Shown: positions 1-64,000 of the stretch, one piece after another | Layout: the number at the start of each line of letters is the position of its first letter | Numbering within the stretch: the stretch's first letter is position 1 | NCBI GenBank assembly: GCA_963717285.1 | Contig: CAVQVW010000004.1 | Coordinates: forward strand, 710,905 to 774,904 | Length of the DNA stretch: 64,000 nucleotides | Direction of reading: 5' to 3' | Origin: an uncultured Thermoleophilia bacterium | GTDB taxonomy: Bacteria; Actinomycetota; Thermoleophilia; UBA2241 | Position numbers and translations under genes: made by a program | The notes under the pieces: generated by a model | The model's database searches: none | Told to the model about the DNA's origin: nothing | The model's input: only the letters and a program-made list of their open reading frames with translations

Positions 1-606
1 GCGGAGGCTGCTCTGCGCCTCATCGACGCGGAAGGGCTCGACGCCTTGACCATGCGTCAGCTGGCGCGCGACCTGGGCGTCACGCCCGTCACGATCTACC
101 GTCAGATCCCCAGCAAGGAGGCTATCCTGGCCGTCGTGGCGGAGCGGCTATGGCGCGACCTGAGGCCCGCCGCTGAGGCCGTGCCGGCCAGCGCCGGCTG
201 GCGCGCGCAGATCGGTGCCATGTGGCTGGGACTGCATGCGGTGATGCAGGCGCACCCGAACGCCATCCCTCTCCTCGCCAAGGCCGGCGCCTACTCGGTG
301 TCGGCTGCCGGGGGTACGGTCGCAATGGCCGCGGTGCTGCGCGACGCCGGCCTGACGCCCGACGAAGCCGCGGAGCAGCTCCACCTGCTGTCCGCCTGCA
401 CGGTGGGCTTCGGCTTCGCGACGCTGTGGGGCAGTGAGTATGCTCGCGGAGAGTGGCCAGAGAAGCCGGCGGGGCCGCCCATTGAGACACCGCCGCCAGA
501 GCTCCGACCATACCTTGAGCGCATGGCGGTGTGGGACCCGTCCGAGTTTCCCAGGGCCTTGGCCACAATCTTGGCTCTGGCCCGAGGAGGCAGCTCCAGT
601 TCATGA
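1..606 (+). CDS. TetR/AcrR-family transcriptional regulator (5'-partial; starts before the window)
   Basis: In-frame coding from nucleotide 1. N-terminal HTH motif LTMRQLARDLGVTPVTIYRQ is typical of TetR. Confidence 0.75.
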   Translation, partial: AEAALRLIDAEGLDALTMRQLARDLGVTPVTIYRQIPSKEAILAVVAERLWRDLRPAAEAVPASAGWRAQIGAMWLGLHAVMQAHPNAIPLLAKAGAYSVSAAGGTVAMAAVLRDAGLTPDEAAEQLHLLSACTVGFGFATLWGSEYARGEWPEKPAGPPIETPPPELRPYLERMAVWDPSEFPRALATILALARGGSSSS

Positions 607-661
607 CAACTGGCAGAGCCGACACCCAAGAGGCGAAGACGACGATCTGATAGGGGGAGAC

Positions 662-1420
662 ATGTCCGGTCCAGATGAACCGACCGAGCCGACCACACCG
701 CCGCAGCAACCACCACCACCCGAGCCCCCGCCGACGCCACCCGGAGCGGCACCAGCGGTGCCACTTGCGCCCGGGTCCCCGCCGCGAGCGCCCGAGCCCT
801 ATGCCGCGCGCCTGGACATCGACTACCCCGAGAGGCTCGATCGGCTCTCGACCTTCTTCCGGCTGATCTGGATCATCCCGATCTACATCATCCTCTCTCT
901 GCTCTCCGCGGTCGCGAGCTGGACCGTGATCACGCAGAGCGGCGAAGCGGTCACGAGGAGCAGCGGCGGGATCACCAGCGGGCTCTTCCTCGCGACGCTG
1001 CTGATGATCCTCTTCCGGCAGCGCTACCCGCGCTGGTGGTTCGACTTCGCGCGGGAGTTCACGCGCTTCGTGGCGCGGGTCTCGGCCTACTTCGTGCTGC
1101 TCACCGACCGCTATCCCTCGACCGTCGAGGAGCAGTCGGTGCATCTCGAGATCGACTACCCCGACGTCGAGCGCGACCTCAACCGCTGGCTGCCGCTGGT
1201 CAAGTGGTTCCTGGCGATCCCGCACTACATCGTGCTCGTGGTGCTTGCCGTGGTCGCGGTCTTCGCGGTCCTCATCGCCTGGTTCGCCATCCTCTTCACC
1301 GGGCGCTATCCGCGGGCGCTCTTCGACTACGTGGTCGGGGTCAGCAGATGGGCGCTTCGGGTCGAGGCCTACGCCTTCTTGCTGGTCACCGACCGCTACC
1401 CGCCGTTCAGCCTCAAGTGA
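662..1420 (+). CDS. DUF4389-like membrane protein with a Pro-rich N-terminus
   Basis: Duplicated RLDIDYPERL...IPHYIVL motif and hydrophobic helices. ATG at 662 lies in frame within the longer ORF. Confidence 0.6.
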   Translation: MSGPDEPTEPTTPPQQPPPPEPPPTPPGAAPAVPLAPGSPPRAPEPYAARLDIDYPERLDRLSTFFRLIWIIPIYIILSLLSAVASWTVITQSGEAVTRSSGGITSGLFLATLLMILFRQRYPRWWFDFAREFTRFVARVSAYFVLLTDRYPSTVEEQSVHLEIDYPDVERDLNRWLPLVKWFLAIPHYIVLVVLAVVAVFAVLIAWFAILFTGRYPRALFDYVVGVSRWALRVEAYAFLLVTDRYPPFSLK

Positions 1421-1434
1421 AGTGAGGGGGCGCT

Positions 1435-1863
1435 GTGCTGGTCGCAACGGGGGTCGCCACGCTCGTGCTCGGTCTGATCGGCTTCGGCGGCCAGTTCCTC
1501 TCGACTCTGAACTGGCCCCTCGCGCAGAGACTCCGGCTCCAAGAGGCCGACGAGCACACCGACCCACTCTTCCGCCGTCTCGAGCGCAACACCGCAGTGT
1601 GGGACCTGTGCAGTTGGTGGACGCTGCCGGTAGCAGGCCTGCTCATGCTGATCGATCACGCCTGGTGGCCCTTCGTGGCCGTCTTCGCCGGCGGGGTCTA
1701 CCTGGACACGACAGGCCGGGAACTGGCGAAGCTCTGGGGCTTGGGCAGCGAGGGCGTCAAGACCGGAACGGCGCAGGACGCCCGCACGAGATTCGTCTTC
1801 CTGCTCGTCACAGGCGGCGCCGGTCTCTGGGCTGCCGCCTATGCGGTATTGGAGTTGCTCTAG
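1435..1863 (+). CDS. hypothetical membrane protein
   Basis: 142-aa ORF with 3-4 predicted TM helices, on the same strand as its neighbours. Confidence 0.45.
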   Translation: MLVATGVATLVLGLIGFGGQFLSTLNWPLAQRLRLQEADEHTDPLFRRLERNTAVWDLCSWWTLPVAGLLMLIDHAWWPFVAVFAGGVYLDTTGRELAKLWGLGSEGVKTGTAQDARTRFVFLLVTGGAGLWAAAYAVLELL

Positions 1864-1872
1864 GAGGCACTC

Positions 1873-2010
1873 ATGAGGGCAATCGTCTACCACGAGTACA
1901 GTCCACGGCACGTCCCGCAACTCGCGGACTCCCCCGAACCCACCATCGGTGACGACGACCTGCTGATCGGTCCCCGCGCCACCGCTGTGGACCATCTGGA
2001 GTGGCACTGA
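1873..2010 (+). pseudogene. N-terminal remnant (46 aa) of a Zn-dependent alcohol dehydrogenase / quinone oxidoreductase (MDR family)
   Basis: MRAIVYHEYSP...PEPTIGDDDLLIG resembles an MDR N-terminus. GGAGG ribosome-binding site lies upstream. A premature TGA ends the reading frame. Confidence 0.4.
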
Positions 2011-2459
2011 TGGACATCCATGCCAGTCTCCCGCTCAGCTCTCGACTGATCCTCTACGTCATCCTCGCTGCGATCGCGTTGGTCACCGCTATCGTCTTTT
2101 GGGCACAGCTTGGCTGCATCAGAGGCAGGCCCTTCGAGAATCCGGACGGCACATGCGACGACTGGCGGGAGCAGAAGGTCTTCTATGGGATCGCCTGGGC
2201 AGACCTGGTCGTAGCCTGTCCGACGTCGTTCGCCGCCCTCATCCTGATCTTCACTGCGCCGCGATGGGGCTTCTACTTGATGGGCATGGTGAGCTTCTGG
2301 TTCGTGTGGGCCAACGTCATGACCACGGTCACGAGCCTCCGGTTCGAGAATCCGCGAGTCACGTTGCAGTGGGTCATCGTCTTCCCGCTCGGTGTGGTCA
2401 TTGGACTGGCCTACATCGTCTGGACGTTGGCCCACTTCGGCACGTTGTTCGGGACTTGA
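2010..2459 (+). CDS. hypothetical membrane protein
   Basis: About 150 aa with four hydrophobic segments. An alternative GTG start lies at 2001. Confidence 0.45.
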   Translation: MDIHASLPLSSRLILYVILAAIALVTAIVFWAQLGCIRGRPFENPDGTCDDWREQKVFYGIAWADLVVACPTSFAALILIFTAPRWGFYLMGMVSFWFVWANVMTTVTSLRFENPRVTLQWVIVFPLGVVIGLAYIVWTLAHFGTLFGT

Positions 2460-2469
2460 GAGGACCCCC

Positions 2470-3077
2470 GTGAACGCTCTTCTCGCGTGCGGGCTGCTCA
2501 TCGGGCCGATGTACGTGTTCTTGTACCTCCTTGGCGGCGCGCTGAGGCCAGGCTACAGCCACATCTCTGACTCGGTCAGCGAGCTGCTCTCGCCGGCGCC
2601 CCCAACAGGCAGATCCTGGTCATCATCCAGGTCGCGTACGCGCTGCTCCACGTCCTGTTCGGGCTCGGGGTCGTCTGGGTCGTGGCTGGCTACGAACAAG
2701 GCACCACGTCCGGCCTCATCGGGGCCTTGGCGGTCGTCGCCATCGGTGTGGCTACGATCGGCACGGCGATCTTCCCCCAGGACGCGCACGGCACCCCGAC
2801 CACCGCAACCGGTCAGACTCAGAAGGGCCTCGTGTTCGGCGTCCTCGTCCCGGGCTCGATCGTGTCCACGGTATCCCTCGGTCTCTGGTCGAACCAGGCC
2901 GGCGTCCTCTCCGGATTCGACGTGTACTCCTACGTGACCGCCAGACTCATCGTTGTCATGGGTGGCGTCGGCGGCGCGACCGTGAAGACGCGGTTCGCGG
3001 GGCTGTCGGACCGTGTGGCAGCCGTCGTGGCCCACCAGTGGCTCTTCGTCCTGGCACTGCTCCTGCTCATCCACTGA
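2470..3077 (+). CDS. DUF998-like membrane protein with an apparent +1/-1 frameshift near 2595-2605 (poly-C run)
   Basis: Two frames join at ELLSPGAPNRQILVII. An ISDSVSELLS motif is followed by multiple TM helices. Confidence 0.5.
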
Positions 3078-3396
3078 CGAACGACGGGCGGGTGCTCTGC
3101 CGTTTCGGGCTGGCGGATCCCTGCCGCTTGTGACCCAACATTGCGGGTGGACCGATCTCAGGGGTGCAGGTCACTCGCTGGCACTGCGCGGCACTGGAGA
3201 GCGCCGTGTTCGCACCTCCCGACAGCCCGGCTGTAGCCACTCTGCAACCCAAATGCGTGCGTCTGGACGGGACGAGCCGGGGAGCGATGGGTGCGGACGG
3301 GACTGCGGAGACGTCGCCCCGTCGGGGCATGGAGGCGTTGTCCTGCGGCCGCCCTCGCCCATTGGCGCTTCGCGCCTCGGCCTCCGCGGCAGACCC

Positions 3397-3730
3397 CGTG
3401 GTCCATGGACACGGCGTGAAGCTCCACGAGTTGGCTTTCGCTCCATCGATCTGGGAGCAGGCTATTGAGGGCAACGACAAGGCGCTTGGACGCGTCCTCG
3501 CGATAGTGGAGAGGCGGGCGAAGCTTCTCGGGCTTGACGCGCCGGCAAAGCGTCCGGCAGAGGTGAGCCCCACCGGCTTGCGCCTCAAGCGGGAGACGCT
3601 GGTCAAGCAGATCCTTTCCGAGTGCCGCGGCGAGGGCGCGCTACCCGCCGAAGGCGAGCGCGACCGCCCCTACGAGACGATCCAACCACAGAGGCCCATC
3701 TGTGGGTCGATGAAGGAGGGCGAGCAATGA
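3397..3730 (+). CDS. hypothetical protein, possibly phage-related (terminase-small-subunit-like ...ERRAKLLGLDAP motif)
   Basis: ORF downstream of a repeat-derived segment. The call rests on weak motif similarity only. Confidence 0.2.
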
Positions 3731-3876
3731 CAGAGGCAGATGAGAACGAGCCTGCCGACTCGACGGCCGGGTCTTGGCGATCCTGCGACAGAAGGCGGAG
3801 TACTTCGGCGAGCGAGCGGTGGCATGCTCGTCGCGGAAGGCGCCCCGCCGTCGCGGCGTGACAGCACCTCGTCGGC

Positions 3877-6009
3877 TCAGCCGATGATCACGATGCCCAG
3901 GTAGCCGTCCACGGTCACCCGGTCGCCGCTGCGGATGAGCTCGGTGGCGCGAGGCACACCGGTGACGCACGGCAGGCCATATTCGCGTGCGATGATCGCG
4001 CCGTGGATGAGCATGCCGCCGCGGCGCTCCACGATGCCGGCGGCCAGCGGCACGATGGAGGTCATCTCGGGAGCGATGGCATCGCAGACGAGGATTTCGC
4101 CGTCGGCGAATGTCGTGAGATCCTCCCGGCCCTCGATGACCCGGGCCGTGCCGACGGCCAGGCCCGGGCCGGCGGGCTGCCCGACGATCTGGCGCGCCTG
4201 AGCGCGCAGGCCGGCGGGCGCGGCCTGCCCGGCGGCCGCCAGTCCGGATCCCGTGGGCCCCACCGTCCCTGCCTGCTCAGCGCCCAGTGGCGAAGGCAGC
4301 GTGACCTCCCGCGGGCGCAGGTGCTCGTCGATCGGGAGACCGCGGCGCTCCGCCTCCTCGAGAGCGGCAACGAGGAGACGCTCGAGACGGTCGAGGTACA
4401 GGTTGTCGTCATCACGCAGTCGCCAGCTCGCGCGACCCAGGTCGAGCAGCTCGGCCGCTCGCTGCCGCTCGGCCTCCGGATACGCCTCGATGAAGCGCCG
4501 GGCGCGGTCCGCAGGGTCGGGGCGCGTCACTGCCCTCGCTGCCGGACGCGCCGCGAGCCGCCGGGCGACCTGCAGCACCTCGGCGCGAGCCTCGCCGCCC
4601 TCGCGGGCGGCATCGCCGAACTCCGCCAGGTACTCATCCAGCGCCCGTGCCGCGGCCTTCTCCTCCCCGCCGCGCAACTGCGCGGCCACCTGTTCCAGTG
4701 CTGCGTTGCGCCGCAGGCTGATCATGGGGGTGCCTGCAAGCAGTTCGGTGAACTCGTATGGATCCTCGGGGTGCAGCACGTCGTTGTAGGCGGCTCCGAA
4801 GAGGCGGGCACCGTGCGCGAACGGGATGAAGTCGGCGGTGTAGACATCCACGCCGCGGTCGTGGGCGGCCTTGCGCTCCTGTAGGGCCGCACGCAGGCTG
4901 GCGTCGTCCAGACCCTCGAGTGACGCGGCCTCAAGGCGGTCGGCGGCGGCCGCGAGTCCCGGCAGGTCCTCGTCCTCGATGCGGCGGCGCAGCCTTTGCA
5001 GGCTTTCGAAGCTGCGCCGCAGGCTGAGGTACGTGGAGCGTCCGTCGCCGGCCTCGCCACCCAGCGTGGTGATCGGGCGCGACTGGAGCGCGTACAGATC
5101 GTCGCGCCGCAGCGTCCATTCCACGTCTTGCGGCGCCTGGAAGTGGCACTCCGCGTGCCGCGCGAGACCGTGGACGCGAGGCACCTCATCGGCCGCCAGC
5201 GGAGCCCTGCCTTGACGGTCGCGAGGCAGTGGCACGAGATGCACGCCGTCTGCTTGCTCCGTGATCATCTCCCGACGCTCCACGGACCGATGCTCCAGGA
5301 TGGCACCGTCGCGCCGGTCCACGGTCCAGCGGTCGGGCTCGACGACGCCGTCCACGAGGCCCTGGTTCAAGCCATGGACGGCCTCGACCACAGCGCGCGC
5401 GTCGTCGTCCGGATGACGGCTGAAGGCGACTCCTGAGCGCTCGCCCGAGACGATCTCCTGTACGACGACCGCCATCACGCTGCGCGTGGGATCGAGCCCG
5501 AGCTCGCGGCGGTACAGCAGCGCCGCGTCGGACCAGAGTGACGCCCACACGAGCTTGACGTGTTCGAGGACGGCGTCCGACCCTCGCACGTTCACATACG
5601 ACTCGTGCAGCCCGGCGAACGAGGCGCCGGCAGAGTCCTCCCCCGGCGCCGACGAGCGCACCACGGTGGCCCTCCCCGCGAAGCGCGCGGCGAGCGGCTG
5701 CGCCAGCGCCGCGCGCAGCTCCTCCGGCAGCGGCGTGGTCAGGAAGAGGCTGCGGATGCGCAGCGCCGCGTCCCATAGCTCCTCCCAGCGCATGTCCGCG
5801 AAGTCCTTGCGCTCCAGCTCGAAGAGGATGCGCGCCCGCAACTTCGAGGCATCCAGGTAGGCCTCGTAGGCATCGGTGGCGATGGCCACGAATGCCGGCA
5901 CGGCGATACCAGCGCGTGCCATGTGCGCCAGCGAGAGGGCCTTGCCGCCCACGCGTTCGGCGACGCTCTCGTCGATCTCTTCCTGAGGAAGAACGAAGCC
6001 GGGGCGCAT
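3877..6009 (-). CDS. PEP-utilizing enzyme family protein (pyruvate-phosphate-dikinase-like ATP-grasp N-domain plus C-terminal mobile His domain; PEP synthase / rifampicin-phosphotransferase-like)
   Basis: N-terminal GGKALSLAHMARAGIAVP (PPDK_N) and C-terminal GGMLIHGAIIAREYGLPCVTG motifs. The start is placed at the MRPGFVLPQ methionine. Confidence 0.75.
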   Translation of the reverse strand: MRPGFVLPQEEIDESVAERVGGKALSLAHMARAGIAVPAFVAIATDAYEAYLDASKLRARILFELERKDFADMRWEELWDAALRIRSLFLTTPLPEELRAALAQPLAARFAGRATVVRSSAPGEDSAGASFAGLHESYVNVRGSDAVLEHVKLVWASLWSDAALLYRRELGLDPTRSVMAVVVQEIVSGERSGVAFSRHPDDDARAVVEAVHGLNQGLVDGVVEPDRWTVDRRDGAILEHRSVERREMITEQADGVHLVPLPRDRQGRAPLAADEVPRVHGLARHAECHFQAPQDVEWTLRRDDLYALQSRPITTLGGEAGDGRSTYLSLRRSFESLQRLRRRIEDEDLPGLAAAADRLEAASLEGLDDASLRAALQERKAAHDRGVDVYTADFIPFAHGARLFGAAYNDVLHPEDPYEFTELLAGTPMISLRRNAALEQVAAQLRGGEEKAAARALDEYLAEFGDAAREGGEARAEVLQVARRLAARPAARAVTRPDPADRARRFIEAYPEAERQRAAELLDLGRASWRLRDDDNLYLDRLERLLVAALEEAERRGLPIDEHLRPREVTLPSPLGAEQAGTVGPTGSGLAAAGQAAPAGLRAQARQIVGQPAGPGLAVGTARVIEGREDLTTFADGEILVCDAIAPEMTSIVPLAAGIVERRGGMLIHGAIIAREYGLPCVTGVPRATELIRSGDRVTVDGYLGIVIIG

Positions 6010-6016
6010 GGTCGCG

Positions 6017-6466
6017 CTACGGGAGGTGCAGTTCGGTGACATTCTGGAAGCGGCTGACGATGTAGTACGTCTCGACGGTAAGCTCGACCAGCGCACTGGA
6101 GGGTGCACTCGCAAACGGCTTCAGGTGCGGATGCCTCGCAAGAAAGGCGGTGAGCTGCACGGCGCGCTCTTCGCCCTCGAGCTCGCGCGCCGTGCCGACC
6201 GCCGTCGCGGCGACGGTGCCATGAAAGTCGAGGTCCTCGTCCGAACGACTGTCGACGAGCATCGCCACCCGCGGCTCGGCACTCAGAAAGCCGAACTTGC
6301 GGGTGGCACGCGGCGTACTGAAGTAGAGGTGCGCGAGATCCTCCGAGGCGCGCACCGCCACCAGGCTCGCGTAGGGATGTTCGGGTCCGTGGGTAGCTAG
6401 CACGCCGAGGCGTTGCCTCGCGAAGAGTTCGCGCAGCAGCTCAAGAGGCTCGGCACAGGTGTCCAT
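6017..6466 (-). CDS. pyridoxamine 5'-phosphate oxidase family protein (general-stress-protein-26-like)
   Basis: 149-aa ORF with a PNPOx-like FMN-binding split-barrel signature. It is tightly coupled to the upstream gene. Confidence 0.55.
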   Translation of the reverse strand: MDTCAEPLELLRELFARQRLGVLATHGPEHPYASLVAVRASEDLAHLYFSTPRATRKFGFLSAEPRVAMLVDSRSDEDLDFHGTVAATAVGTARELEGEERAVQLTAFLARHPHLKPFASAPSSALVELTVETYYIVSRFQNVTELHLP

Positions 6467-6962
6467 GGCTGCGCTCTACCCAACCCCGCGGCAAGGCGAA
6501 CCAGCCGGGACGCGATAGTCTCGATCGCGACGCCCGCGCGAGCGACCACCGCCCACTGAGGAACGATACACATGAAGAAGATCGGCATCGTCACCCGCGC
6601 AATTGCAGGGGTTTGTCTGTTCCTATGGATACCGACGACCCCGCTCTGCAGCCCGCCCGCAATCCTTTTTGCAGCCGAACGCAGCGTCAGGCAGCGATTC
6701 TGAGCGGCATTCGCCGGCACTGGGCGGCACTACGGCCTGAGATCCGCACACCGCACCGGGGCAGCGCCCGCCGGCCCCGAGACGATCGGCTTCCCGGACT
6801 CCGACTTCGCCCCGCCGAAACCTATGCCGGAGGTGGCTCAGGGACCAACACAAGAAGTGGACCGACGAATGGGATCCGGTCAGATCTGCACCCCTGGAGT
6901 CGGTCCACCTGCAGTGTCGGGTCTCTCGACGGGTGAAGGAGGCAGATCATTCCGAGGACCTC

Positions 6963-7265
6963 CCACGTGTTCCTCCTGCAACCCTCCTGCAACCGCACCT
7001 AGCGTCATTGGGTGGCACTCAATGTCACTAGGTAGCAGATCGACGCGATTCTCTACGCGTAGAACGGCACTCCCTGGCACTTGGCGGCACTACCTGACAC
7101 CATTTCTACAGCCCTCTCACGGCGGTAACACGGGTTCGAATCCCGTATGCGCTACCACCCCATTTCAGGTTCAAATGCAGGGGTTTTGCGTACTCCCGAG
7201 GATTCCGACGACCCCTTCTGCAACCCGTGTGCAGCCCTCCTGCAACCGAACCTGGCGTCACTTGA
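6963..7265 (+). repeat. Composite A-C-A repeat element: A iteron module (6963-6997), GGCAC 10-bp repeats, tRNA-3'-half-like C core (7092-7166), second A module (7226-7262)
   Basis: Near-identical copies occur at 58515-58810, 61805-61995, 38195-39900 (interrupted by an insertion sequence) and 19025-19410. The core ends GGTTCGAATCCCGTATGCGCTACCA. Confidence 0.8.
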
Positions 7266-7369
7266 TGGCTCTCGCTGTCACTCGGCGGCAGATCGACTCG
7301 GTTCTTCACGCTCGGAGAGGCACTGGGCGGCACCCAGCAACATGTGCTGACAGACTCGCGCTCGGCTAG

Positions 7370-8422
7370 TCAACTCCTGTCCGCCCCTAGACTCCTGAGC
7401 ATGTGGCCTGCACGGCGTCGTGCCTGCCAGTAGACGTCCGGCGCTTGGCGGCGTGCGACCTGCCACTCCTCGTCCAGCGACCAGAGCCGGGATCGCTGGT
7501 TCGGATAGACCGAGAGGGGAGTGGCGCGATGCGGTCTCGCTCCCAAGCGGGACTTGAACTCCTCGTTGCCCCAGAGCAGGTTGAAACTCCGGAAGCCTCG
7601 GGAGATCGCGTCACAGACGTCCCAGTAGATTGCGAGCAGCGACAACCCGTAGCGGTCAAAGCCAGGCTGCACCGCCGCCTGCTGGGCACACACGCTAGTC
7701 CCCACCGGGAAGTTGAACGAGAGCGCCGCCATCTCACCGTCGATTGATGTCAGGCGAATCTCCCCCCGGCGTCTCAGCAGAGCCTGGAGGTTGCGGGCAA
7801 CCTGCGGATGGGTCTCCCAATACGTCTGCTTCCCCCGTGCATGGAAGCTGGCTTCCTTCCACTGCACCAGCTGCCTGAGCAATGCGGGCGCCCTCTCGTC
7901 GACGGGCATGGTCTTCGTTGCCACCTCACTGAAGTCCCGCCTCAGTCGATTCTGATAGCTGCGCAGGTGCCTGCTCCTGCCGAGCGATGCGGCGTACTCC
8001 TCCTCGGTCTCGGGCAGCTCTATCACCATGTGATCGGTGTGGTGGAGCACCCTCGAAGGGAGAGCCAGTGTCGAGGGCGCAAACATCACCTCGAAGTGGA
8101 TGCGGCGCACGTGCGGAAAGGCGCGGAAGAGCGCTTGGCCGGCGCGCCTTGCGTCTTCTGGGGCGATGTCGAACGTCTTGTTGAGGATTTCGACGGTCGC
8201 GCCCTTGCCCGTGAAGAGCAGCACATGGCGAGGCTTCTCCAGGATGCACGCTCCCATCCATTCGGGCATGTCATGGGTCTCGAACCAGTCGACAGTCGCG
8301 AACAAGCTCGAATAGAGTCCGTCGAGCTCGGCAGCATAACGACTCGGGTCGACTCGGGGGTGGACCCTTGCGCCAAGATCGGCGAAGAGGAACGGGCCAG
8401 GCCGACTAGCGGACCCAGACAT
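7370..8422 (-). CDS. GNAT-fold N-acetyltransferase (CelD/BcsL / Acetyltransf_6-like)
   Basis: 350-aa ORF with a ...LLWGNEEFKSRLGARP motif. An intact reading frame. A frameshifted copy lies at 60509-61690. Confidence 0.55.
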   Translation of the reverse strand: MSGSASRPGPFLFADLGARVHPRVDPSRYAAELDGLYSSLFATVDWFETHDMPEWMGACILEKPRHVLLFTGKGATVEILNKTFDIAPEDARRAGQALFRAFPHVRRIHFEVMFAPSTLALPSRVLHHTDHMVIELPETEEEYAASLGRSRHLRSYQNRLRRDFSEVATKTMPVDERAPALLRQLVQWKEASFHARGKQTYWETHPQVARNLQALLRRRGEIRLTSIDGEMAALSFNFPVGTSVCAQQAAVQPGFDRYGLSLLAIYWDVCDAISRGFRSFNLLWGNEEFKSRLGARPHRATPLSVYPNQRSRLWSLDEEWQVARRQAPDVYWQARRRAGHMLRSLGADRS

Positions 8423-8555
8423 CAGGCGGTCGCGTCTTCGTTGTTGTCTCGCGCATGGACTCACACTCGGCGCGAGGCGAGCGCCCCGTCGAGCCGTGCG
8501 CGAATCCCATGCGCAGTAGGGCCGGTCTCGGACGAATGCCTCGCATGCTGGCATA

Positions 8556-9069
8556 CTACCCGACGATCGGCCTCACCGGGCACCGTTCATCGGTCCTCTT
8601 CCCACGATAGTCCCAGAGCCACCTCCGGCATAGGTTTCGGCGGCCCGTGGTCAGCGAGCGAGAAGCGGGGAAGGCGATTGTCTCCGGTACCAGCGGGCGT
8701 TGCCCCAGCCAGCTGTGCGGGCGCAGACTGTTGTAGAGCCGGCGCCAGTCGGCGATCAGGATCTGCGCCTCCTTGAGCATGGAGAAGATCTCACCGTTCA
8801 GAAGCTCGTCGCGCAGCTTGTCGACGAACGACTCGATGCTAGCCGTTATCCCAAGGTTGGGCCGGCTCGATTAACCGGCTGGTGACGCCGAGCACGCTCA
8901 ACCACTCCCCGACGGCTCTGGCCACGAACTCGGGTCCGTCTTCCGATCTGATGTGCTCGGGGATGCCGTACTGAAGGAAGAGGTCGGAGAGCGTCATCAG
9001 CACCTCGTGGCTTCTGATGCGGCGCGCCACGCTGATCGCCAGGCATTCGCGCGTGTACTCATCGACCAC
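8556..9069 (-). pseudogene. IS3/IS481-family transposase C-terminal fragment (rve integrase core), interrupted
   Basis: ...DGPEFVARAV...PWDNG then ASIESFVDKLRDELLNGEIF...WRRLYNSLRPHS. An internal stop/frameshift separates the two parts. A B-module inverted repeat follows at 8573-8642. Confidence 0.7.
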
Positions 9070-9094
9070 GGTGAGCAGCTTCAGCGGGCGCCCG

Positions 9095-9232
9095 TCGTGG
9101 GTGTGACCTGCACCCCTGGCATCGGTCCACCCTCGGGGCGGTGGATCTCGCGAGGCATCCTCTGGCTCCTTGATCGGTCGCGAAACCCTGCAGTGAAGCT
9201 GGGCCGATTTCAGGAGCGCAGGTCATGAGTAG
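9095..9232. repeat. Inverted pair of D modules (MITE-like, roughly 135 bp) with TGACCTGCACCCCTG...TCGGTCC termini
   Basis: D' at the left and D at the right in inverted orientation. Single D copies occur at 3140-3175, 6880-6935, 10255-10300, 34095-34165 and 45565-45640. Confidence 0.6.
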
Positions 9233-10030
9233 TCCCGACCGCAGGAGCCCGGCAAGCTGTAGTTCGTAGAACTCGGCGTGCCCATGCTTCAGGTAGCGCG
9301 ACGACGCGTAGCGGGCCAGCCGCAGAACGGGCAGGCCGGCCACCTCGGGCTCGTGCTCGCAGTCCCCGTCACCGCAGTCGAGAGCGTGTGCGAAGCTGTC
9401 GAAGAAGCCGGGCAGCATGGCGTCGATGTCATAGCCCACCTTGAGGACCTTGGGCTCCGGGAAGGTGATTGGTGCCTCCACCCCGGCGATGCGCACCGTC
9501 TCGTACGGGTAGTAGCGCTTCACGAAGTGGCGGGTGCGACGCACGGCGACGACGTCGAGGATGTCGAAGAGCTTATCGGGCGAGAGATCGTCGGGGTCGA
9601 GCGCCATCGCCTCGCCGAAGTGCTGCTTCAGCGAGCGGATGCCTACATGGGCGAAGGCCGCATCGTTGCGGATGAAGTAGCTGAGCAGGCAGTAGAGGTC
9701 CCAGATCGAGTTGTTCACCGGGGTCGCAGTCAGGAGCACGAGGTCCTTGGGCGGCGAGCCTTCGAGCGGGCGGCGTAGCACCGAGGCCCGAAGCGCGTCC
9801 GGGTTCCGGTACGCCTGCGCCTCGTCGATCACGATCATCGCATACTCGTCCTTGTCGAAGACAAGGTGGTCGCCGTCGCCGTCGGGGTTGAGCTGGCGGT
9901 CCTTGGACAGTCCCTCGTAGGAGAGGTTCTTCACACCGAGCTGCTCGCGCTCGAGGAACGCCTTCCACAGGCCGTCACGCAACACAGCGGGGCTGACGAG
10001 CAGTACGCGCTGGCGGCGCCTAACGAGCAC
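9230..10030 (-). pseudogene. SNF2-family helicase fragment (motifs Ia-III only; both ends missing)
   Basis: RVLLVSPAVLRDGLW, DEAQAYRN (DEAH box) and LLTATPVNNS are present. Walker A and the C-terminal helicase lobe are absent. The ORF's N-terminal extension is repeat-derived. Confidence 0.6.
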
Positions 10031-10254
10031 ACCGAGTCGCTCAAGAGGGCCTCGATCTTCTACTACTACGGCGGCACGCAGCCGTTGCGGGCGGGGCTGG
10101 ATCCGGCGTACGCGGTCGTGCTGCTCGCCGTCGCGGCAGTCCTGATCGCGGTGTCCTTCCCACTCTTCCAGCGCAGGGATGTGCGCGAGAAGGACTAGGC
10201 GCCACCACGTCGGAGAAGCCGTCGCGCGGCTTCGGCTGCCTCCTGGTGCCGGGG

Positions 10255-10720
10255 TCATCTGCGCTGACCTGCACCCCTGGAATCGGTCCAGGCTGGACTG
10301 TGGCTCTCCGGCCGATGACGGACGGTGGGGACGTGTGGGCTCCTCCGATATGTCCCGTCTGCAACCCTCCTGCAACCGAACGCAGCGTCACGCGACGGCG
10401 GCATCCAGTATGGCCGAGCCGGCCGCCACACTTGAGAGGCCGACATCGTTGTGGATATCGAAGAACTCGGAACGGCGTCGAGCGCGACTGCGCGACGACG
10501 GCGACCTCCTTCCCGGCCATCGCCATGGTGACGGCCAGGTTGCACACCAACGTGGTCTTGCCCGCCTGTGCTCGCGCAGGTCACTTGACGACGTCCGTCG
10601 GGGGCTGAGGCGATCGTCTTCCCCGGCTTCTCACTCTCCGACTTCTCCCCGCCGGGACCTGTGCGGGAGGTGGCCCTGGGACTAACATAGGCAGTGGACC
10701 GACGAACGGGGTCCGGTCAG
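10255..10720 (+). mobile_element. Non-autonomous IS-derived element: D' left end, A iteron module (10355-10395), internal ParA/MinD-like ATPase fragment (10430-10570, minus strand), B right end (10650-10720)
   Basis: The module order D'-A-cargo-B matches the shorter A-B copies. The internal fragment reads RAQAGKTTLVCNLAVTMAMAGKEVAVV (deviant Walker A). Confidence 0.5.
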
Positions 10721-10856
10721 CCGCCACAAGGGTGCACGACGTCGACGCTGCTCGCATCATATCTGGCTGCCTGCCGATCGAGATCCCGCCTAGCTGTGAC
10801 GGCCTCCGGTCACGACGCGGCTTTGCCGCAGCGGGACCGAGCGGGAGAATAGGCTC

Positions 10857-11606
10857 GTGAACCCAGTGCTTCCTACATGGGGTGCCAACGTGGCTGTGAT
10901 CGTCGCCGGCTCGCTGCTGGTCGGTTGTGGTGCAGCAGGCGATGGGCCCTCCGCAACGCCATCTCTCCACGGCTCGCCGAAGCCGTCGGGCGCCAGCGCT
11001 GACGGAACGGGTGCCCTTGTCGTCTTCGACGGCGACTCCCTTACCGTCGGCTACCGGATCGGCTCTCGGGAAAGCTACCCCAGCCAGGTTGCGCAGAGCC
11101 TCCCGGAAGGCACATCCACACTCAACGTCGCCGTTTCGGGCCAGACATGGCCGGACCTATCGGCCGACGCCGTCGAAGAAGTGGATGCCCAGTACTCGGT
11201 CGACCGCCCGGCCAATGTCGTGGTCGTATGGGCGGCAGCCAACGACCTGGCGACGGGCTACACGGCGAAGGAGGTTGCCCACAACGCTCGCGACTACTGC
11301 GCTCAGCGCCGCCGGCACGGCTTCGCGGTCGTCCTCCTGACTATGTATCCACTGCAGCCAAGAGGCATCGACGCCGACTACGAGCGCGAGAGGCGCGCCT
11401 ACAACGAGCTGCTGCGCGCCGGGTGGCACGAATACGCTGACGCCCTCGTCGACGTAGCAGCCGACAGCCGTCTCGGCGGCGAGTCGGGACAAGATCGCTC
11501 GCGGTACTTCCTCGACCCCGTCCACCTGAACGCGGCGGGCTACCGGGTCGTCGCCGAACTAGTGGCTCAAGTCCTGCGGCCGCTCATCGGAAGTCCGGCG
11601 CAGTGA
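10857..11606 (+). CDS. SGNH/GDSL hydrolase family lipoprotein
   Basis: Signal peptide with lipobox LVGC, GDSL motif VVFDGDSLTVG, and catalytic DPVHLNAAG. Confidence 0.7.
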   Translation: MNPVLPTWGANVAVIVAGSLLVGCGAAGDGPSATPSLHGSPKPSGASADGTGALVVFDGDSLTVGYRIGSRESYPSQVAQSLPEGTSTLNVAVSGQTWPDLSADAVEEVDAQYSVDRPANVVVVWAAANDLATGYTAKEVAHNARDYCAQRRRHGFAVVLLTMYPLQPRGIDADYERERRAYNELLRAGWHEYADALVDVAADSRLGGESGQDRSRYFLDPVHLNAAGYRVVAELVAQVLRPLIGSPAQ

Positions 11607-12039
11607 TCGTAGTCAACCCTCCTGAGTTGTATCCCCTTCGGGGCGTCGGCACGACGCTCTGCGAAGTGCCCAAGCAGCGCCTGTGCCGACTTCTCAGAGC
11701 AGCACCCCATACCGACTACCCGGACTAGCGTCAGCCCTTGTCGACCTCCGCCGTGCATGTGCGTCGCAGTAGCCCTCACGAACAGGGAAACCGACGTTCC
11801 GAGCGTGGAATCGGCTGGCCGGCGACACGCCCACGCTCAATCCTGAGAGGAATGACTTCGCGAAGAAGCGTCACTTGTGGTCTGAGGATGCTCAGAGGCA
11901 GCACCCACGGCACCGGGAGCATAGGGTCGGGCGAAAGCCTCAGCCAGGGCTAGACCATCCGGGCTCGCGATACTTCCGCGGAGCAGTAGAGTGGCACGCC
12001 CCGGGTTCCGCGTCGGCTGAGTTACTTGGGAACCAAGCT

Positions 12040-12200
12040 TCCTGAGGCTTGCTGATTGTACTGCTCGAGCACCTGCAGCGGCGTTTGCCGTCTCATCTGC
12101 CCGTTGCTCGTTCGCGGACCGCTGTCGGAGTGCGCGACGAGCCCTTCGTCGCGCTCGTAGCGGGCGGACAGCGCCATGTCGAAAGCACCGATGTCCTTCC
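12040..12200 (-). pseudogene. degenerate rve-type transposase fragment
   Basis: Minus-strand translation ...GLVAHSDSGPRTSN... resembles the IS3 OrfB catalytic region. There is no intact ORF. Confidence 0.25.
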
Positions 12201-12502
12201 GCCAGGATCAGGTGACCCTGGAAACGGAGCCCCCGTCTAGCCTAGGCCGCGCTCAGAATGGGAAGTAGTCCTCGCTCGATTCAGAGCCGATGAGCGTCTA
12301 GGGGCTTCGACTTCCGTCGATGCGTGACGTGGCCGTCATGTCGCGGCTACGTGCGACCGCCTACACACCGGCGAGCAGGCGGATGCCCGCCTCTCGATTC
12401 ATCCGACGGCACACGGGGAACCTCTGGGGTGCGGGAACGTCCTCTTCTTGGGAGGCGCGACCCCGGCCGGCCCTCACCCCCGATGCGAAGGAGTCTCCAT
12501 CC

Positions 12503-13711
12503 ATGGACATCGTGAACCGCGCAACCATTGTCCGTCTGGCCGCCGTCAGCGGCTGGCCGTCGGTTTCGATCTACCTCCCGACGCATCACCGCCCCACCCA
12601 GGCAGAACCGGACCGCATCCGCCTGCGCAATCTCGTGAGCGAGGCACGACAGGCGTTGATCGCGGGCAGACTGCGCGACACGGACGCCGATGCGCTGCTC
12701 GCACGCGTCTCGACCCTCTCAACGACCAAGGATCTGTGGAGCGGTGGTTTCGAGGGGCTCGCGATCTTCGTGACGGCGGATGGGACGGAAGTCCTGCGCG
12801 TGGACACGCCGATGCCGGAGAGAGCCGTCGTGGGCGACCGCCGCTACCTGCGCCCGCTGTTCGCCGTCTACCACCGCGACATGCACTTCTGGGCGCTCGC
12901 GCTCGACAAGAACGGTGTGCGGCTCGTGCGCGGCGACCGCACCTCCGTCGGGGAGGTCTCGCTACCCGCCGGCACGCCCGTCAGGCTCGAGGACGAGACG
13001 AAGTACGACATACACGACGTGGCCCTCCGGTTCCAGACGATTCCGGGCGTCGGCCCCGAGCAGGGCCGCGGCGTCGCTCAGTACCATGGGCACGGCGGCG
13101 AGAAGGATGCCGACAAGGTGAGCCTCCTGCAGTTCATCTCCGACGTCGCCCGCGGCGTCACCACCGTCATCGGCGCACAGTCCACCGAGCCGCTCGTGGT
13201 ACTCGGCGTCGACTACATCGTCGACGCCTACCGCGGGGTGGCGTCGTACGCGGGCATCGTTTCCGAACGGCTCGATGGTGCGACGGGACACCTGAGCGCC
13301 ACCGAGATCCGTGACCGGGCGCTGACGGCGCTCACCGCCCGTATCGCGACGACAACCGAGGCCGACATCGCCGAACTCGCGGAGAAGACGGGCACCGGAT
13401 TCACGTCCGCTGATCCGGCCGAGGTGTTCGCAGCCGCGGCGGCCGGACGCGTCAAGACGCTCTTCATGGATGGCGGGGCGGGCCCATGGGGGACGGTCGA
13501 TCGCTCCACACTCGTGGTGAGCACCGTGTGTGACGGCCAGCCGACCTACCTGCGCGACCCGGCCGCACCCGAGGGAGTCGACGAAGCGCAGTGCGGCTGG
13601 GACCTCGTGGACCTCGCCGCGGTCGAGACGATCACGCACGGCGGCACCGTACACGCATTTGCCGATGAGGGATCGCCGGTATCGGGAGTCGCGGCAGTCT
13701 TCCGCTACTGA
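12503..13711 (+). CDS. hypothetical protein, possibly baeRF (bacterial eRF1-like, Rv2629-like) family
   Basis: 402 aa with an AAGGAG ribosome-binding site 10 nt upstream of the ATG. The family call is tentative: Asp-rich with a conserved HFWALALD...VRLVRG segment. Confidence 0.4.
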   Translation: MDIVNRATIVRLAAVSGWPSVSIYLPTHHRPTQAEPDRIRLRNLVSEARQALIAGRLRDTDADALLARVSTLSTTKDLWSGGFEGLAIFVTADGTEVLRVDTPMPERAVVGDRRYLRPLFAVYHRDMHFWALALDKNGVRLVRGDRTSVGEVSLPAGTPVRLEDETKYDIHDVALRFQTIPGVGPEQGRGVAQYHGHGGEKDADKVSLLQFISDVARGVTTVIGAQSTEPLVVLGVDYIVDAYRGVASYAGIVSERLDGATGHLSATEIRDRALTALTARIATTTEADIAELAEKTGTGFTSADPAEVFAAAAAGRVKTLFMDGGAGPWGTVDRSTLVVSTVCDGQPTYLRDPAAPEGVDEAQCGWDLVDLAAVETITHGGTVHAFADEGSPVSGVAAVFRY

Positions 13712-14078
13712 AGTGAGCGCCGGCGACGTGACCCGACCCCATTCGTTGGTCCACTTCCCATGTTAGTCCTATGGCACACTCCGGCACGACCCCACAAGCG
13801 GTGGACCGAGCAGCGGGTCCAGTCAACGTCATGTGATCCCCTTCTCTCGAGCGGGCACACACGCCGTAGGGCGAGTTCGACCGCTTGATGCGCCTGTGCG
13901 TGCCTGCGCACAGGGCGATCTCCACACGCCTCCCCGTCTGCCGCGCGGGCAACGGGAAACAGTGGGGCTGCGACCGGTCTCTGTCGATGCTTGTCGCAGG
14001 AGTCCATGAAGGGGCATGCGGCCGAGTTGCCCCGAGAGCCGTGTTGCCCCGGACACGAGCGACGGGGGTGCGCTTCTC

Positions 14079-15133
14079 ATGAGACCCAACCTGCCCAGAC
14101 GCCTGCTTCTGATCACCGCCATCGCCTCGCTGACGCTGCTCGTTGCGGCCACGCCGGCGTTCGCCGGCTGGTCGGTGCAGCAGCTGACCGACAACACCCG
14201 TAACGACCGCAACCCCCGCATCGACCAGGGCCAGGTCGTCCGGTCCAGTGGCTATGGCAACTCGAACGCCGCGAACTACATCTACCTCTACGACATCAAT
14301 CAGGGCGGTCCGGTCGACCAGCTAAGCAGCAACGGCCCTACGATGAGTCACCCCAGATCGACGGGGGCTGGGTGGTCTGGAGTGCGTACGCTAGCGGCGG
14401 AACCGGAGACATCGATGTCTACGCCACCCGCAGCATCCCGGGAAGCCTGATCGTCAATCTGAGCAACAGCAGCGGCGCCTACTACCCCCAGATCGACGGG
14501 GGACAGGTGGTCTGGACGAGATCAGTCTGGCAGGGCTCGTTCGGGTACCCGCAGGTCTTCCTCTACGACCTCAACCAGGGCGGTTGGGTCGTGCAGCTGA
14601 CCAACGGCACCACCAGCAACACCAGGCCTCAGATCGACCAGGGCCAGGTGGTCTGGACGGAGCAAGATGGTCAGGACCACGCGGTCAACCTCTACGACCT
14701 CAACCAGGGCGGCCCGGTCGTGCAGCTGGCCGCGACCACGACCCCCATCCACGGCCTCCAGATCGACGACGGCCAGGTGGTCTGGTACTGCTCCGACGGG
14801 CAGGACAGCGAGATCTACTTCGCAGTCTACAAGGACGCGAACCAGCAGATCGGTGAAGTCGAGGACTTCTTCGACGAAGCTGTGGCCGATGGGACCCTGC
14901 TGGGCAGCGGGCCGGGAAGATCTGCCGCGGGGCGGCTCGGTGCTTTGGACAACATGCTGGCGCAGGTCGAAGCCTACATAGAGCAGGGCGACACCGCCGC
15001 CGCCGTCAAGCTGCAGAGGGTCTACGATCGCTGCGACGGGCAAGCCCGCCCACCGGACTTCGTGGGCGGGTCGGCGGCCTCTGAGCTGGCCAGTCTCGTG
15101 CAGGAGTTCATCGACGAGCTGAGCGCGATGTAG
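14079..15133 (+). CDS. secreted repeat protein (tandem ~45-aa PQIDGGQVVW / LYDLNQGG beta-propeller-like repeats) with a C-terminal helical domain; frameshift near 14370
   Basis: Signal peptide MRPNLPRRLLLITAIASLTLLVAATPAFA. Repeats are seen in both overlapping ORFs (14016-14450 and 14372-15133). Confidence 0.5.
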
Positions 15134-15344
15134 CAGAGTGCGTCGGAAGAGCCGGGCTCAGGAGTGACGGAGGCCCTTCGGGGCCTCCGTTCTCGTCCGT
15201 CTCCCCAGCGATTGCCACCCCCGTCACCTGAGCGGGATGACCATGCGCCGCCCGTCGCGGCGAAGCTCCGCGCAAACGCCTTCGCCTCGGCTTCGGCCAG
15301 GCAGACGGACAAGGCGACTTCCGAGCATTCCGCCGACCCCTCTC

Positions 15345-15515
15345 TGCAACCCGTCTGCAACCCTCCTGCAACCGAACCTGGCGTCACGGGATGGTGCTGG
15401 GCGGTGGTCGCTGGCATTTCGCGGCACATAGACGCGCCCTCCGACTTCGCCCTCCGGTACGTACGCGGAAGGTGGCTCTGGGACCAACATGAGAAGTGGA
15501 CCGACGAATGGGGTC
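15345..15515 (+). repeat. A-B MITE-like element (about 170 bp)
   Basis: A module CTGCAACCCTCCTGCAACCGAACCTGGCGTCAC and B terminus ...GGACCGACGAATGGGGTCCGG. Sister copies lie at 16400-16566 and 25058-25292. Confidence 0.75.
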
Positions 15516-15684
15516 CGGGCCACGTCCCGGCCAGTGGGACCGTCTCCGACTGCGGCGCTACGTGCGTCTCGGAACGCGAGAGCGCAGACCTGCGTGGAGC
15601 GGTCTCCGATCTTGCGAGCGCGTTTCCGGACGGCTGATTCAGGAAAGGCCAAGGGCGGGATCTGCCATCTAGTCGGAGGGTGTC

Positions 15685-16368
15685 ATGGCCGCCAGCAGGA
15701 AGTGGAGCGAGCTCAGCAGCCGCAGCCGCAAGCTGATCGTCGGCACCGGAGTCGTGGAGGCCACGCTGCTGTTGGCGACCCTCATCGACCTCAGGCGTCG
15801 CCCCGCAGATCAGGTGAACGGTTCGAAGCGGATGTGGACTGCGCTGGCCTTCGTCGACATCATCGGGCCGATCGCGTACTTCTCCCTGGGGCGGCGGCGA
15901 GGTGCCAGCGACATGAGCGCGACTACCACTATCGGAAGGCCTCCCGATGAGGTCTTCGCCTACCTTTCTGATGTCGGCAACGATGTGAACTGGCGTACCG
16001 GGATCGTCGACTCTGGGCTGCGGTCTGACGGGCCCGCCGGAGTGGGCTCCGTTGGGTACGCTCGCACTGGGAAGACCGAGGCCGTCTACCGGATGACCGC
16101 GCTCGAGCCGCCCTCACGCGTTGACTGGGAGTTCGTCGAAGGCCCACTCAGCGGGCGAGGTGGCTATCGACTTGAGCCTGCCGAGAACGGTACGCGATTC
16201 ACGCTGGCCGCCGATGTCCGGCCATCTGGCCCGATGAAGCTACTGGGGCCCGTCTTCACGTGGATGGTGCGTCGCTGGAATCGCTCTGACGTCGAGGCTC
16301 TGCGGACCATCCTTGAGTCTGGGACGGGCTCGTCGGGCAGCCAGAGTAGCACCGAACCAGCGGACTGA
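15685..16368 (+). CDS. fusion protein: PLDc_N-like N-terminal membrane domain plus SRPBCC (Bet v1/polyketide-cyclase-like) domain
   Basis: WTALAFVDIIGPIAYFSLGRR motif, then an SRPBCC-like PPDEVFAYLSDVGN...W...YRLEP region. Confidence 0.5.
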   Translation: MAASRKWSELSSRSRKLIVGTGVVEATLLLATLIDLRRRPADQVNGSKRMWTALAFVDIIGPIAYFSLGRRRGASDMSATTTIGRPPDEVFAYLSDVGNDVNWRTGIVDSGLRSDGPAGVGSVGYARTGKTEAVYRMTALEPPSRVDWEFVEGPLSGRGGYRLEPAENGTRFTLAADVRPSGPMKLLGPVFTWMVRRWNRSDVEALRTILESGTGSSGSQSSTEPAD

Positions 16369-16399
16369 GCAGGCGCGCCCGAGCGCCGGATGATCCCTT

Positions 16400-16566
16400 T
16401 GTGCCGCCCTCCCGCAACCGAACCTAGCGTCACACGTTGGTGCTGGGCGGTACTCGCTGGGACTGCTCGGGACAACGGCGAGCTTCACGACGAGGTCGCT
16501 GGCACCTATGCGGGGGGTGGCCCTCCGACCAACATGCGAAGTGGACCGACGAATGGGGTCCGGTCA
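16400..16566 (+). repeat. A-B MITE-like element
   Basis: Same module order and termini as 15345-15515. Confidence 0.7.
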
Positions 16567-17526
16567 GCCCGCGAAGTGCGCCTCGAAGAGGGTCGAGAGC
16601 GGTCTCCATCCGACCGCCTGCGGTGAGGCCAGGTGGAGGTGCCTGGCGGACTTGAGCACCAGCGCAATCGGGACGGCGAGCGAGGTGCGGTGCAGTGTCC
16701 GCGGGTGTGTCGTCGTTGCCAGGGTGATTCCGATCACGCGGCCGTCGATGTTGGCCAGCGGCCCTCCCGAGAACCCGGGCTTCGTGTCTGCCGATGTGAC
16801 TATCAGCTCTCTGATCTCATCGAGACCGGTGACCGTGACTCGTCGCAGGACCTTGACGACCACGCCTTCGGCAATCGGCTCCTCGAAATGCTGAGGGGCG
16901 CCCACGGCGAAGACTGGCGTTCCGGGCTGGACCGACGTGAGATCGCTCTCGATTGGCGCAGGCACAAGGTCATCCAGAGTCGTACGCAGAAAGGCGAGAT
17001 CACAGTCGGGATCTTGGGCCACGACGGTCACCTCGTCTTGGCGGCCTTCCGCGTCGTAGACCGTGATGAAGTCCGCAGGTTCGTCTCCGCCAAGGGTGGC
17101 GACGTGGTTGCTGGTCACGATCAGCCCATCATCGCTGAGAACCACTCCGGTGCCGATCATGCCTCGTACCGGGCCTCTGTCGGGCTCAACCGTGACGAGG
17201 ATGCCGACGGTGGGGTGCAGTACGCGTTCGGCAGAAACCGGAGACGAGGGTGTGCTCGGACCGTCGCGGACGTCTGTGCTGGTGGCCGAGCAGCCACCCG
17301 CGAGAGCGACGAGCATGATGAGGAGGGGCCACACAGCTAGCGCCCACCCCGGAATGGGAGGTCCAGGCCCTCTCGTGCGTGGCGACGCGTCCGCCCGTGG
17401 GCTGGACGACCCGGCGCCATTCGACCCAGGTCGTCTTGTCGGCGGGCTGGGAGCTGACCCGGTGAACACCCGGGAGACGGACGCACTCGCGCCGGGAGAC
17501 ACTGCGGCGACAGGTCGCGGGTGCAT
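16564..17526 (-). CDS. trypsin-like serine peptidase (S1/HtrA-like), probable lipoprotein; start uncertain
   Basis: GTGVVLSDDGLIVTSNHV and TKPGFSGGPL catalytic motifs. A LAGGC lipobox lies after a hydrophobic segment. Confidence 0.6.
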   Translation of the reverse strand: MHPRPVAAVSPGASASVSRVFTGSAPSPPTRRPGSNGAGSSSPRADASPRTRGPGPPIPGWALAVWPLLIMLVALAGGCSATSTDVRDGPSTPSSPVSAERVLHPTVGILVTVEPDRGPVRGMIGTGVVLSDDGLIVTSNHVATLGGDEPADFITVYDAEGRQDEVTVVAQDPDCDLAFLRTTLDDLVPAPIESDLTSVQPGTPVFAVGAPQHFEEPIAEGVVVKVLRRVTVTGLDEIRELIVTSADTKPGFSGGPLANIDGRVIGITLATTTHPRTLHRTSLAVPIALVLKSARHLHLASPQAVGWRPLSTLFEAHFAG

Positions 17527-17704
17527 GGTATCGTGATACCCGCACGAGAATGGCTCCAAGCCGTCGGCGCAGATGGACGTGCTACGCGAGGCCGGCGCAT
17601 ACGGGATTGCTCTGGCTCCTGCATGTCCGGTCGCGCTCTTGGGTAGATAGAGTGCCCGGCCCCGTCGGAGGTGCGGACGAACACCGATGCGAAAGTGAGG
17701 GACG

Positions 17705-17860
17705 ATGCCGACCTGCAACGAGATGAAGACGGGCGAGACCTACGAGTGCGAGAGCTGCGGCCTGGAACTCACGGTCGCCGTGTCGTGCGCGGACAAGGGT
17801 GGCTGCTCGTGCTCGGAGCCCTTCGCCTGCTGCGGCAAGCCGCTCACCCGCAAAACGTAG
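17705..17860 (+). CDS. small Cys-rich protein (51 aa, 10 Cys), MymT-like bacterial metallothionein candidate
   Basis: ...CESCGLE...CSCSEPFACCGKPL resembles the CxHxxCxC...CCGxP pattern of MymT. Translationally coupled to the downstream ferredoxin. Confidence 0.35.
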   Translation: MPTCNEMKTGETYECESCGLELTVAVSCADKGGCSCSEPFACCGKPLTRKT

Positions 17861-17872
17861 AGGAGGCAGACT

Positions 17873-18064
17873 GTGACTGTTCCTGTGGTCGACCCCGATC
17901 TCTGTACGGGTTGTGGCGTGTGCGAAGAGCTCTGCCCAACAGTCTTCGAGCTCGGCGAGGATGGGCTGGCCCACGTCATCGCTGGCTCCGACTGCGATAC
18001 GGCGGGGTGCTGTGAGGAAGCCGCTGAGTCCTGTCCGGACGAGGCGATCTCGCTCGGAAGCTGA
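17873..18064 (+). CDS. ferredoxin (single [3Fe-4S]/[4Fe-4S] cluster)
   Basis: CTGCGVCEELCP...CP motif. GAGGAGG ribosome-binding site before a GTG start. Confidence 0.7.
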   Translation: MTVPVVDPDLCTGCGVCEELCPTVFELGEDGLAHVIAGSDCDTAGCCEEAAESCPDEAISLGS

Positions 18065-18098
18065 CGGCCGGACCGGTTGACTCCCCAAACGACGGGGG

Positions 18099-18363
18099 CT
18101 ATGAGCCGAGGCGGCCGTCCAGCTCCCCGCTGGCGCTCAGATCGGCCAGGTCGTCATAGCCGCCCGCGCTTCGGCCGTCGATGAACAGCTGGGGCACGGT
18201 CCGGCGGCCTGAGCGCTCCACCATCTCTCGCTGCTTGGCTCCGTCATGCGTCACGTCGATCTCGCGGTAGGCGAGACCCTTCGACTCAAGGAGTGTCCTG
18301 GCCTTGGCACTGTAGGGGCACCACGCCTTCGTGTAGATCACGATGTCGGTCACGGATCTCCTC
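18099..18363 (-). CDS. glutaredoxin (GrxC-like)
   Basis: VIYTKAWCPYSAKA...TVPQLFIDG motif. AAGGAGG ribosome-binding site before a GTG start. Confidence 0.7.
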
Positions 18364-18666
18364 CTTTGCGAGGTGGATGCTCTGAAGACGACCATACCCG
18401 CTTTTCGACTGCCGCCAAGCACCGCTTCCCGTCCGCTCCCATCCAGTCGCACGCATCTGGGTTGCAGTATGGTCGCAACCGGGCCTACCGGAGGTGCGCA
18501 CGCAGCGCTGTCCAGTGCCGCGCGCTGCCAGCGCGTACCGTCCAGCACCATCCCGTGATGCTAGGTTCGGTTGCAGGAGGGCTGCAGACGGGCCCTCGCA
18601 CTCTCACAGGAAGCGGACCAACGAACGGGCAGGCAGTCTGCCGGCGTCTCCCTCCGATCTGTTCCT

Positions 18667-18852
18667 CTACGAATTCAGGAACCGCAGGAGGTCGTAGACG
18701 AGGAAGGCAGGCCACACCAACGCCTGAAGGAAACCGAGGACGCCGTCCCAGAACCCGGTCGCCGTCTGGATGTAGTAGACAACCGCGCCGATGAATCCCA
18801 GTCCGTAGACTGCACCTGTCCCGCAGGCTGCGTTCGCTGCTCCTCTCGCCAT
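18667..18852 (-). CDS. small membrane protein (61 aa), hypothetical
   Basis: Two hydrophobic helices plus GFWDGVLGFLQALVWPAF. Confidence 0.3.
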   Translation of the reverse strand: MARGAANAACGTGAVYGLGFIGAVVYYIQTATGFWDGVLGFLQALVWPAFLVYDLLRFLNS

Positions 18853-19024
18853 CTTCGCTCCCTCTGGTTCGGCTGCTCTCGGCCTTTCCTCACTGCTGCT
18901 CGCACGGGACCTCGTCTTGCCCCATGCGTCGCGACCCACTCGGGCATACATACCCGCATCCACGTCACCATGAGCACGGGACTTGTACCGCCCACCACCA
19001 GCGACTACCGCTCGGCACCGTCCC

Positions 19025-19410
19025 GTGACGCTGGGTTCGGTTGCAGGAGGGTTTCAGACGGGTTGCAGAGAGGGGTCAGCGGAATCCTCGGGAGCCCACA
19101 GAACCCCGTATTCACGCCTGAAGAGGGGTGGTAGCGAATACGGGACTCAGAACGTCAAGGCTCACTGGTGATTCGTACTGGATACCCAACCGATGTCGGA
19201 GGATTCTCCTGCATGAACGACGAGCGCTTGAGGGCCTATGGGGGCATTGCGGGACACCGGATGCGACACCTCTCAGCCTACACGGCTGCGAGGTTCAGAA
19301 CTCCATCCTGTCGACGATGTCGGAACCCTCAAGAACCATCTTTCCCACCAGCGCGTACCGCCCAGCACCATTGCGTGAAGCTAGGTCCGGTTGCAGGAGG
19401 GCTGAAAGCA
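19025..19410 (-). repeat. Partial A-C-A composite (A' modules at 19025-19070 and 19375-19410; only the last ~20 nt of the C core retained)
   Basis: Contains ...GGTGGTAGCGAATACGGGACTCAG plus a conserved AAACCCCTGCATTT-like spacer. Confidence 0.5.
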
Positions 19411-19463
19411 AGTTGCACACGAGCGCGTCAGGTTGAGCCGCGTGCTGGATCGTGCCGGCGACT

Positions 19464-20003
19464 TCAGCGCTTCCTCGGCATCCTCGGGACGATGAAGGGC
19501 ACCTCTCGCATGTAGGTCATGTAGTTCTCACCGAATCTCTCGGCGAGTTCCTTCTCTTCCACTCGCTTGAGGTAGAGGACGAGAAGCCCGCCGAAGACGA
19601 GCACGGAGGCGGCACCGACCACGGTCGCCGCGGCGATGCTCACGCCCAGGTACGCCAGGATCGTCCCAAGTGTCATGGGATTCCGGCAGTAGCGGAACGG
19701 GCCGCTCGTCAGCAGGTGCTGAGTCGGCAGCACCGGGAGGGGCGTGCCTCGGCCCCGAGTGACCTGTGCGGCTATGGACCAGAGCGCGAGAGCCATTCCA
19801 GCGGCGACGAGCATGGCCCCGATCATGAGAAACGCCGGCCCGGGCTTCAGACGGTCCAGGTGAAGCCGGCGATCCAGCCTGCGGCACACGACGATGATCA
19901 GATATGGCAGGAGCACGACGAAGAGGACGCCTGCGAGGATCAGAGCGACGATCCGCACGCCCGGGCTACGCTCCTTCTCTGCCCACCTCGTGAACTGCGA
20001 CAT
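19464..20003 (-). CDS. isoprenylcysteine carboxyl methyltransferase (ICMT/PEMT) family membrane methyltransferase
   Basis: LLTSGPFRYCRNPMTLG signature with multiple TM helices. Confidence 0.65.
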   Translation of the reverse strand: MSQFTRWAEKERSPGVRIVALILAGVLFVVLLPYLIIVVCRRLDRRLHLDRLKPGPAFLMIGAMLVAAGMALALWSIAAQVTRGRGTPLPVLPTQHLLTSGPFRYCRNPMTLGTILAYLGVSIAAATVVGAASVLVFGGLLVLYLKRVEEKELAERFGENYMTYMREVPFIVPRMPRKR

Positions 20004-20056
20004 GGGACCTGCAGGCCTCCGCCTCGCGCGACATCCTGCCGTCTCGGAAGAGGACT

Positions 20057-20662
20057 CTAGCACCGGGGAGCGTGTGTGTCATGGCGGTCTGCAGATGTGA
20101 GCTGGCCACGTTCCCGCAGTCCCATCCGCTCACACCTTGCCTCAGACTTGCCGATCCGGGCGCAGGCGTGCAGGTCACTCCGGGTCGTACGGCCAGCCCA
20201 GCTTGCACCCAGCCGCCGCCTAGTCTCCATCTCCAACGTGGTCGGAGTGTAGTCAAACGTGCTAAGCAGCTTCCCATGGTCGTCCACCGATGTCTGAGCC
20301 AGGTCCTGCGGGAAGGCGTTGAGGAGCTGAGCGAATCCCAGGATCGTGTGCGTGTAGTCCAGAGAACGTGAGAGCCTGACCAAGGGCCACGTCGCATGCC
20401 AGGCGATCCTCGGGAGGATCAGCGGAATCGGCGTGAAGCGGATCGTCCTGCCGTACACCGCCGACAGTCTCCTGGCCGCTTCGGGAAAAGAGAGGAGCTG
20501 CGGTCCGGCCAGCCGGATGCGTCGCCCGCCAAGGTCGTCGCGCAGGACCGCCTGCGCCGCGATCTCGCCCAGATCCGCTGGTGAGACAGTCGGGACAGCC
20601 TTTGGCCCCCCGCCAGGCACAACCATGCGGTCGCTACGTATCATCGCGAAGAAGATATCCAT
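20057..20662 (-). pseudogene. duplicated C-terminal half of the NmrA-like gene (tandem partial duplication)
   Basis: About 290 nt (20396-20690) are identical to 21667-21960, and the upstream part has diverged. The duplication unit is 1271 bp. Confidence 0.6.
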
Positions 20663-20722
20663 CGAAGGCGGGGCGCCGAGTACCGGTCGGAGAGGATGTC
20701 ACATGGCGCACCTGACGATCGT

Positions 20723-21373
20723 TCAGGCACCCTCGGCCGCCGAACGAGCGACACGTCTGGTCGGCGGTGCGAGCAAGCGGATCGCCTCGCTGACATACCA
20801 CGCGTACGCCATGCCGAACATCAGGCGCTGCAGGATGCCGTAGTAGCCGGGCATCACGGCCATGAACGGCGGCACAAGCAGCGCCGTCAGGAAGGCGATA
20901 CGGTCCAGCCACCGCACCCGGCCTCCAGTGCGCGAACGCTGAATGGCGGCCAGGGCGACGCCCACCATGAAGCCGATGCCCATCGCCGACGCGGCGACCG
21001 TGTGCAGGAGATCCTCGGTCGGGTCGAAGGGGGCGCTCTCCACCCATGGACGCGTGGAGAACGCAGCGGCAGCGATCATCCAGACGCCGAACCAGCGGTG
21101 CGCGATCGAGGCCCACCGGCCCCACCGGGGCAGCGCGACACCCGCCAGCCACAGAACCGCGAACCCGAAGAGCAGAAAGCCGAGGCGCGCCATCCACGCG
21201 CCCTCGACACCCTGCGCGGCTGACTCACTCGTCCCGTGGAGAAGAAGCGAGTAGGAGTCCGGCATCAGCGCCGGGGCGACGAGCAACGACGCGATCGAGG
21301 CGGCGAACGTGGCGATCACGAGTACCACCGTCCCCCGAGATACACCTGCTTGCGGGTTCTCAGTCATCGCCAC
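20723..21373 (-). CDS. DUF998-like membrane protein
   Basis: 216 aa with a LLHGTSESAAQGVEGAWMARLGF motif and 5-6 TM helices. Paralogous to 2470-3077. Confidence 0.5.
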   Translation of the reverse strand: MAMTENPQAGVSRGTVVLVIATFAASIASLLVAPALMPDSYSLLLHGTSESAAQGVEGAWMARLGFLLFGFAVLWLAGVALPRWGRWASIAHRWFGVWMIAAAAFSTRPWVESAPFDPTEDLLHTVAASAMGIGFMVGVALAAIQRSRTGGRVRWLDRIAFLTALLVPPFMAVMPGYYGILQRLMFGMAYAWYVSEAIRLLAPPTRRVARSAAEGA

Positions 21374-21468
21374 TCCGCTCTTGACGTATCCGCGGGGCGG
21401 TCGTCCTGGGGGTGGTGGTCGCCGCAGGATCAGAGAAGGCTCGCATCCGCCACGCAGCCGAAAGAAGC

Positions 21469-22401
21469 CTAGCTTGGATCCAGCCGCCGCCTCGCCTCCA
21501 TCTCCAGCGTGGTCGGAGTGTAATCAAATGTGCTGACGAGGTTCTCATAGTCATCCACCGATGCGAGAGCTATGTCTTGCGGGAAGGCCTTCAGGAGCTG
21601 AGCGAATCCCAGGATCGTGTGCGTGTAGTCCAGAGAACGTGAGAGCCTGACCAAGGGCCACGTCGCATACCAGGCGATCCTCGGGAGGATCAGCGGAATC
21701 GGCGTGAAGCGGATCGTCCTGCCGTACACCGCCGACAGTCTCCTGGCCGCTTCGGGAAAAGAGAGGAGCTGCGGTCCGGCCAGCCGGATGCGTCGCCCGC
21801 CAAGGTCGTCGCGCAGGACCGCCTGCGCCGCGATCTCGCCCAGATCCGCTGGTGAGACAGTCGGGACAGCCTTTGGCCCCCCGCCAGGCACAACCATGCG
21901 GTCGCTACGTATCATCGCGAAGAAGATATCCATCGAAGGCGGGGCGCCGAGTACCGTCCAGTCGAGATCGGACGACCTGAGATGGGCCTCGACGTCCTGC
22001 TTGATCCTGGCGCTGTCCAAGTGTAGCTGATGCGCGATCTCCGGCCGAATGTCGAAGATCGAGATGTAGACGACCCGCTTGACTCTCGCGGCCTTGGCTT
22101 GGTCTAGCGCGGCAATCACAGCGTCTCTCTCGATGATCGCCATCTCGCGGATCTGACTTCGCGTGAACGCAGAGACGGCGACCACCAGGCGATCGACTCC
22201 TTGGAGCGCACGGGCGACATCCTCACCCGACTCAAGATTGCCCTCTTTGAGTTCGACGGTCTCTGCAAAGCTGGTGCCTGCCCGCGCAACGCTTCGCGTG
22301 AGGACGCGCACGGAGGCACCCTTTGCCGCGAGACTGCCGACGATGTGCCGACCATAATGGCCGGTGCCACCAAGGACGAGCACTCTCCCAGGGTGGGTCA
22401 T
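21469..22401 (-). CDS. NmrA-family / atypical SDR NAD(P)H-binding protein
   Basis: N-terminal VLVLGGTGHYGRHIV Rossmann motif. Full-length at 310 aa. Confidence 0.7.
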   Translation of the reverse strand: MTHPGRVLVLGGTGHYGRHIVGSLAAKGASVRVLTRSVARAGTSFAETVELKEGNLESGEDVARALQGVDRLVVAVSAFTRSQIREMAIIERDAVIAALDQAKAARVKRVVYISIFDIRPEIAHQLHLDSARIKQDVEAHLRSSDLDWTVLGAPPSMDIFFAMIRSDRMVVPGGGPKAVPTVSPADLGEIAAQAVLRDDLGGRRIRLAGPQLLSFPEAARRLSAVYGRTIRFTPIPLILPRIAWYATWPLVRLSRSLDYTHTILGFAQLLKAFPQDIALASVDDYENLVSTFDYTPTTLEMEARRRLDPS

Positions 22402-22483
22402 CAGCGTGCCGCCCTCAGCGCGCGCAGAATCCGCTCCTTGGTCGGGATGCCGCCGGACCCGGCGGGAGGAAGATAGGGCCTTC

Positions 22484-22627
22484 AGCCGAGCCCGTAGTCG
22501 GCGGCCTCCTCTGCCTTCGGTTGCAGGTCACGACCGTGCACTCGGACAGTCGGCGACCCCGGAAACCGCAGCGTCTCCGCCTCGTCACGAGTGCTGACGG
22601 TGATCTCCTCCATGGAGATCTCAATGC
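22484..22627 (-). CDS. small thioredoxin-fold-like protein or C-terminal fragment (MEEITVSTRDEAETLRFPGSPTVRVHGRDL...)
   Basis: Short ORF. A stop lies upstream in frame. The assignment is weak. Confidence 0.2.
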
Positions 22628-23397
22628 CCTTCTCCTTGGCGGCCCTATGAACGGCGTCACGCGCCGCCTGCCAGCGGCCTCAGCCAGGCGTGTGGAGGAT
22701 CTCGACGGGAGTTGGTGCAGTGAACATGCCGGCATCATACCCATCACAGTCGCCGGGCCAGTCACATCTGGCCTCTAGGAGCCTCAACCCGTGCCACCCA
22801 CTCGCACACACTTGGGTAGCGGAACGGTCGCAGTCAACCGCACCGGGGCCATCCGAATGGTGCGCGGGCCATCTTCGGCCCCAGCGTCGGTGCTGTCGAA
22901 GCGCTCGGCAGCCAAGCAGAGCTTGACTCCACTAGGTCGCCAGTAGCAGGGTGTTTGGAATCACTGGCTGCTCTCGGGGGACGAGAGTCGGAAACGGCCG
23001 CATCACCTAGCGGGGGAACGAAGGCATGATCTCAGAGAAGAACGCTCCAAGACTGCTGGGCGCAGCGTTCCTGTTCGTCTTCGCCGCTAGCCTTGTCAGC
23101 ACCCAGATGACCAGCTCGGTGATCGGCTCGGGCAGTATGTCCGACATGCTTGTGAGCGTCTCAAGTGGTGGGCCGCTGGTGAGTCGAACCCCTGCCGACG
23201 ACGGCCGCAGTGACACGTCCTGTGCTCAGAGATCGCCCAGTCGCTTGAAGAACTCCTCGCGGTCGATCTCGCCGCTGGCGTAGCGCCGCTTCAGGATCTC
23301 AACGGGCGGCTCCGCCGTCGGCGGCAGAGCAGCAGGCGGTATCTGTGCGACACCGGCGCCGGACCCCGACGGGTGTGTCGTCACCTACAACGGCCTC

Positions 23398-24687
23398 TTG
23401 CCCGGCCCCCTCATCCGTGTGAAGCGAGGCGACACGCTGCGCCTCAAGCTGTCGAACGACTTGCCTCCCTCCTCCGCCGTCAACTTGCTCGGTCATCGCA
23501 GCGATCTGACCAACATCCACACCCACGGCTGGCATGTCTCTCCGGAAGACCCCGCGGACAACGTGCTGCGCCCCGTATCCGCTGGAGACTCGTGGACCTA
23601 CAGCTACGACCTCAGCCTGCAGCCGCAGGGAACGATGGGTTGGTATCACCCGCACGTGCATGGCCTGGTCGCCGAACAGTTGTGGCAGGGTCTGGCGGGC
23701 CCCCTCATCGTCGAGGATGAGAGCCCACTCCTCGCGAGCTTCGAGACGCACGTGATGGTGCTGAAGGACTTCGCGCTGGCCGACGGAGCGGCGACCGCCT
23801 ATGAGTCGCACATGGACTACATGGAGGGCAAGCAAGGGCCGATCCTCACCGTCAACGGCTTGGTCAATCCGGTGCTCACCGCGAGACCCGGTCAGGTCCA
23901 GCGTTGGCGGATCGTCAACGCAAGTACGTCTCGTTTCTACCCACTGAGTCTGGAGGGTCACGAGCTGAGCATCATCGGCTGCGACGGCGGCCTGCTCGAC
24001 CGGCCCTACCCGCGGTCGACGATGCTGCTTGCTCCCGGCGAGCGGCTCGACGTGCTCGTGCAGGCCTCGCGCGAGGCTGGACGTCACAGACTCCTCGCTC
24101 TGCCCTACTCGAGCGGCAGCATGATGGGCGGCAGCATGATGGGCGGCGACGGTGGAGGCATGATGGGCGGCCAGACGTCGCCCATGTCCACGCTGCTCAC
24201 CCTGGACATAGACAGTCGTGCGGTCAGCGACGCGGTCCCATCGCTGATCAGCGACACGGCGAGACTGCAGGTCGATCTGAGCCGTCTTCCCCAACGACGG
24301 TTCGCCCTCGAAATGGGGATGGGTCGCGCCTTCATCAACGGCCAGGACTACGACACCAGCCCGTTCACGGTCCGATCGTCTGTCCCGCCCAGCGGCGAGT
24401 CCTACGAGGTCTGGACGATCGTCAACCGAAGCGGCATGGACCATCCCTGGCATCAGCATGTCAACTTCGCCCTGCCGCTCACGTTCGACGGCGGCGACGC
24501 GGCCTACGCGGATCTCTACGCGCGGGCTCCGGCCTGGAAGGACACGGTGGTGGTTCCCAGGAACGGCAGTGTCACCCAGCTCGTGCGCGTCAGTGACTGG
24601 ACGGGCCCCACTGTGTACCACTGCCACATCGTCGAGCACGAGGACATCGGCATGATGGGGGTGTGGCGACTTGAAGAGATGGCGTGA
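23398..24687 (+). CDS. multicopper oxidase (three cupredoxin domains, CueO/laccase-like) with a Met-rich insert; no recognizable signal peptide
   Basis: HTHGWH, WYHPHVHG and HCHIVEHEDIGMMG copper-site motifs, plus an MMGGSMMGGDGGGMMGG segment. TTG is the first in-frame start. Upstream the in-frame sequence reads RRFRISTGGSAVGG, but there is no start codon. Confidence 0.75.
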   Translation: MPGPLIRVKRGDTLRLKLSNDLPPSSAVNLLGHRSDLTNIHTHGWHVSPEDPADNVLRPVSAGDSWTYSYDLSLQPQGTMGWYHPHVHGLVAEQLWQGLAGPLIVEDESPLLASFETHVMVLKDFALADGAATAYESHMDYMEGKQGPILTVNGLVNPVLTARPGQVQRWRIVNASTSRFYPLSLEGHELSIIGCDGGLLDRPYPRSTMLLAPGERLDVLVQASREAGRHRLLALPYSSGSMMGGSMMGGDGGGMMGGQTSPMSTLLTLDIDSRAVSDAVPSLISDTARLQVDLSRLPQRRFALEMGMGRAFINGQDYDTSPFTVRSSVPPSGESYEVWTIVNRSGMDHPWHQHVNFALPLTFDGGDAAYADLYARAPAWKDTVVVPRNGSVTQLVRVSDWTGPTVYHCHIVEHEDIGMMGVWRLEEMA

Positions 24688-24769
24688 CAGGACTGGCGGG
24701 CAGCAGTCTCGCACGGCGGGCGGTCGCACCCAGTGGAACTGGGGAGTCGATCACTCATGATGTACGACT

Positions 24770-24786
24770 GGGGGGGGGGGGGGGGG
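24770..24786. repeat. homopolymeric G17 tract in the intergenic region between the MCO and SHOCT genes
   Basis: Counted directly; lies 25 nt upstream of the SHOCT gene start. Confidence 0.9.
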
Positions 24787-24811
24787 TGATAGCTGGGGAG
24801 TCTGGATCACG

Positions 24812-25027
24812 ATGGTGCTCACGGTGCTCTTCCTCGCAGCCGTCGTCATCGGCGTCGTGTTCCTTGTGCTTGGCATCTCTCGCGGTCGTACTGACGGCAG
24901 TCCGGAGTCGGCGCCGCCGACCACAGGCCTCGAGAGCGACGCACGCGACATCGTCAGACGGCGCCACGCCAGTGGCGAGATCGATCGTGAGGAGTACTTG
25001 CAGAAGCTGCGCGACCTGGGCGGGTGA
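24812..25027 (+). CDS. SHOCT-domain membrane protein
   Basis: An N-terminal TM helix, then C-terminal RRRHASGEIDREEYLQKLRDL (SHOCT motif). Confidence 0.65.
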   Translation: MVLTVLFLAAVVIGVVFLVLGISRGRTDGSPESAPPTTGLESDARDIVRRRHASGEIDREEYLQKLRDLGG

Positions 25028-25057
25028 GGCGTGACCGGACTCGATTCCTAGTGACCT

Positions 25058-25292
25058 GCAACCCTCCTGCAACCGAACCCAGCGTCACGGGATGGTGCTG
25101 GGCGGTAGTCGCTGGTAGTGAGCGGCGCTGGAGAGCGCGTCGGCACAGCTCACTGAGACAACGCCCGCCGGCGCCTAGGACGGAGCGTCCGGCGGAGGTT
25201 CTCGCTGGCCGACTACGGGCCGCCGGTACCTATACGAGAGGTGGCTTCGGGACTAGCATGACAAGTGGACCGAAGAATGGGGGTCCGGTCAG
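25058..25292 (+). repeat. A-B MITE-like element (about 235 bp)
   Basis: A module at the 5' end and B terminus at the 3' end. Confidence 0.7.
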
Positions 25293-25348
25293 GGTAGACG
25301 CCGTCCGACTCGCGTGCCCGACGTTGAGTGGCGGACAGAGGAGCAGTC

Positions 25349-25543
25349 ATGGGGCGGGGTTCCGGAGCGCTAGGTCTTGTGGCATTCGCACTGGTCATCG
25401 TAGGCACTCTCGGACTGCTCGCAAACGAGGTCGTGCTCGAATGGGGCAGGGTCGCGACACTCGTCTTCGCCGTGTCGAATGTGATCGGTCTCGTGGGCCT
25501 CGGACTCGTGTTCTTCGCTGGCGGCAAGGACCAGAGCCCCTGA
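25349..25543 (+). CDS. small membrane protein (64 aa), hypothetical
   Basis: GGAG ribosome-binding site with two TM helices. Confidence 0.3.
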   Translation: MGRGSGALGLVAFALVIVGTLGLLANEVVLEWGRVATLVFAVSNVIGLVGLGLVFFAGGKDQSP

Positions 25544-25761
25544 GTAGGGTTGCTGGCCCGCAACGGCGGCTGAGAGATGCGATGCGAGAGCTTCGGGTGT
25601 CCACTAGGAGACGGCCTCCAGCGGCGCAACGATGAGCGAGAACTGGGTATAGAGAGAGGAGCCGCGTGCGCGTCGTTGTGGATGACGACGAACGAGGGTT
25701 CCATGCTGGGCTGCATCGCCTCTGACGCCGAGACGACGGGGGTCTGGCGGGAGGTCGAGCC

Positions 25762-26541
25762 GTGAAGCTCCTTATTGCAGTCAGTGACGTCCGCACCGAC
25801 AGCGAGCTCGTCGCGTCGGCTCGCGGCTTGGCCGAGGCCGCCGGCTGGAAGGTACTGATCGCCCACGTGCAGGAGGACGAGTCGGACGCGGAGGCCCGTC
25901 TTCCGGAGGATGCGGACCTCGTCATCCTGGTCGGCGAGGCTTCCGAGGAGTTGACCAGACTGCTCGCGCAGGTCGACGTGGACTGCATGGCGACGATCGG
26001 CCTGCGCACGGTCGATGCCCCGGGTCTCGGTCACGTCGCTCAGGCGCTGCTCGCGGAGTTCTCGTTGCCCCTCTTCCTTGTGAGGCCGGGTATGCGCCCG
26101 CTCACCAGCCTGCGGCGTCTGCTCGTCCCGCTTGAGGGCACGCCATCGACTGCGGCCGCCATGCGCTTCACCGATGAGACGCTCGCCGCCCATGCCCGTG
26201 AGATCGTCGTGATCAACGTGGCCACCGGCGAGGCAGCGGTCGAGGCCGGCAGCCTGAGAGCGCCTTGCTTCGTCGATCAGGAGCAGTACGAGTGGACGAA
26301 CTGGCAGAAGGAGTTCATCCGGCGCTTCTGCCCGTGTCCGGACAGCTGCCGCCATCTTGTCCGCGTGCGCAGCGGAGAGCCGGCCGGGATCATTGCCGAG
26401 GAAGCCCGTTCGCGTGAGGCAGACCTCATCGCTCTCTCCTGGAACGGCAGTTTCGCCGCGGGACATGGTCGCGTCGTCCGTACCCTGCTCGAGACGGCGC
26501 CTTGCCCGCTCCTGATCGTACCGGCAGGCAGGCTGGACTGA
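25762..26541 (+). CDS. universal stress protein (tandem USP domains, divergent)
   Basis: Two USP-like halves, with C-terminal ...ALSWNGSFAAGHGRVVRTLLETAPCPLLIVP. Confidence 0.55.
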   Translation: MKLLIAVSDVRTDSELVASARGLAEAAGWKVLIAHVQEDESDAEARLPEDADLVILVGEASEELTRLLAQVDVDCMATIGLRTVDAPGLGHVAQALLAEFSLPLFLVRPGMRPLTSLRRLLVPLEGTPSTAAAMRFTDETLAAHAREIVVINVATGEAAVEAGSLRAPCFVDQEQYEWTNWQKEFIRRFCPCPDSCRHLVRVRSGEPAGIIAEEARSREADLIALSWNGSFAAGHGRVVRTLLETAPCPLLIVPAGRLD

Positions 26542-26715
26542 GCGCACTCACCAGCAAGATCGAGCGTATGCGGCAGCGCAGCACCATCGGCCCGCCCATG
26601 CGCTGAGTCCCCGTCGCCGGCGCCCTCGGCAGGGCGCCGGTGAAGCGCGCCCGCTCGGACGCCGCACCATCGTCGGAGAGACAGAGGCCGGGCATACCCG
26701 TACTGGTGTGGCATT

Positions 26716-27156
26716 CTATCTCTTGAGATCTGCGTGCATGGGCACGACGAGCACCGGGATCTCCGCGTTCTTCACGACTCTCTCGCCGATGCAGCCGCCA
26801 ACGAGACCCGTCAGCCGGCCGAGTCTGCGCGAGCCGATGACCATGAGCTCCGCGTTGGTCTCCGCTGGGAATCGCAGCATCTCCGCCGCAACGTTTCCTC
26901 GGCGGACGGAGAACCGGGTCGGTACCGTGGTCTTGGCGCCGTAGGTTCGCTCGAGGAGGCTTCTCGCCTGCTTCTCCTCGGCGGCCCTCTGTGATTCGGG
27001 CAGGGCGCGTGCCGCCTCGTTGACGTCGTCGGGTATCACGTGCAACACGGAGAGATGGGCACCTGTCGAGGATGCCAGGTACTGCGCTTCCTCGAAGGCG
27101 TGACCGGCGTTCTGCGAGAAGTCCGTGCAAAAGACGATGGTCTTGTACTCCGGCAT
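26716..27156 (-). CDS. universal stress protein UspA family
   Basis: YKTIVFCTDFS...LMVIGSRRLGRLTGLVGGCIGERVVKNAEIPVLVV. Confidence 0.7.
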   Translation of the reverse strand: MPEYKTIVFCTDFSQNAGHAFEEAQYLASSTGAHLSVLHVIPDDVNEAARALPESQRAAEEKQARSLLERTYGAKTTVPTRFSVRRGNVAAEMLRFPAETNAELMVIGSRRLGRLTGLVGGCIGERVVKNAEIPVLVVPMHADLKR

Positions 27157-27263
27157 GTTGCCCTCCTCCATCGGGAGAAACCTTGTCCTCATGGGGGCCA
27201 CTCGGGGGTTTCCGTTGGGCGGGCCGGGACGCAGGGAGCCTTGCCCGCGCCGCCAGCGAAGCG

Positions 27264-27689
27264 TCAGTCCGGAACGACGAGGACCGGGACCGGCGAGTTC
27301 TTGACCACCTTGTCGGCGACACTGCCGCCGCCGAGGAGGCCCGCCACCGTGCCCGCGCCGCGCGCGCCGAGGACGACCAAGTCCGCGTTCTGTTCCTTCA
27401 CGAACTCGATGATCCTCTTGGCGGGAGACCCGTAGCGGACGAGGACCTCGGCATCGACCCCGGCTTCGGAGGTGTACCGCGCCTCAACTCTGCGGACGAT
27501 GCTCTCCTCGTCCGGCAGTAGGAAGGGGTCCGGCTCACCGAAGGCCACGAACTCGCTCCCAGCGGGAATGACGTTGAGGACGAACAGATGGGCACCCATT
27601 GTCTCGGCCATGTCCCTGGCCACCTCGAAGGCCTTGTCCGCCTGTGCGGAGAAGTCCGTGCAGTATGCGATCCTCTTGATATCCGACAT
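27264..27689 (-). CDS. universal stress protein UspA family
   Basis: IKRIAYCTDFS...LVVLGARGAGTVAGLLGGGSVADKVVKNSPVPVLVV. Ribosome-binding site GAGGGGGAG. Confidence 0.7.
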   Translation of the reverse strand: MSDIKRIAYCTDFSAQADKAFEVARDMAETMGAHLFVLNVIPAGSEFVAFGEPDPFLLPDEESIVRRVEARYTSEAGVDAEVLVRYGSPAKRIIEFVKEQNADLVVLGARGAGTVAGLLGGGSVADKVVKNSPVPVLVVPD

Positions 27690-28275
27690 AGTGCTCCCCC
27701 TCATGATGGACTGCGGCGGCCAGCCCGGTGGCGTAGAACTGGTTGTGCCGACTGTGACCACCACCCCGGCCGCGAGCCGTGCCGGGTCCCCCCCTAGCGC
27801 CGACGCCGGCGCACGAGCCGCGTCGGCCACCCGTCAGTGGGCCGCAGCCCATCGGTCCTGTACTCTCCATTCTTGGCGTGATCTCTCCTTTGTCGCCGTC
27901 CGGCACCTAGCTTGCCGGAGCATTGTCATGGGCATATGCTCATATGATACCCGTCGGGGGCGTTGGCGACACTCCTCCTCCGAGCCTTCGCTGAGTCACC
28001 TCCTGATCTCAGAGACATCGACTCGGCGACGCTCTCGCCGTGACCGCGACCGTCAGGGAGGGCGGGGTGTTCTCAGGGGAGCCGCGCAGATGCTGCGGGG
28101 CTCCACGTCGCACGCGGAGAAGGTGGCGATCCACCAGGTGGCGATGGCGGTGAACGTCGGCCTGGAGCAAGCCAGTATCGAGATGCCCTTCCCGCAGCTC
28201 GACATCCGCCACAGACAGAGCGGCTCGGACTCGCACACCTGACCACGGCGCTCGCCCGTCTATACCGCCCGGACG

Positions 28276-28596
28276 CTAGATCAGCGCACCGGGCTCAGGC
28301 ATCGGATGGTACAGCTGCCGTGCCAGCAGGTCGTTCTGGATCGCCGCGCACAGCCGCTGCTTGGTCTCCGCATGAGCCGGGTCATCCCACAAGTTGTCGA
28401 TCTCCCGTGGGTCGTTCACCCGGTCGTAGAGCTCACCCTCGGTGCCGTCGTAGGTCGGCGTCGCTTCGTATTTGATGCATGTGTAACGCTCGTCGCGGGC
28501 CGCGTTCATGATGATGTGGGCATCCGGCGTGTGAGACTCGTACTGAGTGAAGACGAGCTTGCGGTCCGGAGCCTCGGCTGACCGGATCCCATTCAT
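28276..28596 (-). pseudogene. sulfatase C-terminal fragment
   Basis: ...YDGTEGELYDRVNDPREIDNLWDDP is a typical arylsulfatase C-terminus. It is truncated at a B-module copy (28579-28650). Confidence 0.55.
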
Positions 28597-28892
28597 CGGT
28601 CCACCTTCTATGCTAGTCCCGGGGCCACCTCTGGCATGGGCGCCGGCGGGGCGAAGTCATTGAGTGAGAACCCCGGACAGATGATCGTCTCGGGTACCGG
28701 AGCGCGCCCACCGAGAGAGCTGTGGGGCGCGGTTTGGTGAGCCATCCGGCCGACTCGCGGGTTAGAATCGATCGACCGTGCCGTAGGCCACTGTGACCGG
28801 ACCCCATTCGTCGGTCCACTTCCTATGGTAGTCCCATGGCCACCTCTGGGACAGGCTCGGCGGGCCAAGCTTCTTGACACGGTGCGCGTCAA

Positions 28893-29354
28893 TCAGGAAG
28901 CAGGTTCCTGAGTTTGGGAATCAGCAGTAGGCCACTTCCATGCGGTCCAGATGATAAGCGCGAGGAACAGAGCTTCCAGCAGCTCATAGAGCCTCCAATA
29001 GAGCCAAGTCTCGCCGGCATCGCCCACGAACTGTGTACCTAGCAGGACAAGGATCTGGAGGATGCCGACGATGATGTTCACCAAGCGATTCGCTTTGGCC
29101 TTCAGAGTAAGGGAAAGCAGGACCATGAAGCTCGGGATCGCCATTAGCACGGCCGCGCCGAGAAGGAGTGTCTGAGTGAACTCCACGCCCTCCAGACGTC
29201 CCTCCATCAGTTGCGCCACGTGCCCTGGCTGAAGGAGTGAGAACGCATCGTTGTAGATATAGAAGAACATCAAGGCTACCCATAGCAGGGCAAGCTTGGC
29301 CTTCACATTCACCCTTCTGTCCTTAAGCACGCTTTCGGTCTCGTGGGCGGACAT
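28893..29354 (-). CDS. hypothetical membrane protein (DUF6326-like)
   Basis: 153 aa with four TM helices. First gene of a three-gene same-strand membrane-protein run. Confidence 0.4.
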   Translation of the reverse strand: MSAHETESVLKDRRVNVKAKLALLWVALMFFYIYNDAFSLLQPGHVAQLMEGRLEGVEFTQTLLLGAAVLMAIPSFMVLLSLTLKAKANRLVNIIVGILQILVLLGTQFVGDAGETWLYWRLYELLEALFLALIIWTAWKWPTADSQTQEPAS

Positions 29355-29378
29355 GTCTCCTCCTCTTATCCCTCCGGG

Positions 29379-29678
29379 CTAGTCCCCGGCTCCCGGCCCG
29401 GATCCTTTCATGCGCCGTATCTCGGCCTGCACCTCGGCCTCCGTCGTCTCCTGCTCGCTGAAAGCGCTCCAGGCGTGGAAAGCCAAAGCGACCCCCCAGA
29501 AGATCAGCACCCACATCGGCCAGAACGAGACGCGTGGTCCCAGCGCCCAGATGAAGACCAGGAGCGCGTTGACGACGACGTAGGTGACGAGGTGCCAGTA
29601 GAAGTCGCGGCGCTTCTTGATACGTCTGAGCGCCACCGGGCGTAGCTGCTCGTCGCTTGCAGTCGGTTCAGCCATCAT
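29379..29678 (-). CDS. 2TM-domain protein
   Basis: KKRRDFYWHLVTYVVVNALLVFIW...WPMWVLIFWGVAL motif. Confidence 0.55.
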   Translation of the reverse strand: MMAEPTASDEQLRPVALRRIKKRRDFYWHLVTYVVVNALLVFIWALGPRVSFWPMWVLIFWGVALAFHAWSAFSEQETTEAEVQAEIRRMKGSGPGAGD

Positions 29679-29754
29679 TCTCCTCCCGTGTCGGGCGCAC
29701 CATCGGCGGTTCAGGGATTGCGACGTCCGCGATGACCGATGGCAGTGGGTCAGG

Positions 29755-30483
29755 TCACGTCTTGACGGACACCGCCGCGGACGGGGATGTGAGTGCAGCC
29801 GGATCGAACCCTTTGACGATCAGCCAGACTGCGAGGACCATCTCCTGCACTCCCATGGGCGCGTACAGGGCGGTCGAGAAGGTCGAGTTGGAATCTCCGG
29901 TGACCACGAGTGAGAGGCTCGCCACGAGCATCAGTGGGGCGGCGATGAACCCCCAGGCCGACAACCAGCGGGGCACGAGCTTCGACCGGAACAGCAGGTA
30001 GTAGAGCATCAGAGCACCGATGCAGAAGACGGACTGCCCAAGCGCGAAGGCGTAGTCGGCCGTCGCCAGCCACACGGCGCCTCCGGTCTGGAAGTAGGAG
30101 ACATCCGGAGCTCCTGCCGCTGCGAACTCCTGGCTCAGTGAGTAGAGCGACAGCGTGGCCAGCACGGCCACCACGAAGGTCGCTCCTTCAGTGATCCTGG
30201 TGCCGACGTACCAGAGGGCCAGGCCCTCCCTGACGGGTGTGTCTGCCGTCCGTCTGAGGACCGGATAGACCATGAAGGCGACACCGGCGACCGTCACAGC
30301 CATGGTCAGTTCAAGGAGCACCAACATGATCACTTGGCCCTCCATGGCGGCGGCGTTGGCGAGGATGCCCGGACCCTCCTTCAAGGACCCCAGAGGAACG
30401 AAGGTCAGTACGCCTGCAACCGACGCGACGACGTATAGCACTCCCACCCAGATCGCGGACTTCCTGTCCGGACTCGTCTCCAT
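29755..30483 (-). CDS. DUF4386-like membrane protein
   Basis: 242 aa with six TM helices. Confidence 0.45.
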   Translation of the reverse strand: METSPDRKSAIWVGVLYVVASVAGVLTFVPLGSLKEGPGILANAAAMEGQVIMLVLLELTMAVTVAGVAFMVYPVLRRTADTPVREGLALWYVGTRITEGATFVVAVLATLSLYSLSQEFAAAGAPDVSYFQTGGAVWLATADYAFALGQSVFCIGALMLYYLLFRSKLVPRWLSAWGFIAAPLMLVASLSLVVTGDSNSTFSTALYAPMGVQEMVLAVWLIVKGFDPAALTSPSAAVSVKT

Positions 30484-31555
30484 TACCCTCTCATCTCCAA
30501 TCCTTCAGTCAGGCTGTGCTTCCGTCACCCGGCGCGACAACGCGTCCGCGTCGCCGTGATCGTTCGCATTCTCCTTGCTCCTCGCTAGCCGCCTTCTGCA
30601 GTTGTGACGATATGGCCGAAGCGCACCGAATGCGCCCTCCGAACGGGGAGACTACGAGCTGGCGACGGGACCAGTCATCCCCCTGGCCTACTGGCCAGCC
30701 GAGGAGGCACGTCTCGACTTGTGCTGTGTTCCACTGTGCCTCCTCCCGTATTCCAGTACTGTCGGTCCAGCCGCGATCGACGGCCAGGTCGCTTGGACTT
30801 CTCTCTTCGTTGTCAAGGTTCACGTGCCCGTGGGCACCGTGGTCGCCCCGGCCGCAACGCCGTACTTGGGAACCGTACGGAGCGGTCGGCGAGCGTAGAG
30901 GGCAACGAGAGTGGCGACGGAGCCGAGCAGGAACACGACCCAGAGAGCTGGGGCAATGATGAGAGCATCTGCCCTCGCCTACGACGACTCGAGCCAAGCA
31001 TCGTGATCGTTGGGGGCGGCTTGTAGTCGTATGCGCGCATCCTCGCCGCCTCGTCCTCAACCCACGCATGGAACTTGGCAGCTGCCCACGCCCTCTGCCC
31101 GACGATGGCGAACAGCAACGCACCGGAAGAGGCGAGCAAGAAGGCCTTCGATCCGACGAGACGCCTCAAGGCTTGCACAGTGCCTTCGCCCCCCGCTCCG
31201 TCGACCACCACGAATCGCGCGACCCGACCACACTCGTCAGTCCACGACCGGACCCCGTTCGTCGGTCCACTTCCCATGCTGGTCCCAGAGCCACCTCCCG
31301 CGTGAGCTGAGGAGGTCCGTAGTCGGCAAGCGAGAAGCCCGGCCAGACGGTCGCCTCAAGCTCCGTTCGGGCGTCGGCTCAGCGTGTCGTGCGGACGCGC
31401 TCCCCAGTGCCGCCCACTACCAGCGATCCCCGCCCAGCGCCATTGCGTGACGCTGGGTTCGGTTGCAGGAGGGCTGCAGGGGAATCGCGGACTTGCGCGG
31501 GCGCACACGAAGCCCGTCCCCCTCGTCGAGCGCACGTGATAGGTTCAGCTGAGTA

Positions 31556-32344
31556 ATGCAGACATGGGATCCCCCCGACTACGAGCGCCATTCCGCCGTC
31601 CAAGAGAGCTGGGCCCGCGACTGCATCGCACGCCTCCGCCTGTGCGGGGCTGAGCGCATCCTCGACATCGGCTGCGGCGACGGACGAGTGAGCGCCGAGC
31701 TCGCAGCTCGAGTGCCGACGGGCTCGGTCTTCGCCGTCGATGCCTCTGCGGAGATGGTTGCCCACGCCCGCGAGAAGCACCTGGATAGGGCGAGCGGGAA
31801 CTTGGTCTTCGCGGCCGTCGATGCGACGCGCCTCACCTGCGAGCATATGTTCGACCTCGTCGTCAGCTTCAGTTGCCTGCACTGGGTCCAGGATCAGGCC
31901 GCCGTGCTCCGCGGCATCGCCCGCGCCTTGGCGGACGGTGGACGCATGTTCCTGCACTTCGGCGGCCGCGGCAACGTTGCCGGCTTTCTGTCCATAGTCA
32001 ACGAGGTGACGACTCGCGACATCTGGCGAGCGGCCTTCGTCGACTTCGGTACTCCCTGGTGCTTCCCTGAGGCTGCCGCGTTTCGTGGCCTCGTGGAGGA
32101 TGCGGGCCTCCACCCCGACCGTGTCGAGCTGCTCAGCAGGCAGATGCCCTACGAAGACGCCGCGGCACTGGCCGGCTATGTGCGAACTGTCTGGTTCCCC
32201 TATCTCGACCGTCTGCCGGACCAGCTTCGGGGGCCGTTCGTCGATGAAGTCGTGGCGGCCTACCTCGGGGCACATCCCTCTGATCGGCACGGTCGCATCT
32301 GGGTCGACGCTGTACGTATCGAGGCTGAGGGCCATCTGGTCTAG
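31556..32344 (+). CDS. class I SAM-dependent methyltransferase, trans-aconitate 2-methyltransferase (Tam)-like
   Basis: ILDIGCGDG motif I and an overall Tam-like layout. Confidence 0.65.
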   Translation: MQTWDPPDYERHSAVQESWARDCIARLRLCGAERILDIGCGDGRVSAELAARVPTGSVFAVDASAEMVAHAREKHLDRASGNLVFAAVDATRLTCEHMFDLVVSFSCLHWVQDQAAVLRGIARALADGGRMFLHFGGRGNVAGFLSIVNEVTTRDIWRAAFVDFGTPWCFPEAAAFRGLVEDAGLHPDRVELLSRQMPYEDAAALAGYVRTVWFPYLDRLPDQLRGPFVDEVVAAYLGAHPSDRHGRIWVDAVRIEAEGHLV

Positions 32345-32351
32345 GCTCAGC

Positions 32352-33830
32352 ATGGGGGAGGTCCGCTGGCGACCCCGCCGTCACCTGGCCGAGCCCCCTC
32401 TTGCGGCCTGCGACGACAAGTCGGATTCGCCGGGGACTGATCCGACGCCGACAGGCCAGGCTCAGGAGGCGGACCAGGAGTACGACCTGGATGGGACCGG
32501 CGAAGCGGCGGCGGAGCTCCTGGGCGGAGACGGCACTGCTGCCTACGCGGTCCTCAAGGCCTTCGACAGCGGCTACTCGCCCTACCAGATCGCCTACGCC
32601 ATCGACGCCGGGCTCATTGACGGGTCGGGGGCTATCGAGAGCGTGACCCCGGCGTGGCCCAGCGGCAACACCCTCTCCGGCGACGGCACGCGCTTCATCC
32701 TCGCCTCAATCGCGCTCGGCGTCTCCCCTCCGGCCGTCTTCGCCGACACGGGAGACGGCCGCGCCAGCCGCAGCGATTTCGAGCAGATGTTCGACGAGAT
32801 CAGGGATGAAGGAGAGTCTGGGCGCTGGCTGGTCTGGCTGCTCGGTGCGACCGGTGCCGGCTACAGCGCCGCGCAGATCACGCAGTACCTCGATGAGAAC
32901 CAGCCGCCTGCGGACCGCTCGCCACCCTCTATGTTCGGCATACCGATCATCAGGGACGGCGAGGGCAACATGGTCGAGCCCGAGTTGCCGTCCGACTGGC
33001 CCTACGAGGGCAGGAACACCCTCCTCGGCCTGCAGGAGGACGAGGAGCTCGGCCTCGAGGACAACTGGGCGGTGCTCGTCATCGGCATGGTGAACGCCGG
33101 CTACTCGGAAGAGCAGATCACCGACGCCGTGCGCTGGAACGGCATCGGGCTGTGCACGACCCAGGGCGGTTCGTCCGATGGCGAGGCAGCGTTCACGCCC
33201 TGCTACGTGGACAAGCGGAAAGAGGGAGACCAGGTCGTCGCAGAGCTCGTGCCTCCAGCCGAGACGACCCCCTTCAGCCCGGCAGAGATCGTGATCGACG
33301 ACGTGATTCCCAACTGGCCGCTCACGAAGGCGGCCACGCAAGGCAGCCCGAACGAGAGCAGCCAGCTGCAGAGCGGCGAGAAGGTCAGCCTCAAACTGAC
33401 CCCGTTCCTTTCAGACCAGAGTGCTGAGACCCTCGACATCACGTCAAGCACGGTCGTCATGGAGATAGAGCCTGCCACGGCGACCACCGCCTCCCTCTAC
33501 AGCATCACCGGCTCGTGGAAGATGGAGCTCCTCCGGACGGAGACCGACGAGACCGTGAACAGAAGCTACTACAAGGGAGATAGGCACGTCCTCGAGGGGG
33601 AGTTCTTCACCGATGAGGACCCGACTTCGCTCGACAGACTCAAGTTGGCCACCACCTACACCTGGACCTTCAAACCCGCTGACGAGAACTTCCGGAAAGG
33701 ATTCGTCGACACTCGCAACGTCGAAAACGGCTTCATAGGCTCCTTCGACGAGGACCTGGAGGGCGATGGCTCCTTCGCGTCAGGCCCTGCCACCGTGTAC
33801 TGGTACACCGCTCTGGGAGTCGAAGACTGA
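32352..33830 (+). CDS. hypothetical lipoprotein with three xGYSxxQI repeats and a C-terminal beta-rich domain
   Basis: LAAC lipobox near the N-terminus. Repeats are FDSGYSPYQIAYAI, GAGYSAAQITQYL and NAGYSEEQITDAV. The start is an ATG 8 nt after the Tam stop. Confidence 0.5.
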   Translation: MGEVRWRPRRHLAEPPLAACDDKSDSPGTDPTPTGQAQEADQEYDLDGTGEAAAELLGGDGTAAYAVLKAFDSGYSPYQIAYAIDAGLIDGSGAIESVTPAWPSGNTLSGDGTRFILASIALGVSPPAVFADTGDGRASRSDFEQMFDEIRDEGESGRWLVWLLGATGAGYSAAQITQYLDENQPPADRSPPSMFGIPIIRDGEGNMVEPELPSDWPYEGRNTLLGLQEDEELGLEDNWAVLVIGMVNAGYSEEQITDAVRWNGIGLCTTQGGSSDGEAAFTPCYVDKRKEGDQVVAELVPPAETTPFSPAEIVIDDVIPNWPLTKAATQGSPNESSQLQSGEKVSLKLTPFLSDQSAETLDITSSTVVMEIEPATATTASLYSITGSWKMELLRTETDETVNRSYYKGDRHVLEGEFFTDEDPTSLDRLKLATTYTWTFKPADENFRKGFVDTRNVENGFIGSFDEDLEGDGSFASGPATVYWYTALGVED

Positions 33831-33929
33831 AGCCTGCCCCGATGGGCGGCGGCTATGGGCGGCCAGTCGGTGGAGGCGTATCACACCATGACCTGACGGA
33901 AGGTCTCGTCCCCAAGCACGGGGGTATCT

Positions 33930-34165
33930 CCCTTGCCCTCAGAGATCCCCGGGGCTATGTCGACCTTCAGACAGGCCGGCGGCATGGAAGAGGTTCCCGT
34001 CACGTGACGTCGAGCGGTGTCCAGTCGGACGTCGTCCCTTGCGTCGCTTGGCGATGATCTCCTCGGGGCGGTAGGTCTTCCTGGACATGATCTGACTCCT
34101 TCATCGGTCGTGAAACCCGAGACTGCAGGTGGGCCGAGTTCAGGTATGTAGGTCACTACTACTGC
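33930..34165 (+). repeat. E-D repeat (about 235 bp; second copy at 45400-45640)
   Basis: Shared sequence ...GTCGTCCCTTGCGTCGCTTGGCGAT...CTCCTCGGGGCGGTAGGTCTT... ending in the D module. Confidence 0.55.
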
Positions 34166-34243
34166 TGATGGTTCGGCGCGTCGCCTGGACGGAACCCCCT
34201 CACCCGAGAGACAGTTGCGGCAACGGGCGAAGGGGAAGGCTCC

Positions 34244-35236
34244 ATGAGCTGGCTCACCAAGGTCATCGAGGCAGGCATCGCGCACCGCTACGAACTCAGC
34301 GAGGTGCGCGAGAAGCTCTTCGTGAGCGAGGGCGACACCGGGGCCAAGCTCTCGCAGTTCTGGCTGCTGATGGCGATCTCGAGCGTCGTCGCCGCGGGTG
34401 GGGTGATGGCCGACTCGACCCCGGCGGTGATCGGCGCCATGATCATCGCGCCGCTGGCGACGCCGATCTACGGCGCCGCCCTGGGGGCGAGCATCGGTGC
34501 GGTCAAGCCGACGCGCAACAGTCTCCTGCTGCTCGCCTCGGGCGTCGCCCTGAACATCCTCATCGGCGCCATCGTCGCGCTCCTCATCTTCGACCGCATG
34601 CCGATCGACGCCAACCCGCAGATCACGGGACGCACGGCGCCCACCATGCTCGATCTGGTGCTCGCCGTCGCCGTCGGCCTGGCCGGCTCCTTCGCCATGA
34701 TCCGGCGCGACGTCTCCAGCATCGTCGCCGGGGTGGCCATCGCCATCTCGCTGGTACCGGTGCTGGCGGTGGTCGGCATCACCCTCGGTGAAGGCCGCTT
34801 CGATCTGGCCATCGGGGCCTTCATCCTCTTCCTGACCAACATGGCCGCCATCCTCGTCGCCGGCACGGTCGTCTTCGGGGCGGCCGGCTACTACCGCGAG
34901 GCGGCCGACGCCTCGCCCGGCGCCGGACGCCGGGCTCGCAGGATCATCGCAGTCTTCGTCGTCGTGCTGCTCGTGCCGCTCGGGTACTCCACACTCCGCA
35001 CGCTCGAGTACCGCAACTGGCAGAAAGCAGCGAAGGCCGACGCCGAGACGTGGCTCGAGGGCACGGGCTGGCGGGTCCACTCGGCTCAACTCGCCCACCA
35101 GGACATCGTCATCACCGTGGTGGGCCCCGGCTCGCCGCCGCCGGAGGAGGAGCTCATCGCCGCGATGCGCCGCGAGGTGCCCGAGGACATCACGATACGC
35201 ATCGTGGAGGTGTCCGGGGAGACCAAGGAGTACTAG
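34244..35236 (+). CDS. DUF389-domain membrane protein
   Basis: AVIGAMIIAPLATPIYGAALG motif and multiple TM helices. Confidence 0.6.
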   Translation: MSWLTKVIEAGIAHRYELSEVREKLFVSEGDTGAKLSQFWLLMAISSVVAAGGVMADSTPAVIGAMIIAPLATPIYGAALGASIGAVKPTRNSLLLLASGVALNILIGAIVALLIFDRMPIDANPQITGRTAPTMLDLVLAVAVGLAGSFAMIRRDVSSIVAGVAIAISLVPVLAVVGITLGEGRFDLAIGAFILFLTNMAAILVAGTVVFGAAGYYREAADASPGAGRRARRIIAVFVVVLLVPLGYSTLRTLEYRNWQKAAKADAETWLEGTGWRVHSAQLAHQDIVITVVGPGSPPPEEELIAAMRREVPEDITIRIVEVSGETKEY

Positions 35237-35459
35237 AGGGTCAGTGGCGCTGACCGGACCCCATTCCTTGGTCCACTTCATATGTTAGTGCCAGAGCCAC
35301 TCCCCGAATAGGTGCCAGCGACCTCGTCGTGAAGCTCGCCGATGTGCCGCTCAGTGCCACCGACTACCGTCCATCACCATCCCGTGACGCTAGGTTCGGT
35401 TGCAGGAGGGTTGCAGACGGGATGCAGCGAGGCGAATCGAGGGGACTCGTCGGAGTCGG

Positions 35460-35921
35460 CTATCCTGGCAGTGAGGCAGCGGCGCTCGAGGGACTGGGAC
35501 TACTCTCGTCCCTGCCGATCCTCTCATACACCCTGATCTGCGCAGCGTACGGCCCTGCCTTCTCGATGATGATGTCCCAGTGGCCAGCTGGCAGCACGAA
35601 CCTGTGTCGTGACTGGCCCGTCTGCGGAAGGATCCAGACGGTCCCGAGAGGACTCCGGAGGGGGCGGTCGTGGGACGACGCGTTGAGGACGATCGACATC
35701 TGGCGCGCGCGGCCGCCGCCGGGACCGCCTTCGGCGACGACTACGGCGACCATCTCGCCACCCCGCGACTCCACGTCCTCGATGACGCCGCCTGGAGCAA
35801 TCGAGTCGAGAGTGACCTCCCCGACCAGCCGCCACTCGCTCTGCCTGAGCGAGCCGCTCGCATCGGAGTCGTCGCCGGCGCAGCCGGAGGCCAGGGCCAC
35901 GACGGCGAGCAGCAGGCCCAT
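35460..35921 (-). CDS. hypothetical lipoprotein
   Basis: MGLLLAVVALASGCAG signal and lipobox. The start codon is uncertain. Confidence 0.4.
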   Translation of the reverse strand: MGLLLAVVALASGCAGDDSDASGSLRQSEWRLVGEVTLDSIAPGGVIEDVESRGGEMVAVVVAEGGPGGGRARQMSIVLNASSHDRPLRSPLGTVWILPQTGQSRHRFVLPAGHWDIIIEKAGPYAAQIRVYERIGRDESSPSPSSAAASLPG

Positions 35922-36191
35922 ACAGACCAAGGACGCGAGCCGTCGCGTCCTGATGCGGCTTCTGAGATCGAGAGGCTCAGGTGAGACAGTCGTCAGATCA
36001 TCCCTTCTCGCGCCTGAAGAGCGGTGAGCAGCCCACAGAACACATCGGCACCGACTGCCCATTTCTGCAGGCCGGACACGCACGGTGGGCCGAAGCCGGC
36101 ACCCGAGACGCAATTGCCAGTAGCGACAGATCGGGGATCGAGGCGCCCCCGGTGCCGCGGCGAGTCAGGCCGATCCGCCGCCACGTGTCTC

Positions 36192-36480
36192 TCACTGCGC
36201 GCTGGGTCCATTGGTGGACGGACCGATGCTGCGCTGCATGAACCAGGTGCCGGGCGAGGACGAGTCGCCGGGTGGCCGCTTCACCCGGTCGAAACCGAGA
36301 TTGGAGTAGAGGGTCGTCGCCGCGGCGTTGTCGCCGCAGACATTCAGGGTGGCGAGAGAGAGGCTGGCCTCCCCGGCCCGGGAGAGCAGCGTTTCGACGA
36401 GCGCCCTGCCCACGCCGCGCCCGCGCGCGTCGGGACGGACGATCACGCGTGCCAGGTGGGCGCGCCCGGGGGATTTGAGA
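36192..36480 (-). pseudogene. GNAT acetyltransferase C-terminal fragment
   Basis: VRPDARGRGVGRALVETLL...LYSNLGF matches GNAT motif A/B. The N-terminus is missing. Confidence 0.45.
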
Positions 36481-36869
36481 CGAGGAGCCCCGTTGACGCG
36501 GTCAGACCACCGCGGGGGTGCGGCAACTTCTCAGACCGGGCTCGCGCTGGTCGATCCGGGCCTAGAGCAGTGTTGCAGCGTGCGCCACTCCAGGGCTTGC
36601 GATGCTGCAGCACTCTCGTGGGCCTACTCGTTGGCACTGGGGGGTCGCGGGCAGGCGGCGCGCGCGCCCTCTGACGGCGGAGCGGCAGCAGTCAGCGAGG
36701 ACAGCCCAGGTGTCAGCTCGCTGATTCATGTTCCAGGAGATCGGCTTCATAGTGCTCCTAGAACCCGGACAACACGATGCGACCGGCCGCCCAACGTTCG
36801 TGGGATGAACTGCAACCGCGCAGCGGTTCTCTGCTCGATCCCGTTGTTCGATGGGAACCCCGAGGGGCG

Positions 36870-37814
36870 CTACGCCACGGTAACGACTACGTGCCCTTTC
36901 TTGTGCCCCCTCTCGACGTACGTGTGGGCCTCGACGATCTCCTCCAGCGGATAGCGCCTGTCGATGACCGTCCGGACCTTCCCGGTCTCGACGAGTTCCT
37001 TGAGGAAGACGAGGTCCTCGGGACTCCCGCCTCCAGAACCTGAGTCCTTGTTGACGTTTAGGTAGACGCCCGCCTTCCTCAAGGGCCTTTTGGCCCGTGA
37101 GGGCGAGAGCTTGTCTACGGCATCGAAGACAACGTCATAGGTCTCGTCACCCTCGGTGAAGTCCTGCTGTGTGTAGTCGATTGCCCTGTCGGCCCCGAGA
37201 GATCTCACCAGATCCAGATTGGCGGCACTACAGACCCCCGTGACGTCCGCCCCAGATGACTTGGCGAGTTGCACCGCGTAGGTGCCTACGCTTCCAGAGG
37301 CACCGTAGATCAGGACCTTCGTCCCGCTTTCGATGTTCGCCTTTCTGAGGATACACAATGCCGTGACTCCTCCGGTGGCAGCGCCGGCGGCAGCTTCCTC
37401 AAAGGTCATGCTGGCCGGCTTCGTCGCCAGCATCCCGTCCTTCGTGACTGACCTTCTCGGCTTCTCCGGCAAGCAGACGTACTCGGCATAGGCACCGAGG
37501 CCCCAACCGGTGAACCCGAAGACCTCGTCGCCCGGCTTGAAGAGGGCCACGTCCTTGCCGACCGACTCGACCACCCCGGCCAGCTCCATCCCGAGAATCG
37601 GGTTCTTCGGGCGAGTGAAGCCAAGGACCAGTCGCGCCATGAACCGTTGGCCCCGAGGAACATCGAAGCTTCGGATCCTCACGTCCCCTCGGTGCGCCGT
37701 CGTCGCATGCACCTTGATCAGTACCTCGTGGTCCTTTGGAACAGGTTTCTCTACCTGTCGGAGTTCCAGAACATCGGGAGGACCGTATCCCGTGCACACG
37801 ACTGCCCGCATCAC
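36870..37814 (-). CDS. zinc-binding MDR-family alcohol dehydrogenase / quinone oxidoreductase
   Basis: MRAVVCTGYGPPDVLELRQVEKP...GASGSVGTYAVQLAK. Full-length at 314 aa. Confidence 0.75.
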   Translation of the reverse strand: MMRAVVCTGYGPPDVLELRQVEKPVPKDHEVLIKVHATTAHRGDVRIRSFDVPRGQRFMARLVLGFTRPKNPILGMELAGVVESVGKDVALFKPGDEVFGFTGWGLGAYAEYVCLPEKPRRSVTKDGMLATKPASMTFEEAAAGAATGGVTALCILRKANIESGTKVLIYGASGSVGTYAVQLAKSSGADVTGVCSAANLDLVRSLGADRAIDYTQQDFTEGDETYDVVFDAVDKLSPSRAKRPLRKAGVYLNVNKDSGSGGGSPEDLVFLKELVETGKVRTVIDRRYPLEEIVEAHTYVERGHKKGHVVVTVA

Positions 37815-38331
37815 TGGATCCCTTCAACCTGAGGATCTGCCTGCCCGTTCTCCATCGAACAAGGACTAGACAGTCCGTGTAGGTGCCAAACGCAGACGCC
37901 CCCTTCTGCATATGACGCTACCACGAGCCTGACACTGCGTCATTGGCAGATCGCGCAAGACCGCAAAGCCGTGCCCCAGTGCGGGCAGGGTGACATGACC
38001 GGACCCCATTCGTCGGTCCACTTCCTATGTTAGTCCCAAGGCCGCCTCGCGCATAGATGCCGCCGGGGCGAAGTCAGAGAGCGAGAAGCCCGGCCAGACG
38101 ATCGTCTCGGGTGCCGGCGGCCGTTGTCGCAGCAAGCTGTGCGGACGCAGGCCGTGTGCCGCCCAGTCCCAGCGCGTACCGTCCAGCACCATCGCGTGAC
38201 GCTGGGTTCGGTTGCAGGAGGGTTGCAGACGGGTTGCAGGAGAGGGTCGCCGGAATCCGTCGGAGCACGCAAAACCCCTGCATTTACCCCTGAAAGGGGG
38301 TGGTAGCGCATACGGAATTTGAACCCGTGTT

Positions 38332-39738
38332 GGCCACGTCCGTCAAGGTGGTGTACGAGGGTCTCCGCTCCATCCGCTTTCCTGATGCTCAGCTCGCCAT
38401 GAGCTGAGGCGTCACCTCCTCGCGCTCCTCGAGCTCGACGAGAGTCGTCGGTGTGAGCTTGGCCAGCGAGCCGGCGCTCATGTAGCGGCGCGCGACCGCC
38501 CACTCGTCGTGCTGTTCGGCGAGCACCATGCCCACGAGCCGCACGACGGCCTCGCGGTTCGGGAAGATGCCGACCACGTCGCTGCGCCGGCGGATCTCGC
38601 GGTTGAGCCGCTCCTGCGGGTTGTTGGACCAGGTCTGCCGCCAGTGCTCCGTGGGGAAGGCGGCGAAGGCGGTCACGTCGGGCGCCGCGTCCTCGAGCAT
38701 CTCGGCGACCTGCGGGAAGCGGCCCCGCAGCTGTTCGAGGACGCGGGCGAGCTGCGCGGCGACCTCCTCGGCCGAGGGCTGCGCGAAGACGGTGCGCACC
38801 AGGGTGGCCACGAAGGGCTGGGCGCTCCTGGGCACGCGCGTCAACAGGTTGCGCATGAAGTGGGTCCTGCAGCGTTGCCAGCCCGCCCCCGGCAGGAGTG
38901 CGTCGATCGCCTTCGTGAGGCCGCGGTGGTCGTCGCTGACGACCAGTTGCACGTCGCCAAGGCCGCGCTCTGTGAGGCCCGAGAGGAAGACCCGCCAGGC
39001 AGCCTCATCCTCGCTCGTGAAGGTGTCGAGCCCGAGGACCTCGCGGAAGCCGTCTGCGTTCACAGCCGTGGCCACGACGCAGGCGGTTCGCACGATGCGC
39101 CCCTGCTCGCGTACCTTGATCGCCAGTGCGTCGAGCCACAGGTAGGGGTAGGGGCCCGCGTCCAGAGGGCGGGCGCGGAAGGCCGCCACCTCCTCGTCGA
39201 GGCTCTTGGCCATCTCGGAGACCTGGCTCTTCGAGAGGTGCTCGATGCCGAGCGTCTTCACGAGGCCGTCGACGCGGCGCGTGGACACGCCCCTCACGTA
39301 GCACTCGGCGACCACCGCGACCAGGGCGCGTTCGGCGCGCCTGCGGCGCTCGAGCAGCCAGTCGGGGAAGTAGCTGCCGCTCCTCAGCTTGGGCACCCCG
39401 AGGGCGATCGTGCCGGCGCGCGTATCGAAGGGCCGCTCCCGATAACCGTTGCGGCGGTTCACGCGCTCGCCTGAGCGCTCACGGAAGGCGGCGCCGCAGA
39501 GCGCGTCAGCCTCGGCGCCCATCAGGCTCTCAGCGACCGTGCGCACCATCTCACGCAGCAGATCGGGCTCGGCTTCGGCCAGCTGCTTGCGCAGCCAACC
39601 GAGAAGGTCCATGTTGTCCTTGGCCACTGTCTCCTCCTCGTCCTGGGCTTCGTCACCCTCGAGGATGGAGCAGTGGTCACCTCTTCATCAAGGCGACCAC
39701 TCTGGATCTGTTCGTACACCACGTCCTGGGACACCAAC
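38332..39738 (-). mobile_element. IS256-family insertion sequence (1407 bp) with 8-bp target-site duplication CCCGTGTT, inserted into the tRNA-like core of an A-C-A repeat
   Basis: CCCGTGTT at 38324-38331 and 39739-39746. Imperfect terminal inverted repeats ...GTGGTGTACGA. Confidence 0.8.
38389..39627 (-). CDS. IS256-family (Mutator-like) transposase, intact
   Basis: 412 aa with ...RNGYRERPFDTRAGTI...YPYLWLDA...VVSDDHRGL... motifs. Confidence 0.85.
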   Translation of the reverse strand: MAKDNMDLLGWLRKQLAEAEPDLLREMVRTVAESLMGAEADALCGAAFRERSGERVNRRNGYRERPFDTRAGTIALGVPKLRSGSYFPDWLLERRRRAERALVAVVAECYVRGVSTRRVDGLVKTLGIEHLSKSQVSEMAKSLDEEVAAFRARPLDAGPYPYLWLDALAIKVREQGRIVRTACVVATAVNADGFREVLGLDTFTSEDEAAWRVFLSGLTERGLGDVQLVVSDDHRGLTKAIDALLPGAGWQRCRTHFMRNLLTRVPRSAQPFVATLVRTVFAQPSAEEVAAQLARVLEQLRGRFPQVAEMLEDAAPDVTAFAAFPTEHWRQTWSNNPQERLNREIRRRSDVVGIFPNREAVVRLVGMVLAEQHDEWAVARRYMSAGSLAKLTPTTLVELEEREEVTPQLMAS

Positions 39739-39992
39739 CCCGTGTTACCGCCGTGAGAGGGCTGTGACGTTGTGTCAGGTAGTGCCGCTGAGTGCCACGG
39801 AGTGCCGCCCTACGCGTAGAGAATCGAGTCGATCTGCCACTGAGTGACAGTGAGTGCCACCCAGTGACGCTAGGTGCGGTTGCAGGAGGGCTGCAAACGG
39901 GGGCAGATCGGGGGTCTGCCTCCTTCATCCGTGGAGGGACCCTGGGCCAGGACCTTCAAGCCCTCTCACAGTAGGAAACGTCCGGCCTTCGG

Positions 39993-40290
39993 TCAGCGCA
40001 CCGTCATCGTGTTTCTGTAGCTGCTGTAGGCACCGGCCCAGGTAGAGGTGTGGCTCGTGTAGGCCTTGAGGCGATACTTGGCCTTGGTGGTCAGGCGGAT
40101 CCGCGCCTTGTACTTGATGTAGCTTGAGTAGTCGGAGTTCACGGCGGAGTAGGTGCGGATGTAGTTCCGCTTGCCACTCTTGTAGCGGTAGAGCTTGACC
40201 TTGACCGTCTTCGCACCGGCCGGGAAGCGTGGCTTCAGGTAGCTCCAGGCGCTGAAGGTAGTGCCGGCCCGCACGCTCGTCGGGGCCTGA
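39993..40290 (-). pseudogene. C-terminal fragment of a K/Y/S/T-rich secreted-protein-like ORF in a locally lower-GC patch
   Basis: ...KVKLYRYKSGKRNYIRTYSAVNSDYSSYIKYKARIRL... GC is about 57% here against about 68% in the flanks. Confidence 0.25.
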
Positions 40291-40410
40291 GCACTCCGCC
40301 CGGTAGAATCGCTCCTGACGGCGCGTTCGCCCGGTGTTCCTTGTTCACGGACCCGCCGATCTCGCCTGGCGGGTCGCATGCTCAGAGAGCGACGGAGGAG
40401 GGAGTGCCGC

Positions 40411-41052
40411 ATGGCTGGGTTCGACGAGATCAAGAAGGCCGGCAGTGCCGCAGGCAGTGTCGTCACCGAGGGCGCGGCGAAGGTGGTCAAGCTCTCACAG
40501 GCGGAGATCGAGAAGCACAGGCTCAAGTCCCTGCGAGTGTACGTAGCCAGCCTACAGCAGGAGATGGGCGCCCTGGCCTACGAGCTCGTGGAGCGCGGTG
40601 AGCTCTCGCATCCGGATCTGGAGGCCAGCCAGACGACGATCAGTGAGGCTTTGGCCCTGGTGGCCGAGAAGGAGGCCGAGATCGCCGCCCTGAAGGCAGA
40701 GGGGGGGCGCGGCGAGGAGATCGCCGCGGAAGAGACCGCCGAGGAGGTCGGCAGGGGAGACGGCGCGAGCGCCAGAGACGCCTACGTGGAGAAGCTCAAG
40801 GTACAGCTCGGCGAGTGGAGCGCCGACATCGAGAAGCTGAAGGCAGGGGCGAGTCGCGTCTCGGCGGAGGCCAAGGTCGACTATGAGGAACAGGTCGCGG
40901 GGCTGCGCAAGCAACGCGACTCCCTGGCGTCAAAGGTCACCGATCTTCAGGAAGCGAGTGACGAAGCCTGGGACGAACTCAAGCAGGCAGTGCAGGTAGC
41001 GTGGGATCGTGCCAGGGAGAGCTTCCAGAAGGCCATGTCGCGCTTCGGATAA
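40411..41052 (+). CDS. coiled-coil protein (PspA/phasin-like), hypothetical
   Basis: 213 aa, heptad-rich, Ala/Glu/Lys-rich. Confidence 0.45.
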   Translation: MAGFDEIKKAGSAAGSVVTEGAAKVVKLSQAEIEKHRLKSLRVYVASLQQEMGALAYELVERGELSHPDLEASQTTISEALALVAEKEAEIAALKAEGGRGEEIAAEETAEEVGRGDGASARDAYVEKLKVQLGEWSADIEKLKAGASRVSAEAKVDYEEQVAGLRKQRDSLASKVTDLQEASDEAWDELKQAVQVAWDRARESFQKAMSRFG

Positions 41053-41381
41053 GGGGAGCGGCTCGGCGTGCGCTGCGCCGGCGCCGGAGACCCTTGCATG
41101 GCCGCGGTGCGCCCCAATGCCATGTCTGCGACCTCTCACGGGAATCGGCTCTCGCACCGCAGTGGGGAGTGGCGGAACGCACGGGGGCAGGTCAGCGACT
41201 CCCCGTGCAGCGGCTTCTCATGGGTCAGCGGTCAACAAGGACTCCGCTCAGCAGCGCCGCAAGCCCCGTCTCGAAGCCCCGCTCGAACTCGTCCCAGTCG
41301 GGCGCGCCCGCCAACTGCGGCGCAGCGTGGAGTTGCGGCGTTCGCGTCCGTGACAGCGCGCTCGTTCTTTGCCGCCCTCGC

Positions 41382-42173
41382 CTAGGGAGCGGAGGGAGAC
41401 TCGAGAGCCGACGGTGACTCAGCTGCTGGCGCTGAGGCACTGGGCGATGGACTCCCTTCCGCGTCGGTCGGCACTAGCTCCGCCACGCGGCGCAACGGCA
41501 TGGAGATGCTTGTCTGGTCGGCACCGACGATGCTCAGGGTGGCCATGTCAGGGGTGTCACCCAGCGTCAGTGTCGCCTCGAAGGGGCCGCTCGGCCCGCC
41601 GCCGAAGGAGAACTGCGAGGGCATCGTGAACTGCAGCTGCCGTCCGTCGGCGCTCTGCGTGGCCGGCACGCTCTCTCCCGGCCGCAAGGCGCCGTCGTAG
41701 AAGATCACGTCGTAGGCGCCGGCGCTGCCCCCGATGACCAGCCCCCCGGCCACTCCGTCGATGCGGCCCCAGGCCCCCGTCCAGGCGACGGGTGAGGGCG
41801 ACGGTGACGCAACTGGCGCCGTCTCTTCGCCACGTGTCAGGAAGAACCAGGCAGCGAGAGCAGCGAGCAGAAGCGCGACCACGATGATCAAGAGCCAAAG
41901 GATCCAACTGGAGTTGCGCTTGGGCTGCGCCATGCTCAGTGTGGGTCGCGGCTGCTGCGGTGGCGCTGCCGGCGGCGTCCCACCAGCCGCAGCAGCCGCG
42001 GGCTTCGTCGACGCGCCCGCCGCGCTGTTCTCCGCCTCAGTCGAGGCCTCCTTCTTCGATGGGCCGGCGACCTGGGTCGGCTCCTCGCCCTCGGCAGGCC
42101 CTTCGCCCGACGACGTCTCGCCGGTTTCTCCTTCCGGCGTTGCGTCCGGAGCGTTGCCCTCGGTCTCGTCCAT
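41382..42173 (-). CDS. hypothetical single-pass membrane protein (acidic disordered N-terminus, TM helix, Pro/Ser linker, conserved ~110-aa C-terminal domain)
   Basis: Paralogous to 42373-43243. Shared C-terminal WTGAWGRIDG...YDVIFYDGALRPG...TLTLGD. Confidence 0.5.
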   Translation of the reverse strand: MDETEGNAPDATPEGETGETSSGEGPAEGEEPTQVAGPSKKEASTEAENSAAGASTKPAAAAAGGTPPAAPPQQPRPTLSMAQPKRNSSWILWLLIIVVALLLAALAAWFFLTRGEETAPVASPSPSPVAWTGAWGRIDGVAGGLVIGGSAGAYDVIFYDGALRPGESVPATQSADGRQLQFTMPSQFSFGGGPSGPFEATLTLGDTPDMATLSIVGADQTSISMPLRRVAELVPTDAEGSPSPSASAPAAESPSALESPSAP

Positions 42174-42372
42174 GATTCTCTCCCGTTCGGCGCAGCACAG
42201 TCATCCGCTGCCTGCATTTGTCCCCTGTCTCAGTGTCGCTGTCAATACCTTATTCGCGAGAGTGGCTATCGGTCATCGTTGGGAGCTGCTCTCTTCTGAC
42301 GTGGGCGCCCCCGTGCGCCAGCGGTCTGCGAGGAGCATTGGCCGATGAACTTGGGTCTGAGTGCGCCAGCGC

Positions 42373-43243
42373 CTACGCGGGTACGCGGCGATACGGGATG
42401 AGTGCGGTCGTCCGGTCGGCGGCGGTGACGCGAAGGATGGCGGTGTCGGGGTCATCGCCCAGCGTCAGCGTCGCCGCGAAGGGGCCGCCCGGCCCGCTGA
42501 TCGAGAACTGCGAGGGCATCGTGAACAGTAGCTGTTGTCCGTCGGCGCTCCGCGTGGCCGGCACGCTAGCCCCGAGCCGCAGGGCGCCGTCGTAGAAGGT
42601 CACGTCGTAGGCGTCGGTGCTGCCGGCGACGACCAGCCCGCCGCCGATTCCGTCGACGCGGCCCCAGGCTCCCGCCCAGGTGACGGTTGAGGGCAGTGGT
42701 GACGGCGAGAGTGAGGGCAGGGGCGAGGAGAAGGGCAAGGGTGAGGAGGAGGGCAGGGGCGAGGCAGAGGGCGAAGGCAGGGAGAGGGTGACGGCGAGAA
42801 CGAGGGCAGGGGCGACGGCAAAGCTGCGGGCGAGGCCACCGGCGCCACGCTTCTTCCTGGCGCAGGAAGGAGAACCAGGCAGCCGCGGCGGCCACGAGCA
42901 CGACGACGATGGCGACCACGAGCCACCAGCTCCTGGTAGCCTGCAGCAGCACGGCCAGCAGCAGTCCCAGGAGCAGCCCAAGCAGGGCAGCGCTGAGGAC
43001 GACCCAGGCCAAGAAGATCGACGAGTCGCCGAACACCCAGTCCACGCGGACGGCACTGCGGTTGACGACGCTGATGGTGATGAGGACGGCAAGAATTGCC
43101 GCAGCGGCGATTGCGGCGATTGCGGCGAGGACGAAGCTCACATGCTGGGCGCTCTGCCCGCCGGTCTTCCGCGTAACGATCTTGGGCTCAACGGCCGGCG
43201 AGTCGGGTGCCGGGGTCTTGGACTGATCCTCGTCGGGACTCAT
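42373..43243 (-). CDS. paralog of 41382-42173 with a frameshift inside a low-complexity GAGGGCAGGGGCGAG-type tandem-repeat linker (about 42690-42900)
   Basis: N-terminal part is read in the 42566-43243 frame and the C-terminal domain in the 42373-43092 frame. Confidence 0.45.
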
Positions 43244-43667
43244 GTGGTCTCACTCCCTTTCTCGCCTGGGGGCCGGCAACGGGCGCGGCCGCCTGGCTTG
43301 AACCGCGCTGCGCTACGGGAAGCGTGGCGCCTTGCTCGCCTCATCAGCGTTTATGAGCTACGCCGGTGCTTCTGTCAACGACCAGATCGCGCTCTAGGTG
43401 GCACACCCCGGTTCTAAATCGGCAGAACCGCTCGGAAGCCATAGCGCCCGAGTCCGCTGATCGTACGAATCAGGCTTCTCCTGAGGAGCTGCGCCGTCGT
43501 GACCGCACCCCATTCATCGGTCCACTTCCTATGCTAGTCCCAGGGCCACCTCCCGCATAGGTGCCGGCGAGGTGGAGTCGGAGGGCGTGAGGCCCGGGAA
43601 GACGCTCGTCCATGGAGTCGCTGGGCGTCCCGTTCGCTCCCATCCAAGTGCGGCGATTTGGGTTGCA

Positions 43668-44993
43668 TCAGTGTCAGTCTGAGTCCGTTGGGATTCCCGA
43701 CTTGGTCGGGTAACCTGCGGCGTGGCGGCGGGGTGACCCATTGGGTTGCTGTCGCCCGACGGGGCTGACCAACATTCGTTGTGTCCCCCGCCGCCTGCCG
43801 CGAGGTTCGCCGGCGTGACCTGATAGGAGCCTGGCTAGAGGCCCCCACTGAGGCGTGTCCGCCGACGGTCCCTCGCTTCGGAGACTGCGTCCGAAAGGGG
43901 ACAGCTCATGATGGTACTCGGCGTCGACCCGCACAAGAACAGCCACACCGTCGTCGCCCTCGAGGCCGCCACCGGCGAGGTGCGCGGCGAGCTCACCGTG
44001 ACGGCCGACCAGCGCGGAAGCGAGCGGCTCCTCGCCTGGGCCCGCTCACTCGGCTCCGAGCGCCGCTTCGCCCTCGAGGACTGCCGCCACGTCTCGGGGC
44101 GCCTCGAGCGCTTCCTCATCGCCGCCGGCGAGGGCTGCGTGCGCGTGCCGCCCAAGCTCATGGCGCAGGTGCGGCGCAGCGCTCGCAGCCGCGGCAAGAG
44201 CGACGCGATCGACGCCGCGGCGATCGCCCGAGCCGCCCTGCGCGAGCCCGGCCTGCCCGAGGCTCGTCTCGATGGCCCCGAGCGTGAGCTGCGCCTGCTC
44301 GCCGACCACCGCGACGACCTGGTCGCCGAGCGCACCCGCATCCAGAGCCGCCTGCGCTGGCATCTGCACGATCTGGCGCTCGACCTTGCGGTGCCGCCCA
44401 AGGCGCTCGATCGCGCCTGCTGGCTCGCGCGCCTGGAAGAGGCTCTCGCCCCGCTCGACGGCGTGCAGGCACGCGTCGCCTGTGAGCTGACGCGCCGCTG
44501 CCGCACGCTCTCGGCGGAGATCGCCGCCCTCGGACGCGAGATCTCAAGGCGCGCCGCCGAACTCGCGCCCGAACTCCTCGCGCTGCCCGGCTGCGGCGCC
44601 CTCACGGCCGCCCGCCTGCTCGGTGAGACGGCCGGCGCCCTGCGCTTCGCCATGCACGCCGGCGTCGCACCCCTGCCGGTCTCGAGCGGCCGGAGCGACC
44701 GCTACCGGCTGAACCGCCGTGGCAACCGTCGCCTGAACGCCGCCCTGCACCGCATCGCCATCACGCAGCTGCGCTGCCATGAGCCGGCGAAGCTCTACAT
44801 GGCTCGCAAGCGCACGGAGGGCAAGAGCACGCGCGAGGGGCTGCGCTGCCTCAAGCGCCACTTGGCGCGCACCGTCTGGCAGGCGATGCGCAGCGCCGAG
44901 GTGCGGCGCGGGGCCGCACCGACAGATGCTGGCCCCGCGACCCGGCCAGACCTGGCCCTGGCGAGCTGAGGAGTTGACATAGGAGCAACTGAT
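43668..44993 (+). mobile_element. IS110-family insertion sequence inserted within an A-type iteron module (GGTTGCA on both flanks)
   Basis: The left flank ...GGCGATTTGGGTTGCA and right flank GGTTGCAGACGGTCGCAGCGGGG reconstitute an A' module. Confidence 0.55.
43908..44969 (+). CDS. IS110-family transposase (DEDD-type), intact
   Basis: MMVLGVDPHKNSHTVVAL N-terminus and IS116/IS110/IS902-type C-terminus. 353 aa. Confidence 0.85.
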   Translation: MMVLGVDPHKNSHTVVALEAATGEVRGELTVTADQRGSERLLAWARSLGSERRFALEDCRHVSGRLERFLIAAGEGCVRVPPKLMAQVRRSARSRGKSDAIDAAAIARAALREPGLPEARLDGPERELRLLADHRDDLVAERTRIQSRLRWHLHDLALDLAVPPKALDRACWLARLEEALAPLDGVQARVACELTRRCRTLSAEIAALGREISRRAAELAPELLALPGCGALTAARLLGETAGALRFAMHAGVAPLPVSSGRSDRYRLNRRGNRRLNAALHRIAITQLRCHEPAKLYMARKRTEGKSTREGLRCLKRHLARTVWQAMRSAEVRRGAAPTDAGPATRPDLALAS

Positions 44994-45681
44994 GGTTGCA
45001 GACGGTCGCAGCGGGGTCCTCCGGAGGGCGCACAGAGCCCGATTCAGGCACGAATCGGTGGTGGGCCGCAGGGGAGTCGAACCGCTGACCTCCGCCGTGC
45101 AAGCCCAGCGAGTATTCTGCTAGTAGGTGCCGGGAAGGGCCGCCAAGTGCTGTCTCACGCGTAGGCTGAGAGGTGGGAGTGCCGGCGAGTACCGCTCAGC
45201 ATCATCGCGTGACGCTAGGGTCGGTTGCAGGAAGGTTGCACGCGAGGCATATCGGCGCGGCCAACGCACACTACCCTCCGCCACCGGCAGTGCCGATAAT
45301 GGTCAGCGGGCAGACGACGATCCGGATGAGTGCATCCCTCCGGACTTGCGGTCCTGCTGGTTCGCACACGTCTCCGACGCTACGGGAGGTATCTCTCTCT
45401 GCGCTGGGAGATCTCCGGGGTCATGTCGATCTTCAGATATGGCCGGCGGTAGGGAAGAGGTTCTCGTCTATCGTGCGACGTCGGGCGGTTTCTCGTCAGA
45501 CGTCGTCCCTTGCGTCGCTTGGCGATACTCTCCTCGGGGCGGTAGGTCTTGCCTGGCATGACGTGCTGCCTGATCGGTCGAGAGACCCTACAGTGAAGTT
45601 GGACCGATTTCAGGGGTGCAGGTCACCTTCTCGAACTGCGGCGGCACGGTCGGCTCCAAACGTTCGGGCTTCGCTGTGGTT

Positions 45682-46754
45682 TCAGAGCGCCGCCTCGGGC
45701 CGGCCGTCGATCCACTCGAGCAGCGCTGGCAGGCCGCGGTCGAGCTGCCAACCCGGGTGCCAGGACAGTTCCGCCGTCGCCGGCTCGATGTCACAACTGG
45801 CTGCGCGCACGTCCCCGTCGCGGAACTTAGCGACCACGGTCGGCTCGGGGGCGTCGCAGAGGGTAGCCAATCGGCGGGCGAGGTCATGGATGGTGGTTGC
45901 GACGCCGGAGCCAATGTCGAGGAGGCGTGGCTGCGGCGCAGGCTTTCTACAGCGGCGGCCAGCGCGTCGACGACGTCCTCGATGAACACGAAGTCGCGCA
46001 CGATCCGACCGTCCTCGTAGACCTCCAGAGGGCGTCGCGCCCGGGCCAATCGCGCGAAGAGGGACACGATTCCGGTGTACGGGTTGGTCAGCGACTGACC
46101 CGGCCCGTAGACGTTCTGGAGGCGCAGGACGCTGAGAGCAGAGCCGTGCGCCGCCGCCCAGGCCAGAAGCATGTGCTCTTGGGCGAGCTTGGTGGCGGCG
46201 TAGATGCTGGTGGGGTGGGCCTCCGTCCGGCGCGACGAACTCGGAAGTGGCACCGCCGCTCCGCCGTCGGCCCCCCGGGGATCCCAGAGACCGGCGGCGA
46301 GCTGCGCGTGGGTACGCGGGCCGGGGGAGAAAGACGTCCTCCCGCTTCGCCACGCGCCCTCGCCGTAGACGGCCCGTGACGACGCCAGCACGAGCTGGTG
46401 CGGCACTAGTCCAGCCCGGGTCAGGGCGTCGAGAAGCTGAGTGGTTCCCACTACGTTGACCGAACCATGACGCGTCGCCTCGGAGAGCGATTGCCCGGTC
46501 CCTGTCTCGGCCGCCAGGTGGACGACCTGTTCTGGCCTGACCAACCGCAGCACGGCCTCCCAGTCAGGCGCATGGGTGACGTCGCCGGTGAGCAGCAGCA
46601 CCGACGCTGGAAGTCCGGCGGGACGCCCGAAAGCGTGGACCTGGGGGTGAAGGGCATCCATCACGGCGACCTCGTAGCCGGCCGTGACGAGGCGCCGGGC
46701 AAGCGCGCACCCTATGAATCCTGCCCCGCCGGTGATGAGAACGGATGTTGACAA
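45682..46754 (-). pseudogene. NAD-dependent epimerase/dehydratase (UDP-sugar 4-epimerase-like), frameshifted near 45930
   Basis: VLITGGAGFIG, YAATK and a C-terminal ...GDVRAASCDIEPATAELSWHP found in a second frame. TTG start after a GGGAGGAG ribosome-binding site. Confidence 0.6.
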
Positions 46755-46834
46755 GAGTCGAACTCCTCCCAGACGAGGCCGCTCGACCGACGCTCTATCG
46801 CGAGGGTCGGGGGCCCATCTGCCCGCGCACCGCA

Positions 46835-47590
46835 TCAACCAGCCCCTGAACGTAGGCGCGCGCAATCGTGTGTTTCCGGACTGCAGGATTCTCCATGCGT
46901 TGAAGGCCGCGTATACCGTAAGGAGGCCGACCACCCGCGAGGTCCTGCGACCGCCCCTTCGGTCTCAAGCGCGAATCGCAACGGATTCCGAGCGAGGTAG
47001 TAGGCCATGTTCTCCGAGAGGCCCAAGCTGCCGCGACGACCACCACTCGCACTGACGGCGTGCGCGCAGAGGACTTCGCCGAGGTAGCGACACCTCCAGC
47101 CGGCAGCTCGGGCTCGCTGGCACCACTCGGTCTCGTCGTAGTACATGAAGTAGTCTGCTCGAAACGGGCCGAGCGATCGCCAGGCGGCCGACGAGACCAA
47201 GGCGCAGCATGGCGACACGTAGCCGGTGTCAGACGTCGCCGGCAGGGTAGCTGCGGGCCGGCGCAGTGCGCGGTGGCGCGGGTAGGCGAACCAGTCGCTC
47301 ACCTCACCACCCGCGAACCAGAGCAGGTCTGGCCGATCGGCGAAGGTCACGGCCGGACCAACCACGGCGATGCGCTCCCCCGCCGTCGCTTCGGCCAAAC
47401 ATCGGTTCAGGCAATCCGGATCGACCGTGGCATCGTTGTTGAGGAGCAGGGTCCAATCGACGTCCTGCGCAAGGGCATACTCCATCCCCGCGTTGTTGGC
47501 CGCCGCGACGCCCGTGTTCTCCGGAGTTCAATCAGAACGGTGCCCTCCGGCGCGCCCATCCGCAATCGGACACGTGTTCGGCGGAAGACC
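46835..47590 (-). pseudogene. family-2 glycosyltransferase with at least two frameshifts around 47500-47540
   Basis: N-terminal VTVNWGSPRDTLAALRSL...IICVDNGSS, then PENTGVAAANNAG, LLNND and WCQRARAAGW, distributed over three frames. Confidence 0.55.
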
Positions 47591-48929
47591 CGTTGTCCAC
47601 GCAGATGATCAGATCGGGCGGCGTGGTCATGGACTCCAGACTGCGCAGCGCTGCCAGCGTGTCCCTTGGCGAACCCCAGTTCACGGTCACGCTCGCCGTC
47701 TTCACCCTGTCCCTGCCTCCTCGACCCGCGATCACCTCACGGAAGACTCGCTCCCACGCCGCCACAACCACATTCGCAGAGTAGGCCGCCGCTCTCTTGC
47801 GACCCGCGGCTCCCATTCTGGCACGCAGGAGGGGTTCTGCAAGGAGTGCTTGGATGGCGCTTCGCAGCGCCGAAGCGTCTCCCGGCGGCACAAGGATCCC
47901 AGTGATGCCGTCCACGACCAGATCGGCCAATCCCCCCACCGCCGACGCTACAACCGGCCGTCCTGCTGCCATCGCCTCCAGGGCGACCATACCAAAGGGC
48001 TCCGGCCACACCGACGGCACCACGGCCGCGATGCAGTGGCCCCAGGCGCGGAGCACGTCCTCGTGCGGGACCTCCTCGGCGACGATGACGCCGCGGGGAA
48101 GCGCCGGGCGTATCGGGCCGCCGTATCCCGGCCACCACCAGCGGTAGCTTGGGCTGGAGTCCGGCCCATGCCTCCAACAGGACGTCGAGGCCCTTGTGTG
48201 GACCGAGCGCACCCGCGAACATGAGGTAGTCGCCCTCAGACGGTACGAACGCAGGACGTCCCCCTTTGCAGCGTGAAACGCCTCGTCCGACACGAAGGGC
48301 GGGATCACTTCCATGGCTCCGGTGCCGCGCCCGATCAGCCCCGCCGACGCTCCGGCCGTGACATGGCTGTTTGCGACGTAGCGATCCACGCGGCCGCGCC
48401 ACGGCTTCATGCCTGTCAGGCCACTCGTGAGCGCCAGCGACCGCAGTGCGCCGTACTGCTCTTCGGCACAGCCAACACACTTCGCGTACTCTGGACCCAT
48501 GCACACGCCGCCCCGGTAGACGAAGGTGGTCTTGGGGCAGATGAAGCCTTGGTCATGAACCCAGACGACGAGTCGCGTCTCCGGCGAGGGCAGCAGCGGC
48601 AGAAGCGAGTAGAGCAGCCACGAGTGCGCATGCACGATCTGAGGTCGGGTCTCTCTCAGGAGCCTGCGAGCACGCGAACAAGGCCTGGATCCGGCAGCGT
48701 GGGATGAAACGGCTTCTCGGGGTCGGCGTAGAGGCGCCCGAGAACTCGGCTCCACCCGGCGACTCGATGCACCTTCACGGGACCGTCAAGCTCGGTGCGC
48801 GGGCCTCTCGGTCCAGCTAGCGACACGGCCTCGACTTCATGACCGCGGCGGACCAACTCATGCGAGAGCATCCGGACCATGAGGTCACGCCCTCCGATCA
48901 GCGGAGGGGGGTAGCAGTCAACAGCCTCA
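47590..48929 (-). pseudogene. family-4 glycosyltransferase with multiple frameshifts
   Basis: N-terminal MRILEAVDCYPPPLIGG, middle GDYLMFAGALGPHKGLDVLLEAW, and C-terminal EPFGMVALEAMAAGRPVVAS, distributed over three frames. Confidence 0.55.
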
Positions 48930-49144
48930 AGGATTCTCATCTCAGATCCGATCCGGCCTGACTTGGGTCGACTGGTGGCTGTCCCCGGGCGCCCTGCGCT
49001 CATGCTTGATCAGCTGGAGCGACACGGCGTTGAGCTGCGCCTCGACCATGCCGTCACGATGTGCCATGTGGGTGCAGCTTGGCTTGCCCTCGGCGGAGGT
49101 GGCAGGCCTCGGAGTTCGAACGCCCCCAGCAATGACCGCGGCGT

Positions 49145-50337
49145 TCATCGTCGCAGGCCCCATAGACGGGCCCGGCAGACCGTGTGCGAGTGATCGATCT
49201 GTTCCATCAACTGTCCATACATGGTGACTGTCCGGTCCCAGGAATGGGGGTCTCCGAATCGCCGTCCGCGCAGATCGGGAAGTCGGCGAAGAGCGTCTCG
49301 CAGCGCTACGGGGTCATGCGGGGGAACCAGGATGGCTCCCCCGTAGTCCGCGACGGCCGCCGGCAGGCCACCAACGGCCGTGATGACCAACGGCAGTCCG
49401 TTGCTCATCGCCACATGGGCGGGGGAACTGGCTGACGACCGGTGATACGGCAGGACGACCGCGTCGGCGCCAGCGAAGTGTGCGACTACCTCGTCATCGT
49501 CTACGAAATGGTTGACCAATGTAATCCGCGCGCGATGACGACTGCTCTGTATCAGCTTGATGGGCAGGTCCCAGCCCTCCCAGGTCTCTCCGACGACCGT
49601 CAGCCAGTACCGCTTCACTTCCTCGTCGTCGAGGATATCGAATGCCTCGGACGAGATCTTCGAGTCCTTTGTAGGGACGAATGATGCCGAAGAATAGGAG
49701 ATTGAGCGTGTCGGCGAGGGGCTGTGCGACGAACGAGTGGTGCTGGTCCGTTGTTCGGGTGTCTTGACGCGTGGTGATCCAAGGGCCCATGGGGAATGGC
49801 GACGCAAGGTCGGGCACGCAGCCGGTAGCGCTTCTCGAGCGGCTCTCGGTCAGCCTCCGAGTGGATTACGAAGGCCGACGCCAATCGGAAGAAGGGTCGC
49901 CCCAGTGTCCGCACCCATGCCCGCGCGATCCGGATTCGCTCTTCGCCGCTGTCGAGCACCTCGTGAAACTCGACGATGACGTGAGCTCCTTGAAGCCGGG
50001 CCATCAGGGCAATTACCAGGTAGGTGTGGAGCACTGTTCCCGTCCACCACTCGAAAATGACGAAGTCAGGCCTGAACCTCCTGAGGCTGCTCAAGTCCCG
50101 AGAGAGGTTCGGTACCCAGAACCAGTCGATGCCTTGCAGCACCTGCACGGCAGGGTCGTACCGCAGCCGAGTGCTCGTGGACCCAACGCGCGAGCGTCCG
50201 GGATAGAGGAAGGTGGGGATGAGCTGACGCATGGGGACAACGGCGACCGAGAACTGCCCGGCGAGTGCGTTGGTCAGTCGGATAGTGTAGTAGCTCATGG
50301 CGCTGAGGAAGCGGGTACCGGCACCGACGACCAGCAC
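49145..50337 (-). pseudogene. second family-4 glycosyltransferase with frameshifts
   Basis: N-terminal domain (49615-51063 frame), middle LLFFGIIRPYKGLEDLV (49494-49817 frame) and C-terminal ...LPLVITAVGGLPAAV (49145-49807 frame). Confidence 0.5.
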
Positions 50338-50414
50338 TCGCGGCGCCGTACTCTCCCGGTAGCCGGTCGCTGACGTTCTCAGAGGCTCACGATTGGAGCT
50401 TCGACAATGGGTCT

Positions 50415-50816
50415 TCAAGATCCGGCTCCTTTCGACGCACCCCCGTGGCCCCGTTGTCTGGATAGTAGCCGCCGCGAGCACGCATACACCGCCCAGCAGG
50501 AGAATATGACCGTGCAAGCTCCGAGCACGACTGCCAGTGACAGCCGGGAGAGCCCTATCGGCGTGGCCCCGAGAAGCACGGCCGCACTGATCGCCACCGC
50601 AAGACTCATGCCAACACTGGCGAGCAGGCGTTCCCCGCGGGAGAACTTGCCGCTCAGGAAGCACGGAACAGACAAGAGCGAACCCGGGCAAACGAAAACG
50701 ATCAACACCCCAAGCGCGATTCGCGCCGCCTGGGGGACCGCGACGTAGGCCGTCGCCACGGTCAGAAGGCCGACGAGGCAGGAGCCGACGAGTAGAACAA
50801 TGCGTTCCCGCTTCAT
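50415..50816 (-). CDS. hypothetical membrane protein
   Basis: The start is MKRERIVLLVGSCLVGLL, followed by 3-4 TM helices. Confidence 0.35.
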   Translation of the reverse strand: MKRERIVLLVGSCLVGLLTVATAYVAVPQAARIALGVLIVFVCPGSLLSVPCFLSGKFSRGERLLASVGMSLAVAISAAVLLGATPIGLSRLSLAVVLGACTVIFSCWAVYACSRRLLSRQRGHGGASKGAGS

Positions 50817-50989
50817 GGTGACGACCCGCCAATGGTCTTGGGCGACGCTGCCGGCGCGGGACGCAAGACCCGTTTTCGATTCGCGATACATCGAAGATCT
50901 TGGACGGCCCCAGAATCGTAGACCAAATGGATGCACGGGGTGGAAGCGAACTTCTCCAACGCCGCCGCCGGGAACACTTGCCGGTATTC

Positions 50990-52776
50990 CCCGGCACCGG
51001 GCTCAAAGGGGCTGAAGTAGTAGCCGGGGGATGCGGGAAGCCCCTTGCCATTCGCCAGTCCACCAGGAGGTAGCGGACTCTTGCCGACCGTTGATGCTGT
51101 CCACGACGGTGCCATCATCGTCCTCGGCGAAGAAGATCGGCCAAACGGTGTTCTGCGCGAGTGTGTCCTGCTCTCCGTAGGTGGCGAGCGCGAATGAATC
51201 AAGCTGGTTCGCGCCGAAACGCTGGTCGATGCCCTAGCTGCTCGCGTGCCCACTTCGAGGCACTGATTACGTCCGGCTGGACCGACCACGGATAGCCCTG
51301 CGAGTTCGGTGGCTCTGGCAGCCGTTGGTAGAACGCCGTCCCAATGGTCACTTCCCCGATGAACACCACCGTCACGAGGCCTGTGGCCACTGCCGTTGCG
51401 TGCCTGGCTCCTGCAGTCCCGAGCCATGGAAGCGCAGGTGGTGCCGCCCGAGTCCGACCCCGGCGATGCCGCCGCCAGGTCGCCCCTGCGGCCAGCAGCC
51501 CTACAGCGCACCCGAGTCCCGCGAAGACGTATGCCGAGGACCGGCCTGATATGGCGACGCCGTCGGGAGCAAGTCGCGGCATCAGGCTCAACGGAAAGGC
51601 AATAGCGACACCGATGGCAACGGCCATCGGGGGACGGAGTCCGGACGGCCCCAGGCTCGAATAGAGGGCCACAGGTAGAGTCAGCAGAAGCACGCCGACA
51701 GCGGCGAAACCGGCGACAGTCTCCCAAGCTGGGGAGGCGTAGCCACCGCTCGCATAGAGCTGGCGCGGCGCAGTCTCGCCGAGCAACAGAGAGCCCGTCT
51801 GCCGCAGGGCAGGAAGGATGTTGTTCGGGAAGAGGTAGGATGCTGCTGGGTCCGCGACGAAGAGGAGCCACGCCAGGGTCGTGGTCCCGGCCACAAGGGT
51901 CATGAGCCCGACAAGCGTGCGTCGCGGTCTGACACACGATACGGCCGCAGTCTACGATAGGTGTGGATCAGACCAGCCACCACGCACCCAGAAGCGCCGA
52001 GAGGGCGAGCCCGACGACATGGTGAGTGACGGCTACTGCGACGATCGCGAGGGCCGTAACGGCCAGTGCCGGACGACCTCTCCCTCGACGCGTGCGTCCA
52101 AGCCACCAGACGACAAACGTCGCGAGCGGGAGCGCCAGGTTCTCATAGGAGAAGGCGGCAGCCCAGAACAGGAACATCGGGTTGGCGGCGTAGACGAGGC
52201 TGGCTGCAGCCGCTGCCCGACCTGATCCCGTGACCCTCTCTGCGATCAAGAAGAAGCAGGCGGAGAAGAGAACGCGTGCGACGCCGATGATGAGGAGGCC
52301 CGACGCGAAGGGGCCGAGGCCGGTGAGGTGCACGAAGCCCGCCGTGACCGCGGCCAGCCCTGGGTAGTAGGTCGCCGTTGGCAGCAGCGGGTTGGATGCG
52401 AAGAGACGGTGAGTGCGAAGGATGTCTCTGGGTGCTCCGCAGGTGGACGTACTCATCGCTGAACGTGAACGCGGTCTGGAGAACCGAGGACTTTGACGAG
52501 ATAGAGGGCAACGCCGAGAAGGATGACAAGCGTCAGCCGCTCGCGTCGATCAGTGTGTTGCATCAAGACGCGGAAAGCGATGGGAACGAAGATCAGGAGC
52601 AGACCGAGCCAGAAGAACGCTGACGCCTTGCTGTACCCATACCCGTGACGGCTCATTGCGTCCGCAACTGCGACAGAGACTAGGCCTAGCGCGGCGCAGA
52701 GCGCGACGGCGGACATCCATCGGCGGTCGAAATGAGCGTCCTCGTGCAAGGTCCGAGCCTCGAGGGGCTGCGTCAT
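50990..52776 (-). pseudogene. large polytopic membrane protein, GT-C-fold glycosyltransferase-like (PMT/arabinosyltransferase-like), at least three frameshifts
   Basis: Segments 52453-52776, 51968-52456 (...ATYYPGL...) and 51199-51903, plus a soluble C-terminal piece ending ...TGEWQGASRIPRLLLQPL, are all on the minus strand in shifting frames. Confidence 0.45.
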
Positions 52777-53021
52777 GGCTGCGAAGGTCCGTTCCCGAGG
52801 CCCTCAGGCCTTCGGACCCTGCCGTTCGAGGCCGTATGTCGACGCGACGGGAGAGAGTGGCCGCCCACTACGCTGGTCAGCCAGCCGGCCCGGTAAGGAC
52901 GACGACTACGACGTCGTGACCGCGCCGGGCAAGTTCACGCACGAGCGCGCCTGCGTGGAGGGCAAACTCACCGACTGGAGACGGAAGGACGCAGTCGATG
53001 GCCTGGAAGATGCGCATCACA

Positions 53022-54284
53022 CTATTCTCTCATCCCTGGACTCTGTGCCACGGGTGCCAGAGTTGATGACCGCAGCAAGTCGAGTACCACGAATCCGCAC
53101 CCGAGCAATTGCATGGCAAGAAACGCCCATCCAACCGCGATGATGCCAAGCACAGGCAGAAGAACCCAGGACAGCGCCACGATGCCGATGCCCATGCCCA
53201 GATTGAGTCCAGCGGCGGCGACAAGCCTTCCACGAACTCGCAGCACGGCGACGTACACGTTGGTGATGGCGTCGAAGACCGAGGCGAGCAGCACGACGCG
53301 CAGCAGTCCTGTGGCCTGTAGCTCGTAGGCGGGACCGAGCGCAGAAAGCAGGATGCCGCCCAGAGCGAGAACGCCTACCACCGCCGGTGCGAGTATCGCG
53401 AGAATGATCACTAGTGCAGAGCGAGCCTTCGCACGCAAGTCCTCTGGGCTGTGGACGCCCTCGGCGAACAGGGATGCGGACACCGCGGGCGCTATGATCA
53501 GGAAGATCCCGGCGATCATCCATGTAGTGTAGAAGTACGCGTTGTCACTCGCGGAGAGCCGCGCCGTTACCAGCAGAGGCAGCAGGTACGGCAGCAGCGC
53601 CCCCCCCATGCCTATCAACTGGTGGCCCGCGAGACGGGAGCGCAGTCCTCGTGCCGTGCGTATGAGGGCCGACGGCCCCGGTGGCTGCAGGAGACTGACC
53701 CGCCGGGTCAGGAGACCTGTGCCGAGGCCGAGTCCGACAACGGCAGCTACGGCCCAAGCGCCGAGTAGACTCAGCGGGCTCGTAGTGCCGACCACCAGGG
53801 TGAGGAGAACGACGATGAGGACCTTGCTGGCAGCGACGCCCGAGTTGCGGCCCAGCATGTTCCCCGCCGCTCGCTCGGCGATGAAGGCGTAGTCGAGGAT
53901 GGCGCCAGCGGTCATGGCCACCGTGCCGACGGCAAACACCGTCGCGTACGTTGCACCATGGAGTACAGCCAGCTGCTCGGCGACGAGCGGCAGCAAGACA
54001 AGCGCGGCGCATCCCAGTACCAGGCTCGTGACGATAGCGGATGTCAGCCCTGCCCAGAACGTGAGTGACCAGCCCGCTGGCTTCTGCCGCTGGGGAAGCG
54101 ACTGGATGAGCGTGCCGCCAACTCCGAGACTGGCCAGGAGAAGCACGATCGTGCTGGCGGAGATGACCGCGGCGGTCAGGCCGACGACCTGCGCCGGGAA
54201 GAGGCGCGCGGCCAGGAGCCAGTATAGGAAGCCAAGTGCTGAGTTCACGACCGTGGTCGCCATGATGAACAGGCTGTTCCGCAT
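53022..54284 (-). CDS. polysaccharide biosynthesis protein / Wzx-like flippase (MOP superfamily)
   Basis: About 420 aa with roughly 12 TM helices and MRNSLFIMATTVVNSALGFLYW at the N-terminus. Confidence 0.65.
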   Translation of the reverse strand: MRNSLFIMATTVVNSALGFLYWLLAARLFPAQVVGLTAAVISASTIVLLLASLGVGGTLIQSLPQRQKPAGWSLTFWAGLTSAIVTSLVLGCAALVLLPLVAEQLAVLHGATYATVFAVGTVAMTAGAILDYAFIAERAAGNMLGRNSGVAASKVLIVVLLTLVVGTTSPLSLLGAWAVAAVVGLGLGTGLLTRRVSLLQPPGPSALIRTARGLRSRLAGHQLIGMGGALLPYLLPLLVTARLSASDNAYFYTTWMIAGIFLIIAPAVSASLFAEGVHSPEDLRAKARSALVIILAILAPAVVGVLALGGILLSALGPAYELQATGLLRVVLLASVFDAITNVYVAVLRVRGRLVAAAGLNLGMGIGIVALSWVLLPVLGIIAVGWAFLAMQLLGCGFVVLDLLRSSTLAPVAQSPGMRE

Positions 54285-54513
54285 CAGCGAGTCACGACGG
54301 ACACGACCTAACAGCACCCCGGGAGACCACCAGAATCGGGACCAGCGACTCTCGCTAGCGCAGGCGGTGGATGCAGGAGGCGGGGCATGCTTCACCCGCC
54401 AGGTTCTCCGTACTCTGGGGCCTGACGGCGTCGATGCTGGGGGTCGAGCGGCATGGGTTTCGGTTGACGCCGCTGGGCGCTCCCAGTTGGTCTCTCGAGG
54501 GTCCATCGCCATC

Positions 54514-55390
54514 CTACCCTCGATCAGCAGGGTCTAGAGAAAAGGCGTGGATGGTCACACCCAGCCCCGACAGTAGCCCGTCGTCTCCCGCGCACGGCGC
54601 TGTGCGAACGAGCCCCAGGACCGAGTCGGCGCGGAATGGGAGGCGTACGCGTGCGATCTCCGCGGTTCGTAGAATGCAGTAGACCAACTGCCAGGGAACA
54701 GGAACAAGCCTGCAACGTCGACCTTCTTGTGCCGCGAGTGCCTTCAGCAGGTCCGGGAGCACTATGGGGGTTGGATGCGCGACGGAGATCGTGTCGGGCT
54801 GCAGGGTGTCAACTGCGGCAAGTGCACGAATGGCCATCACTAGGTCGTCTTCATGCACCGTGCATAGACCGACCCCGCCAGCAATCACCGGAACGATCGG
54901 CAGCCTGGTGAGCTTTCGAAGCGCCCCGGCCATGCCGCCAGGTCGCCTGCCGTAAACCAAGCCCGGCCGCACAGCGCAACCACCGAATGCCATGGTCATG
55001 GCCTCGATGTCCAGCTTGGCTCGCCCGTACAGCTGTCTGGTCCCTTCGTATGCGGACATACTTGACAGAACGAGGATGCGGCGCACCCCGGCGTCCGCTG
55101 CAGCTTCCAGCAAGCGACGTGAGCCTTCCACATTCACCCGCCAAATGTCGACAGGGCTTGTCAGTGATAGGTCGTATGCCGCATGCACTAGGACGTCTGC
55201 CGAGCGCAGGACCTCTTTCACTTCAGCGCTGACTGACTCGGCGAGGCCGTAGGCGACGGCCGGTCCGCGCCTCCTGCTCGGAGATCGGACGAGCCCGACA
55301 ACCTGCCACCCACCGCGATTCCAGGCTCGCACATACTCGGGACCCGAGGTAGCCAGAGGCTCCGGTGACAGCGGCTACCGGTGCTGACGC
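54514..55390 (-). CDS. NAD-dependent epimerase/dehydratase-family SDR with an N-terminal frameshift (~55330); DprE2-like partner of the upstream oxidase
   Basis: Rossmann motif VAAVTGASGYLGS lies in the frame of ORF 55223-55516. The remainder lies in the frame of ORF 54514-55332. Confidence 0.5.
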
Positions 55391-55392
55391 AG

Positions 55393-56991
55393 TCAAGGGG
55401 CGAGCTCTAGGCTCTCGGATGCGATTCGGTGGGCGTTGGCCATGACCGTGAGCGTGAAGGTCATCGCCGGCACGTTGGGAAAGACGGATGCGTCCACGAT
55501 GTGAATCCGCCGCCAAGACCCCACGCGACCCAGTCGGTCACTGCCGAAGACCGTTGACCTGCAGTTTGTATGGGGGAAGCTACCGCCCCAGTGATAGCTC
55601 TTGCCGCCGGCAGCTAGCCGGAGCAATGGCAGCACCGGATAGAGATCAAGCAGGGGAGCCGACTGGACCAGTCTCGCCAGCACCGTGGCCAGCATCCGAT
55701 TGCGGCCTGCGGGTACCGTGTCCCTGGAGATGTGCATTGCCGGAGGATTTGCGCTGCTGGAACCGGGCCGCGCACGAACAGACAGCCGAGGTGACCTCCA
55801 CGACGGCAAGTACCCGAAAGCGACAGTCAGTCGACGTAGCAGTTGCGTCCGAGCTCGTTCCGCTGCATGACCTCGAAGCGGCGACGGCAGGGCGCTCGTG
55901 AATGCGGAGTTGAATGTGTAGAAATGGAGCTGGGACATGTCGACTGGGCTTTCATCGAGCGCGACGATCATGTTGAACTGATTCAGGGTGAAGTCGGGCT
56001 TTCGTCGAGGATCCGGAGTCGCGCGCAGAGACACCATGGGCAAGATGAACTGCTGCGATTCGAGCATGGCTATGTCAATGCCCCATAGGCCCAAAGAATC
56101 GGCGACGAGCCTAGTGGTTCCCATCGCCCCGCACGCGACGTAGACGCGATCAGCCTCGAATTGCCGCATTCGTCCGGTCGCGATTTCCTTGGCGATGACG
56201 AGGGCCCTGCTAGCCTCCTCCGCAACCTTGGTGACCAATAAGCCGCTGTGATGCGTCACTCGGCCAGAGCAACGTAGAGCGTCGAACGTCTGCGCGGCCG
56301 AGTAGATCAGACCATATGGACAACCAGTCATACAAAGACCACATCGAACGCAGCTCGTCGCGTCGAAGGCCAGTCGAGCTTTTCCGATCGTGACTTCTCG
56401 GCCTTGGAGCGCCGATCGATGCCGTTCGTAGGCGTCCAGTACCCGCCGGCTCCTGGGGGACAACTGCGGGAGTGGGGCCGGCTGCCCCATCAGGGGGAAG
56501 CTGGCAGCAAGATCGTCCTCCTCACCGGCGAACGGGATCTGACGAAGAATCGACTCGTAGTGAGGTCGGATCACCGCGGCGCTGATAGGCCAGCTCTCAA
56601 AGGTGGATGCAGTGAACGGCATCAGCTGGGAGCCCCAAACCGTGCTGAAACCGCCGTAGGCCGCTGAAACGAGCGACGTGGTCGCATCTGACGCGGCGGT
56701 GAGTCCGTCAAGCTGTCCGACGTTCCGGAACGGATAGTTCGACCCGAATAGACGCTTCTCCGGAACGCCGCGCGTCTTCGAGTTCACCGGCCCCTCAGAG
56801 ATGCCATCGACCAGCGCTGCATCCCAGTCGGCAGCCTCCAAGGAGGCCAGGACGTCGACGAGCTGCTGACGCTCCGGTTCAAGTTGAAGGCCAACCTCGA
56901 TGACGGTGATTCCGAGGTCCCCGCGACGGCTCAGCGCGAGGGCAGCAGCTGCAGCAGCGGGTCCGGTACCGATGATGAGGGCCGTGGTCAC
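55393..56991 (-). CDS. GMC-family FAD-dependent oxidoreductase
   Basis: N-terminal ALIIGTGPAAAAAALALS FAD-binding fold and C-terminal ...HWGGSFPH...IHIVDASVFPNVPAMTFTLTVMANAHRIA. Its stop overlaps the start of the downstream SDR. Confidence 0.65.
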   Translation of the reverse strand: MTTALIIGTGPAAAAAALALSRRGDLGITVIEVGLQLEPERQQLVDVLASLEAADWDAALVDGISEGPVNSKTRGVPEKRLFGSNYPFRNVGQLDGLTAASDATTSLVSAAYGGFSTVWGSQLMPFTASTFESWPISAAVIRPHYESILRQIPFAGEEDDLAASFPLMGQPAPLPQLSPRSRRVLDAYERHRSALQGREVTIGKARLAFDATSCVRCGLCMTGCPYGLIYSAAQTFDALRCSGRVTHHSGLLVTKVAEEASRALVIAKEIATGRMRQFEADRVYVACGAMGTTRLVADSLGLWGIDIAMLESQQFILPMVSLRATPDPRRKPDFTLNQFNMIVALDESPVDMSQLHFYTFNSAFTSALPSPLRGHAAERARTQLLRRLTVAFGYLPSWRSPRLSVRARPGSSSANPPAMHISRDTVPAGRNRMLATVLARLVQSAPLLDLYPVLPLLRLAAGGKSYHWGGSFPHTNCRSTVFGSDRLGRVGSWRRIHIVDASVFPNVPAMTFTLTVMANAHRIASESLELAP

Positions 56992-57253
56992 AACGTCACC
57001 CGCCCTCCACTGTGAACCGAGCGTGTTCGGCGTTGTCTCGTCCTCGCATTGAGCTGTTCGATCTCTCCTCGAGGGTGGGCGAACCTGTCGGCACAGTCAC
57101 CTCGACGATGAGCCGACAACCGGGACTGGAATCCCGACAGCCCGGTGCGCAATCGCCTTGGTGCGTCTTATGCAGTGATGCGTCACTTGGCGAAGAGTGG
57201 AAGACCATCTGTCGCTCTACGCCGTTGCTGCACACGTAGGCCGGCAGCGAAGG

Positions 57254-58213
57254 TCAAATGGCCATGGCGATTGGCTGGCGCCGCCGGTCGACGCCGGTGC
57301 GGCGCTCGTGGGTCATGAATCGGTTCTCTCTGCGCCTTTCCGTTATGCGCCGGTCGACGATATGCGCCTCCAGTGCTGGCGTCGACGCGACCGACGGAAG
57401 CCGCATTGGCGCTACTTCGGCACGACCGGTCCTGTGGCGTCGCTGCCAGGCACTGAGCACTCGGCGCCGTTTCTCGGTTTCAGAGACAATCGTGCGGAGT
57501 ACCCTCAGACCGTCCCTGACGGCGCTCAGGTTGCTGGCGCCATGAAGTCGGCGGTGCTCATAGCTCGGAACTTCAACAACCGTGAGGCCGGCCGCGGCCA
57601 CGCGGATGTTGATCAGGGTCTCAATCTCGAAACCGTCGCCCCACAAGCGCCCGTCACCTCCCGCCGGGGCGGGGGATTGCCAGTCAAGGCCGAGGACGGG
57701 AAGGCATGTGCTCGCCCAGAACGCGTTGTATCCGTAGCACAAGTCGCTGTAGCCTGTCCGACACAGGGCGTTCACCAACCGCATGAGGAAGCGATTGCCA
57801 GCGCGGCGAAACCGGGTGATGTCCGCGCTTCCGCCACCTCTGGTGAATCGGCTTCCCTTGGCGAAGTCTGCGCCGGCGGCCAGCGCATCCACGAAACGGG
57901 GGATTTCCGCAGGATCAGCGGAACCGTCTGCATCCAGCATCACTATCACGTCGCCCGAACACGCCGCAAAACCGCAGGCGAGCGCGTTGCCCTTCCCGCG
58001 TCTCGTCTGCGGGATCACTCGCACGTCGCTGCGTAGCCGCCGTGCAGCCTCCGGAGTCCCATCTGTGGACCCTCCGTCGACCAAGACGACCTCGAAGATG
58101 CTCTCGGGCAGAGCGGCGAGCACGTGTTCGAGGTTCTTCGCTTCATTCAACGCCGGAATGACGACGCTCACCTCCGGACGGCTCCTGCGCAACTCGCTGT
58201 CCGGTCTGTTCAT
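57254..58213 (-). CDS. GT2 polyprenyl-phosphate glycosyltransferase (DPM1/ArnC-like)
   Basis: VSVVIPALNEAKNL...VVLVDGGSTDGT...MLDADGSADP. Confidence 0.7.
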   Translation of the reverse strand: MNRPDSELRRSRPEVSVVIPALNEAKNLEHVLAALPESIFEVVLVDGGSTDGTPEAARRLRSDVRVIPQTRRGKGNALACGFAACSGDVIVMLDADGSADPAEIPRFVDALAAGADFAKGSRFTRGGGSADITRFRRAGNRFLMRLVNALCRTGYSDLCYGYNAFWASTCLPVLGLDWQSPAPAGGDGRLWGDGFEIETLINIRVAAAGLTVVEVPSYEHRRLHGASNLSAVRDGLRVLRTIVSETEKRRRVLSAWQRRHRTGRAEVAPMRLPSVASTPALEAHIVDRRITERRRENRFMTHERRTGVDRRRQPIAMAI

Positions 58214-58514
58214 GAGCCTGCCTTCACGGTCGGTGCGCGTGTTCGGAATAGTATACTTCGAGCACTTGACGCATCCGCGCAACTTCGTTGCCTCGACTGG
58301 CAACACCCTGTGTCTGTGAGGACTCGTCAATCCGCCTTTAACCGCACGGTCAGGGGCAGGGGACCTGACCGGACCCCATTCATCGGTCGACCTCCCGCAT
58401 AGGTACCGGCGCGGCGTAGTCGGAGAGGGAGAAGCCCGGGAAGACTATCGTCTCGGGTGCTGGCCGTCACTGCCTTCCCAGTGTCGTGCAGTGCCAGCGA
58501 TCGCCGCCCAGCAC

Positions 58515-58810
58515 CATCCAGTGACGCCAGGTTCGGTTGCAGGAGGGTTGCAGGCGGGCTGCAGAGAGGGGCCTGCGGAATCCTCTGGAGCACGCAAAAC
58601 CCCTGCATTTACGTTTGAAGAGGAGTGGTAGCGCATACGGGATTTGAACCCGTGTTACCGCCGTGAGAGGGCTGTATCCTAGTGTCAGGTAGTGCCCCTG
58701 AGTGCCACGGAGTGCCGTTCCACGCGTAGAGAATCGGGTCGATCTGCCACTGAGTGCCATTGCGTGCCACCCAGTGACGCCAGGTGCGGTTGCAGGAGGG
58801 CTGCAAGCGG
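58515..58810 (-). repeat. Composite A-C-A repeat element (minus orientation), intact copy
   Basis: A' modules at 58515-58560 and 58775-58810. C core at 58625-58700 ends (reverse complement) ...GGTTCAAATCCCGTATGCGCTACCA. Confidence 0.8.
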
Positions 58811-59026
58811 AGGCAGATCGGGGCATCCCGCCCTGGTTCATTCACTGGTCCACTCCCCACGATGGGATGAGGGCCGCTCCCTCAAGTGAGTGTCGGTCGT
58901 GCCCTTGCGATCTGCTGAGGTTCGGCTCGCCCGACTCGACTAGCGAGTCCGCCCGTCGATTGTGAACGCCGCCGCCAGTGTGGTTTCGAGACTGCCTAGT
59001 GGACCACCACTCGTGGCCATGCCCGC

Positions 59027-60295
59027 TCAGCTCAGCGAAAGCGCTCCTCCAGATAGTGCGCTCACTTCGGACAGCGGTAGCTCCTGGGACTGATTCCCAT
59101 TCCTGATGTAGAACCTCTCGACAGGCTGGCCGTTCTTGTTCTTCGTCTGCACGATGAGCGGCTCACTGACTGGAGCTACGTCGACGCGGCGGACGTCCTT
59201 CTCGTCGATCTCGTCGAACGTCGTCTTCACCTTGCTCGTCACCACTGCTACGCCAAGCTGGTGGCTGAGTATGTTCCTGAGGTGCAGTTCGAATCCGTCT
59301 CGGTCCCATCCCTCGTGCGACAGGTAGTCGTGCTCGAGTCCGACGATCGAGCCGTCGTCGCTCACTCCGATGAGCAGAGTCCCACCGTGCGAATTGGCGA
59401 ACGCTGCCACGGACTTGAGAACCACCTCCTCAAGCGTCTTGCTCACGGTCTCCCGGGGGATGTCCCAGCGCAGCGTGGACTTGAACTCCAGCTCGTCGCT
59501 CTCACCCTCCGAAATCAGGTCTTGCAGCGTGACAGCCGCGGAGGCCTCTTCAGTGGCAGTGATGCCCTCGAGGAAAGCGTTCAAATGCTCCGCTAGCATC
59601 TCGCGGCGCACCTTGATGAACCGTTCGTAGTTCTCGATCTGCCAGAGCTCTCTGTCTTGCGGAATGCACTGCAGCTCAAGGACCTTTGGAAACCTCTCCT
59701 CCACGGCGGACAGATAGTCTGAGGCGCTCGTGTCCGATTTCGCTCGATTTGCCACCTGCGTCAGGAGCGCGCGGTTGGTGAACTCCTGGGCGAGCGCGTA
59801 CTTCACTCGGTTCTCGTGACCATAGCCTGCCTTCTTGAGGAGGGAGTACGGGAAGATGTGGTCCAGCTCGAGCTGGTACTTGCTGCCCATGTTCTTGTGC
59901 AAGCCGATTCCGGTCGTCAAACACACAGCGCCGCGGCTCTTGAGGTACCAGCGCACCATGCTGAACAACGGATTCTGGATCGCACGGCCCTCGAACTCGA
60001 ACGGCATGATCTCCAGCTGCCGCTCTTCCTCGGCGATGACCTGGAGCAGTTCGTCGAAGGGTTGCTTCGATTCGGTGAGGGTCCTCAGGTCCCGGTCAAG
60101 CTTCTGAGGCAGCTGGCTTACGTAGCGCGAGCGCACCTGGGAGTAGTAGAACCACTTCACCATCTTGCGAGTCTGCGCGTCCGTGAGAGGCTTCCCGTGC
60201 ATGTCGAAGCAGTAGACGATAATCGGCACCAGGGCGTAGGGCGAGCTGATCTCCTTGATGTGGTCGACGTACGCGTTCGGTGCGCAGCAGGTTGA
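59027..60295 (-). pseudogene. 5'-truncated defence-type gene: DUF1524 (GmrSD-family HNH-like nuclease, ...YQLELDHIFPYS...) fused to a C-terminal AlbA_2/Schlafen-like domain; the DUF262 N-terminus is lost
   Basis: Real coding ends at the inverted-duplication boundary (60296). The upstream part of the predicted ORF is read through duplicated DNA and is spurious. Confidence 0.55.
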
Positions 60296-60419
60296 CCACG
60301 TAGTCAAGGACCTGACCCTCGAGCTTCTACAACAGTCTGCGCCCGCACAGCTGGCTGGGGCAACGCCCGCTGGCACCGGAGACAATCGCCTTCCCCGCTT
60401 CTCGCTCGCTGACCACGGG

Positions 60420-60490
60420 CCGCCGAAACCTATGCCGGAGGTGGCTCTGGGACTATCGTGGGAAGAGGACCGATGAACGGTGCCCGGTGA
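60420..60490 (+). repeat. B-module copy (right inverted repeat of the IS481/IS3-like element), preceded by the last ~50 codons of the transposase (60296-60420)
   Basis: 60296-60490 is the reverse complement of 8545-8735. Confidence 0.75.
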
Positions 60491-60508
60491 GGCCGATCTT
60501 CGGGTAGT

Positions 60509-61690
60509 ATGCCAGCATGCGAGGCATTCGTCCGAGACCGGCCCTACTGCGCATGGGATTCGCCTACGGCTCGACGGGGCGCTCGCCTCGCGCCGAGTGT
60601 GAGTCCATGCGCGAGACAACAACGAAGACGCGACCGCCTGATGTCTGGGTCCGCTAGTCGGCCTGGCCCGTTCCTCTTCGCCGATCTTGGCGCAAGGGTC
60701 CACCCCCGAGTCGACCCGAGTCGTTATGATGCCGAGCTCGACGGACTCTATTCGAGCTTGTTCGCGACTGTCGACTGGTTCGAGACCCATGACATGCCCG
60801 AATGGATGGAGCGTGCATCCTGGAGAAGCCTCGCCATGTGCTGCTCTTCACGGGCAAGGGCGCTACCGTCGAAATCCTCAACAAGACGTTCGACATCGCC
60901 CCAGAAGACGCAAGGCGCGCCTGCCAAGCGCTCTTCCGCGCCTTTCCGCACGTGCGCCGCATCCACTTCGAGGTGATGTTTGCGCCCTCGACACTGGCTC
61001 TCCCTGCGAGGGTGCTCCACCACACCGATCACATGGTGATAGAGCTGCCCGAGACCGAGGAGGAGTACGCGCGCATCGCTCGGCAGGAGCAGGCACCTGC
61101 GCAGCTATCAGAATCGACTGAGGCGGGACTTCAGTGAGGTGGCAACGAAGACCATGCCCGTCGACGAGAGGGCGCCCGCATTGCTCAGGCAGCTGGTGCA
61201 GTGGAAGGAAGCCAGCTTCCATGCACGGGGGAAGCAGACGTATTGGGAGACCCATCCGCAGGTTGCCCGCAACCTCCAGGCTCTGCTGAGACGCCGGGGG
61301 GAGATTCGCCTGACATCAATCGACGGTGAGATGGCGGCGCTCTCGTTCAACTTCCCGGTGGGGACTAGCGTATGTGCCCAGCAGGCGGCGGTGCAGCCTG
61401 GCTTTGACCGCTACGGGTTGTCGCTGCTCGCAACTACTGGGACGTCTGTGACGCGATCTCCCGAGGCTTCCGGAGTTTCAACCTGCTCTGGGCAACGAGG
61501 AATTCAAGTCCCGCTTGGAGCGAGACCGCATCGCGCCCACTCCCCTCTCGGGTCTCCCGAACCCAGAGCGATTTCCCGGCTCTGGTCGCTGGACGGGAGT
61601 GGCAGGCGCACGCCGCCAAGCGCCGGACGTCTACTGGCAGGCACGACGCCGTGCAGGCCACATGCTCAGGAGTCTAGAGGCGGACAGGAG
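60509..61690 (+). pseudogene. frameshifted second copy of the CelD-like GNAT acetyltransferase gene
   Basis: Collinear with the reverse complement of 7370-8554. At least four frameshifts split it across ORFs 60509-60976, 60802-61137, 61139-61789 and 61515-61955. Confidence 0.75.
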
Positions 61691-61804
61691 TTGGTTAGCC
61701 GAGCGCGAGTCTCTGTCAGCACTTGTTGCTCGGGTGCCGCCCAGTGCCTCTCCGAGCGTGAAGAACCGAGTCGATTTGCCGCCGAGTGACAGCGAGAGCC
61801 ATGA

Positions 61805-61995
61805 AGTGACGCCAGGTTCAGGGTCGCAGGAGGGTTGCAGACGGGTTGCAGAAGGGCCTGGCGGAATCCTGGGAACAGCCAAAACCCCTGCATTTGTATG
61901 CCTGAAGAGGGGTGGTAGCGCACTACGGGATTTGAACCCGGTGTTACCGCCGTGAGAGGGCTGTGACTATGTGTCAGGTGGTGCCGCTGGGAGTT
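61805..61995 (-). repeat. A-C composite, truncated after the C core by the adjacent IS256-like element
   Basis: A' at 61805-61850 and tRNA-like core at 61905-61975. Confidence 0.65.
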
Positions 61996-63400
61996 GAGTC
62001 CCGTAGTGTGGTGTAGAAAGCCCCGGACCTGAGAGCCGAGCGGCATCGGCCACCGGGAGCGTCCTAGAATCGTCGTTGTTCCGCCAAGAACAGTGACGAG
62101 AGGAGCACCACGATGGCCGACCTGGACAGCATGACCGTGAGCGGGGCCGCAGGCAAGATGTCTGACCGGCGGACATGCCGACGTCGTGCGCGAGGCGGTG
62201 CGGCTCGTGATCGCCGAGCTCATGGAGCTCAAGAGGTCGCCGAGCTTGCCGGCGCGGCTCGCTACGAACGCTCTCCCGACGCGCGACGCAGCGCAACGGC
62301 TACCGGGAGCGCCGCTCGGGACACGCGCGCCGGCAGCCTCGAGCTGGCGATTCGCGCGCCTGCGCTCCGGCAGCTACTTCCCGAGCTTCCTCGAGCCGCG
62401 GCGCAGAAGCGAGCAGGCCCTCGTGGCCGTGGTCGCCGAGGCCTACGTGAACGGCGTCAGTACACGCAAGGTCGAGCGTCTCGTCGCACAGCTCGGCATC
62501 GAAGCCTGAGCCGCTCCACGGTGAGCCGCCCTGCAAGACGCTCGACGGGCAGGTGCGAGTCTTCAGAGAGCGCCCCCTGGAAAGACCGTTACCCCTACCT
62601 CTCGCTGGACGCCAGGGTGGGGCGCGTGAGAGAGCCCGGCGTCGTGCGCCACAAGGCCCTCGTGGTCGCCTACGGCGTGACCAGAGCGGCCGCCGCGAGG
62701 TGCTCGGCATCGACGTCGGCGAGTCTGAGACGGAGGCCTTCTCGCGCGAGTTCCTGCGCGGCCTGCTCGCTCGCGGCCTCTGCCGGCGTCGTGCTCTGCG
62801 TCTCCGACGCCCACGAGGGTCTCAAGAAGGCCATCGCCCAGGTGCTCGGCTGCCCCTGGCAGCGCTGTACCGTGCACTTCCTGCGCGACATGCAGGGCCA
62901 CGTGCACCGAAGCCGAACAGCAGATGGTCGCGGCGGCGGATCCGCCAGGTGTTCGCCGCCGAGGAGCTCGGCGAGGCGCGGGCGCGCCTGGCCGGCGTGG
63001 TCGCCAGCCTCGAGGCTGCGGCACCCAAGGTCGCCCTGTTGCTCGAGGCCGCCGAGGAGGAGTTGCTCGCCTTCATGAGCTTCCCCCGCGAGCACCAGAC
63101 GAAGCTACGCTCGACCAACCCGCTGGAGCGCCTCAACGAGGATATCGCGCGGCGCAGCGACGTGGTCGGCATCTACCCGAACGACGAGAGCCTGATCCAC
63201 CTGGCCGGGCCTTGCTGCTCGAACAGAACGACGAGTGGCTCGTCGGGCGGCGCTACCTCTCGGCGGAGTCGCTCGCCGGGCTCTACGCCGCGCAGCAGAC
63301 CGACGAGCGCAGCGGCCCGCGGCGCCGGAAAGGAGGTGGCGCTGCTCACGACCCGATGACCCTGACGACGGTCAGGAACTTACACCAGTCAAGGGACTTG
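61995..63400 (+). mobile_element. degenerate IS256-family element (transposase split over at least four frames)
   Basis: Fragments ...GSYFPSFLEPRRRSEQALVAVVAEAYVNGVSTRKVERLVAQLGIEA, YPYLSLDARVG..., CVSDAHEGLKKAIAQVLGCPWQRCTVHFLRDMQGHV, SFPREHQTKLRSTNPLERLNEDIARRSDVVGIYPNDESLIHLAG. An A' module follows at 63405-63445. Confidence 0.65.
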
Positions 63401-63676
63401 ACCTCCCGTGACGTCAGGTTCGACTGCAGGAGGGTTGCAGACGGGCCGTGGGCAGTCACATCGCGGGCTGAGCGAGTCGAGCTTGCAGCCGCCCCGACTT
63501 CACCCTCCCCGGGGGCCTCACAGCATGCGCACAGCACGCTCCTCATCGGTTTCTCGAAGCGGGCGGGGGCACAGCTGGAACGCACACCCGTGGCCGGCTC
63601 GAGGGTGGCCGCCTCAGGGTGCGACCCCAGCAGGTCGCCTCAGACACGGCAGGCAAGGAGCGCGAGGATGAAGAGA

Positions 63677-64000
63677 CACTCGGAAGACACTGACCATCGC
63701 AGCGGTCGCCGGACTCGCTGTGGTGGCCATGGCGTTCGGCGCCCTGAGGAGCGACGAGCCGGGTGCGTCGGGTGCCCGGGGAACGGGATGTGAAGGGGCC
63801 TCCCCACGTAGCGGCGGCGCCCGGTTAGATTTCCGACTGCGTCGAATGCTCCACCCCGGTAGCGACGACGCTGACCGAGGCTGAGAGCGCCGGTCTGATC
63901 TATATGCGTGAAGAGGAGAAGCTGGCCCGCGACGTCTACCAGGAGCTAGGCTCGCTGTACTCAGTACGAGCCTTCAGCAACATCGCCAGTTCCGAGACCC
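63677..64000 (+). CDS. DUF2202-like (ferritin-like) secreted protein, 3'-partial with internal frameshifts
   Basis: Signal-like KTLTIAAVAGLAVVAMAFGA in one frame, then TLTEAESAGLIYMREEEKLARDVYQEL in another. Confidence 0.4.

Follow-up and report, generated by a model that had tools for sequence, protein, structure and literature searches.

The repeats dispersed through the window, by which we mean the whole 64-kb stretch of DNA analysed here, are best read, in a judgement that we hold with only modest confidence, as the decayed mosaic of two unrelated mobile-DNA systems that became fused: the ends of an IS3 element and an attP-type site on a tRNA-Glu core. As reconstructed from sequence, the basic unit is a composite of about 580 bp consisting of the left inverted repeat (IRL), the IS 5'UTR, a P arm, the core, a P' arm, the tail of orfB (the last 165 nt of the IS) and the right inverted repeat (IRR). 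An integration site between transposon ends is unusual, as is its high density in one genomic island. Such a unit could have arisen as an IS3 derivative in which the att site came to stand in place of the transposase genes, giving a non-autonomous element that would have spread in one island with the IS3 transposase acting in trans. The composites would then have decayed by truncation, internal deletion, nested insertion of an IS256-family element and recombination between copies, which may also have scrambled the neighbouring genes.

Census of the repeats

The initial annotation had described a dense system of repeat modules, among them A, B and D, and motif counts confirm that it is real and far above chance. 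In the 64-kb window the core of module A (CTGCAACCCTCCTGCAACCGAACC, up to three mismatches) has 15 matches, at the positions given in that annotation, and none in 100 shuffles; the terminus of module B (TGACCGGACCCCATTCGTCGGTCCA) has 12 and the D sequence (TGACCTGCACCCCTGAAATCGGTCCA) five, each against 0 by chance. Every copy listed earlier was recovered by self-BLAST and repeat search, and an nhmmer profile search of the window gave 27 matches, which come from about 25 units, a density of roughly one unit every 2.5 kb. The composite occurs in truncated form about 25 times, in both orientations, and most units lack the core. Pairwise identity among copies is about 70-90%, which marks them as old relics; divergence of 10-30% gives no sign of recent movement, and present-day activity is probably nil. 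The copies are listed below in window coordinates, with strand and, where given, positions in the composite.

3133..3173 (-): IS3 IRL (module D) fragment, IS positions 1-41
3163..3272 (+): "native" distal P' arm without IS3 tail, GGCAC twice, then CTGTAGCCactCTGCAACC; abuts the IRL fragment
6597..6880 (+): modules A and B, composite 289-579: spacer, A2 arm triplet, phased sites, orfB tail, IRR
6883..7271 (+): composite 2-392: IRL and IS 5'UTR, A1 pair, two phased GGCAC arrays, intact core 7111-7157, spacer, A2; its IRL directly abuts the IRR of the preceding copy (head-to-tail junction 6880/6883)
7255..7354 (+): second P-arm-type tail after A2, composite 122-221
8575..9103 (-): IS3 positions 740-1268, orfB C-terminal half (rve_3) and IRR
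9104..9225 (.): 122-nt D..D' arrangement, IS3 5' end (9225..9137, -, positions 1-86) opposed by an additional IRL copy in inverted orientation (9104-9129, +)
10265..10717 (+): IRL-to-IRR unit: IRL, 5'UTR and A1 pair (10265-10399), antisense P-loop (GKTT...) fragment (about 10400-10564), IS3 tail and IRR (10565-10717)
13730..13786 (-): solo IS3 IRR fragment, IS positions 1213-1269
15318..15518 (+): short A...B unit, composite 313-578, internal deletion
16391..16564 (+): composite 329-579, internal deletion; B-end match ends at 16566
18431..18592 (-): native P' arm without IS3 tail: A pair, five phased sites, distal TTGCGACCataCTGCAACC; lies 5' of a glutaredoxin gene
18982..19149 (-): degenerate tRNA core, spacer, A2 triplet, phased sites; composite 257-425
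19347..19428 (-): A module and phased sites, composite 328-410
25055..25288 (+): composite 349-578: A2 pair, phased sites, IS3 tail, IRR
28581..28726 (-): IS3 tail and IRR only, composite 436-579
28796..28866 (-): IS3 IRR fragment, composite 509-579
31247..31491 (-): composite 338-579: A2, phased sites, IS3 tail, IRR
33906..34155 (-): IRL, IS3 5'UTR and the opening codons of orfA; the interior that follows is a variant also present in the 45.6-kb copy
35253..35434 (-): composite 332-579, internal deletion; IRR tip at 35251
37998..38339 (-): right part of a composite (239-579): 3' part of core, spacer, A2 triplet, phased sites, IS3 tail, IRR
38332..39738 (-): IS256-family element within the tRNA-Glu core, with the 8-bp direct repeat AACACGGG at both flanks
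39737..39944 (-): left part (36-256) of the composite whose right part is 37998..38339: A1 pair, phased arrays, 5' part of core
43502..43628 (-): IS3 tail and IRR only, composite 455-579
44994..45625 (-): IRL, orfA start remnant, long P arm, A1 pair and phased sites (45625..45178), then a degenerate P-arm/core piece (45169..44994)
58368..58851 (-): most complete composite in the window (46-579): degenerate IS 5'UTR, A1, phased arrays, intact core 58626-58672, spacer, A2 triplet, phased sites, IS3 tail, IRR
60328..60488 (+): IS3 tail and IRR only, composite 420-579
61711..62002 (-): P phased array, core (two insertions), spacer, A2 triplet, then a P-type tail
63404..63446 (-): isolated A module

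The IS3 element and the composite unit

Comparison of sequences identifies D as the IRL, and B as the orfB C-terminus plus IRR, of one IS3-family element. An intact 1,269-bp IS at L004 3272..2004, in a related Thermoleophilia MAG, has the IRL TGACCTGCACCCCTGAAATCGGTCCA at one end and the IRR ...TGGACCGACGAATGGGGTCCGGTCA at the other; between them orfA and orfB overlap, and the C-terminus of orfB (...PETIAFPGFSLSDFAPPRPMPEVTLGLT*) is encoded by the B sequence. Its left and right ends bear out the earlier suggestion that B and D are terminal inverted repeats of one element. Module B is the last 150-180 nt of this 1.27-kb IS. On the IS, the fragments in the window cover positions 1-40/122 at the left end and about 1089/1213-1269 at the right. 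At 8575-9103 the B copy, said to follow the C-terminus of an rve transposase, is the C-terminal half of the transposase gene (rve_3 by Pfam). The orfB product passes the NCBIfam IS3 model (176 bits, cutoff 160) and is 64-71% identical to annotated plasmid IS3 transposases; against the IS481 model it scores 116 bits, below the cutoff of 224. The IS481/IS3-like origin proposed for the whole system holds for modules B and D, as IS3; module A does not derive from the IS, for the intact IS lacks it, and in the composite it occupies the place of the transposase genes. No intact IS3 copy lies in the 64-kb window.

A complete composite is present in the relative at L004 7728..7147. The junction between IS 5' end and att site is shared by window 6883-6975 and 10265-10370, and an identical att-IS3' junction recurs in at least seven copies. 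Within non-autonomous units bounded by IRL and IRR, such as window 10265-10717 and the L004 composite, the order D, A, B is fixed; the target-site duplications postulated along with it were not found, none of 3-4 bp being seen in the inspected flanks of any IRL...IRR unit or of the intact IS. Short A...B units are, as had been supposed, deletion derivatives, that is, truncated or internally deleted versions of the IR-bounded units, and the full-length autonomous D'-A-transposase-B copy that the initial annotation envisaged is absent from the window and from the 32 kb of the relative examined. Sequence inspection confirms the "ParA-like" fragment (about 10400-10564): the minus strand encodes GKTTLVCNLA..., which by eye looks like an antisense P-loop fragment of the tyrosine-autokinase type.

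Across 44 aligned copies, conservation of the composite is highest in the inverted repeats, the arm sites and the core (IRL 0.92, IRR 0.91, A2 0.93, core 0.90, against 0.70-0.83 for the spacers and orfB remnant). Part of this contrast reflects ascertainment, since the same motifs served to find the copies.

Module A and the tRNA-Glu core

Module A is made of 8-bp sites, CTGCAACC, in direct orientation, with a pair on one side of the core and a triplet on the other; the 11-bp spacing reported earlier is kept in the consensus (positions 96/107 and 339/350/361). Beginning 17 nt after the start of the last CTGCAACC are G[GT][CT][AG]C sites, four to five per cluster in exact 10-bp phase, at consensus 124-154, 186-216 and 378-418; GGCACN5GGCAC occurs 13 times in the window against 0.26 expected. 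Both kinds of site flank, on both sides, a 47-nt segment that reproduces without change the end of tRNA-Glu(CUC), its last 47 nt from anticodon stem to CCA; exact copies stand at 7111-7157 and 58626-58672. Neither the 10-bp-phased GGCAC array nor the tRNA-Glu 3' fragment between two A modules had been noticed before.

Only the region from anticodon arm to 3' end aligns with the Rfam tRNA model, and similarity among core-bearing sequences likewise starts in the anticodon stem and stops at CCA. The segment is present in five IMG/VR contigs: in one (L007) ARAGORN places it inside a tRNA-Glu(ctc) whose geometry, at 70 nt, is atypical, and in another (L005) it is 107 nt from a gene for a 401-aa tyrosine recombinase. 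An independent att site with the same core (L006) has paired direct repeats, GATGTGCCCG twice. The unrelated metagenome contig L014, which has no IS3 sequence, carries CTGCAACC twice with 11-bp spacing at a distance of 67 nt from the core, followed by phased GGCAC sites. Module A therefore behaves as a pair or triplet of att arm-type sites and not as the IS-derived iterons that the earlier interpretation had made of it.

In layout, module A with its core matches an attP site as used by tyrosine integrases of phage or ICE type: the CTGCAACC clusters are putative integrase arm-type sites, and the G[GT][CT][AG]C sites may bind an accessory protein, for example an excisionase. L5 and pSAM2 provide further examples of tRNA-targeting tyrosine integrase attP sites, with the consensus TGCaaC... 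in L5 and the motif GTCACGCAG in pSAM2. Close parallels are the attP sites of cluster J and K mycobacteriophages and ICEMlSymR7A, with which the window site shares a 47-bp core from tRNA anticodon arm to 3' end, pairs or triplets of direct repeats (8-11 bp) on both sides within about 250-350 bp, and a second class of phased sites, putatively for excisionase; phage genomes carry the same core beside an integrase. In published actinophage attP sites, a tRNA core of 44-47 bp that begins in the anticodon loop has direct repeats of 10-11 bp beside it, grouped in twos or threes; Pixie, for instance, has a direct-orientation pair on the left and three on the right (PMC3203893, PMC3706429). The attP of ICEMlSymR7A is 283 bp long with five sites, and wHTH protein filaments place one protomer per DNA turn (PMC11963761). 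Unlike these, the window site is multi-copy where known elements carry one, is enclosed by transposon ends, has the same accessory array after the arm sites on both arms, and lacks a nearby integrase or excisionase gene. No tyrosine recombinase was found by Pfam among about 70 window ORFs, tblastn with the L005 integrase gave no match in the window or the relative's loci, and there is no tRNA gene in the 64 kb. IS3 ends are missing from at least five native att units, at 18.5 kb and 3.2 kb in the window and in L001 and L002 of the relative. This implies that the att unit was also copied by a route independent of the IS ends.

Competing origins and known relatives

These native units fit an explanation that we regard as possible yet doubtful, in which the island is a graveyard of CIME- or IME-like elements that integrated serially at tRNA-Glu att sites and lost their integrase genes, leaving P-core-P' hybrid sites between blocks of cargo; IS3 ends would be incidental later insertions, and the shared junctions would stem from one ancestral IS-damaged att site copied through element duplication or recombination. 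Serial attL/attR integration does leave P-core-P' units with one to three accessory genes between them, as here, prophages use the same core, and all exact A-core matches in one related genome fall within four loci syntenic with the window, so that the system looks local to one island and not genome-wide. CIMEs and tandem accretions at tRNA hot spots likewise combine att-type arrays with small accessory-gene blocks and missing recombination genes. Against this, the units are of mixed orientation and mostly coreless, and neither an anchoring tRNA-Glu gene nor an integrase remnant lies in the 64 kb; the IS3 ends sit at fixed, recurring junctions, a complete IRL...IRR unit exists, and the inverted repeats are conserved like the att motifs, which is not expected of incidental debris.

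It is very improbable that a single IS3/IS481-like transposon supplied all modules including A, with CTGCAACC as subterminal transposase-binding iterons and the A...B units as ordinary MITEs. The fixed order inside IR-bounded units would suit it, and on inspection CTGCAACC matches IRL positions 5-12 (CTGCACCC) at 7/8 bases; however, the A-free intact IS already contradicts it, as do the tRNA-Glu fragment flanked by A and the occurrence of A with the core but no IS3 in L014 and the native copies. Internal iteron arrays are not known from IS3-family elements. We give equally little credence to a host regulatory origin, in which A and the phased sites are operator arrays with an outward promoter, duplicated upstream of accessory genes, with tRNA and IS pieces hitch-hiking. 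Operator arrays typically also have short sites phased at 10-11 bp, and the native P' arms stop just upstream of gene starts (glutaredoxin at 18.4 kb, an ORF at 3.3 kb), but the orientation and distance of units to neighbouring genes are inconsistent, many units lie at gene 3' ends (e.g. 35251, 16566), the idea does not account for a tRNA 3' segment that is exact and bounded like an att site, and orthologous repeat copies diverge at about the neutral rate (87% identical, against 96.6% for the adjacent gene).

Among known systems, the IS3 family is a further close one: the parent has the overlapping orfA/orfB, the DDE (rve) transposase and inverted repeats of about 26 bp that start with TG and end with CA. 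Like IS3 MITEs and mobile insertion cassettes, the derivatives in the window keep both inverted repeats without a transposase, and, as among other IS3 derivatives, truncated copies are numerous and an IRR|IRL junction, head to tail, is seen once. They differ in having a complete attP-like site as interior, not a simple deletion remnant or passenger gene, in lacking visible target-site duplications, and in being old and, as far as checked, confined to one island. Rearrangement is indicated by synteny with the relative, which breaks exactly at IRR tips: at 35251, and at 16566/16567, where homology starts on the first base beyond the IRR of the 16391..16564 copy; the IS256-family element is absent from the orthologous copy, L001 1567-2067. 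A further difference from IS3 derivatives is that right ends in the window outnumber left ends about 3:1 (about 22 IRR-side and 8 IRL-side fragments), an excess not predicted by simple MITE transposition.

The IS3 element behind modules B and D

We can say with high confidence that modules B and D are the ends of an IS3-family element. Module A (8-bp sites, CTGCAACC, with 11-bp spacing) forms together with a tRNA fragment an attachment site of the attP type, and the recurring unit of about 580 bp is a fusion of both. The motifs named in the initial annotation lie where it placed them, and with 15 matches to the A core, 12 to the B terminus and five to D, against 0 for each in shuffled sequence, their counts far exceed chance; a comparison of the window with itself by BLAST and by repeat finding returns the same copies, which are only about 70-90% identical among themselves. 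A profile made from the composite unit has 27 matches in the window, which amount to about 25 units at a density of roughly one per 2.5 kb, in DNA whose G+C content ranges from 61 to 72%. A known RNA family was rejected as the identity of these units, as Rfam at gathering thresholds gives zero matches in the window and ARAGORN finds no tRNA gene there.

When one genome per species was scanned with the A core, a single genome matched, an uncultured Thermoleophilia MAG (contig CAVYDV010000008.1, loci L001-L004). Its contig is a different one from that of the window, and the genes common to both are 88-97% identical. Each of the four loci has a syntenic counterpart in the window (16.6-17.6, 20.2-22.4, 34.2-35.2 and 36.7-37.9 kb), and the exact A-core matches of the relative all lie inside the syntenic island, implying that the repeat system is common to two related genomes and sits in the same island of each. 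When plasmids were searched with a 20-kb part of the window as query, only actinobacterial IS256 and DUF389 genes matched.

The relative carries an intact IS3-family element of 1,269 bp (L004 3272..2004). Its terminal inverted repeats, the left of which (IRL) reads TGACCTGCACCCCTGAAATCGGTCCA and the right (IRR) TGGACCGACGAATGGGGTCCGGTCA, with the terminal part ...AAGTGGACCGACGAATGGGGTCCGGTCA, are imperfect, start with TG and end with CA, and its two reading frames overlap, both as is usual for IS3 elements: orfA occupies 3244..2924 (106 aa, starting MPRKTYRPEE), and the open frame of orfB, which runs from 3063 to 2032, has the C-terminus ...RPPAPETIAFPGFSLSDFAPPRPMPEVTLGLT before the stop codon. 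The orfB product is 64-71% identical to annotated IS3 transposases borne on plasmids and passes the NCBIfam model transpos_IS3 (176 bits, cutoff 160), and it fails the IS481 model (116 bits, cutoff 224). The C-terminal coding tail of this element together with its IRR is module B, and its IRL is module D. The orfB tail also explains an open frame in B (...PGFSLSDFAPP..LGLT and a stop), which had been considered as a live gene and was dropped because stop codons and frameshifting indels vary among the copies.

The window holds 14 right-end fragments of the IS3 element, 7 of which begin at IS positions 1088-1117, and six left-end fragments. No intact copy lies within the 64 kb, and it is the related MAG alone that yielded an intact autonomous partner. 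Target-site duplications of 3-4 bp, as IS3 elements make them, were sought by eye at four elements bounded by inverted repeats and not found: neither the intact L004 copy nor any such unit has matching flanks, which may reflect divergence or recombination between copies.

A tRNA-Glu core between putative arm sites

In front of several A copies stands ...CGGGTTCAAATCCCGTATGCGCTACCA, which resembles the 3' end of a tRNA. A scan of viral contigs with this tRNA-like piece returned five contigs, and a scan of viral contigs with the A motif returned 0 matches. On one viral contig, L005, the core lies 107 nt upstream of a gene for a tyrosine recombinase of 401 aa, with phage genes on both sides; on another, L007, ARAGORN calls a tRNA-Glu(ctc) across the core segment. 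With a length of 70 nt and its anticodon at position 29, the L007 call is atypical in geometry; it is perhaps an att fragment itself, and we use it as support for the type of tRNA and not as a host gene. Alignment of all these sequences leaves a common segment of 47 nt, GCCCTCTCACGGCGGTAACACGGGTTCRAATCCCGTATGCGCTACCA, which runs from the anticodon stem to the CCA and has unrelated flanks. Exact copies of it lie at window 7111-7157 and 58626-58672, and the Rfam tRNA model aligns with the 3' portion only, at 20.9 bits and below threshold.

In the consensus, the CTGCAACC sites form a pair at 96/107 on one side of the core (A1) and a triplet at 339/350/361 on the other (A2). By sequence there are two marks of the attP site of a heterobivalent tyrosine integrase, namely a core identical to the 3' part of a tRNA from the anticodon arm onwards and clusters of putative arm sites on both sides. 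The A1 pair is followed by GTCAC, GGCAC, GTCAC and GGCAG in 10-bp steps, then by a 27-nt linker, then by three GGCAC and one GACAC, again in 10-bp steps, and then by the core. The A2 triplet, in 11-bp steps, stands 61 nt beyond the core and is followed by GTCAC, GGTGC, GGTAC, GGCAC and GGCAC in exact 10-bp steps. For the phased motif GGCACN5GGCAC the window has 13 occurrences, where 0.26 would be expected. Actinophage attP sites have a tRNA core of 44-47 bp that begins at the anticodon loop, flanked by direct repeats of 10-11 bp in pairs or triplets, and the Pixie attP has a left pair in direct orientation and three repeats on the right (PMC3203893, PMC3706429). The layout of A sites and core in the window is the same as this published one. 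The attP of ICEMlSymR7A is 283 bp long with five arm sites, and winged-helix-turn-helix (wHTH) excisionase-like proteins can bind DNA with one protomer per turn (PMC11963761).

Two further sites help to place module A. The att site of contig L006 has the core in common and likewise carries a paired repeat, two copies of GATGTGCCCG. A scan of metagenomes with the A motif gave five matches, of which four were chance or unrelated matches and only one, L014, was related. This contig comes from a different organism (70% G+C), in which nearby ORFs resemble by eye housekeeping genes such as murJ, and it holds a variant of the core, then, 67 nt downstream, the A sites again (CTGCAACCctcCTGCAACCgaacc), then phased GGCAC sites, with no IS3 sequence. 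These independent att sites, including the IS3-free L014, argue that A is a feature of att arms and separate from the IS. The earlier reading of A as an IS-derived array of iterons is contradicted accordingly, as the autonomous IS has no A and L014 has A with no IS3.

The L014 core (6105-6151) has ACATGGG...CCCATAT in place of the ACACGGG...CCCGTAT of the window. This T-stem change is compensatory, which suggests that the L014 core derives from a genuine tRNA-Glu gene of slightly different sequence. Inspection of the sequence, the tRNA-Glu core and the att architecture led us to drop a sigma-54-like promoter, plasmid iterons or a centromere, and a Tn7-like end as identities of A. A single base separates the consensus site CTGCAACC from positions 5-12 of the IS3 IRL (CTGCACCC; e.g. 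window 45600-45625); this resemblance is probably due to chance, at roughly 1-2% for one comparison, and would be the only hint that the transposase could touch A sites.

A cognate integrase was sought for these sites. None of about 70 window ORFs has a Phage_integrase domain, and tblastn with the L005 integrase gave no match and no integrase remnants; both the window and L001-L004 are without a tRNA gene and without attL or attR at a complete one. Since no cognate integrase was found, we file the sites as att-like relics and not as a working integration module.

The composite unit and its origin

The complete composite, 582 bp at L004 7728..7147, begins with the IRL, the 5'UTR of the IS and the start codon of orfA, continues with the core between its P and P' arms, and takes up the IS again at about position 1105, with the YNGLRPHS... 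tail, to end in a degenerate IRR, so that the att site stands in place of the transposase genes. Like a MITE, this unit and window 10265-10717 (453 bp) are small, have both inverted repeats and carry no transposase.

Units and pieces of the IS3-att system
L004 5959..5606: unit of 354 bp bounded by inverted repeats, no transposase
58851..58368, minus strand: fullest composite in the window
39944..39737 and 38339..37998, minus strand: composite split by IS256
9103..8575, minus strand: longer IS3 piece, IS positions about 739-1267, rve_3 by Pfam

The rve_3 domain of the transposase fragment spans 8559-8870. The short A...B units at 15.3, 16.4, 25.1, 31.3 and 35.3 kb, the first three of which were previously taken for deletion derivatives, are truncated or internally deleted composites according to the profile.

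The junctions between the two components recur. The left one (IS to att) is identical at window 6883-6975 and 10265-10370, and at least seven copies share the right one (att to IS). The right junction has two classes, which lie about 10 nt from each other within a stretch where the native P' arm and the IS are microhomologous (GCGYNCGCAC). At 6880/6883 two units stand head to tail (...CCGGTCA/GATCTGCACC...), the IRR of one abutting the IRL of the next, as in the circles or tandem dimers of IS3-family elements but without the usual spacer of 3-4 bp. At least five att units, two in the window (18592..18431 and 3163-3272) and three in the relative, are "native", that is, without IS ends; one more CTGCAACC site follows in them, and unrelated genes come after it.

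Across the aligned copies, conservation is 0.92 for the IRL, 0.91 for the IRR, 0.93 for A2, 0.88 for A1 and 0.90 for the core, and lower, 0.70-0.83, for the spacers and the orfB remnant, a contrast that stems partly from how the copies were found. The orthologous units at window 38 kb and L001 are 87% identical, next to a gene with 96.6% identity, and alignment rows read by eye reveal no change in their three CTGCAACC sites. The tRNA-Glu core of this window composite has been entered by an IS256-family element (38332-39738, minus strand; transposase of 412 aa, NCBIfam 343 bits), which an 8-bp direct repeat, AACACGGG, flanks inside the core. The orthologous unit of the relative (L001 1567-2067) is uninterrupted, making a clean filled/empty pair for the IS256 insertion; for a whole unit, the comparison with the relative yielded no such pair. 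Synteny stops exactly at IRR tips (35251; 16566/16567), and orthologous positions in the two genomes hold different versions of the unit, which points to recombination between copies.

How the units multiplied is less certain than what they are made of. We favour a route in which a unit bounded by inverted repeats would have been mobilised by IS3 transposase supplied in trans, with decay and recombination to follow. In the main rival, integrative elements accreted one after another at tRNA-Glu att sites, which may account for the native units. An integron gene-cassette array, in which an intI integrase and attI go with attC sites that all point one way behind their cassettes, was rejected, as no integrase was found and the units here face both ways and may flank a gene on either side. 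Nothing suggests activity in the present day, and with old copies and no integrase found, it is safest to read the units as relics. It is unlikely, in our judgement, that the unit is at present or was recently a "portable attachment site", an IS3-derived miniature transposon with a complete attP-like site for a tRNA-Glu-specific tyrosine integrase. If it were, a transposase could seed integrase landing pads or recombination sites around the island, where small gene blocks could be inserted, excised or inverted on an integron-like cassette platform built of transposon ends and a phage-type att site; any mobility of the units would tie transposition to site-specific integration in a manner for which a small literature search gave no precedent.

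A confusing repeat load is resolved in this way into IS3 ends and a tRNA-based att site, both of them ordinary components. Much of the non-coding DNA in this Thermoleophilia island is thereby explained, along with its gene fragments and its scrambled synteny. Both components are of known kinds. What is unusual is their fusion, with a complete attP-like site enclosed by IS3 inverted repeats and with the ends and the att motifs best kept; a small literature search found no description of such a site between IS3 inverted repeats or of its amplification at such density.

Neighbouring genes and other repeats

The window contains further mobile elements. A second IS256-family transposase (62141-63356, plus strand) is split over two frames, likely a pseudogene, and adjoins an isolated A module at 63404-63446. 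An IS110-family transposase gene lies at 43839-44966 (plus strand; 192 bits against NCBIfam); IS110 elements are RNA-guided and use a DEDD transposase, and the bridge RNA would lie in the non-coding flanks.

Other repeats belong to genes. The direct repeat of 300 bp at 20195-20494 and 21466-21765 (92% identity) is a duplicated NmrA-like/NAD-binding gene with one copy truncated. A 211-bp repeat (41599-41809 and 42494-42704, 85% identity) and a GGC/GAG-rich tandem tract with an 18-nt period (42686-42835) lie inside ORFs of low-complexity, Ala/Pro/Ser-rich membrane proteins. At 14166-14804, within the ORF 14204-15130, in-frame repeats of about 130-140 bp encode "QIDGGQVVW..." units and look like protein-domain repeats, not mobile DNA.

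A polysaccharide-biosynthesis cluster (45591-58444, minus strand), with epimerases and GT1, GT2 and GT4 glycosyltransferases, has a lower third-position G+C content than the rest of the window and lies between composite units, one at 45.6 kb and one at 58.4-58.9 kb. A kinase gene from a cluster of this kind may be the origin of the P-loop fragment at 10.4-10.56 kb. A gene for a bacterial eRF1-like protein (baeRF family 3/7; 12320-13711, plus strand) is directly followed by a solo IS3 IRR fragment. The ORF at 59030-60847 (minus strand) encodes a C-terminal Schlafen/AlbA_2 domain, and since an antisense IS3 tail (60328-60488) overlaps the 170 codons of its apparent N-terminus, the true gene is probably shorter.

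Follow-up and report, generated by a model that had tools for sequence, protein, structure and literature searches.

A recurrent composite with a tRNA-Glu(CUC) 3' part in a Thermoleophilia contig is probably an attP-type site of stacked integrative islands

Why should the 3' half of a tRNA, flanked on both sides by related arms and preceded by 10-bp-phased short repeats, recur within a single stretch of bacterial DNA? The question is raised by a composite at 6969–7333 (+ strand) of a 64-kb stretch from an uncultured Thermoleophilia bacterium, referred to here as the window. It consists of an A module, a 44-nt tRNA 3' part (7114–7157), a hairpin and a second A module, in direct order. A first-pass annotation had described the layout of 6963–7265 as A–C–A, which re-reading of the sequence confirmed, and had correctly seen that phased repeats beside a tRNA 3' end resemble integrase att sites. 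It then set that reading aside because the copies are dispersed, and proposed an unusual tRNA-derived mobile or structured-RNA element, or a recombination hotspot. The dispersal is accounted for by tandem and secondary-site island integration plus one inverted duplication; both modes of integration have been documented for islands that target tDNA (PMC4383910, PMC3146451).

We think it probable that A–C–A is a complete attP-type site of integrative islands which target tRNA-Glu(CUC) by means of a heterobivalent tyrosine integrase, and that the window holds a stacked array of such islands. Behind this reading are the observations that C is identical to sequence of a real tRNA and that this identity is bounded at the anticodon loop, together with the conserved architecture of the arms, attL- and attR-like contexts in other loci and an integrase remnant in a related genome. 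On this reading A–C–A is a large-scale case of a known phenomenon, not a new RNA or mobile element, and the unusual feature of the array is mainly its scale.

The composite and the source of its tRNA part

The left A module (A_left, 6969–7113, +) opens with a pair of CTGCAACC repeats (6976–6994), followed by three 10-bp-phased GNCAC sites and the palindrome TCTACGCGTAGA (7052–7063). Four further sites in 10-bp phase lie close to the core (GGCAC at 7066, 7076 and 7086, and GACAC at 7096; 7066–7100), and 3' of these the module ends in an imperfect left core half-site, cAGCC. The same architecture is found in loci of a related Thermoleophilia MAG and in metagenome locus L207. From the right end of A_left through the core this copy reads ACAGCC-CTCTCAC-GGCGG-TAAC-ACGGG-TTCGAAT-CCCGT-ATGCGCT-A-CCA, in which 7114–7157 (+) comprises, in order, the anticodon loop CTCTCAC, the 3' anticodon stem, the variable loop, the T arm, the 3' acceptor strand, the discriminator and CCA. 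The anticodon-arm-like hairpin that had been proposed here has its loop as described, but its stem, CAGCC/GGCGG, contains one mismatch. The string TCCG/TCAG/GGGGCAC that had been quoted for the unit is present in the copy at 58.7 kb, while the 6963 copy reads CGGCACTCCCTGGCACTTGGCGGCACTACCTGACAC. Directly 3' of CCA (7158–7187, +), a hairpin CCCC..GGGG followed by TTTT, here called T, reads as terminator-like. The right A module (A_right, 7218–7333, +) contains three CTGCAACC-type repeats at 11-bp spacing, a conserved CCGAACCTGGCGTCAC and phased GNNNCT/GGCAC sites. It is a long form, which ends in non-tRNA sequence at what is possibly a secondary-site junction.

Both periodic motifs are far more frequent than expected by chance: GGCACN5GGCACN5GGCAC, with up to two mismatches, has 21 matches against 0.59 expected, and CTGCAACCN3CTGCAACC, with up to three, has 29 against 0.69. 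Judged by position and conservation, the CTGCAACC/TGCAACC repeats, which flank the core in direct orientation, are likely to be arm-type integrase sites, and the core-adjacent phased GGCAC repeats are likely to be sites for an accessory DNA-bending protein or a directionality factor. In the proposed mechanism, a heterobivalent tyrosine integrase, binding both arm and core sites, would act on the tRNA-Glu(CUC) gene, with A_left as the P arm and A_right as the P' arm. C would be an island-carried copy of the tRNA from anticodon loop to CCA, accompanied by a terminator, which would restore the tRNA upon integration; strand exchange would take place in or beside the 7-nt anticodon loop. One feature sits poorly with an att site: A_left and A_right are 78% identical across ~95–110 nt, and ~100 nt of similarity far exceeds what short arm-type sites need.

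The tRNA part is not the mimic it had been taken for. At least 120 metagenome contigs contain its last 25 nt (GGTTCRAATCCCGTATGCGCTACCA); of 123 occurrences, 94 fall within an intact tRNA-Glu(CUC) gene, which points to the att-site reading. Intact tRNA-Glu genes in high-G+C contigs (e.g. L101, L105 and L110) read ...CCGCCCTCTCACGGCGGTAACACGGGTTCGAATCCCGTATGCGCTACCA, and the Sinorhizobium tRNA-Glu(CUC) aligns with C from the anticodon stem to CCA. That C is not itself a tRNA gene was rightly stated: ARAGORN called no tRNA or tmRNA gene in the window or in nine related loci. The left limit of similarity is CTCTCAC to within 0–3 nt (14 copies from four sources), and the 5' side is either arm or unrelated cargo. 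The anticodon loop is a classic crossover point of tyrosine integrases. Across ten copies drawn from two genomes, identity is 98% in the tRNA part and 77–83% in the arms and T linker. In L092, a more distant locus, both sides of the T stem have changed, from ACGGG/CCCGT to ATGGG/CCCAT. A near-invariant tRNA part and a two-sided T-stem change are both expected if the copy must give a functional tRNA.

Might C and its flanks instead act as a structured RNA of tRNA origin, namely an sRNA or tRNA-like regulator, transcribed from A and ended at T? The terminator-like hairpin directly 3' of C, the intact T arm and the encoded CCA would all suit such an RNA. However, the sequence is identical to the 3' part of the resident tRNA-Glu, and the 5' side of the 'anticodon stem' is freely variable or consists of cargo. 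RNAalifold on 12 copies gave a covariation term of −0.16 with the T arm as the sole conserved helix, and the copies show one compensatory change, in the T stem, and none otherwise. The stem of hairpin T is absent from the RNAalifold consensus, and L207, the attR-like locus, has the hairpin 3' of its tRNA part as well. Rfam had no match at its gathering score, and relaxing the cut-off to E = 1 brought none at the composite sites; a local scan of 44900–45300, where a divergent composite lies, returned noise only. Megablast of window positions 1–20000 against PLSDB produced matches confined to the tRNA-like 40–47 nt, and a plasmid origin was rejected. The structured-RNA reading is largely refuted and we hold it to be extremely unlikely; the covariation term and the match to a genuine tRNA-Glu(CUC) 3' end leave the unusual tRNA-derived mobile or structured-RNA element first proposed without support. 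A conserved small ORF running through A was also considered and rejected, the reading frame not being constant across copies.

Copies in the window and their reworking by insertion sequences

All five composites named in the first-pass annotation were located: the + strand copy described above (copy 1, loop at 7114) and, on the − strand, copies with loops at 58669, 39759 and 61958 and a stub at 19153–18997. A sixth, divergent one at 45246–44985 had been missed. Copy 2 (58366–58810) has A_left at 58810–58701, the tRNA part at 58669–58626, T, A_right at 58561–58488 and then B/IRR to 58366—B being the final ~50 codons of an IS3-family OrfB with the IRR—after which a polysaccharide gene cluster comes next. 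Copy 3 (37996–39901; A_left 39901–39792, A_right 38236–38165, B/IRR to 37996) is split in its T arm by an IS256-family element (38332–39738) with an 8-bp duplication, AACACGGG, at its flanks. A second IS256-family element (~61995–63400, Transposase_mut) parts the A start of copy 4 (63447–63402; whole copy 61734–63447) from the remainder, namely the last GGCAC sites, a tRNA part with one extra G (61958–61913), T and A_right (61848–61734). In the stub (18997–19153), a decayed tRNA part from the T arm on (CCCGTATTCGCTACCA, 19144–19129) is followed by a degenerate T and A_right (19065–18997). Four of these five copies are on the − strand, and the + strand copy is an inverted duplicate: 7084–8737 and 61987–60326 form a 1.67-kb inverted duplication with 96% identity, which involves copies 1 and 4.

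The divergent composite (44985–45246, −) joins an A-type P arm to a tRNA-Ala(UGC)-like 3' part, which has a T-stem mismatch and no U70, a hairpin and a TGCGACC/TGCAACC pair. This pair is broken by an IS110-family element (43630–44984, +, boundaries approximate; ORF 43908–44969), whose insertion point follows the P' arm's second TGCAACC repeat. On the far side of the element are an X-like TGCAACCCAAATCG site, X being the native continuation of A_right, and B (43628–43500). The two IS256-family insertions into C copies and the placing of IS110 inside an A module thus agree with what had been reported; the recurrent insertions had been correctly noted, and the term recombination hotspot, taken loosely, is apt.

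A modules are more numerous than had been thought, 19 in the window as opposed to ~10, and their excess over the five to six C copies counts against the att reading. Within that reading, A copies without C would be P'-arm remnants, most of which two or three ancestral deletions would have joined to an IS3-family element at its right end. Many A copies are joined to such a right end. Solitary A plus B units lie at 25055–25293 (+) and 31245–31486 (−), and units with a short B at 16396–16566 (+), abutting a trypsin-like peptidase cassette, and 35251–35424 (−); at 15347–15521 (+), upstream of an SRPBCC gene, A is fused to a short B by a second type of A::B junction. A T remnant, A and B without a tRNA part occupy 6598–6882 (+), where B ends GGATCCGGTCA. 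A further solitary A is found at 19348–19415 (−), and another runs on into native X at 18420–18592 (−). Within 3132–3310 (+), a reverse-oriented IS3 IRL (3132–3174) cuts an A tail, and X, with a further TGCAAC-like pair, follows (3175–3310). The C-terminal half of an HTH gene lies 3' of this X; in MAG locus L058 this HTH gene comes after the integrase. Solitary A copies have ragged left boundaries, which points to illegitimate deletion, not site-specific exchange. Cargo segments often consist of one gene, in either orientation, which also tells against the att reading.

The abundance of IS3 sequence suggests a different reading, in which a non-autonomous, MITE-like IS3-family derivative (IRL–A–tRNA part–A–OrfB tail–IRR) carries the composite as a passenger and is spread in trans by the transposase of a full-length IS, the att-like sequence having been captured once and now being mere cargo. 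IS3 left-end fragments do lie directly 5' of A_left: the one fused to A_left of copy 1 (6885–6968, +) retains a degenerate IRL, the RBS AAGGAGG and the first OrfA codons, as seen by comparison with a full-length IS in L010 (4647–5912). The OrfB C-terminus and IRR are directly 3' of A_right in most composites, A::B junctions are identical in repeated cases, full-length copies of the IS3-family element are present in the MAG, and IRR–IRL abutments look like IS3 circle or tandem junctions. A longer IS3-family transposase fragment (8573–9132, −), from the rve core to the C-terminus with one frameshift and its IRR at 8573, abuts a GNAT gene. The right boundaries of cargo-adjacent units are precise, being IRR ends with exact junctions to differing cargo, which may mean that part of the spread was transposase- or homology-driven, not integrase-driven.

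Nevertheless, the combination expected of a MITE-like IS3 unit, intact IRL and IRR with a 3–5-bp target duplication, was not found among the composites, in most of which the IRL is truncated or missing, and IRR-bearing fragments far outnumber IRL-bearing ones. The sole unit with both IS ends, IRL–truncated A (10352–10400)–B–IRR at 10265–10719 (+), is flanked by CTGCGC and GCCGCC without a target-site duplication. In relatives from other metagenomes, arms and tRNA part occur at intact tRNA-Glu or attR-like junctions without IS3 sequence, and a tRNA part that is near-perfect against 80% elsewhere is unexpected of passive cargo. The passenger reading is therefore unlikely in our judgement.

Related loci, the integrase remnant and cassette exchange

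The related MAG (CAVYDV010000008.1) holds 20 A copies and nine tRNA parts in the 48 kb sampled, spanning at least 144 kb. An 18-mer scan across genomes picked out 98 loci, of which ~90 were chance matches; the real ones were Thermoleophilia loci alone (six of the MAG, and L092). Contexts resembling both products of integration were found in metagenome contigs. L207 has an attR-like junction, where the complete A_left architecture, loop, tRNA part and T give way to unrelated DNA, and in six contigs a TGCAACC pair 7–60 nt 3' of an intact tRNA-Glu gene forms an attL-like junction, the background for such pairs being 33 in 1.26 Mb. The TGCAACC arm also lies 3' of tRNA-less fragments in eight further contigs. 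In L147 the attL-like site is followed by cargo, whose first genes are for cation efflux and oxidoreductases.

MAG locus L058 encodes, at 4864–5484, a Phage_integrase catalytic domain (Pfam, 1.2e-21) that is cut off by an IS3 end and lies ~1 kb from an A–X arm. At least six contigs, all of which had been retrieved solely via the tRNA 3' end, carry homologues with 40–47% identity next to a tRNA-Glu(CUC) gene; in L116 the end of the integrase ORF is ~80 nt from the tRNA 3' end. Among the metagenome loci, a profile of this integrase clade matched in other tRNA-Glu loci only, and a simple motif search for integrases in the TGCAACC-bearing loci found none. In the window, no tyrosine integrase was detected by Pfam (~58 ORFs) or by the clade profile against a six-frame translation, and neither an intact integrase nor an intact tRNA-Glu gene was found in the window or the sampled MAG loci, which counts against the att reading.

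From these junctions we infer an order of events. Successive islands would have entered the regenerated tRNA (tandem accretion), leaving P–core–P' junctions inside the chromosome, and island entry at secondary sites would have produced junctions in which cargo meets the loop, tRNA part, T and A_right. The window and the related MAG would each represent an island array, nearly all members of which lack an integrase and resemble cis-mobilizable-element cargo islands; there is precedent for tandem arrays of tDNA fragments in which some members have no integrase (PMC4383910, PMC3146451). The array would later have been reworked by inverted duplication and by IS3-, IS256-, IS110- and IS5-type insertions. 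At one end, a tRNA-Glu(CUC) gene ending ...CCCGTATGCGCTACCA would be expected as the anchor.

Paralogous cassettes common to the window and the MAG are 88–97% identical and have different neighbours, and the similarity stops exactly at the repeat units. Such exchange, the varied unrelated accessory genes between repeats, the scale of at least 144 kb and the position of A–B units, mostly upstream of the following gene, would also suit an integron-like gene-capture platform in which attP-bearing cassettes of one or few genes are shuffled in trans by one heterobivalent integrase, with A(–B) units as cassette boundaries or promoters. We regard this as quite unlikely. Repeats and genes are on both strands, A units are ragged on the left, and what delimits the cassettes exactly is an IS end instead of a recombination core. 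Next to the array, in the window and the sampled MAG loci, no intact integrase of integron type or of any other type was found. An attC-like hairpin was rejected since four A copies, each folded as single-stranded DNA for both strands, scored no better than shuffles (z −1.8 to +2.5), and an integron attC with IntI, attI and Pc was discarded, no such gene having been found and repeats and genes lying on both strands. It is improbable that the array is a working Thermoleophilia gene-capture system, with one trans-acting heterobivalent tyrosine integrase shuffling small, integrase-less, full-attP cargo units. Were it so, it would be a functional integron analogue built on double-stranded, arm-containing att sites, and the tRNA-Ala-like composite at 45246–44985 would be a sister specificity using the same arms.

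Comparison with known systems

The preferred reading, of attP-type sites in stacked islands, has parallels in the att sites used by heterobivalent tyrosine integrases of actinobacteriophages and actinomycete integrative elements, which act on tRNA genes at the anticodon loop (L5, Giles, Cluster K; the anticodon-centred class of Islander). In these, as here, the core copies the tRNA from its anticodon loop to its 3' end, the loop delimits the fragment that is displaced or that restores the tRNA, and the core is flanked across ~270 bp by directly oriented pairs of 10–11-bp repeats. In actinobacteriophage attP, arm-type pairs flank a tRNA-derived core, and a terminator separates core from right arm (PMC3203893), the position occupied by T. 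The Phage_integrase remnant in the related array is a further likeness to tyrosine-integrase att systems. The sites in the window differ in that ~100 nt, and not short sites alone, are common to both arms, in the seven to eight phased GNCAC sites of the P arm, and in that no integrase gene lies beside any copy; they are candidate sites, known from sequence.

Tandem arrays at tRNA and tmRNA genes (Dehalococcoides ssrA, PMC3146451; Islander, PMC4383910) share with the window many direct repeats of a tDNA 3' part within tens of kilobases, strain-specific accessory cargo between them, some members without integration genes, and high plasticity. What is repeated differs: a tyrosine-integrase-type attP with long arms here, in contrast to a 20-bp repeat with a serine recombinase there. 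Copy density is also high here (five to six in 64 kb, and nine in the 48-kb MAG sample), with dense overprinting by IS fragments and one inverted duplicate. Islander recorded arrays of at least three in only four of 2168 genomes, under the stricter criterion that each member has its own integrase gene (PMC4383910). Integron cassette arrays are alike in that unrelated accessory genes are split by a family of ~70–240-nt repeats and cassettes are reordered between genomes. Unlike attC, the repeats in the window are of mixed orientation and are not imperfect palindromes with single-strand folding; they hold a tRNA part and IS3 remnants, and neither an IntI-type integrase nor attI is present. Finally, tRNA 3' pieces without a 5' half, left by mobile-element integration, have elsewhere been taken for pseudo-tRNAs (PMC9897764); there is no substantive difference from those described here, save that the latter escape even ARAGORN.

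An odd-looking 'tRNA mimic' is in this way resolved as ordinary integrase biology. In the little-studied Thermoleophilia it marks a stack of tRNA-Glu-targeted islands that is unusual in density and size, with five to six att copies per 64 kb, an extent of at least 144 kb in the related MAG and most islands without an integrase. The conserved TGCAACC and phased GGCAC repeats offer a concrete attP model for an uncultured lineage. For annotation, the case is a warning that tRNA fragments with arms may pass for novel repeats, iterons or RNA genes. Regions of this type are where accessory and defence-type genes gather; those in the window include Schlafen/AlbA_2, baeRF, an SNF2 fragment and the polysaccharide cluster.

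Structure and copies of the A-C-A repeat

The composite repeat consists of a tRNA-Glu(CUC) 3′ part (C) flanked by two A modules, and its description in the first-pass annotation holds on inspection of the sequence at 6963–7333. On the forward strand, A_left (6969–7113) contains a pair of CTGCAACC motifs at 11-bp spacing, a conserved CCGCACCTAGCGTCA, three GNCAC motifs with a 10-bp period, the perfect palindrome TCTACGCGTAGA and four further GGCAC/GACAC motifs, again with a 10-bp period. The core reads cAGCC|CTCTCAC|GGCGG-TAAC-ACGGG-TTCGAAT-CCCGT-ATGCGCT-A-CCA, in which the tRNA part, from the loop CTCTCAC to CCA, is 7114–7157; it is followed by T (7158–7187), a CCCC...GGGG hairpin with a T-run, which was recognised in the sequence itself and not by a terminator scan. 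A 30-nt linker separates T from A_right (7218–7333), which opens with three motifs of the CTGCAACC type. The counts of both periodic motifs greatly exceed chance (21 versus 0.59 expected, and 29 versus 0.69 expected).

The four other copies reported earlier are genuine, and all lie on the reverse strand. Sequence comparison places one at 58810–58488 and a decayed stub at 19153–18997. In the copy at 39901–38165 an IS256-family element, flanked by an 8-bp duplication (AACACGGG), interrupts the T arm; the copy at 61987–61734 has its A start at 63447–63402, beyond a second IS256-family element. A profile search found 19 A copies across the window, approximately three for each C copy. The forward-strand copy sits in a 1.67-kb inverted duplication (7084–8737, forward, and 61987–60326, reverse; 96% identity), within which lie the tRNA part, T, an A of the long form, an IS3 right end and a gene for a GNAT acetyltransferase, whose second copy seems to be disrupted.

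Origin of the tRNA part

C had been taken for a mimic of a tRNA 3′ half, and a novel tRNA-derived element or structured RNA had been preferred as its explanation. ARAGORN found no tRNA anywhere in the window, and Rfam gives no match at the gathering score, nor at these sites at E up to 1. The sole PLSDB similarity of 1–20000 is 7108–7157, which matches tRNA-Glu genes. By contig scan, the last 25 nt (GGTTCRAATCCCGTATGCGCTACCA) occur in at least 120 metagenome loci; among the matches listed, 94 of 123 occurrences lie inside intact tRNA-Glu(CTC) genes called by ARAGORN, the other 29 being tRNA-less 3′ parts. The intact genes in high-G+C contigs read GGCGCATTCGTCTAGGGGCCTAGGACGCCGCCCTCTCACGGCGGTAACACGGGTTCGAATCCCGTATGCGCTACCA. 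The ‘odd’ acceptor strand ATGCGCT therefore belongs to a widespread tRNA-Glu(CUC), and C copies the 3′ part of a genuine tRNA and is not a mimic.

In 14 copies, from the window, a related Thermoleophilia MAG (CAVYDV010000008.1) and two further contigs, similarity starts within 0–3 nt of the anticodon loop CTCTCAC; the sequence preceding the loop is the A_left arm in some copies and unrelated cargo in others. Copies share 98% identity over the 44-nt tRNA part and 77–83% over the arms and T linker. The RNAalifold covariation term over 12 copies is −0.16, and the only double change of note affects the T stem of the most distant copy, from a second MAG, as is expected if the sequence has to restore a functional tRNA. 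This change is no evidence for a new structured RNA, a reading that the covariation term and the empty Rfam and ARAGORN searches argue against; with C identified as a genuine tRNA-Glu 3′ end, the novel-element proposal is unsupported.

A sixth, divergent composite, which had not been listed previously, lies at 45246–44985 (reverse). Its arms are A-type, and its decayed tRNA part (GCTTGCACGGCGGAGGTCAGCGGTTCGACTCCCCTGCGGCCCACCA) resembles the 3′ part of tRNA-Ala(UGC), with a T-stem mismatch and without U70; after it come a hairpin and a TGCGACC/TGCAACC pair. It may represent a sister integrase specificity with the same arms, or a hybrid, and is among the features that do not fit the att model. 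An IS110 element (43630–44990; flanks 44985–45000 and 43630–43700) is inserted right after its second TGCAACC. A further TGCAACC (TGCAACCCAAATCG) lies just past the other IS110 end, and thus the arm-type repeat may itself be an IS110 target sequence.

A proposed attachment-site model

The first-pass annotation had considered att sites and set them aside. This reading is the best explanation of the repeat and is probably correct, with A-C-A as an attP-type site. The proposed architecture matches that of published actinobacteriophage attP sites, in which arm-type pairs flank a tRNA-derived core on either side and a terminator separates core from right arm (PMC3203893). The array also matches tandem tDNA islands with integrase-less, cis-mobilizable members. 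More than 12 repeats occur within 100 kb at Dehalococcoides ssrA (PMC3146451). Under the Islander principle, a regenerated tDNA and a displaced fragment mark island ends; that survey found arrays of three or more in 4 of 2168 genomes, counting tandems only if each member had its own integrase (PMC4383910). The present array is notable for its density, size and lineage, and offers a clear, testable attP model.

We infer the binding assignments, activity and order of events as follows. A heterobivalent tyrosine integrase would bind core half-sites from the anticodon stem (cAGCC and GGCGG), exchange strands within the 7-nt loop and be positioned by CTCTGCAACC-like arm-type sites in both arms. A bending or directionality protein would occupy the phased GGCAC array beside the core. 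The native tRNA 3′ part and terminator would be replaced by those of the island, and each integration into the regenerated tRNA would leave a P-core-P′ junction (A-C-A) between islands. Secondary-site integration would give the cargo/loop-tRNA part-T-A_right junctions found in related loci (L010 6566, L022 3922 and L084 5865).

A search with an 18-mer from the A core returned true relatives in Thermoleophilia only. The related MAG has six 8-kb loci over contig positions 1.08–1.224 Mb, with 20 A copies and 9 tRNA parts, and the second MAG (L092) one copy. The window is distinct from the MAG contig; cargo genes in common are 88–97% identical and their neighbours differ. At the metagenome locus L207, the full A_left architecture abuts the loop, tRNA part and T, followed by unrelated DNA, which is an attR-like junction. 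This A_left is split at CTAG by a ~1-kb IS (3290–4281) with 19-bp inverted ends (CTAGATGATTGATTCCACG), another independent IS insertion in an A module. Six contigs have an intact tRNA-Glu gene and then a TGCAACC pair within 7–60 nt, an attL-like arrangement; eight others carry this arm after a tRNA-less fragment, making an internal junction. Such pairs have a background of 33 in 1.26 Mb. In these lineages the arm continues ...TGCAACCCAAATGC...GGATGGCAC, a stretch homologous to the A core and to X, the native continuation of A_right.

Neither Pfam scans of ~58 ORFs nor an integrase-clade profile run against the six-frame translation found an integrase in the window. Locus L058 of the MAG array encodes a Phage_integrase catalytic domain (4864–5484; Pfam 1.2e-21) ~1 kb from an A-X arm; an IS3 right end has removed the N-terminal half. 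The next gene encodes an HTH protein, whose C-terminal half is conserved at window 3450–3610, near an A tail and X (3175–3310) cut by an IS3 left end. [quoted passage not shown] The clade is therefore associated with tRNA-Glu(CUC), and the evidence linking it to the A arms is circumstantial. Several features do not fit the att model: no anchor tRNA or intact integrase is seen in the window or related MAG loci, A_left and A_right share ~100 nt of mutual similarity (78% identity), and A is in excess over C.

The IS3 layer and cargo

Most A_right copies are followed by a B module, comprising the final ~50 codons of OrfB from an IS3-family element (...LRPHSSLG.RPPAPE...) and the right inverted repeat (IRR), ending ...GTGGACCGACGAATGGGGTCCGGTCA. 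The complete IS is present in L010 (ends 4647 and 5912), and a longer fragment lies at window 9132–8573 (reverse). Left-end fragments of this IS (IRL, RBS and first OrfA codons) occur upstream of A_left. A::B junctions are of only two or three distinct types, and so formed on few occasions before spreading along with the arm. Between window and MAG, cargo similarity stops exactly at the IRR on one side and at variable points in or before T/A on the other; solitary A copies have ragged left boundaries. The unit at 10265–10719, the sole one with both IS ends, has no target duplication, and the IS3 layer is therefore taken as secondary overprinting rather than the repeat's origin. It may have contributed to shuffling.

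The element has an OrfA beginning MPQKRYRPEEI, an OrfB rve domain and inverted repeats TGACCTG/GACCCC... Further sites are at window 3132–3174, 9105–9130 and 10265–10290, and at L084 2–763 and 2032–3244; the L084 sites include a further OrfA-OrfB copy at the locus edge. The window holds at least 14 right-end fragments versus ~4 left-end fragments, and several IRR-IRL abutments with 2–9-nt spacers resemble IS3 circle or tandem junctions. In MAG locus L084, inverted IS3 3′-half copies (254–792 and 2003–2541), IRR ends inward, flank a trypsin-like peptidase gene 97% identical to window 16567–17557, resembling a composite transposon turned inside out.

Defence- or conflict-type cargo at 59027–60790 (reverse), 12320–13711 (forward) and 9059–10375 (reverse) includes a Schlafen AlbA_2 protein that matches GmrSD_C weakly and below threshold, a baeRF (eRF1-like) protein and an SNF2-helicase fragment. 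A weak, sub-threshold COG3943 RNA match at 23350–23428 (reverse; 28 bits, gathering score 72, E 0.46), where a multicopper oxidase gene starts, is probably due to chance. A 491-bp direct duplication (20195–20685 and 21466–21956; 95% identity) involves an NmrA-like gene region. Between two att composites lies a 13-kb polysaccharide cluster (45588–58330, reverse) of epimerases, GT1/GT2/GT4 glycosyltransferases and a flippase-like protein.

Follow-up and report, generated by a model that had tools for sequence, protein, structure and literature searches.

Chromosomal inversions occur between long inverted repeats, for example between IS copies or rrn operons. A different kind of rearrangement, homology-facilitated illegitimate recombination, was reportedly described by de Vries and Wackernagel in 2002 and is said to combine one homologous anchor with one join at a microhomology. 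Apparent gene damage can have a technical origin as well: where a metagenome is assembled from Nanopore reads only, indel errors create artificial frameshifts (PMC9262707; PMC12313526). The locus that we describe here has points in common with each of these systems. It lies in a 64,000-nt stretch of a contig from an uncultured Thermoleophilia bacterium, called the window below, in which two copies of an acetyltransferase gene stand in opposite orientation, one of them intact and the other interrupted by frameshifts. We consider it highly probable that two things hold jointly: that this is a true inverted duplication made by repeat-driven rearrangement, and that the damaged block around the second copy is consensus error.

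Inverted copies around a 51.6-kb interval

Comparing the window with itself by blastn matched positions 7084-8737 (arm 1) to 61987-60326 (arm 2, 60326-61987) in inverted orientation, with 96.3% identity over 1672-1674 columns, 24-27 gap opens and E = 0. A repeat search of the window recovered inverted blocks without gaps, 484, 362 and 263 nt long and 99-100% identical, and the two arms are separated by 51,588 nt. Each arm is longer than 1 kb, and the pair is more than 90% identical in opposite orientation. A sequence-only reading of the window had proposed an inverted duplication bracketing about 51.5 kb and had set 90% identity as the floor for its arms. Both searches bear this out, with 51.6 kb enclosed and the raw identity above that floor. 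The same reading placed the arms at 7035-8735 and 60296-61995, which is correct as to location but slightly too generous in its limits, since collinearity ends at 7084 and 60326. It was also accurate in giving the order of the contents as C module, A module, acetyltransferase gene, transposase tail and B module. Besides its PF13480 acetyltransferase gene, each arm has an A-C dispersed repeat and the right end of an IS3-family remnant.

Differences between the arms are unevenly distributed, with 51 in 7084-7630 and 11 in 7630-8737. The outermost 155 nt of the arms are two distinct copies of the A-C repeat that are about 85% identical, and the recently duplicated core occupies 7238-8737. We compared this core with copy 2 as it appears in L004 (ENA ERZ25039603 contig_78267), a separately assembled version of the copy-2 locus that is collinear with window positions 59559-64000 and represents a different population, with about 0.6% substitutions. 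The two differ at 14 of 1500 positions (99.07% identity), and the longest identical run is 233 nt. The divergence between copy 1 and copy 2 (0.9%) is close to that between strains (0.5-0.6%). Judging from these alignments, we conclude that a segment of about 1.5 kb has truly been duplicated in inverted orientation, and fairly recently.

In a metagenome assembly of a repeat-rich region, with a poor-quality block adjoining arm 2, one of the arms might be a false second copy in a collapsed or chimeric contig. We find this extremely unlikely. L004 independently spans arm 2 together with both of its flanks, and the short-read contig L001 (5785-7341, 99.7% identity, no gaps) crosses the outer junction of arm 1. 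Additionally, paralog-specific substitutions distinguish the two copies. Arm 1 sits within a strain-variable 3.7-kb segment (6667-10367) that is bounded by the direct A-B repeats u06 and u10. The conspecific contig L008 lacks this segment, and contigs from other samples support both of its ends. The right junction of arm 1 (8737/8738) is spanned by none of the independent assemblies compared; the rve_3 domain encoded there runs unbroken across 8737.

Long inverted repeats of this kind had been suggested as a means of inverting the segment between them. The substrate is adequate, with 99.1% identity over 1.5 kb and the 233-nt run, and the arms could act as a passive recombination substrate that inverts the 51.6-kb interval. 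The inverted orientation was not found in either comparable assembly. L008 is collinear with the window over the left flank and interior positions 10564-21774, and L004 over interior positions 59559-60325, arm 2 and the right flank; the comparison with related genomes that had been proposed as a check thus returned the window's own orientation in both. GC skew gave no inversion signal.

Dispersed repeats and the ends of the arms

The inner end of arm 1 lies in an internally deleted IS3-family remnant (8574-9226, minus strand). Its right end, the B module (8574-8699), has a TG... terminus and includes the C-terminal end of the coding region. Next come the rve_3 tail (8694-8777), a fragment of the rve core (8839-9069) and, at 9226, an IRL-type terminus, all on the minus strand. 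The rve and rve_3 fragments stand together at 8556-9069, as in IS3-type DDE transposases. With NF033516 transpos_IS3, whose cut-off is 160 bits, a score of 179.5 bits was obtained for a gene in L006 that shows 82% similarity and terminates in a B module. The B module starts with TGACCGGACCCC...TCGGTCC and the partner end reads ...GGACCGA...GGTGCAGGTCA; the copy in arm 1 is degenerate (TCACCGGG...). No target duplication of the remnant was seen. In arm 2, the B module lies at 60364-60489, also on the minus strand.

The arm boundary at 8737 falls within the rve_3 coding region. Copy 1 has an unbroken rve_3 reading there (...DWRRLYNSLRPHS...). In copy 2 and in L004, this reading starts abruptly after a fragment of a defense-type gene, and the bases shared at the join are GCT, a 3-nt microhomology. 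The adjoining gene (59027-60325, minus strand) has an AlbA_2 domain, a weak GmrSD_C/HNH match (E = 0.0035 for GmrSD_C) and a PADLOC HEC-05 match that covers model positions 362-594 of 600 only, so that the N-terminal (DUF262-type) part of a full-length GmrSD/HEC-05-type nuclease is missing. The sequence-only reading had thus correctly noted that a defense-type gene lacks its 5' part at the inner boundary of arm 2. Its further claim, that IS-mediated rearrangement caused the truncation, does not fit a junction that is inside the rve_3 coding region, has the GCT microhomology and carries no IS terminus. Because it lies away from an IS terminus, the inner junction looks like an illegitimate join. 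A composite transposon and one-ended IS3 transposition were both rejected, as the inner boundary is in rve_3 and the outer boundary in the core of the A module. Within arm 1, the IS3 terminus (8574) has an interior position, neither complete IS nor IS termini stand at the boundaries, and no matching short direct repeats indicative of a target-site duplication were found at 7083/8738 or 60325/61988. Metagenome scans returned nothing, either with the protein query or with a 29-nt pattern of the inner junction.

At the outer junction, identity drops from 99-100% to about 85% at the A core. The A module of arm 1 occupies 7219-7352 on the minus strand. The duplicated stretch of high identity stops in the conserved core of this module, with the first mismatch at 7234. 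Next to it is the C module (7119-7216, minus strand), a degenerate tRNA-Glu-like sequence with a hairpin that is about 85% identical to the arm 2 copy. In arm 2, the A and C modules are on the plus strand at 61777-61850 and 61851-61953. Neither Rfam at gathering thresholds nor ARAGORN found anything in the window, and 50 nt of the tRNA-like sequence were the sole match in a plasmid search. A longer duplication, later interrupted by the IS256-like element beyond arm 2, was rejected, as the left flank of copy 1 has no counterpart beyond that IS. Further strain differences likewise break inside dispersed repeats.

The A core (GGTTGCAGGAGGGTTGCAGACGGGTTGCAG) contains three GGTTGCAG repeats, 11 nt apart, and we asked whether it might serve as a site for site-specific recombination or form one end of a mobile unit, with the acetyltransferase segment as cargo. 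Insertion, excision or copying at this core, beside the tRNA-Glu-like module, may then have produced both arms and the 3.7-kb segment without general homologous recombination. Indeed, the empty allele in L008 changes from u06-type to u10-type within 2-3 shared core bases, with type-specific mismatches on both sides, and the outer end of the duplication lies 1-4 nt from this switch point. Several A copies also lose family homology just past the core, and one A-like unit contains an IS110-family element. However, these amount to two events only, one of which is bounded on one side only, and the breakpoint of a third strain (L011) is about 38 nt off, in the C module. The IS110 insertion point differs from the crossover, the inner junction is at no repeat, and no integrase turned up among the scanned window ORFs or among the Pfam annotations precomputed for the L004, L006 and L008 loci. 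We strongly doubt that the core is such a site, and just as strongly that events at it gave rise to the arms and the segment. Insertion and excision of IS110 exactly at the crossover was likewise not supported as the source of the A-core breakpoints: within its A-like unit, the IS110 copy is some 20 nt distant, with ends that could be placed only approximately.

We instead favor rearrangement between the dispersed repeats. The duplicated unit comprises the last ~160 nt of the IS3-family remnant, the acetyltransferase gene with about 150 nt of upstream sequence, and part of an A-type repeat. Exchange between dispersed copies probably joined its outer end to a resident A-C repeat, within the conserved core of that repeat. 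The other end would have been joined illegitimately inside the transposase coding sequence, at the 3-nt microhomology, and this join may have removed the 5' part of the defense-type gene. This pattern resembles homology-facilitated illegitimate recombination, or else a larger duplication that was later trimmed by deletion.

Two gene copies and a block of indels

In copy 1, the acetyltransferase gene (7370-8422, minus strand) has an open frame of 350 aa, as the sequence-only reading had stated, and its CelD/BcsL-like protein is identical to database protein P0001. The PF13480 (Acetyltransf_6) match scores 50.7 bits against a cut-off of 22 (E = 2.8e-13, residues 198-335 of a 394-aa ORF), and the domain is present in all 49 homologs with precomputed domains. 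NCBIfam gave no match for the protein, and exact look-ups of the copy-1 protein, of P0001 and of the copy-2 fragment P0049 yielded no contig. The region upstream of the gene (8423-8573, minus strand) travels with it, and homology to the related-species locus L005 is confined to 7344-8573.

Copy 2 (60641-61694, plus strand) has 12 indel events in its coding sequence as given, in agreement with an earlier count of at least four frameshifts. These had been taken as real decay rather than sequencing error on the grounds that one arm is intact and the other broken. Because error need not be uniform, this pairing is no proof of decay. Furthermore, L004 has the same flanks and the same copy-2-specific substitutions as the window, yet its gene (P0051) is intact, with 350 aa of which 345 are identical to copy 1. 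It matches copy 1 at nearly every indel site, and nearly all of the copy-2 indels are private to the window.

These private indels are clustered. Relative to L004, the 2.6 kb at 61430-64000 contain 41 substitutions and 58 indel positions (about 48 events), an indel to substitution ratio of about 1.2:1. Positions 59559-61430 contain 4 indel events and 12 substitutions. As a baseline, the window and the conspecific L008 differ by 9 indels and 84 substitutions over 16.3 kb (1:9), and the indel density of the block is about 30 times this value. The block indels are 1-3 nt long, run in both directions and are evenly spread over coding and non-coding DNA. The block begins abruptly mid-gene and extends to the end of the window, over at least 2.6 kb, crossing the acetyltransferase gene, repeats, an IS256/Mutator-like transposase gene (62113-63359, plus strand) and the start of the next gene. 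The transposase gene is in at least four frame pieces here and two in L004, which is itself not error-free, having one frameshift in this gene. A GC3 frame plot for frameshifts was too noisy because codon usage is atypical in much of the window.

Copy 2 might still be a true pseudogene of this strain, a redundant copy that gained frameshifts along with its surroundings after the duplication. The number of indel events in its coding sequence is consistent with this, as are the many gene fragments and IS remnants in the region and the fact that L004 is another strain. However, decay should be reproduced in an independent assembly, and in L004 the flanks are shared and the gene is whole. Decay should also leave more substitutions than small indels and damage confined to a dispensable gene, and the block has neither: its indel to substitution ratio departs from that found elsewhere, and its short indels affect coding and non-coding DNA alike from a mid-gene onset up to the window end. 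Finally, the intact copies (copy 1 and the one in L004) are separated by 5 synonymous and 5 non-synonymous changes, which gives a pN/pS of 0.32. A pseudogene thus seems unlikely to us.

The frameshifts of copy 2 are most likely local long-read consensus error and not decay, and both gene copies are most likely intact in the organism. We infer that the window contig comes from long-read sequencing from related records. The related MAG MFD03804.bin.2.198 belongs to a Nanopore-only catalog assembled with Flye and one round of Medaka, and the other two related contigs have Flye-style names and neighboring ENA analysis numbers. Should both copies function, the organism would possess two nearly identical genes of a type associated with polysaccharide synthesis, one of them (copy 2) near a polysaccharide-synthesis gene cluster with glycosyltransferases at 45.6-58.3 kb. 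As a caution, long-read metagenome assembly errors can cluster in blocks, and other frameshifts in the window should not be taken as real on the argument from an intact and a broken copy.

Comparison with described systems

The block resembles the artificial frameshifts of Nanopore-only assemblies in that 1-3-nt differences, dominated by indels, break ORFs. The related genomes moreover come from a Flye and one-round Medaka catalog that its authors inspected for such errors. It differs in being confined to a stretch of at least 2.6 kb, and is neither contig-wide nor tied to long homopolymers. Low depth, a mixture of strains or mis-mapping at repeats may have lowered the quality locally. The duplicated gene resembles CelD/BcsL-type GNAT acetyltransferases in its HMM match and in the names of its homologs, which JGI labels CelD/BcsL family acetyltransferase at 53-60% identity; these are also the nearest relatives outside the species group.

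As in inversions between IS copies or rrn operons, inverted copies of more than 1 kb with about 99% identity flank tens of kb, and the longest identical run far exceeds the minimum for RecA recombination. Here, however, the conspecific contigs show the window orientation and no inverted isomer was observed among them, and the arms consist of a gene with IS and repeat fragments instead of complete IS or rRNA operons. More broadly, the locus shows IS-derived dispersed repeats driving strain-level insertions, deletions, duplications and changes of context in uncultured Thermoleophilia. With homology-facilitated illegitimate recombination, the process is reconstructed here from sequence, and a larger duplication followed by deletion fits equally well. 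The likeness is that one end lies at an A-module repeat, and that the other was joined at 3 nt of microhomology where the recipient has lost DNA, namely the 5' portion of the defense gene. We conclude that the finding is an ordinary repeat-driven rearrangement.

Extent of the inverted duplication and the gene it carries

Comparing the window with itself gave a single long inverted match, 7084-8737 (arm 1) against 61987-60326 (arm 2), with 96.3% identity over ~1672 columns and 24-27 gap opens. It includes ungapped blocks of 484, 362 and 263 nt that are 99-100% identical, and 51,588 nt separate the arms. The sequence-only reading had set the limits at 7035 and 60296; by self-comparison and base-by-base alignment these are overextended by 30-50 nt, and the rest of its description of the arms stands. 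Base by base, 62 columns differ, with 11 in 7630-8737 and 51, mostly 1-3 nt indels, in 7084-7630.

The acetyltransferase ORF of arm 1 (7370-8422, minus strand) encodes 350 aa with a match to Pfam PF13480 (Acetyltransf_6). Its product is identical to P0001, a database protein encoded on a 777,044-bp contig, and homologues at 53-60% identity carry the JGI name 'CelD/BcsL family acetyltransferase involved in cellulose biosynthesis'. Beside the gene, on the minus strand, are two fragments, the tail of rve_3 (8556-8780) and part of the rve core (8839-9069). A related species has a single copy of the gene, with a GGDEF/EAL gene on one side, an acyl-CoA ligase gene on the other and no repeats around it; homology to that locus covers 7344-8573 only, ending exactly at an IS3 terminus. 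Copy 2 of the CelD-like gene lies ~2 kb from the end of a minus-strand polysaccharide-synthesis cluster (45588-58330), which encodes epimerase/dehydratases, glycosyltransferases of the GT4/GT1 and GT2 types and an Fe-S/GMC-type oxidoreductase.

Frameshifts in copy 2

The frameshifts of copy 2 had been read as real decay rather than uniform sequencing error. An independent assembly of this locus from a different population, L004 (ENA ERZ25039603 contig_78267), is collinear over positions 1-4424 with window 59559-64000, through the defence-gene fragment, arm 2, a unique spacer, an IS256-like element and the next gene. A second assembly thus contains the copy-2 locus together with its two junctions. 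In a three-way alignment, the substitutions that distinguish copy 1 are common to copy 2 and L004, and are thus true paralogue differences. Nearly all indels are private to the window's copy 2; at those sites L004 agrees with copy 1 and its frame is open. The protein encoded on L004 (P0051, in the P0001 cluster) has 350 aa, 345 of which are identical. Between the two intact copies we counted 5 synonymous and 5 non-synonymous changes, and the resulting pN/pS of 0.32 does not look like that of a gene freed from selection.

The indels are also unevenly placed. Against L004, 59559-61430 shows 12 substitutions and 4 indel events, and 61430-64000 shows 41 substitutions and 58 indel positions (about 48 events). 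The baseline comes from a conspecific contig, L008 (ENA ERZ25039600 contig_57075), which differs from the window by 84 substitutions and 9 indel events over 16.3 kb in total; the indel density in 61430-64000 is ~30 times as high. These indels are 1-3 nt long, run in both directions and reach the window end, beyond which the block continues. The block starts mid-gene, in the 3' half of the acetyltransferase gene, and spans the A-C repeats and the spacer. It leaves the IS256-like transposase in at least four frames, compared to two in L004, and breaks the start of the next gene (a DUF2202 gene). The related-species genome from the GTDB set, 'uncultured Thermoleophilia bacterium MFD03804.bin.2.198', belongs to a Nanopore-only catalogue (Flye, then a single Medaka round), which its authors checked for Nanopore errors (PMC12313526). 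Both of the other related contigs are named in the Flye style, and their ENA analysis numbers are neighbouring. The pattern argues strongly that the 'decay' of copy 2 is a local block of poor consensus, which we consider very probable. The premise of uniform errors fails, as the errors are clustered in 61430-64000. Because the decay seen in one arm most likely arose in the assembly, it cannot vouch for the window's other frameshifts, and every frameshift called within 61430-64000 is suspect.

When L004 is used as the accurate copy 2, its identity to copy 1 stays at 99-100% in each 100-nt bin from 8737 to 7238 (99.07% overall, 14 differences in 1500) and falls to ~85% over 7237-7084, so the recent duplication is about 1.5 kb long. 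The outer 155 nt of the arms are simply two distinct A-C repeat copies, at the similarity usual for the family. We conclude that the feature is a real but ordinary repeat-associated inverted segmental duplication.

Dispersed repeat modules and neighbouring elements

Using HMMs built from the dispersed repeats, we located three modules in both arms: B at 8574-8699 (+) and 60364-60489 (−), A at 7219-7292 (−) and 61777-61850 (+), and C at 7119-7216 (−) and 61851-61953 (+). The B module has a sharp start (TGACCGGACCCC...TCGGTCC), and its inner end codes for ...PPAPETIVWPGFS. In L006, a related locus, a gene ending in a B module passes the IS3-family transposase model NF033516 (179.5 bits, cut-off 160), which identifies B as the right end of an IS3-family element. 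It forms the terminal ~128 nt and has 15 copies window-wide (e.g. 28579-28705, 37996-38122 and 43500-43627); 8574-9226 is an internally deleted IS3-family copy with both termini present. The A module (19 copies) has a core with three GGTTGCAG repeats at 11 nt spacing, and C has 7 copies (e.g. 38242-38339 and 58566-58664). Composite units run B, A and sometimes C, in both orientations in the window; they also occur in L004, L006 and L008, and none surrounds the gene in the related-species locus.

The C module resembles tRNA-Glu(CUC) in degenerate form. It aligns over its full length with the Rfam tRNA model at 20.9 bits, below the threshold of 29, and 7108-7158 is 88-92% identical to real tRNA-Glu genes over ~50 nt. 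Each such repeat, including 58629-58698 (-), 7108-7158 (+) and the other C modules, is followed by a hairpin and a T-run. By ARAGORN the window has no true tRNA. At about 45060-45100 there is a second tRNA-like 3' fragment, which differs in type. Three A-C units of repeat family D7 share one orientation (18985-19160, 38156-38331 and 58481-58656; spacing 19.2 and 20.3 kb) and could mark successive insertions, but no integrase was seen among the ORFs scanned in the window.

Other elements lie among these repeats. An intact IS110-family element (43635-~45030; 353-aa DEDD transposase, 43908-44969) is embedded in a B/A-like unit, carries GGTTGCA motifs in both flanks, and has 99%-identical copies in L004 and L006, the latter cut by an IS3 insertion. 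An intact IS256/Mutator-family transposase (38389-39627, minus strand; 412 aa, full-length Pfam match) shares only ~72% DNA similarity with the broken copy at 62.1-63.4 kb. Positions 42686-42835 hold imperfect, G-rich tandem repeats of 18-nt period (GGCAGGGGCGAGGAGAAG...), which, if translated, would probably give a low-complexity Gly/Glu/Arg-rich stretch. At 12320-13711 (+), a baeRF (bacterial archaeo-eukaryotic release factor-like) family protein has a 463-aa ORF, compared to a called gene of 402 aa in L008.

Strain variation and the origin of the duplication

The PNPOx and GDSL-lipase genes lie 563 nt apart in L008, compared to 4.4 kb in the window. The extra DNA (6667-10367, 3,701 nt) holds arm 1, the IS3 remnant and an SNF2-helicase fragment, has no counterpart in L008, and is flanked by the A-B units u06 and u10, which are direct repeats of each other. 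Both ends of this 'filled' allele are confirmed in other samples by short-read contigs, the left end by L001 and L003 and the right end by L009, and the segment is present in three short-read samples besides this strain. The 'empty' allele (L008:9640-9707) is a clean u06/u10 hybrid. L008 and L009 lack a 164-nt insertion within u10 (10400-10563), which encodes a ParA/MinD-like P-loop fragment (...CNLAVTMAMAGKEVAVV...).

Inversion of the segment between the arms had been thought possible. Although L008 lacks arm 1, its left flank and interior (10564-21774) have the window's order and orientation, so the window is the uninverted arrangement; L004 likewise shows the right side uninverted. Neither comparison revealed the inverted isomer, a minority form of which would be detectable only in reads. 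At 20195-20685 and 21466-21956 the window has a 491-nt direct repeat (95% identity, no gaps); the L008 alignment changes across 20244-20529, suggesting that strains differ there in copy number or by a deletion. A JGI contig from another strain, L011 (3300068095), follows the window through a glycosyltransferase gene and a B-A unit to ~58583, where, at the start of a C module, it diverges into a sulfatase gene with no counterpart in the window. The dispersed repeats are general breakpoints between strains.

At the outer junction of the duplication, identity stops within the conserved A-module core (first mismatch 7234), 1-4 nt from the u06/u10 switch point. In the empty allele that switch can be placed to 2-3 shared bases of the A core, flanked on either side by type-specific mismatches. 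These positions hint that the core might be a specific site or a mobile unit's end. We regard this as improbable: the L011 breakpoint is located elsewhere, the nearby IS110 insertion differs in position from the u06/u10 crossover, and a scan of genes in these loci showed no integrase.

The inner junction does not bear out the proposed IS-mediated rearrangement, being an illegitimate join within the transposase gene rather than at an IS end. In copy 1, rve_3 reads ...DWRRLYNSLRPHS... uninterrupted across 8737; in copy 2 and L004, defence-gene fragment sequence precedes CTACAAC..., and only GCT is common. That fragment aligns to just the final 40% of the HEC-05 model, so its 5' part was lost through the join or through a deletion ending there. 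A larger duplication, afterwards trimmed by deletion, would fit as well as the simplest reading. On the latter, one end would have arisen by exchange within a dispersed repeat and the other by an illegitimate join, a combination that resembles homology-facilitated illegitimate recombination.

Follow-up and report, generated by a model that had tools for sequence, protein, structure and literature searches.

A co-directional gene island with a GMC flavoprotein–SDR module in an uncultured Thermoleophilia bacterium: a possible route of extracytoplasmic glycosylation on a polyprenyl-phosphate carrier

Modification of a lipid-bound sugar, followed by flipping through a MOP/MATE-type protein and transfer by a GT-C enzyme, has precedents in the DprE1/DprE2 pathway and in ORF13 of C. 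youngae (PMC11127046). In FAD-dependent glucose dehydrogenase (FAD-GDH), a 3Fe-4S cluster of the catalytic subunit is the primary acceptor of the electrons of FAD (PMC9727119). Here we compare with these systems an 11-gene island at 45682-58171, all on the minus strand, in a window of 64,000 nucleotides from an uncultured Thermoleophilia bacterium (contig CAVQVW010000004.1). Our best explanation, held as a whole with slightly less than even confidence, is that the region represents a self-contained, co-directional island for extracytoplasmic glycosylation on a polyprenyl-phosphate carrier.

Gene coordinates in the window were transferred from the intact orthologous island of a sister strain (L083), in which 4-nt overlaps join the GMC and SDR genes, the GT-C, DUF1616, GT4a and orf68 genes, and the GT4b and GT2b genes. 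Gene calls are supported by Pfam, NCBIfam and PDB matches, and the GT-C call rests on its fold. The mapping bears out the gene content, order and common strand given by the first-pass annotation; most of its calls hold, and it had overlooked a DUF1616 membrane protein and the small orf68.

The gene at 57254-58171 is intact (305 aa by ortholog gene call) and encodes a Dpm1/AglJ/ArnC-like GT2 glycosyltransferase. It differs from L083 at two positions, both synonymous. The protein matches PF00535 at 1.4e-29. Among NCBIfam models AglJ scores best (3.4e-33), ahead of Dol-P-hexose transferase, ArnC and PpgS, and none of them reaches its curated cut-off; the best PDB match is the P. furiosus Dol-P-Man synthase 5mlz (8.7e-18), followed by ArnC, GpgS and GtrB. 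No obvious transmembrane segment is found in this GT2. The nearest relatives, Dol-P-mannose synthase, AglJ and ArnC, are polyprenyl-phosphate sugar synthases, in keeping with the earlier DPM1/ArnC-like label, and we regard the protein as a candidate polyprenyl-phosphate hexose synthase.

The intact gene at 55393-56991 encodes a 532 aa flavoprotein of the GMC superfamily that resembles FAD-GDH. On its own, the sequence matches Pfam weakly (GMC_oxred_N 6e-4, GMC_oxred_C 1e-3, Fer4_6 2.6e-6). A profile of 125 family sequences places the catalytic subunit of B. cepacia FAD-GDH (6a2u_B/8hdd_A) at the top of the PDB with 4.5e-17, aligned over three collinear stretches that include the Cys-rich Fe-S region. 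Pyranose oxidases, cellobiose dehydrogenase, C-glycoside oxidases and fructose dehydrogenase follow, and the closest solved relatives, namely FAD-GDH, pyranose 2-oxidases and C-glycoside 3-oxidases, act on sugars or glycosides. The iron-sulfur motif CxxCxxCxxxCP spans residues 214-225. Among the 125 diverse members C220 and C224 are invariant (window-protein numbering), C214, C217, H467 and N519 are kept in at least 90%, and H474 and H521 are invariant only within 45 close relatives. The AlphaFold model is poor (pLDDT 46), so that fold-search matches carry little weight alone. Judged by its sequence, the protein is better described as a dehydrogenase with an FAD-GDH-type Fe-S site than as a plain oxidase; of the earlier label "GMC FAD oxidase", the superfamily stands and the word oxidase does not. 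Since the protein belongs to the GMC superfamily and not to the VAO type, it is not a homologue of DprE1. Clustering at 50% identity divides the family into about 1,000 clusters; we found no description of it in the literature.

An extended SDR of the 3-beta-HSD/epimerase type is encoded at 54514-55396 (293 aa in intact orthologs). Its TGxxGxxG and S...YxxxK motifs are read from the L083 translation, and Pfam Epimerase is matched at 5.9e-11 by the window fragment and at 6.8e-19 by the L001 ortholog. In the window the gene is broken by one inserted T at 55312, directly past the TGxxGxxG motif. L083, L001 and L084, relatives in which both genes are intact, show a 4-nt overlap between the SDR gene and the GMC stop codon, in line with the overlap proposed earlier, and the SDR gene is translationally coupled to the flavoprotein gene.

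This flavoprotein–SDR arrangement is conserved. Of 81 related loci, 71 have the SDR gene as the immediate downstream neighbour of the GMC gene, and lipid-carrier-type GT2 genes are near in most: a Dpm1/AglJ-like GT2 occurs within 10 kb in 44 loci, an AglG-like GT2 in 56, and one or both in 72. In most relatives, including Frankia and Mesorhizobium, the gene directly upstream of GMC is the AglG-like GT2 (NCBIfam AglG, 1e-47). A Wzx-like gene is found in 34 of the 81 loci, a GT-C gene in 29 (24 of them also with a Dpm1-like GT2) and a GT4b-like gene in 25. The module stands beside polyprenyl-phosphate-type GT2 genes in many Actinomycetota and also in Dormibacterota, Mesorhizobium and an Oscillatoria MAG. 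In about ten of the 81 loci, from Kineococcus, Geodermatophilus, Modestobacter, Blastococcus and a Propionibacteriaceae MAG, GMC follows an AglG-like GT2 and no SDR was detected, so the reductase step is not universal. A secreted GH16 gene lies alongside the module in 38 of the 81 loci.

Three membrane proteins follow. The intact gene at 53022-54506, with one nucleotide difference from L083, encodes a candidate MOP-superfamily (Wzx/PST-type) flippase. PF01943 is weak in the window protein (2.6e-3) and is found in 14 of the 24 family proteins, at 2.6e-9 in the best case; the family profile reaches 0.004 against MurJ (5t77). The earlier Wzx assignment holds at this Wzx/MOP-like level. The GT-C gene (50813-52749) is split into at least three ORFs by 13 indels in the window and encodes 636 aa in L083. 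The AlphaFold model of an ortholog (P0123) reaches pLDDT 81 and pTM 0.81, and all 22 Foldseek matches in the PDB at E ≤ 0.001 are GT-C enzymes, with STT3/PglB/AglB at 1e-8 to 4e-5, DPY19 at 1.5e-7, ArnT at 1.7e-4 and AftA at 2.3e-4. An invariant D-E pair lies within the first loop (TFxDEYIHLR). Pfam matches are partial only (DUF6541 in 8 of 43 members, PMT_2 in 2 of 43); the protein has no WWDYG-type motif and only a short C-terminal domain. The predicted structure identifies this protein as a GT-C fold transferase, in support of the earlier description as a GT-C-like polytopic protein. The small DUF1616-like membrane protein (50415-50816; Pfam DUF1616 at 1.4e-5, PF07760 on the L083 and L084 orthologs) carries four indels in two compensating pairs that leave the ORF open (50415-50936). 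Translational coupling links its gene in L083 with the GT-C gene on one side and GT4a on the other. The DUF1616 family was described from archaeal sequences.

The island ends, as previously annotated, with two GT4 genes, a GT2 and an epimerase, all supported by Pfam or NCBIfam matches. GT4a (49145-50418, 423 aa in L083) contains two +1 insertions with frameshifts near 49715 and 49647, and its fragments match Glycos_transf_1 and Glyco_transf_4. The small orf68 (48942-49148) shows no indels against L083, where it has a 4-nt overlap with the GT4a stop, and is called as a gene both there and in a Logan contig; no family match is recorded for it. GT4b (47702-48880, 394 aa in L083) has four deletions and matches Glycos_transf_1 at 2e-24. 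The rhamnosyltransferase/GlfT1-like GT2b (46795-47705, 304 aa in L083) has four 1-nt deletions; the window fragment matches Pfam GT2 families and the L083 ortholog an NCBIfam rhamnosyltransferase subfamily at 3.6e-21. The NDP-sugar epimerase/4,6-dehydratase-type extended SDR (45682-46661, 326 aa in L083) has a 1-nt deletion near 45942 and matches Pfam Epimerase (2e-46) and the NCBIfam models for dTDP-glucose 4,6-dehydratase (3e-27) and GalE (5e-23).

A pathway can be proposed from these parts. The Dpm1/AglJ-like GT2 would place a hexose on polyprenyl phosphate at the cytoplasmic membrane face. The cytoplasmic flavoprotein would then oxidise the lipid-bound sugar, turning one of its ring hydroxyls into a ketone, with electrons passing from FAD through the Fe-S centre to a further acceptor, and the SDR would reduce the ketone with NAD(P)H, the simplest product being an epimer. 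The GT4 and GT2 enzymes would lengthen the lipid-linked sugar or else make its acceptor, the MOP protein would flip the lipid-linked glycan, and the GT-C protein would move it onto an envelope acceptor. The combination of a polyprenyl-phosphate-type GT2, a GT-C protein, a Wzx/MOP protein, a non-VAO GMC flavoprotein and the conserved module makes DprE1/DprE2-like logic plausible. Through guilt by association, the GMC/SDR pair can reasonably be inferred to oxidise and then reduce a lipid-linked sugar; the logic would be the same as in DprE1/DprE2, whereas the proteins are unrelated to them.

The window itself had been taken to show a decaying pathway with at least eight of about eleven genes frameshifted. 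Relative to L083, seven genes carry 29 genic indels (SDR 1, GT-C 13, DUF1616 4, GT4a 2, GT4b 4, GT2b 4, epimerase 1), the compensated DUF1616 gene among them, and the GT2, GMC, Wzx-like and orf68 genes are indel-free. The decay is apparent in this one assembly only, and local consensus error seems somewhat more probable to us than evolutionary decay. All 11 genes are intact in the sister-strain island, which is 97.3% identical overall, and in the independent Logan contig; over 80 further loci likewise keep the core genes as open reading frames, with the exception of a broken GMC gene in L061, the island of the nearest representative in GTDB. The indel spectrum, too, looks technical rather than evolutionary. 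Bacterial indels are usually biased towards deletion and repeat slippage; here most of them lie outside homopolymers and simple repeats, and there are 17 insertions to 12 deletions. Across GT2 to Wzx (about 99.8% identity) the strains differ by 11 substitutions, and the adjoining 7 kb holds 28 frame-breaking indels, so that true decay would need an indel rate close to the substitution rate. The near-identical DUF1616 and GT4a segment has an indel:mismatch ratio of 6:6. The intergenic DNA of this genome pair, by contrast, has a mismatch:indel ratio of 79:11 (about 7:1), and about half of its indels fall within simple repeats. Mismatches by codon position in GT4b (19:14:49 for 82 in scored codons of 83 in total), GT2b (10:6:37) and the epimerase gene (11:10:32) show the third-position bias of purifying selection, and none of the substitutions gave rise to a new stop codon. 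The claim of decay is weak and, as originally worded, unsupported.

Real, very recent strain-specific pseudogenisation, for example with the GT-C gene lost first and frameshifts now accumulating, nevertheless keeps a substantial, if lesser, probability. The indels cluster in the island, with 29 in 11.75 kb of its coding sequence against 2 in 10.45 kb of flanking coding sequence, as compared with a sister-strain contig; with the rest of the window this clean, any sequencing error must be local. The GT-C gene has the most lesions, and its window-specific substitutions are spread 10:9:9 over codon positions as expected without selection. Dispersed repeats border the island and IS elements lie near. 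The broken GMC gene of L061 would fit as well, but it comes from a long-read, Nanopore-only MAG (PMC12313526).

As to the pathway, the AglG-like GT2 upstream of GMC in most relatives and the co-travelling GT4 genes mean that an Agl-like polyprenyl-phosphate-oligosaccharide route fits as well as a single-sugar DPA-like one, which qualifies the DprE1/DprE2-like scheme of the first-pass annotation, although its logic is plausible and its module sits tightly beside lipid-carrier GT2 genes. In such an archaeal-type route, which we consider rather unlikely in its specific form, the AglJ-like GT2 would start a polyprenyl-monophosphate oligosaccharide, the GT4 and GT2 enzymes (in relatives also the AglG-like GT2) would extend it and GMC/SDR would tailor one residue; the Wzx-like protein would flip the whole glycan and the GT-C protein transfer it en bloc to protein or wall, rather than adding a single epimerised sugar. 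The best NCBIfam names, AglJ for the window GT2 and AglG (glucosyl-Dol-P glucuronosyltransferase) for the upstream GT2 of relatives, point this way, but every score is far under the equivalog cut-offs. The best GT-C fold matches are the oligosaccharyltransferases; this likeness is generic to GT-C enzymes (TM about 0.5), and the missing WWDYG-type motif and short C-terminal domain speak against it. The GT4b-like gene in the conserved set and the archaeal background of DUF1616 are consistent with an Agl-like route. No phosphoglycosyl-transferase-type initiator was called in L083, L001 or L084, which fits the pathway proposed above and an Agl-like route alike.

It is distinctly unlikely that the GMC/SDR pair is unrelated to a lipid-linked sugar and instead makes or recycles a soluble keto- or epi-sugar, free or nucleotide-activated, or acts on finished polysaccharide. 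FAD-GDH, pyranose oxidase and cellobiose dehydrogenase do use free sugars, and the accompanying GH16 genes hint at glucan metabolism. Unlike periplasmic FAD-GDH complexes, however, the flavoprotein has no signal peptide, hitch-hiker subunit or cytochrome partner, and the tightest neighbours of the module are lipid-carrier-type GT2 genes. To our knowledge, nucleotide sugars are normally tailored by SDR or aminotransferase enzymes and not by GMC flavoproteins. An ordinary Wzx/Wzy-dependent polysaccharide cluster, suggested by the Wzx-like gene, several cytoplasmic glycosyltransferases and a polytopic membrane protein without a Pfam match that would be a Wzy polymerase or O-antigen ligase, is very improbable and disfavoured by the confidently modelled GT-C fold of that protein, its exclusively GT-C fold matches, its first-loop D-E pair, its co-occurrence with the Dpm1-like GT2 and the absence of an initiating phosphoglycosyl transferase from the L083 island.

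Upstream, the island is bordered at 58352-58823 by copies of two dispersed intergenic repeat families (from a set comprising D1, D2, D7, D10, D11, D15 and D16), and blastn homology to L083 stops at 58814. The downstream border (45168-45371) contains a copy of the same dispersed repeat at 45168-45268; homology reaches 45371, which is the end of the L083 locus as retrieved. The nearby transposases had been described as intact. This applies to an IS110 at 43908-44969 and to an IS256 copy at 38389-39627, whereas a second IS256 copy at 62113-63359 is split over two frames.

The minus strand of the window (G+C about 65%) carries a run of glycan-assembly genes from 45.7 to 58.2 kb. The flavoprotein encoded in this island (55393–56991, minus strand, 532 aa) has a 100% identical counterpart in the database, encoded on the 777-kb contig from which the window comes. 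Sister contigs were reached through members of the 90%-identity protein clusters of the window genes. One of these, L083 (ENA contig_74084, analysis ERZ25039600), carries a member of the same 90%-identity cluster of the flavoprotein, and its positions 8178–21594 align with window positions 58814–45371 at 97.3% identity. All island genes are intact in L083, with the same content and order as in the window. They encode a GT2 (305 aa), the flavoprotein (532 aa), an SDR (293 aa), a Wzx-like protein (494 aa), a large membrane protein (636 aa), a DUF1616 protein (132 aa), a GT4 (GT4a, 423 aa), a 68-aa ORF (orf68), a further GT4 (GT4b, 394 aa), a further GT2 (GT2b, 304 aa) and an epimerase/dehydratase (326 aa). 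Overlaps of 4 nt join flavoprotein and SDR, the series membrane protein, DUF1616, GT4 and orf68, and a GT4 with a GT2 gene. An independent Logan assembly of run ERR15459714 contains the same genes intact, with the epimerase called at 357 instead of 326 aa. Window gene coordinates were obtained by mapping the L083 genes back onto the window, and because they map back, the gene list of the first-pass annotation is right in substance; the DUF1616 gene and orf68 had been overlooked.

The upstream flanks of the two islands differ, with SBBP-repeat and WD40/RCC1 proteins in L083 and a GmrSD/Schlafen gene in the window (beyond 58814). The downstream limit of homology (below 45371) is the end of the L083 locus as retrieved. 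Divergence between the islands is mosaic: GT2 to Wzx and DUF1616–GT4a differ by about 0.2%, whereas the 3' half of the membrane protein gene, GT4b, GT2b and the epimerase differ by 3–7%. Together, mosaic divergence and the differing upstream flank suggest recombination or mobility of the island.

The frameshifts in the window copy had been read as a pathway in decay. They are indeed present. Aligned by MAFFT, the island and L083 differ by 341 mismatches and 32 indels, and 29 of the indels lie within genes: 13 in the membrane protein gene, four each in DUF1616, GT4b and GT2b, two in GT4a, one each in the SDR (54514–55396, minus strand) and the epimerase, and none in GT2, flavoprotein, Wzx-like gene and orf68. 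Frameshift-aware protein-to-DNA alignment with more distant orthologs from loci L001 and L051, which covered SDR, membrane protein and GT4a, puts the frameshifts of these genes at positions that agree to within a few bases. The reading as decay does not hold for the family, since the sister strain has an intact island and the arrangement is widely conserved. The second sister contig L086 (234 kb, same ENA sample) is syntenic with window positions 1–19838, at 99.5% identity in one block and 98.4% in the other, and differs from the window by 13 indels, of which 2 lie in called genes. Since the comparison with L086 yields only these two genic indels, and Pfam shows many further genes of the window to be full-length, the indel enrichment is specific to the island and not assembly-wide.

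We lean towards a local consensus error as the origin of the island indels, caused for example by very few reads or by mixed strains over a strain-variable island. A real and very recent strain-specific inactivation is plausible, though we regard it as somewhat doubtful, and several properties of the indels speak against it. From GT2 to Wzx, window and L083 differ by 11 substitutions in 5.1 kb, whereas the adjoining 7 kb contain 28 frame-breaking indels, and in the near-identical DUF1616–GT4a stretch indels are as frequent as mismatches (6:6). This is unlike the natural spectrum of intergenic DNA between window and L086, where the ratio of mismatches to indels is 79:11 and about half of the indels fall in homopolymers or short repeats. 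The island indels are mostly single bases in non-repeat contexts, such as GCAGCT[A]GGGC and GTCCAA[G]ATC, and the genic insertions (17) exceed the deletions (12). They are also oddly segregated along the island, with nearly all insertions at 49.6–55.3 kb and deletions for all nine genic indels at 45.9–48.7 kb. Recent inactivation also has to be set against GT4b, GT2b and the epimerase, which are 5–7% diverged from L083. Their mismatches are distributed over the codon positions as 19:14:49, 10:6:37 and 11:10:32, respectively, and substitutions have created no new stop codon in any of the three. From this third-position bias and the absence of new stops it follows that their divergence is between functional alleles. 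The membrane protein gene is the only one in which window-specific substitutions are evenly spread over the codon positions (10:9:9), which fits either neutrality or error. Its indels show no significant mutual compensation, with the frame back to zero after 5 of 13 events against about 4.3 expected. The apparent pseudogenisation is probably not biological, and frameshift clusters in a MAG should be compared with a sister strain before they are read as genome decay.

A window-wide frameshift scan by GC3 frame-plot and codon-usage Viterbi was discarded. With a GC3 of only about 0.7 in the island genes the signal did not suffice, and even the flavoprotein and SDR genes were missed. In L061, a long-read Acidimicrobiales MAG and the closest GTDB species representative, the flavoprotein gene (10072–11603) lies in three ORFs with an in-frame stop and a frameshift, and several neighbouring island genes are fragmented as well. 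L061 and many related loci belong to the Microflora Danica MAGs. These are Nanopore-only assemblies with one round of Medaka polishing, for which the authors report coverage-related errors (PMC12313526).

The flavoprotein had been called a GMC oxidase. Taken alone, it matches GMC_oxred_N and GMC_oxred_C of Pfam below threshold (20.1 against a gathering score of 23, and 20.0 against 24.6). The family is settled by a deep sequence profile searched against the PDB. Built from 125 sequences out of a family-wide search of cluster representatives, the profile has its best match, at 4.5e-17, in the FAD-glucose dehydrogenase of Burkholderia cepacia (catalytic subunit; 6a2u, 8hdd), in three collinear stretches (3–35, 126–300 and 462–524), and then pyranose oxidases, cellobiose dehydrogenase, C-glycoside oxidases, cholesterol oxidase and fructose dehydrogenase. 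The hallmarks of the GMC superfamily are found, namely the GxGxxG FAD fold, collinear N- and C-domains and the C-terminal His...Asn/His pair; all 125 members share G8 and G10, and at least 90% of them have H467 and N519. The protein also carries a ferredoxin-type CxxCxxCxxxCP motif, and the form of it seen in the family, 'CvyCglClyGCP', is matched in the alignment by 'CCgnnnCmpiCP' of 6a2u/8hdd. Two of the cysteines (C220, C224) never vary and the other two (C214, C217) are at least 90% conserved, so that the Cys-rich region at about residue 210–225 of the GMC fold, typical for the Fe-S site of FADGDH-type enzymes, is present. The profile match to FAD-GDH and the aligned Cys motif point to a GMC-superfamily dehydrogenase with a predicted Fe-S relay. 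Assignment to the GMC superfamily is therefore upheld, and so is the contrast to vanillyl-alcohol-oxidase-type enzymes, since the profile matches are GMC enzymes; the label of a simple oxidase has to be given up. An AlphaFold model of the flavoprotein, built on an alignment of 45 members with at least 65% identity, is poor (pLDDT 46), and its Foldseek matches to pyranose 2-oxidases and C-glycoside oxidases lend weak support.

The B. cepacia enzyme is the closest solved homolog, with the same three-segment GMC architecture and the Fe-S Cys region at the same position. In FAD-GDH, the Fe-S cluster is the primary acceptor of electrons from FAD (PMC9727119). The island protein differs from the FAD-glucose, fructose and 2-ketogluconate dehydrogenase complexes, which are periplasmic, act on free sugars, are TAT-exported with a hitch-hiker subunit and are coupled to a tri-haem cytochrome c. 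It has no export signal, as the sequence opens directly with the Rossmann motif. The genes around it in L083 and in the ortholog loci L001 and L084 include neither a hitch-hiker small subunit nor a cytochrome, so that the TAT route and cytochrome c subunit of FADGDH-type enzymes are both missing, and the gene sits in a glycan-assembly operon. The Cys motifs differ as well, being ferredoxin-like in the flavoprotein and CCx4Cx3C in the complexes. The partner SDR is of the extended 3-beta-HSD/epimerase type, with TGASGYLG (TGxxGxxG), a Ser and YGRAK within 293 aa and Pfam matches to Epimerase and 3Beta_HSD.

The GT2 at 57254–58171 matches PF00535 at 1.4e-29, and its best named relatives in NCBIfam and PDB searches are polyprenyl-phosphate glycosyltransferases. 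In NCBIfam these are AglJ (3.4e-33), followed by a halophile Dol-P-hexose transferase, ArnC and PpgS (3.6e-11); in the PDB, Pyrococcus Dol-P-mannose synthase comes first (8.7e-18), before ArnC, GpgS and GtrB. Since every NCBIfam score is below its curated cut-off (115 bits against 325 for AglJ), polyprenyl phosphate is no more than the putative acceptor. No transmembrane segment is seen in the GT2 sequence.

The large membrane protein has no Pfam or NCBIfam match. AlphaFold gives a confident model for an ortholog with 77% identity (pLDDT 81, pTM 0.81), and all 22 Foldseek matches in the PDB with E ≤ 0.001 are GT-C enzymes (STT3/PglB/AglB, DPY19, ArnT, AftA), which bears out the first-pass proposal of a GT-C. 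The polytopic GT-C fold is accompanied by an acidic motif in the first extracytoplasmic loop, where the pair D116–E117 in 'TFxDEYIHLR' is invariant among 43 homologs. In Pfam, members of the family have only DUF6541 or weak PMT_2 matches, and the family is not listed there as GT-C. Because neither the consensus nor the list of conserved columns contains a WWDxG/WWDYG-type motif, the protein is a GT-C that is not a canonical oligosaccharyltransferase. Membership in the STT3/PglB/AglB group is out on these grounds and through the short C-terminal soluble part of only about 170 aa; a Wzy polymerase or ligase is ruled out by the fold. In the Wzx-like family, PF01943 is matched by 14 of 24 members (best 2.6e-9), with the window protein below threshold at 2.6e-3, and the family profile matches MurJ weakly (0.004).

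The arrangement is conserved well beyond the sister strain. A scan of one genome per GTDB species gave 80 loci, mostly from Acidimicrobiia MAGs and otherwise from Frankia sp. QA3, Kineococcus, Geodermatophilus, Modestobacter, Georgenia alba, Mesorhizobium, Dormibacterota and an Oscillatoria MAG. With L001 added, 81 loci were analysed by tblastn and de novo ORF clustering, and all counts are lower bounds because many loci end with the contig. The SDR gene lies immediately 3' of the flavoprotein gene in 71 of the 81 loci. A Dpm1/AglJ-like GT2 occurs within 10 kb in 44. Genes of a second GT2 family, for which AglG (glucosyl-dolichyl-phosphate glucuronosyltransferase) is the top name in NCBIfam (1e-47, under the cut-off), are close by in 56 loci and immediately precede the flavoprotein gene in Frankia, Mesorhizobium, Kineococcus and others. 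One or both of these GT2 types occur in 72 loci. Wzx-like genes are found in 34, GT4b-like genes in 25 and secreted GH16 in 38; the GT-C occurs in 29, 24 of which also have the Dpm1-like GT2. Since roughly ten loci have the flavoprotein with no detectable SDR, the putative reductive step would not be universal. When 1.84 billion cluster representatives were searched with a family profile, 974 clusters passed E ≤ 1e-30 and 2,263 passed E ≤ 1e-10; almost all of the proteins have full length, about 520–540 aa. Our literature searches found no description of a GT2–GMC–SDR module. We conclude that the GMC/SDR module is widespread and uncharacterised.

In the cultured organisms Frankia sp. QA3 (2330–13856 of its locus) and Mesorhizobium mediterraneum (2386–16666), an AglG-like GT2 lies 5' of flavoprotein and SDR and a secreted KRE6/SKN1-like GH16 lies 3'. 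The Frankia locus has the full set (AglJ-like GT2, GT4, GT-C, Wzx-like, AglG-like GT2, GMC, SDR and GH16) as one uninterrupted row on the same strand. The Mesorhizobium GH16 has RTX repeats, and its locus also contains a GINT1_N-domain protein, a GH5 and a methyltransferase.

The components of the island and their linkage are observed directly, and a course of reactions may be read from this context. The GT2 would load a hexose onto polyprenyl phosphate, and the flavo-Fe-S dehydrogenase would take a ring hydroxyl of the lipid-bound sugar to a ketone. The SDR would then reduce the ketone, most simply to the epimer, the MOP protein would flip the product, and the GT-C would use it outside the membrane. 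By the same context, the island would be classed as polyprenyl-phosphate-dependent, GT-C-mediated extracytoplasmic glycosylation with a donor modified on the lipid. A variant on the model of the haloarchaeal Agl pathway, with a polyprenyl-P-oligosaccharide assembled first and then handed over en bloc, fits equally well. It agrees with the presence of AglJ-like and AglG-like GT2 genes, with the GT4 that travels with the set, with the DUF1616 partner and with the lack of another initiator, as none of the phosphoglycosyl-transferase type is among the called genes of L083, L001 and L084. The Haloferax volcanii Agl system (AglJ, AglG, AglR, AglS, AglB) supplies the best family names for both types of GT2 seen in the loci. 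A GT-C and a DUF1616 protein are common to it and the island, as would be a Wzx-like flippase and a monophosphate carrier. It differs in that the island proteins score far under the equivalog cut-offs, the hosts are bacteria and the GT-C lacks a WWDYG-type motif. To our knowledge, no GMC/SDR pair is part of the Agl pathway.

The stepwise epimerisation proposed here resembles mycobacterial DprE1/DprE2 (decaprenyl-phosphoryl-ribose 2'-epimerase), which with the flippase Rv3789 and GT-C arabinosyltransferases likewise combine oxidation by a flavoenzyme, re-reduction by an SDR on polyprenyl phosphate, flipping and GT-C transfer. In the DprE1/DprE2 neighbourhood, carrier-loading enzyme, oxidoreductase pair, flippase and GT-C lie together (PMC11127046), as is proposed for the island. 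This combination of genes makes the parallel drawn in the first-pass annotation plausible as logic; it does not extend to family membership of either enzyme, as the defining features are missing. DprE1 is a VAO/PCMH-type flavoprotein, whereas the island enzyme has a GMC fold with an Fe-S site and no homology to it. Membership in the DprE1 family is excluded by profile matches to GMC enzymes (4.5e-17) and by the lack of any Pfam match to PF01565 (FAD_binding_4) or PF04030, and the protein would be an analogue of DprE1 at most. The SDR, extended and with TGASGYLG in 293 aa, is likewise not of the DprE2 type, a classical SDR (adh_short, about 250 aa, TGxxxGxG). The carrier sugar would be loaded by a GT2, probably from a nucleotide hexose, in contrast to the UbiA-type PRPP transferase of the DprE system, and the candidate flippase is of the MOP type instead of SMR or GtrA.

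Three-component pentofuranose side-chain systems of Citrobacter youngae O1/O2 (ORF12–15; Kelly et al. 2024, PMC11127046) offer a second comparison. There, UndP-ribofuranose is turned into UndP-xylofuranose by the SDR ORF13, and only then do MATE-type flipping and transfer by the GT-C follow (PMC11127046). Polyprenyl-P-sugar donor, optional cytoplasmic epimerase on the lipid-linked sugar, MOP-superfamily (MATE) flippase and GT-C correspond to our proposal. In contrast, donor synthesis there starts from PRPP and needs phosphoribosyl transferase and phosphatase, and one SDR suffices for epimerisation (PMC11127046), where the island has a GT2 and the dehydrogenase/SDR pair. Among Actinomycetota, the mycobacterial PpgS (Rv3631)/Rv3779 and Ppm1/PMT systems follow the scheme proposed for the island, with polyprenyl-P-sugar synthesis by a GT2 that is soluble or peripheral and use of this sugar by a GT-C outside the membrane. 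We know of no oxidoreductase pair and no dedicated MOP flippase in either.

Few cases of sugar remodelling after loading onto a lipid carrier are known, namely DprE1/E2, ArnD, NaxD and one Citrobacter SDR, and DprE1 is a major tuberculosis drug target. As a tentative proposal, with the odds rather against it, the GMC flavo-Fe-S dehydrogenase and its coupled extended SDR may form a previously unrecognised two-enzyme epimerase, or keto-sugar former, for polyprenyl-phosphate-linked sugars. It would be of independent origin from DprE1/DprE2 and widespread (about 1,000 clusters at 50% identity). Its product would go to a family of uncharacterised GT-C enzymes of soil Actinomycetota, Dormibacterota, Mesorhizobium and some cyanobacteria, and the pathway around it may be a bacterial equivalent of Agl. 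If true, a second, unrelated enzyme pair would carry out the same type of chemistry and the strategy would have arisen more than once. A function would also be given to a large uncharacterised GMC subfamily with an Fe-S centre, together with a pointer to unknown envelope glycans in abundant, mostly uncultured soil Actinomycetota.

Two dispersed intergenic repeat families of about 60–180 nt, with core sequences that include GTGACGCTAGGTTCGGTTGCAGGAGGGTTGCAG and GACCGGACCCCATTCGTCGGTCCACTTCC, occur in at least 10 copies each in the 64 kb, in both orientations and often adjacent. Copies of family D1/D2 lie at 18514–18598, 18984–19068, 31406–31490, 35343–35427, 38155–38239, 45168–45252 and 58480–58564, with reverse copies at 6959–7042, 15338–15421 and 25039–25122. 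Family D3/D5/D10 is found at 8575–8666, 28581–28672, 31247–31338, 37998–38089, 43502–43593 and 58352–58394, and in reverse at 6787–6883, 10624–10720 and 60395–60491. The copies flank the island, are present in L083 and L086 and border a 3.7-kb segment (6884–10563) that is missing from L086. The ORFs of this segment encode a GNAT-type acetyltransferase domain (7370–8554) and a partial SNF2-related domain (9059–10375). The window scan gave no Rfam match for these repeats, which could be MITE-like, REP-like or structured RNA.

The transposases near the island had been described as intact. This is correct for an IS110-family transposase (43908–44969, plus strand) and for one IS256/Mutator copy (38389–39627, minus strand, full length, 1e-138), and not for the other IS256/Mutator copy (62113–63359, plus strand), which is split in two frames (Pfam profile 40–270, then 191–365). 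The ORF next to the island (59027–60790, minus strand) matches GmrSD_C weakly (0.006) and Schlafen/AlbA_2 clearly (1e-17), and is probably a DNA-modification-dependent restriction or defence gene. Its first roughly 170 codons look over-extended, and local G+C falls to about 0.61. Two complete Usp domains in adjacent ORFs of different frames (26719–27833, minus strand) are ambiguous between two single-domain genes and one tandem-Usp gene with a linker frameshift, and were left out of the frameshift evidence. Internal tandem repeats with a unit of about 130–140 nt ('...QIDQGQVVW...' units) occur at 14166–14804 (plus strand) within the ORF 14204–15130, and an 18-nt-periodic GGC/GAG-rich tract lies at 42686–42835. 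A 300-nt direct repeat (20195–20494 and 21466–21765, 92% identity, 1.27 kb apart) covers the region of a 201-aa ORF (20057–20662) and the start of an NmrA-like gene (21469–22401), and may be a partial duplication.
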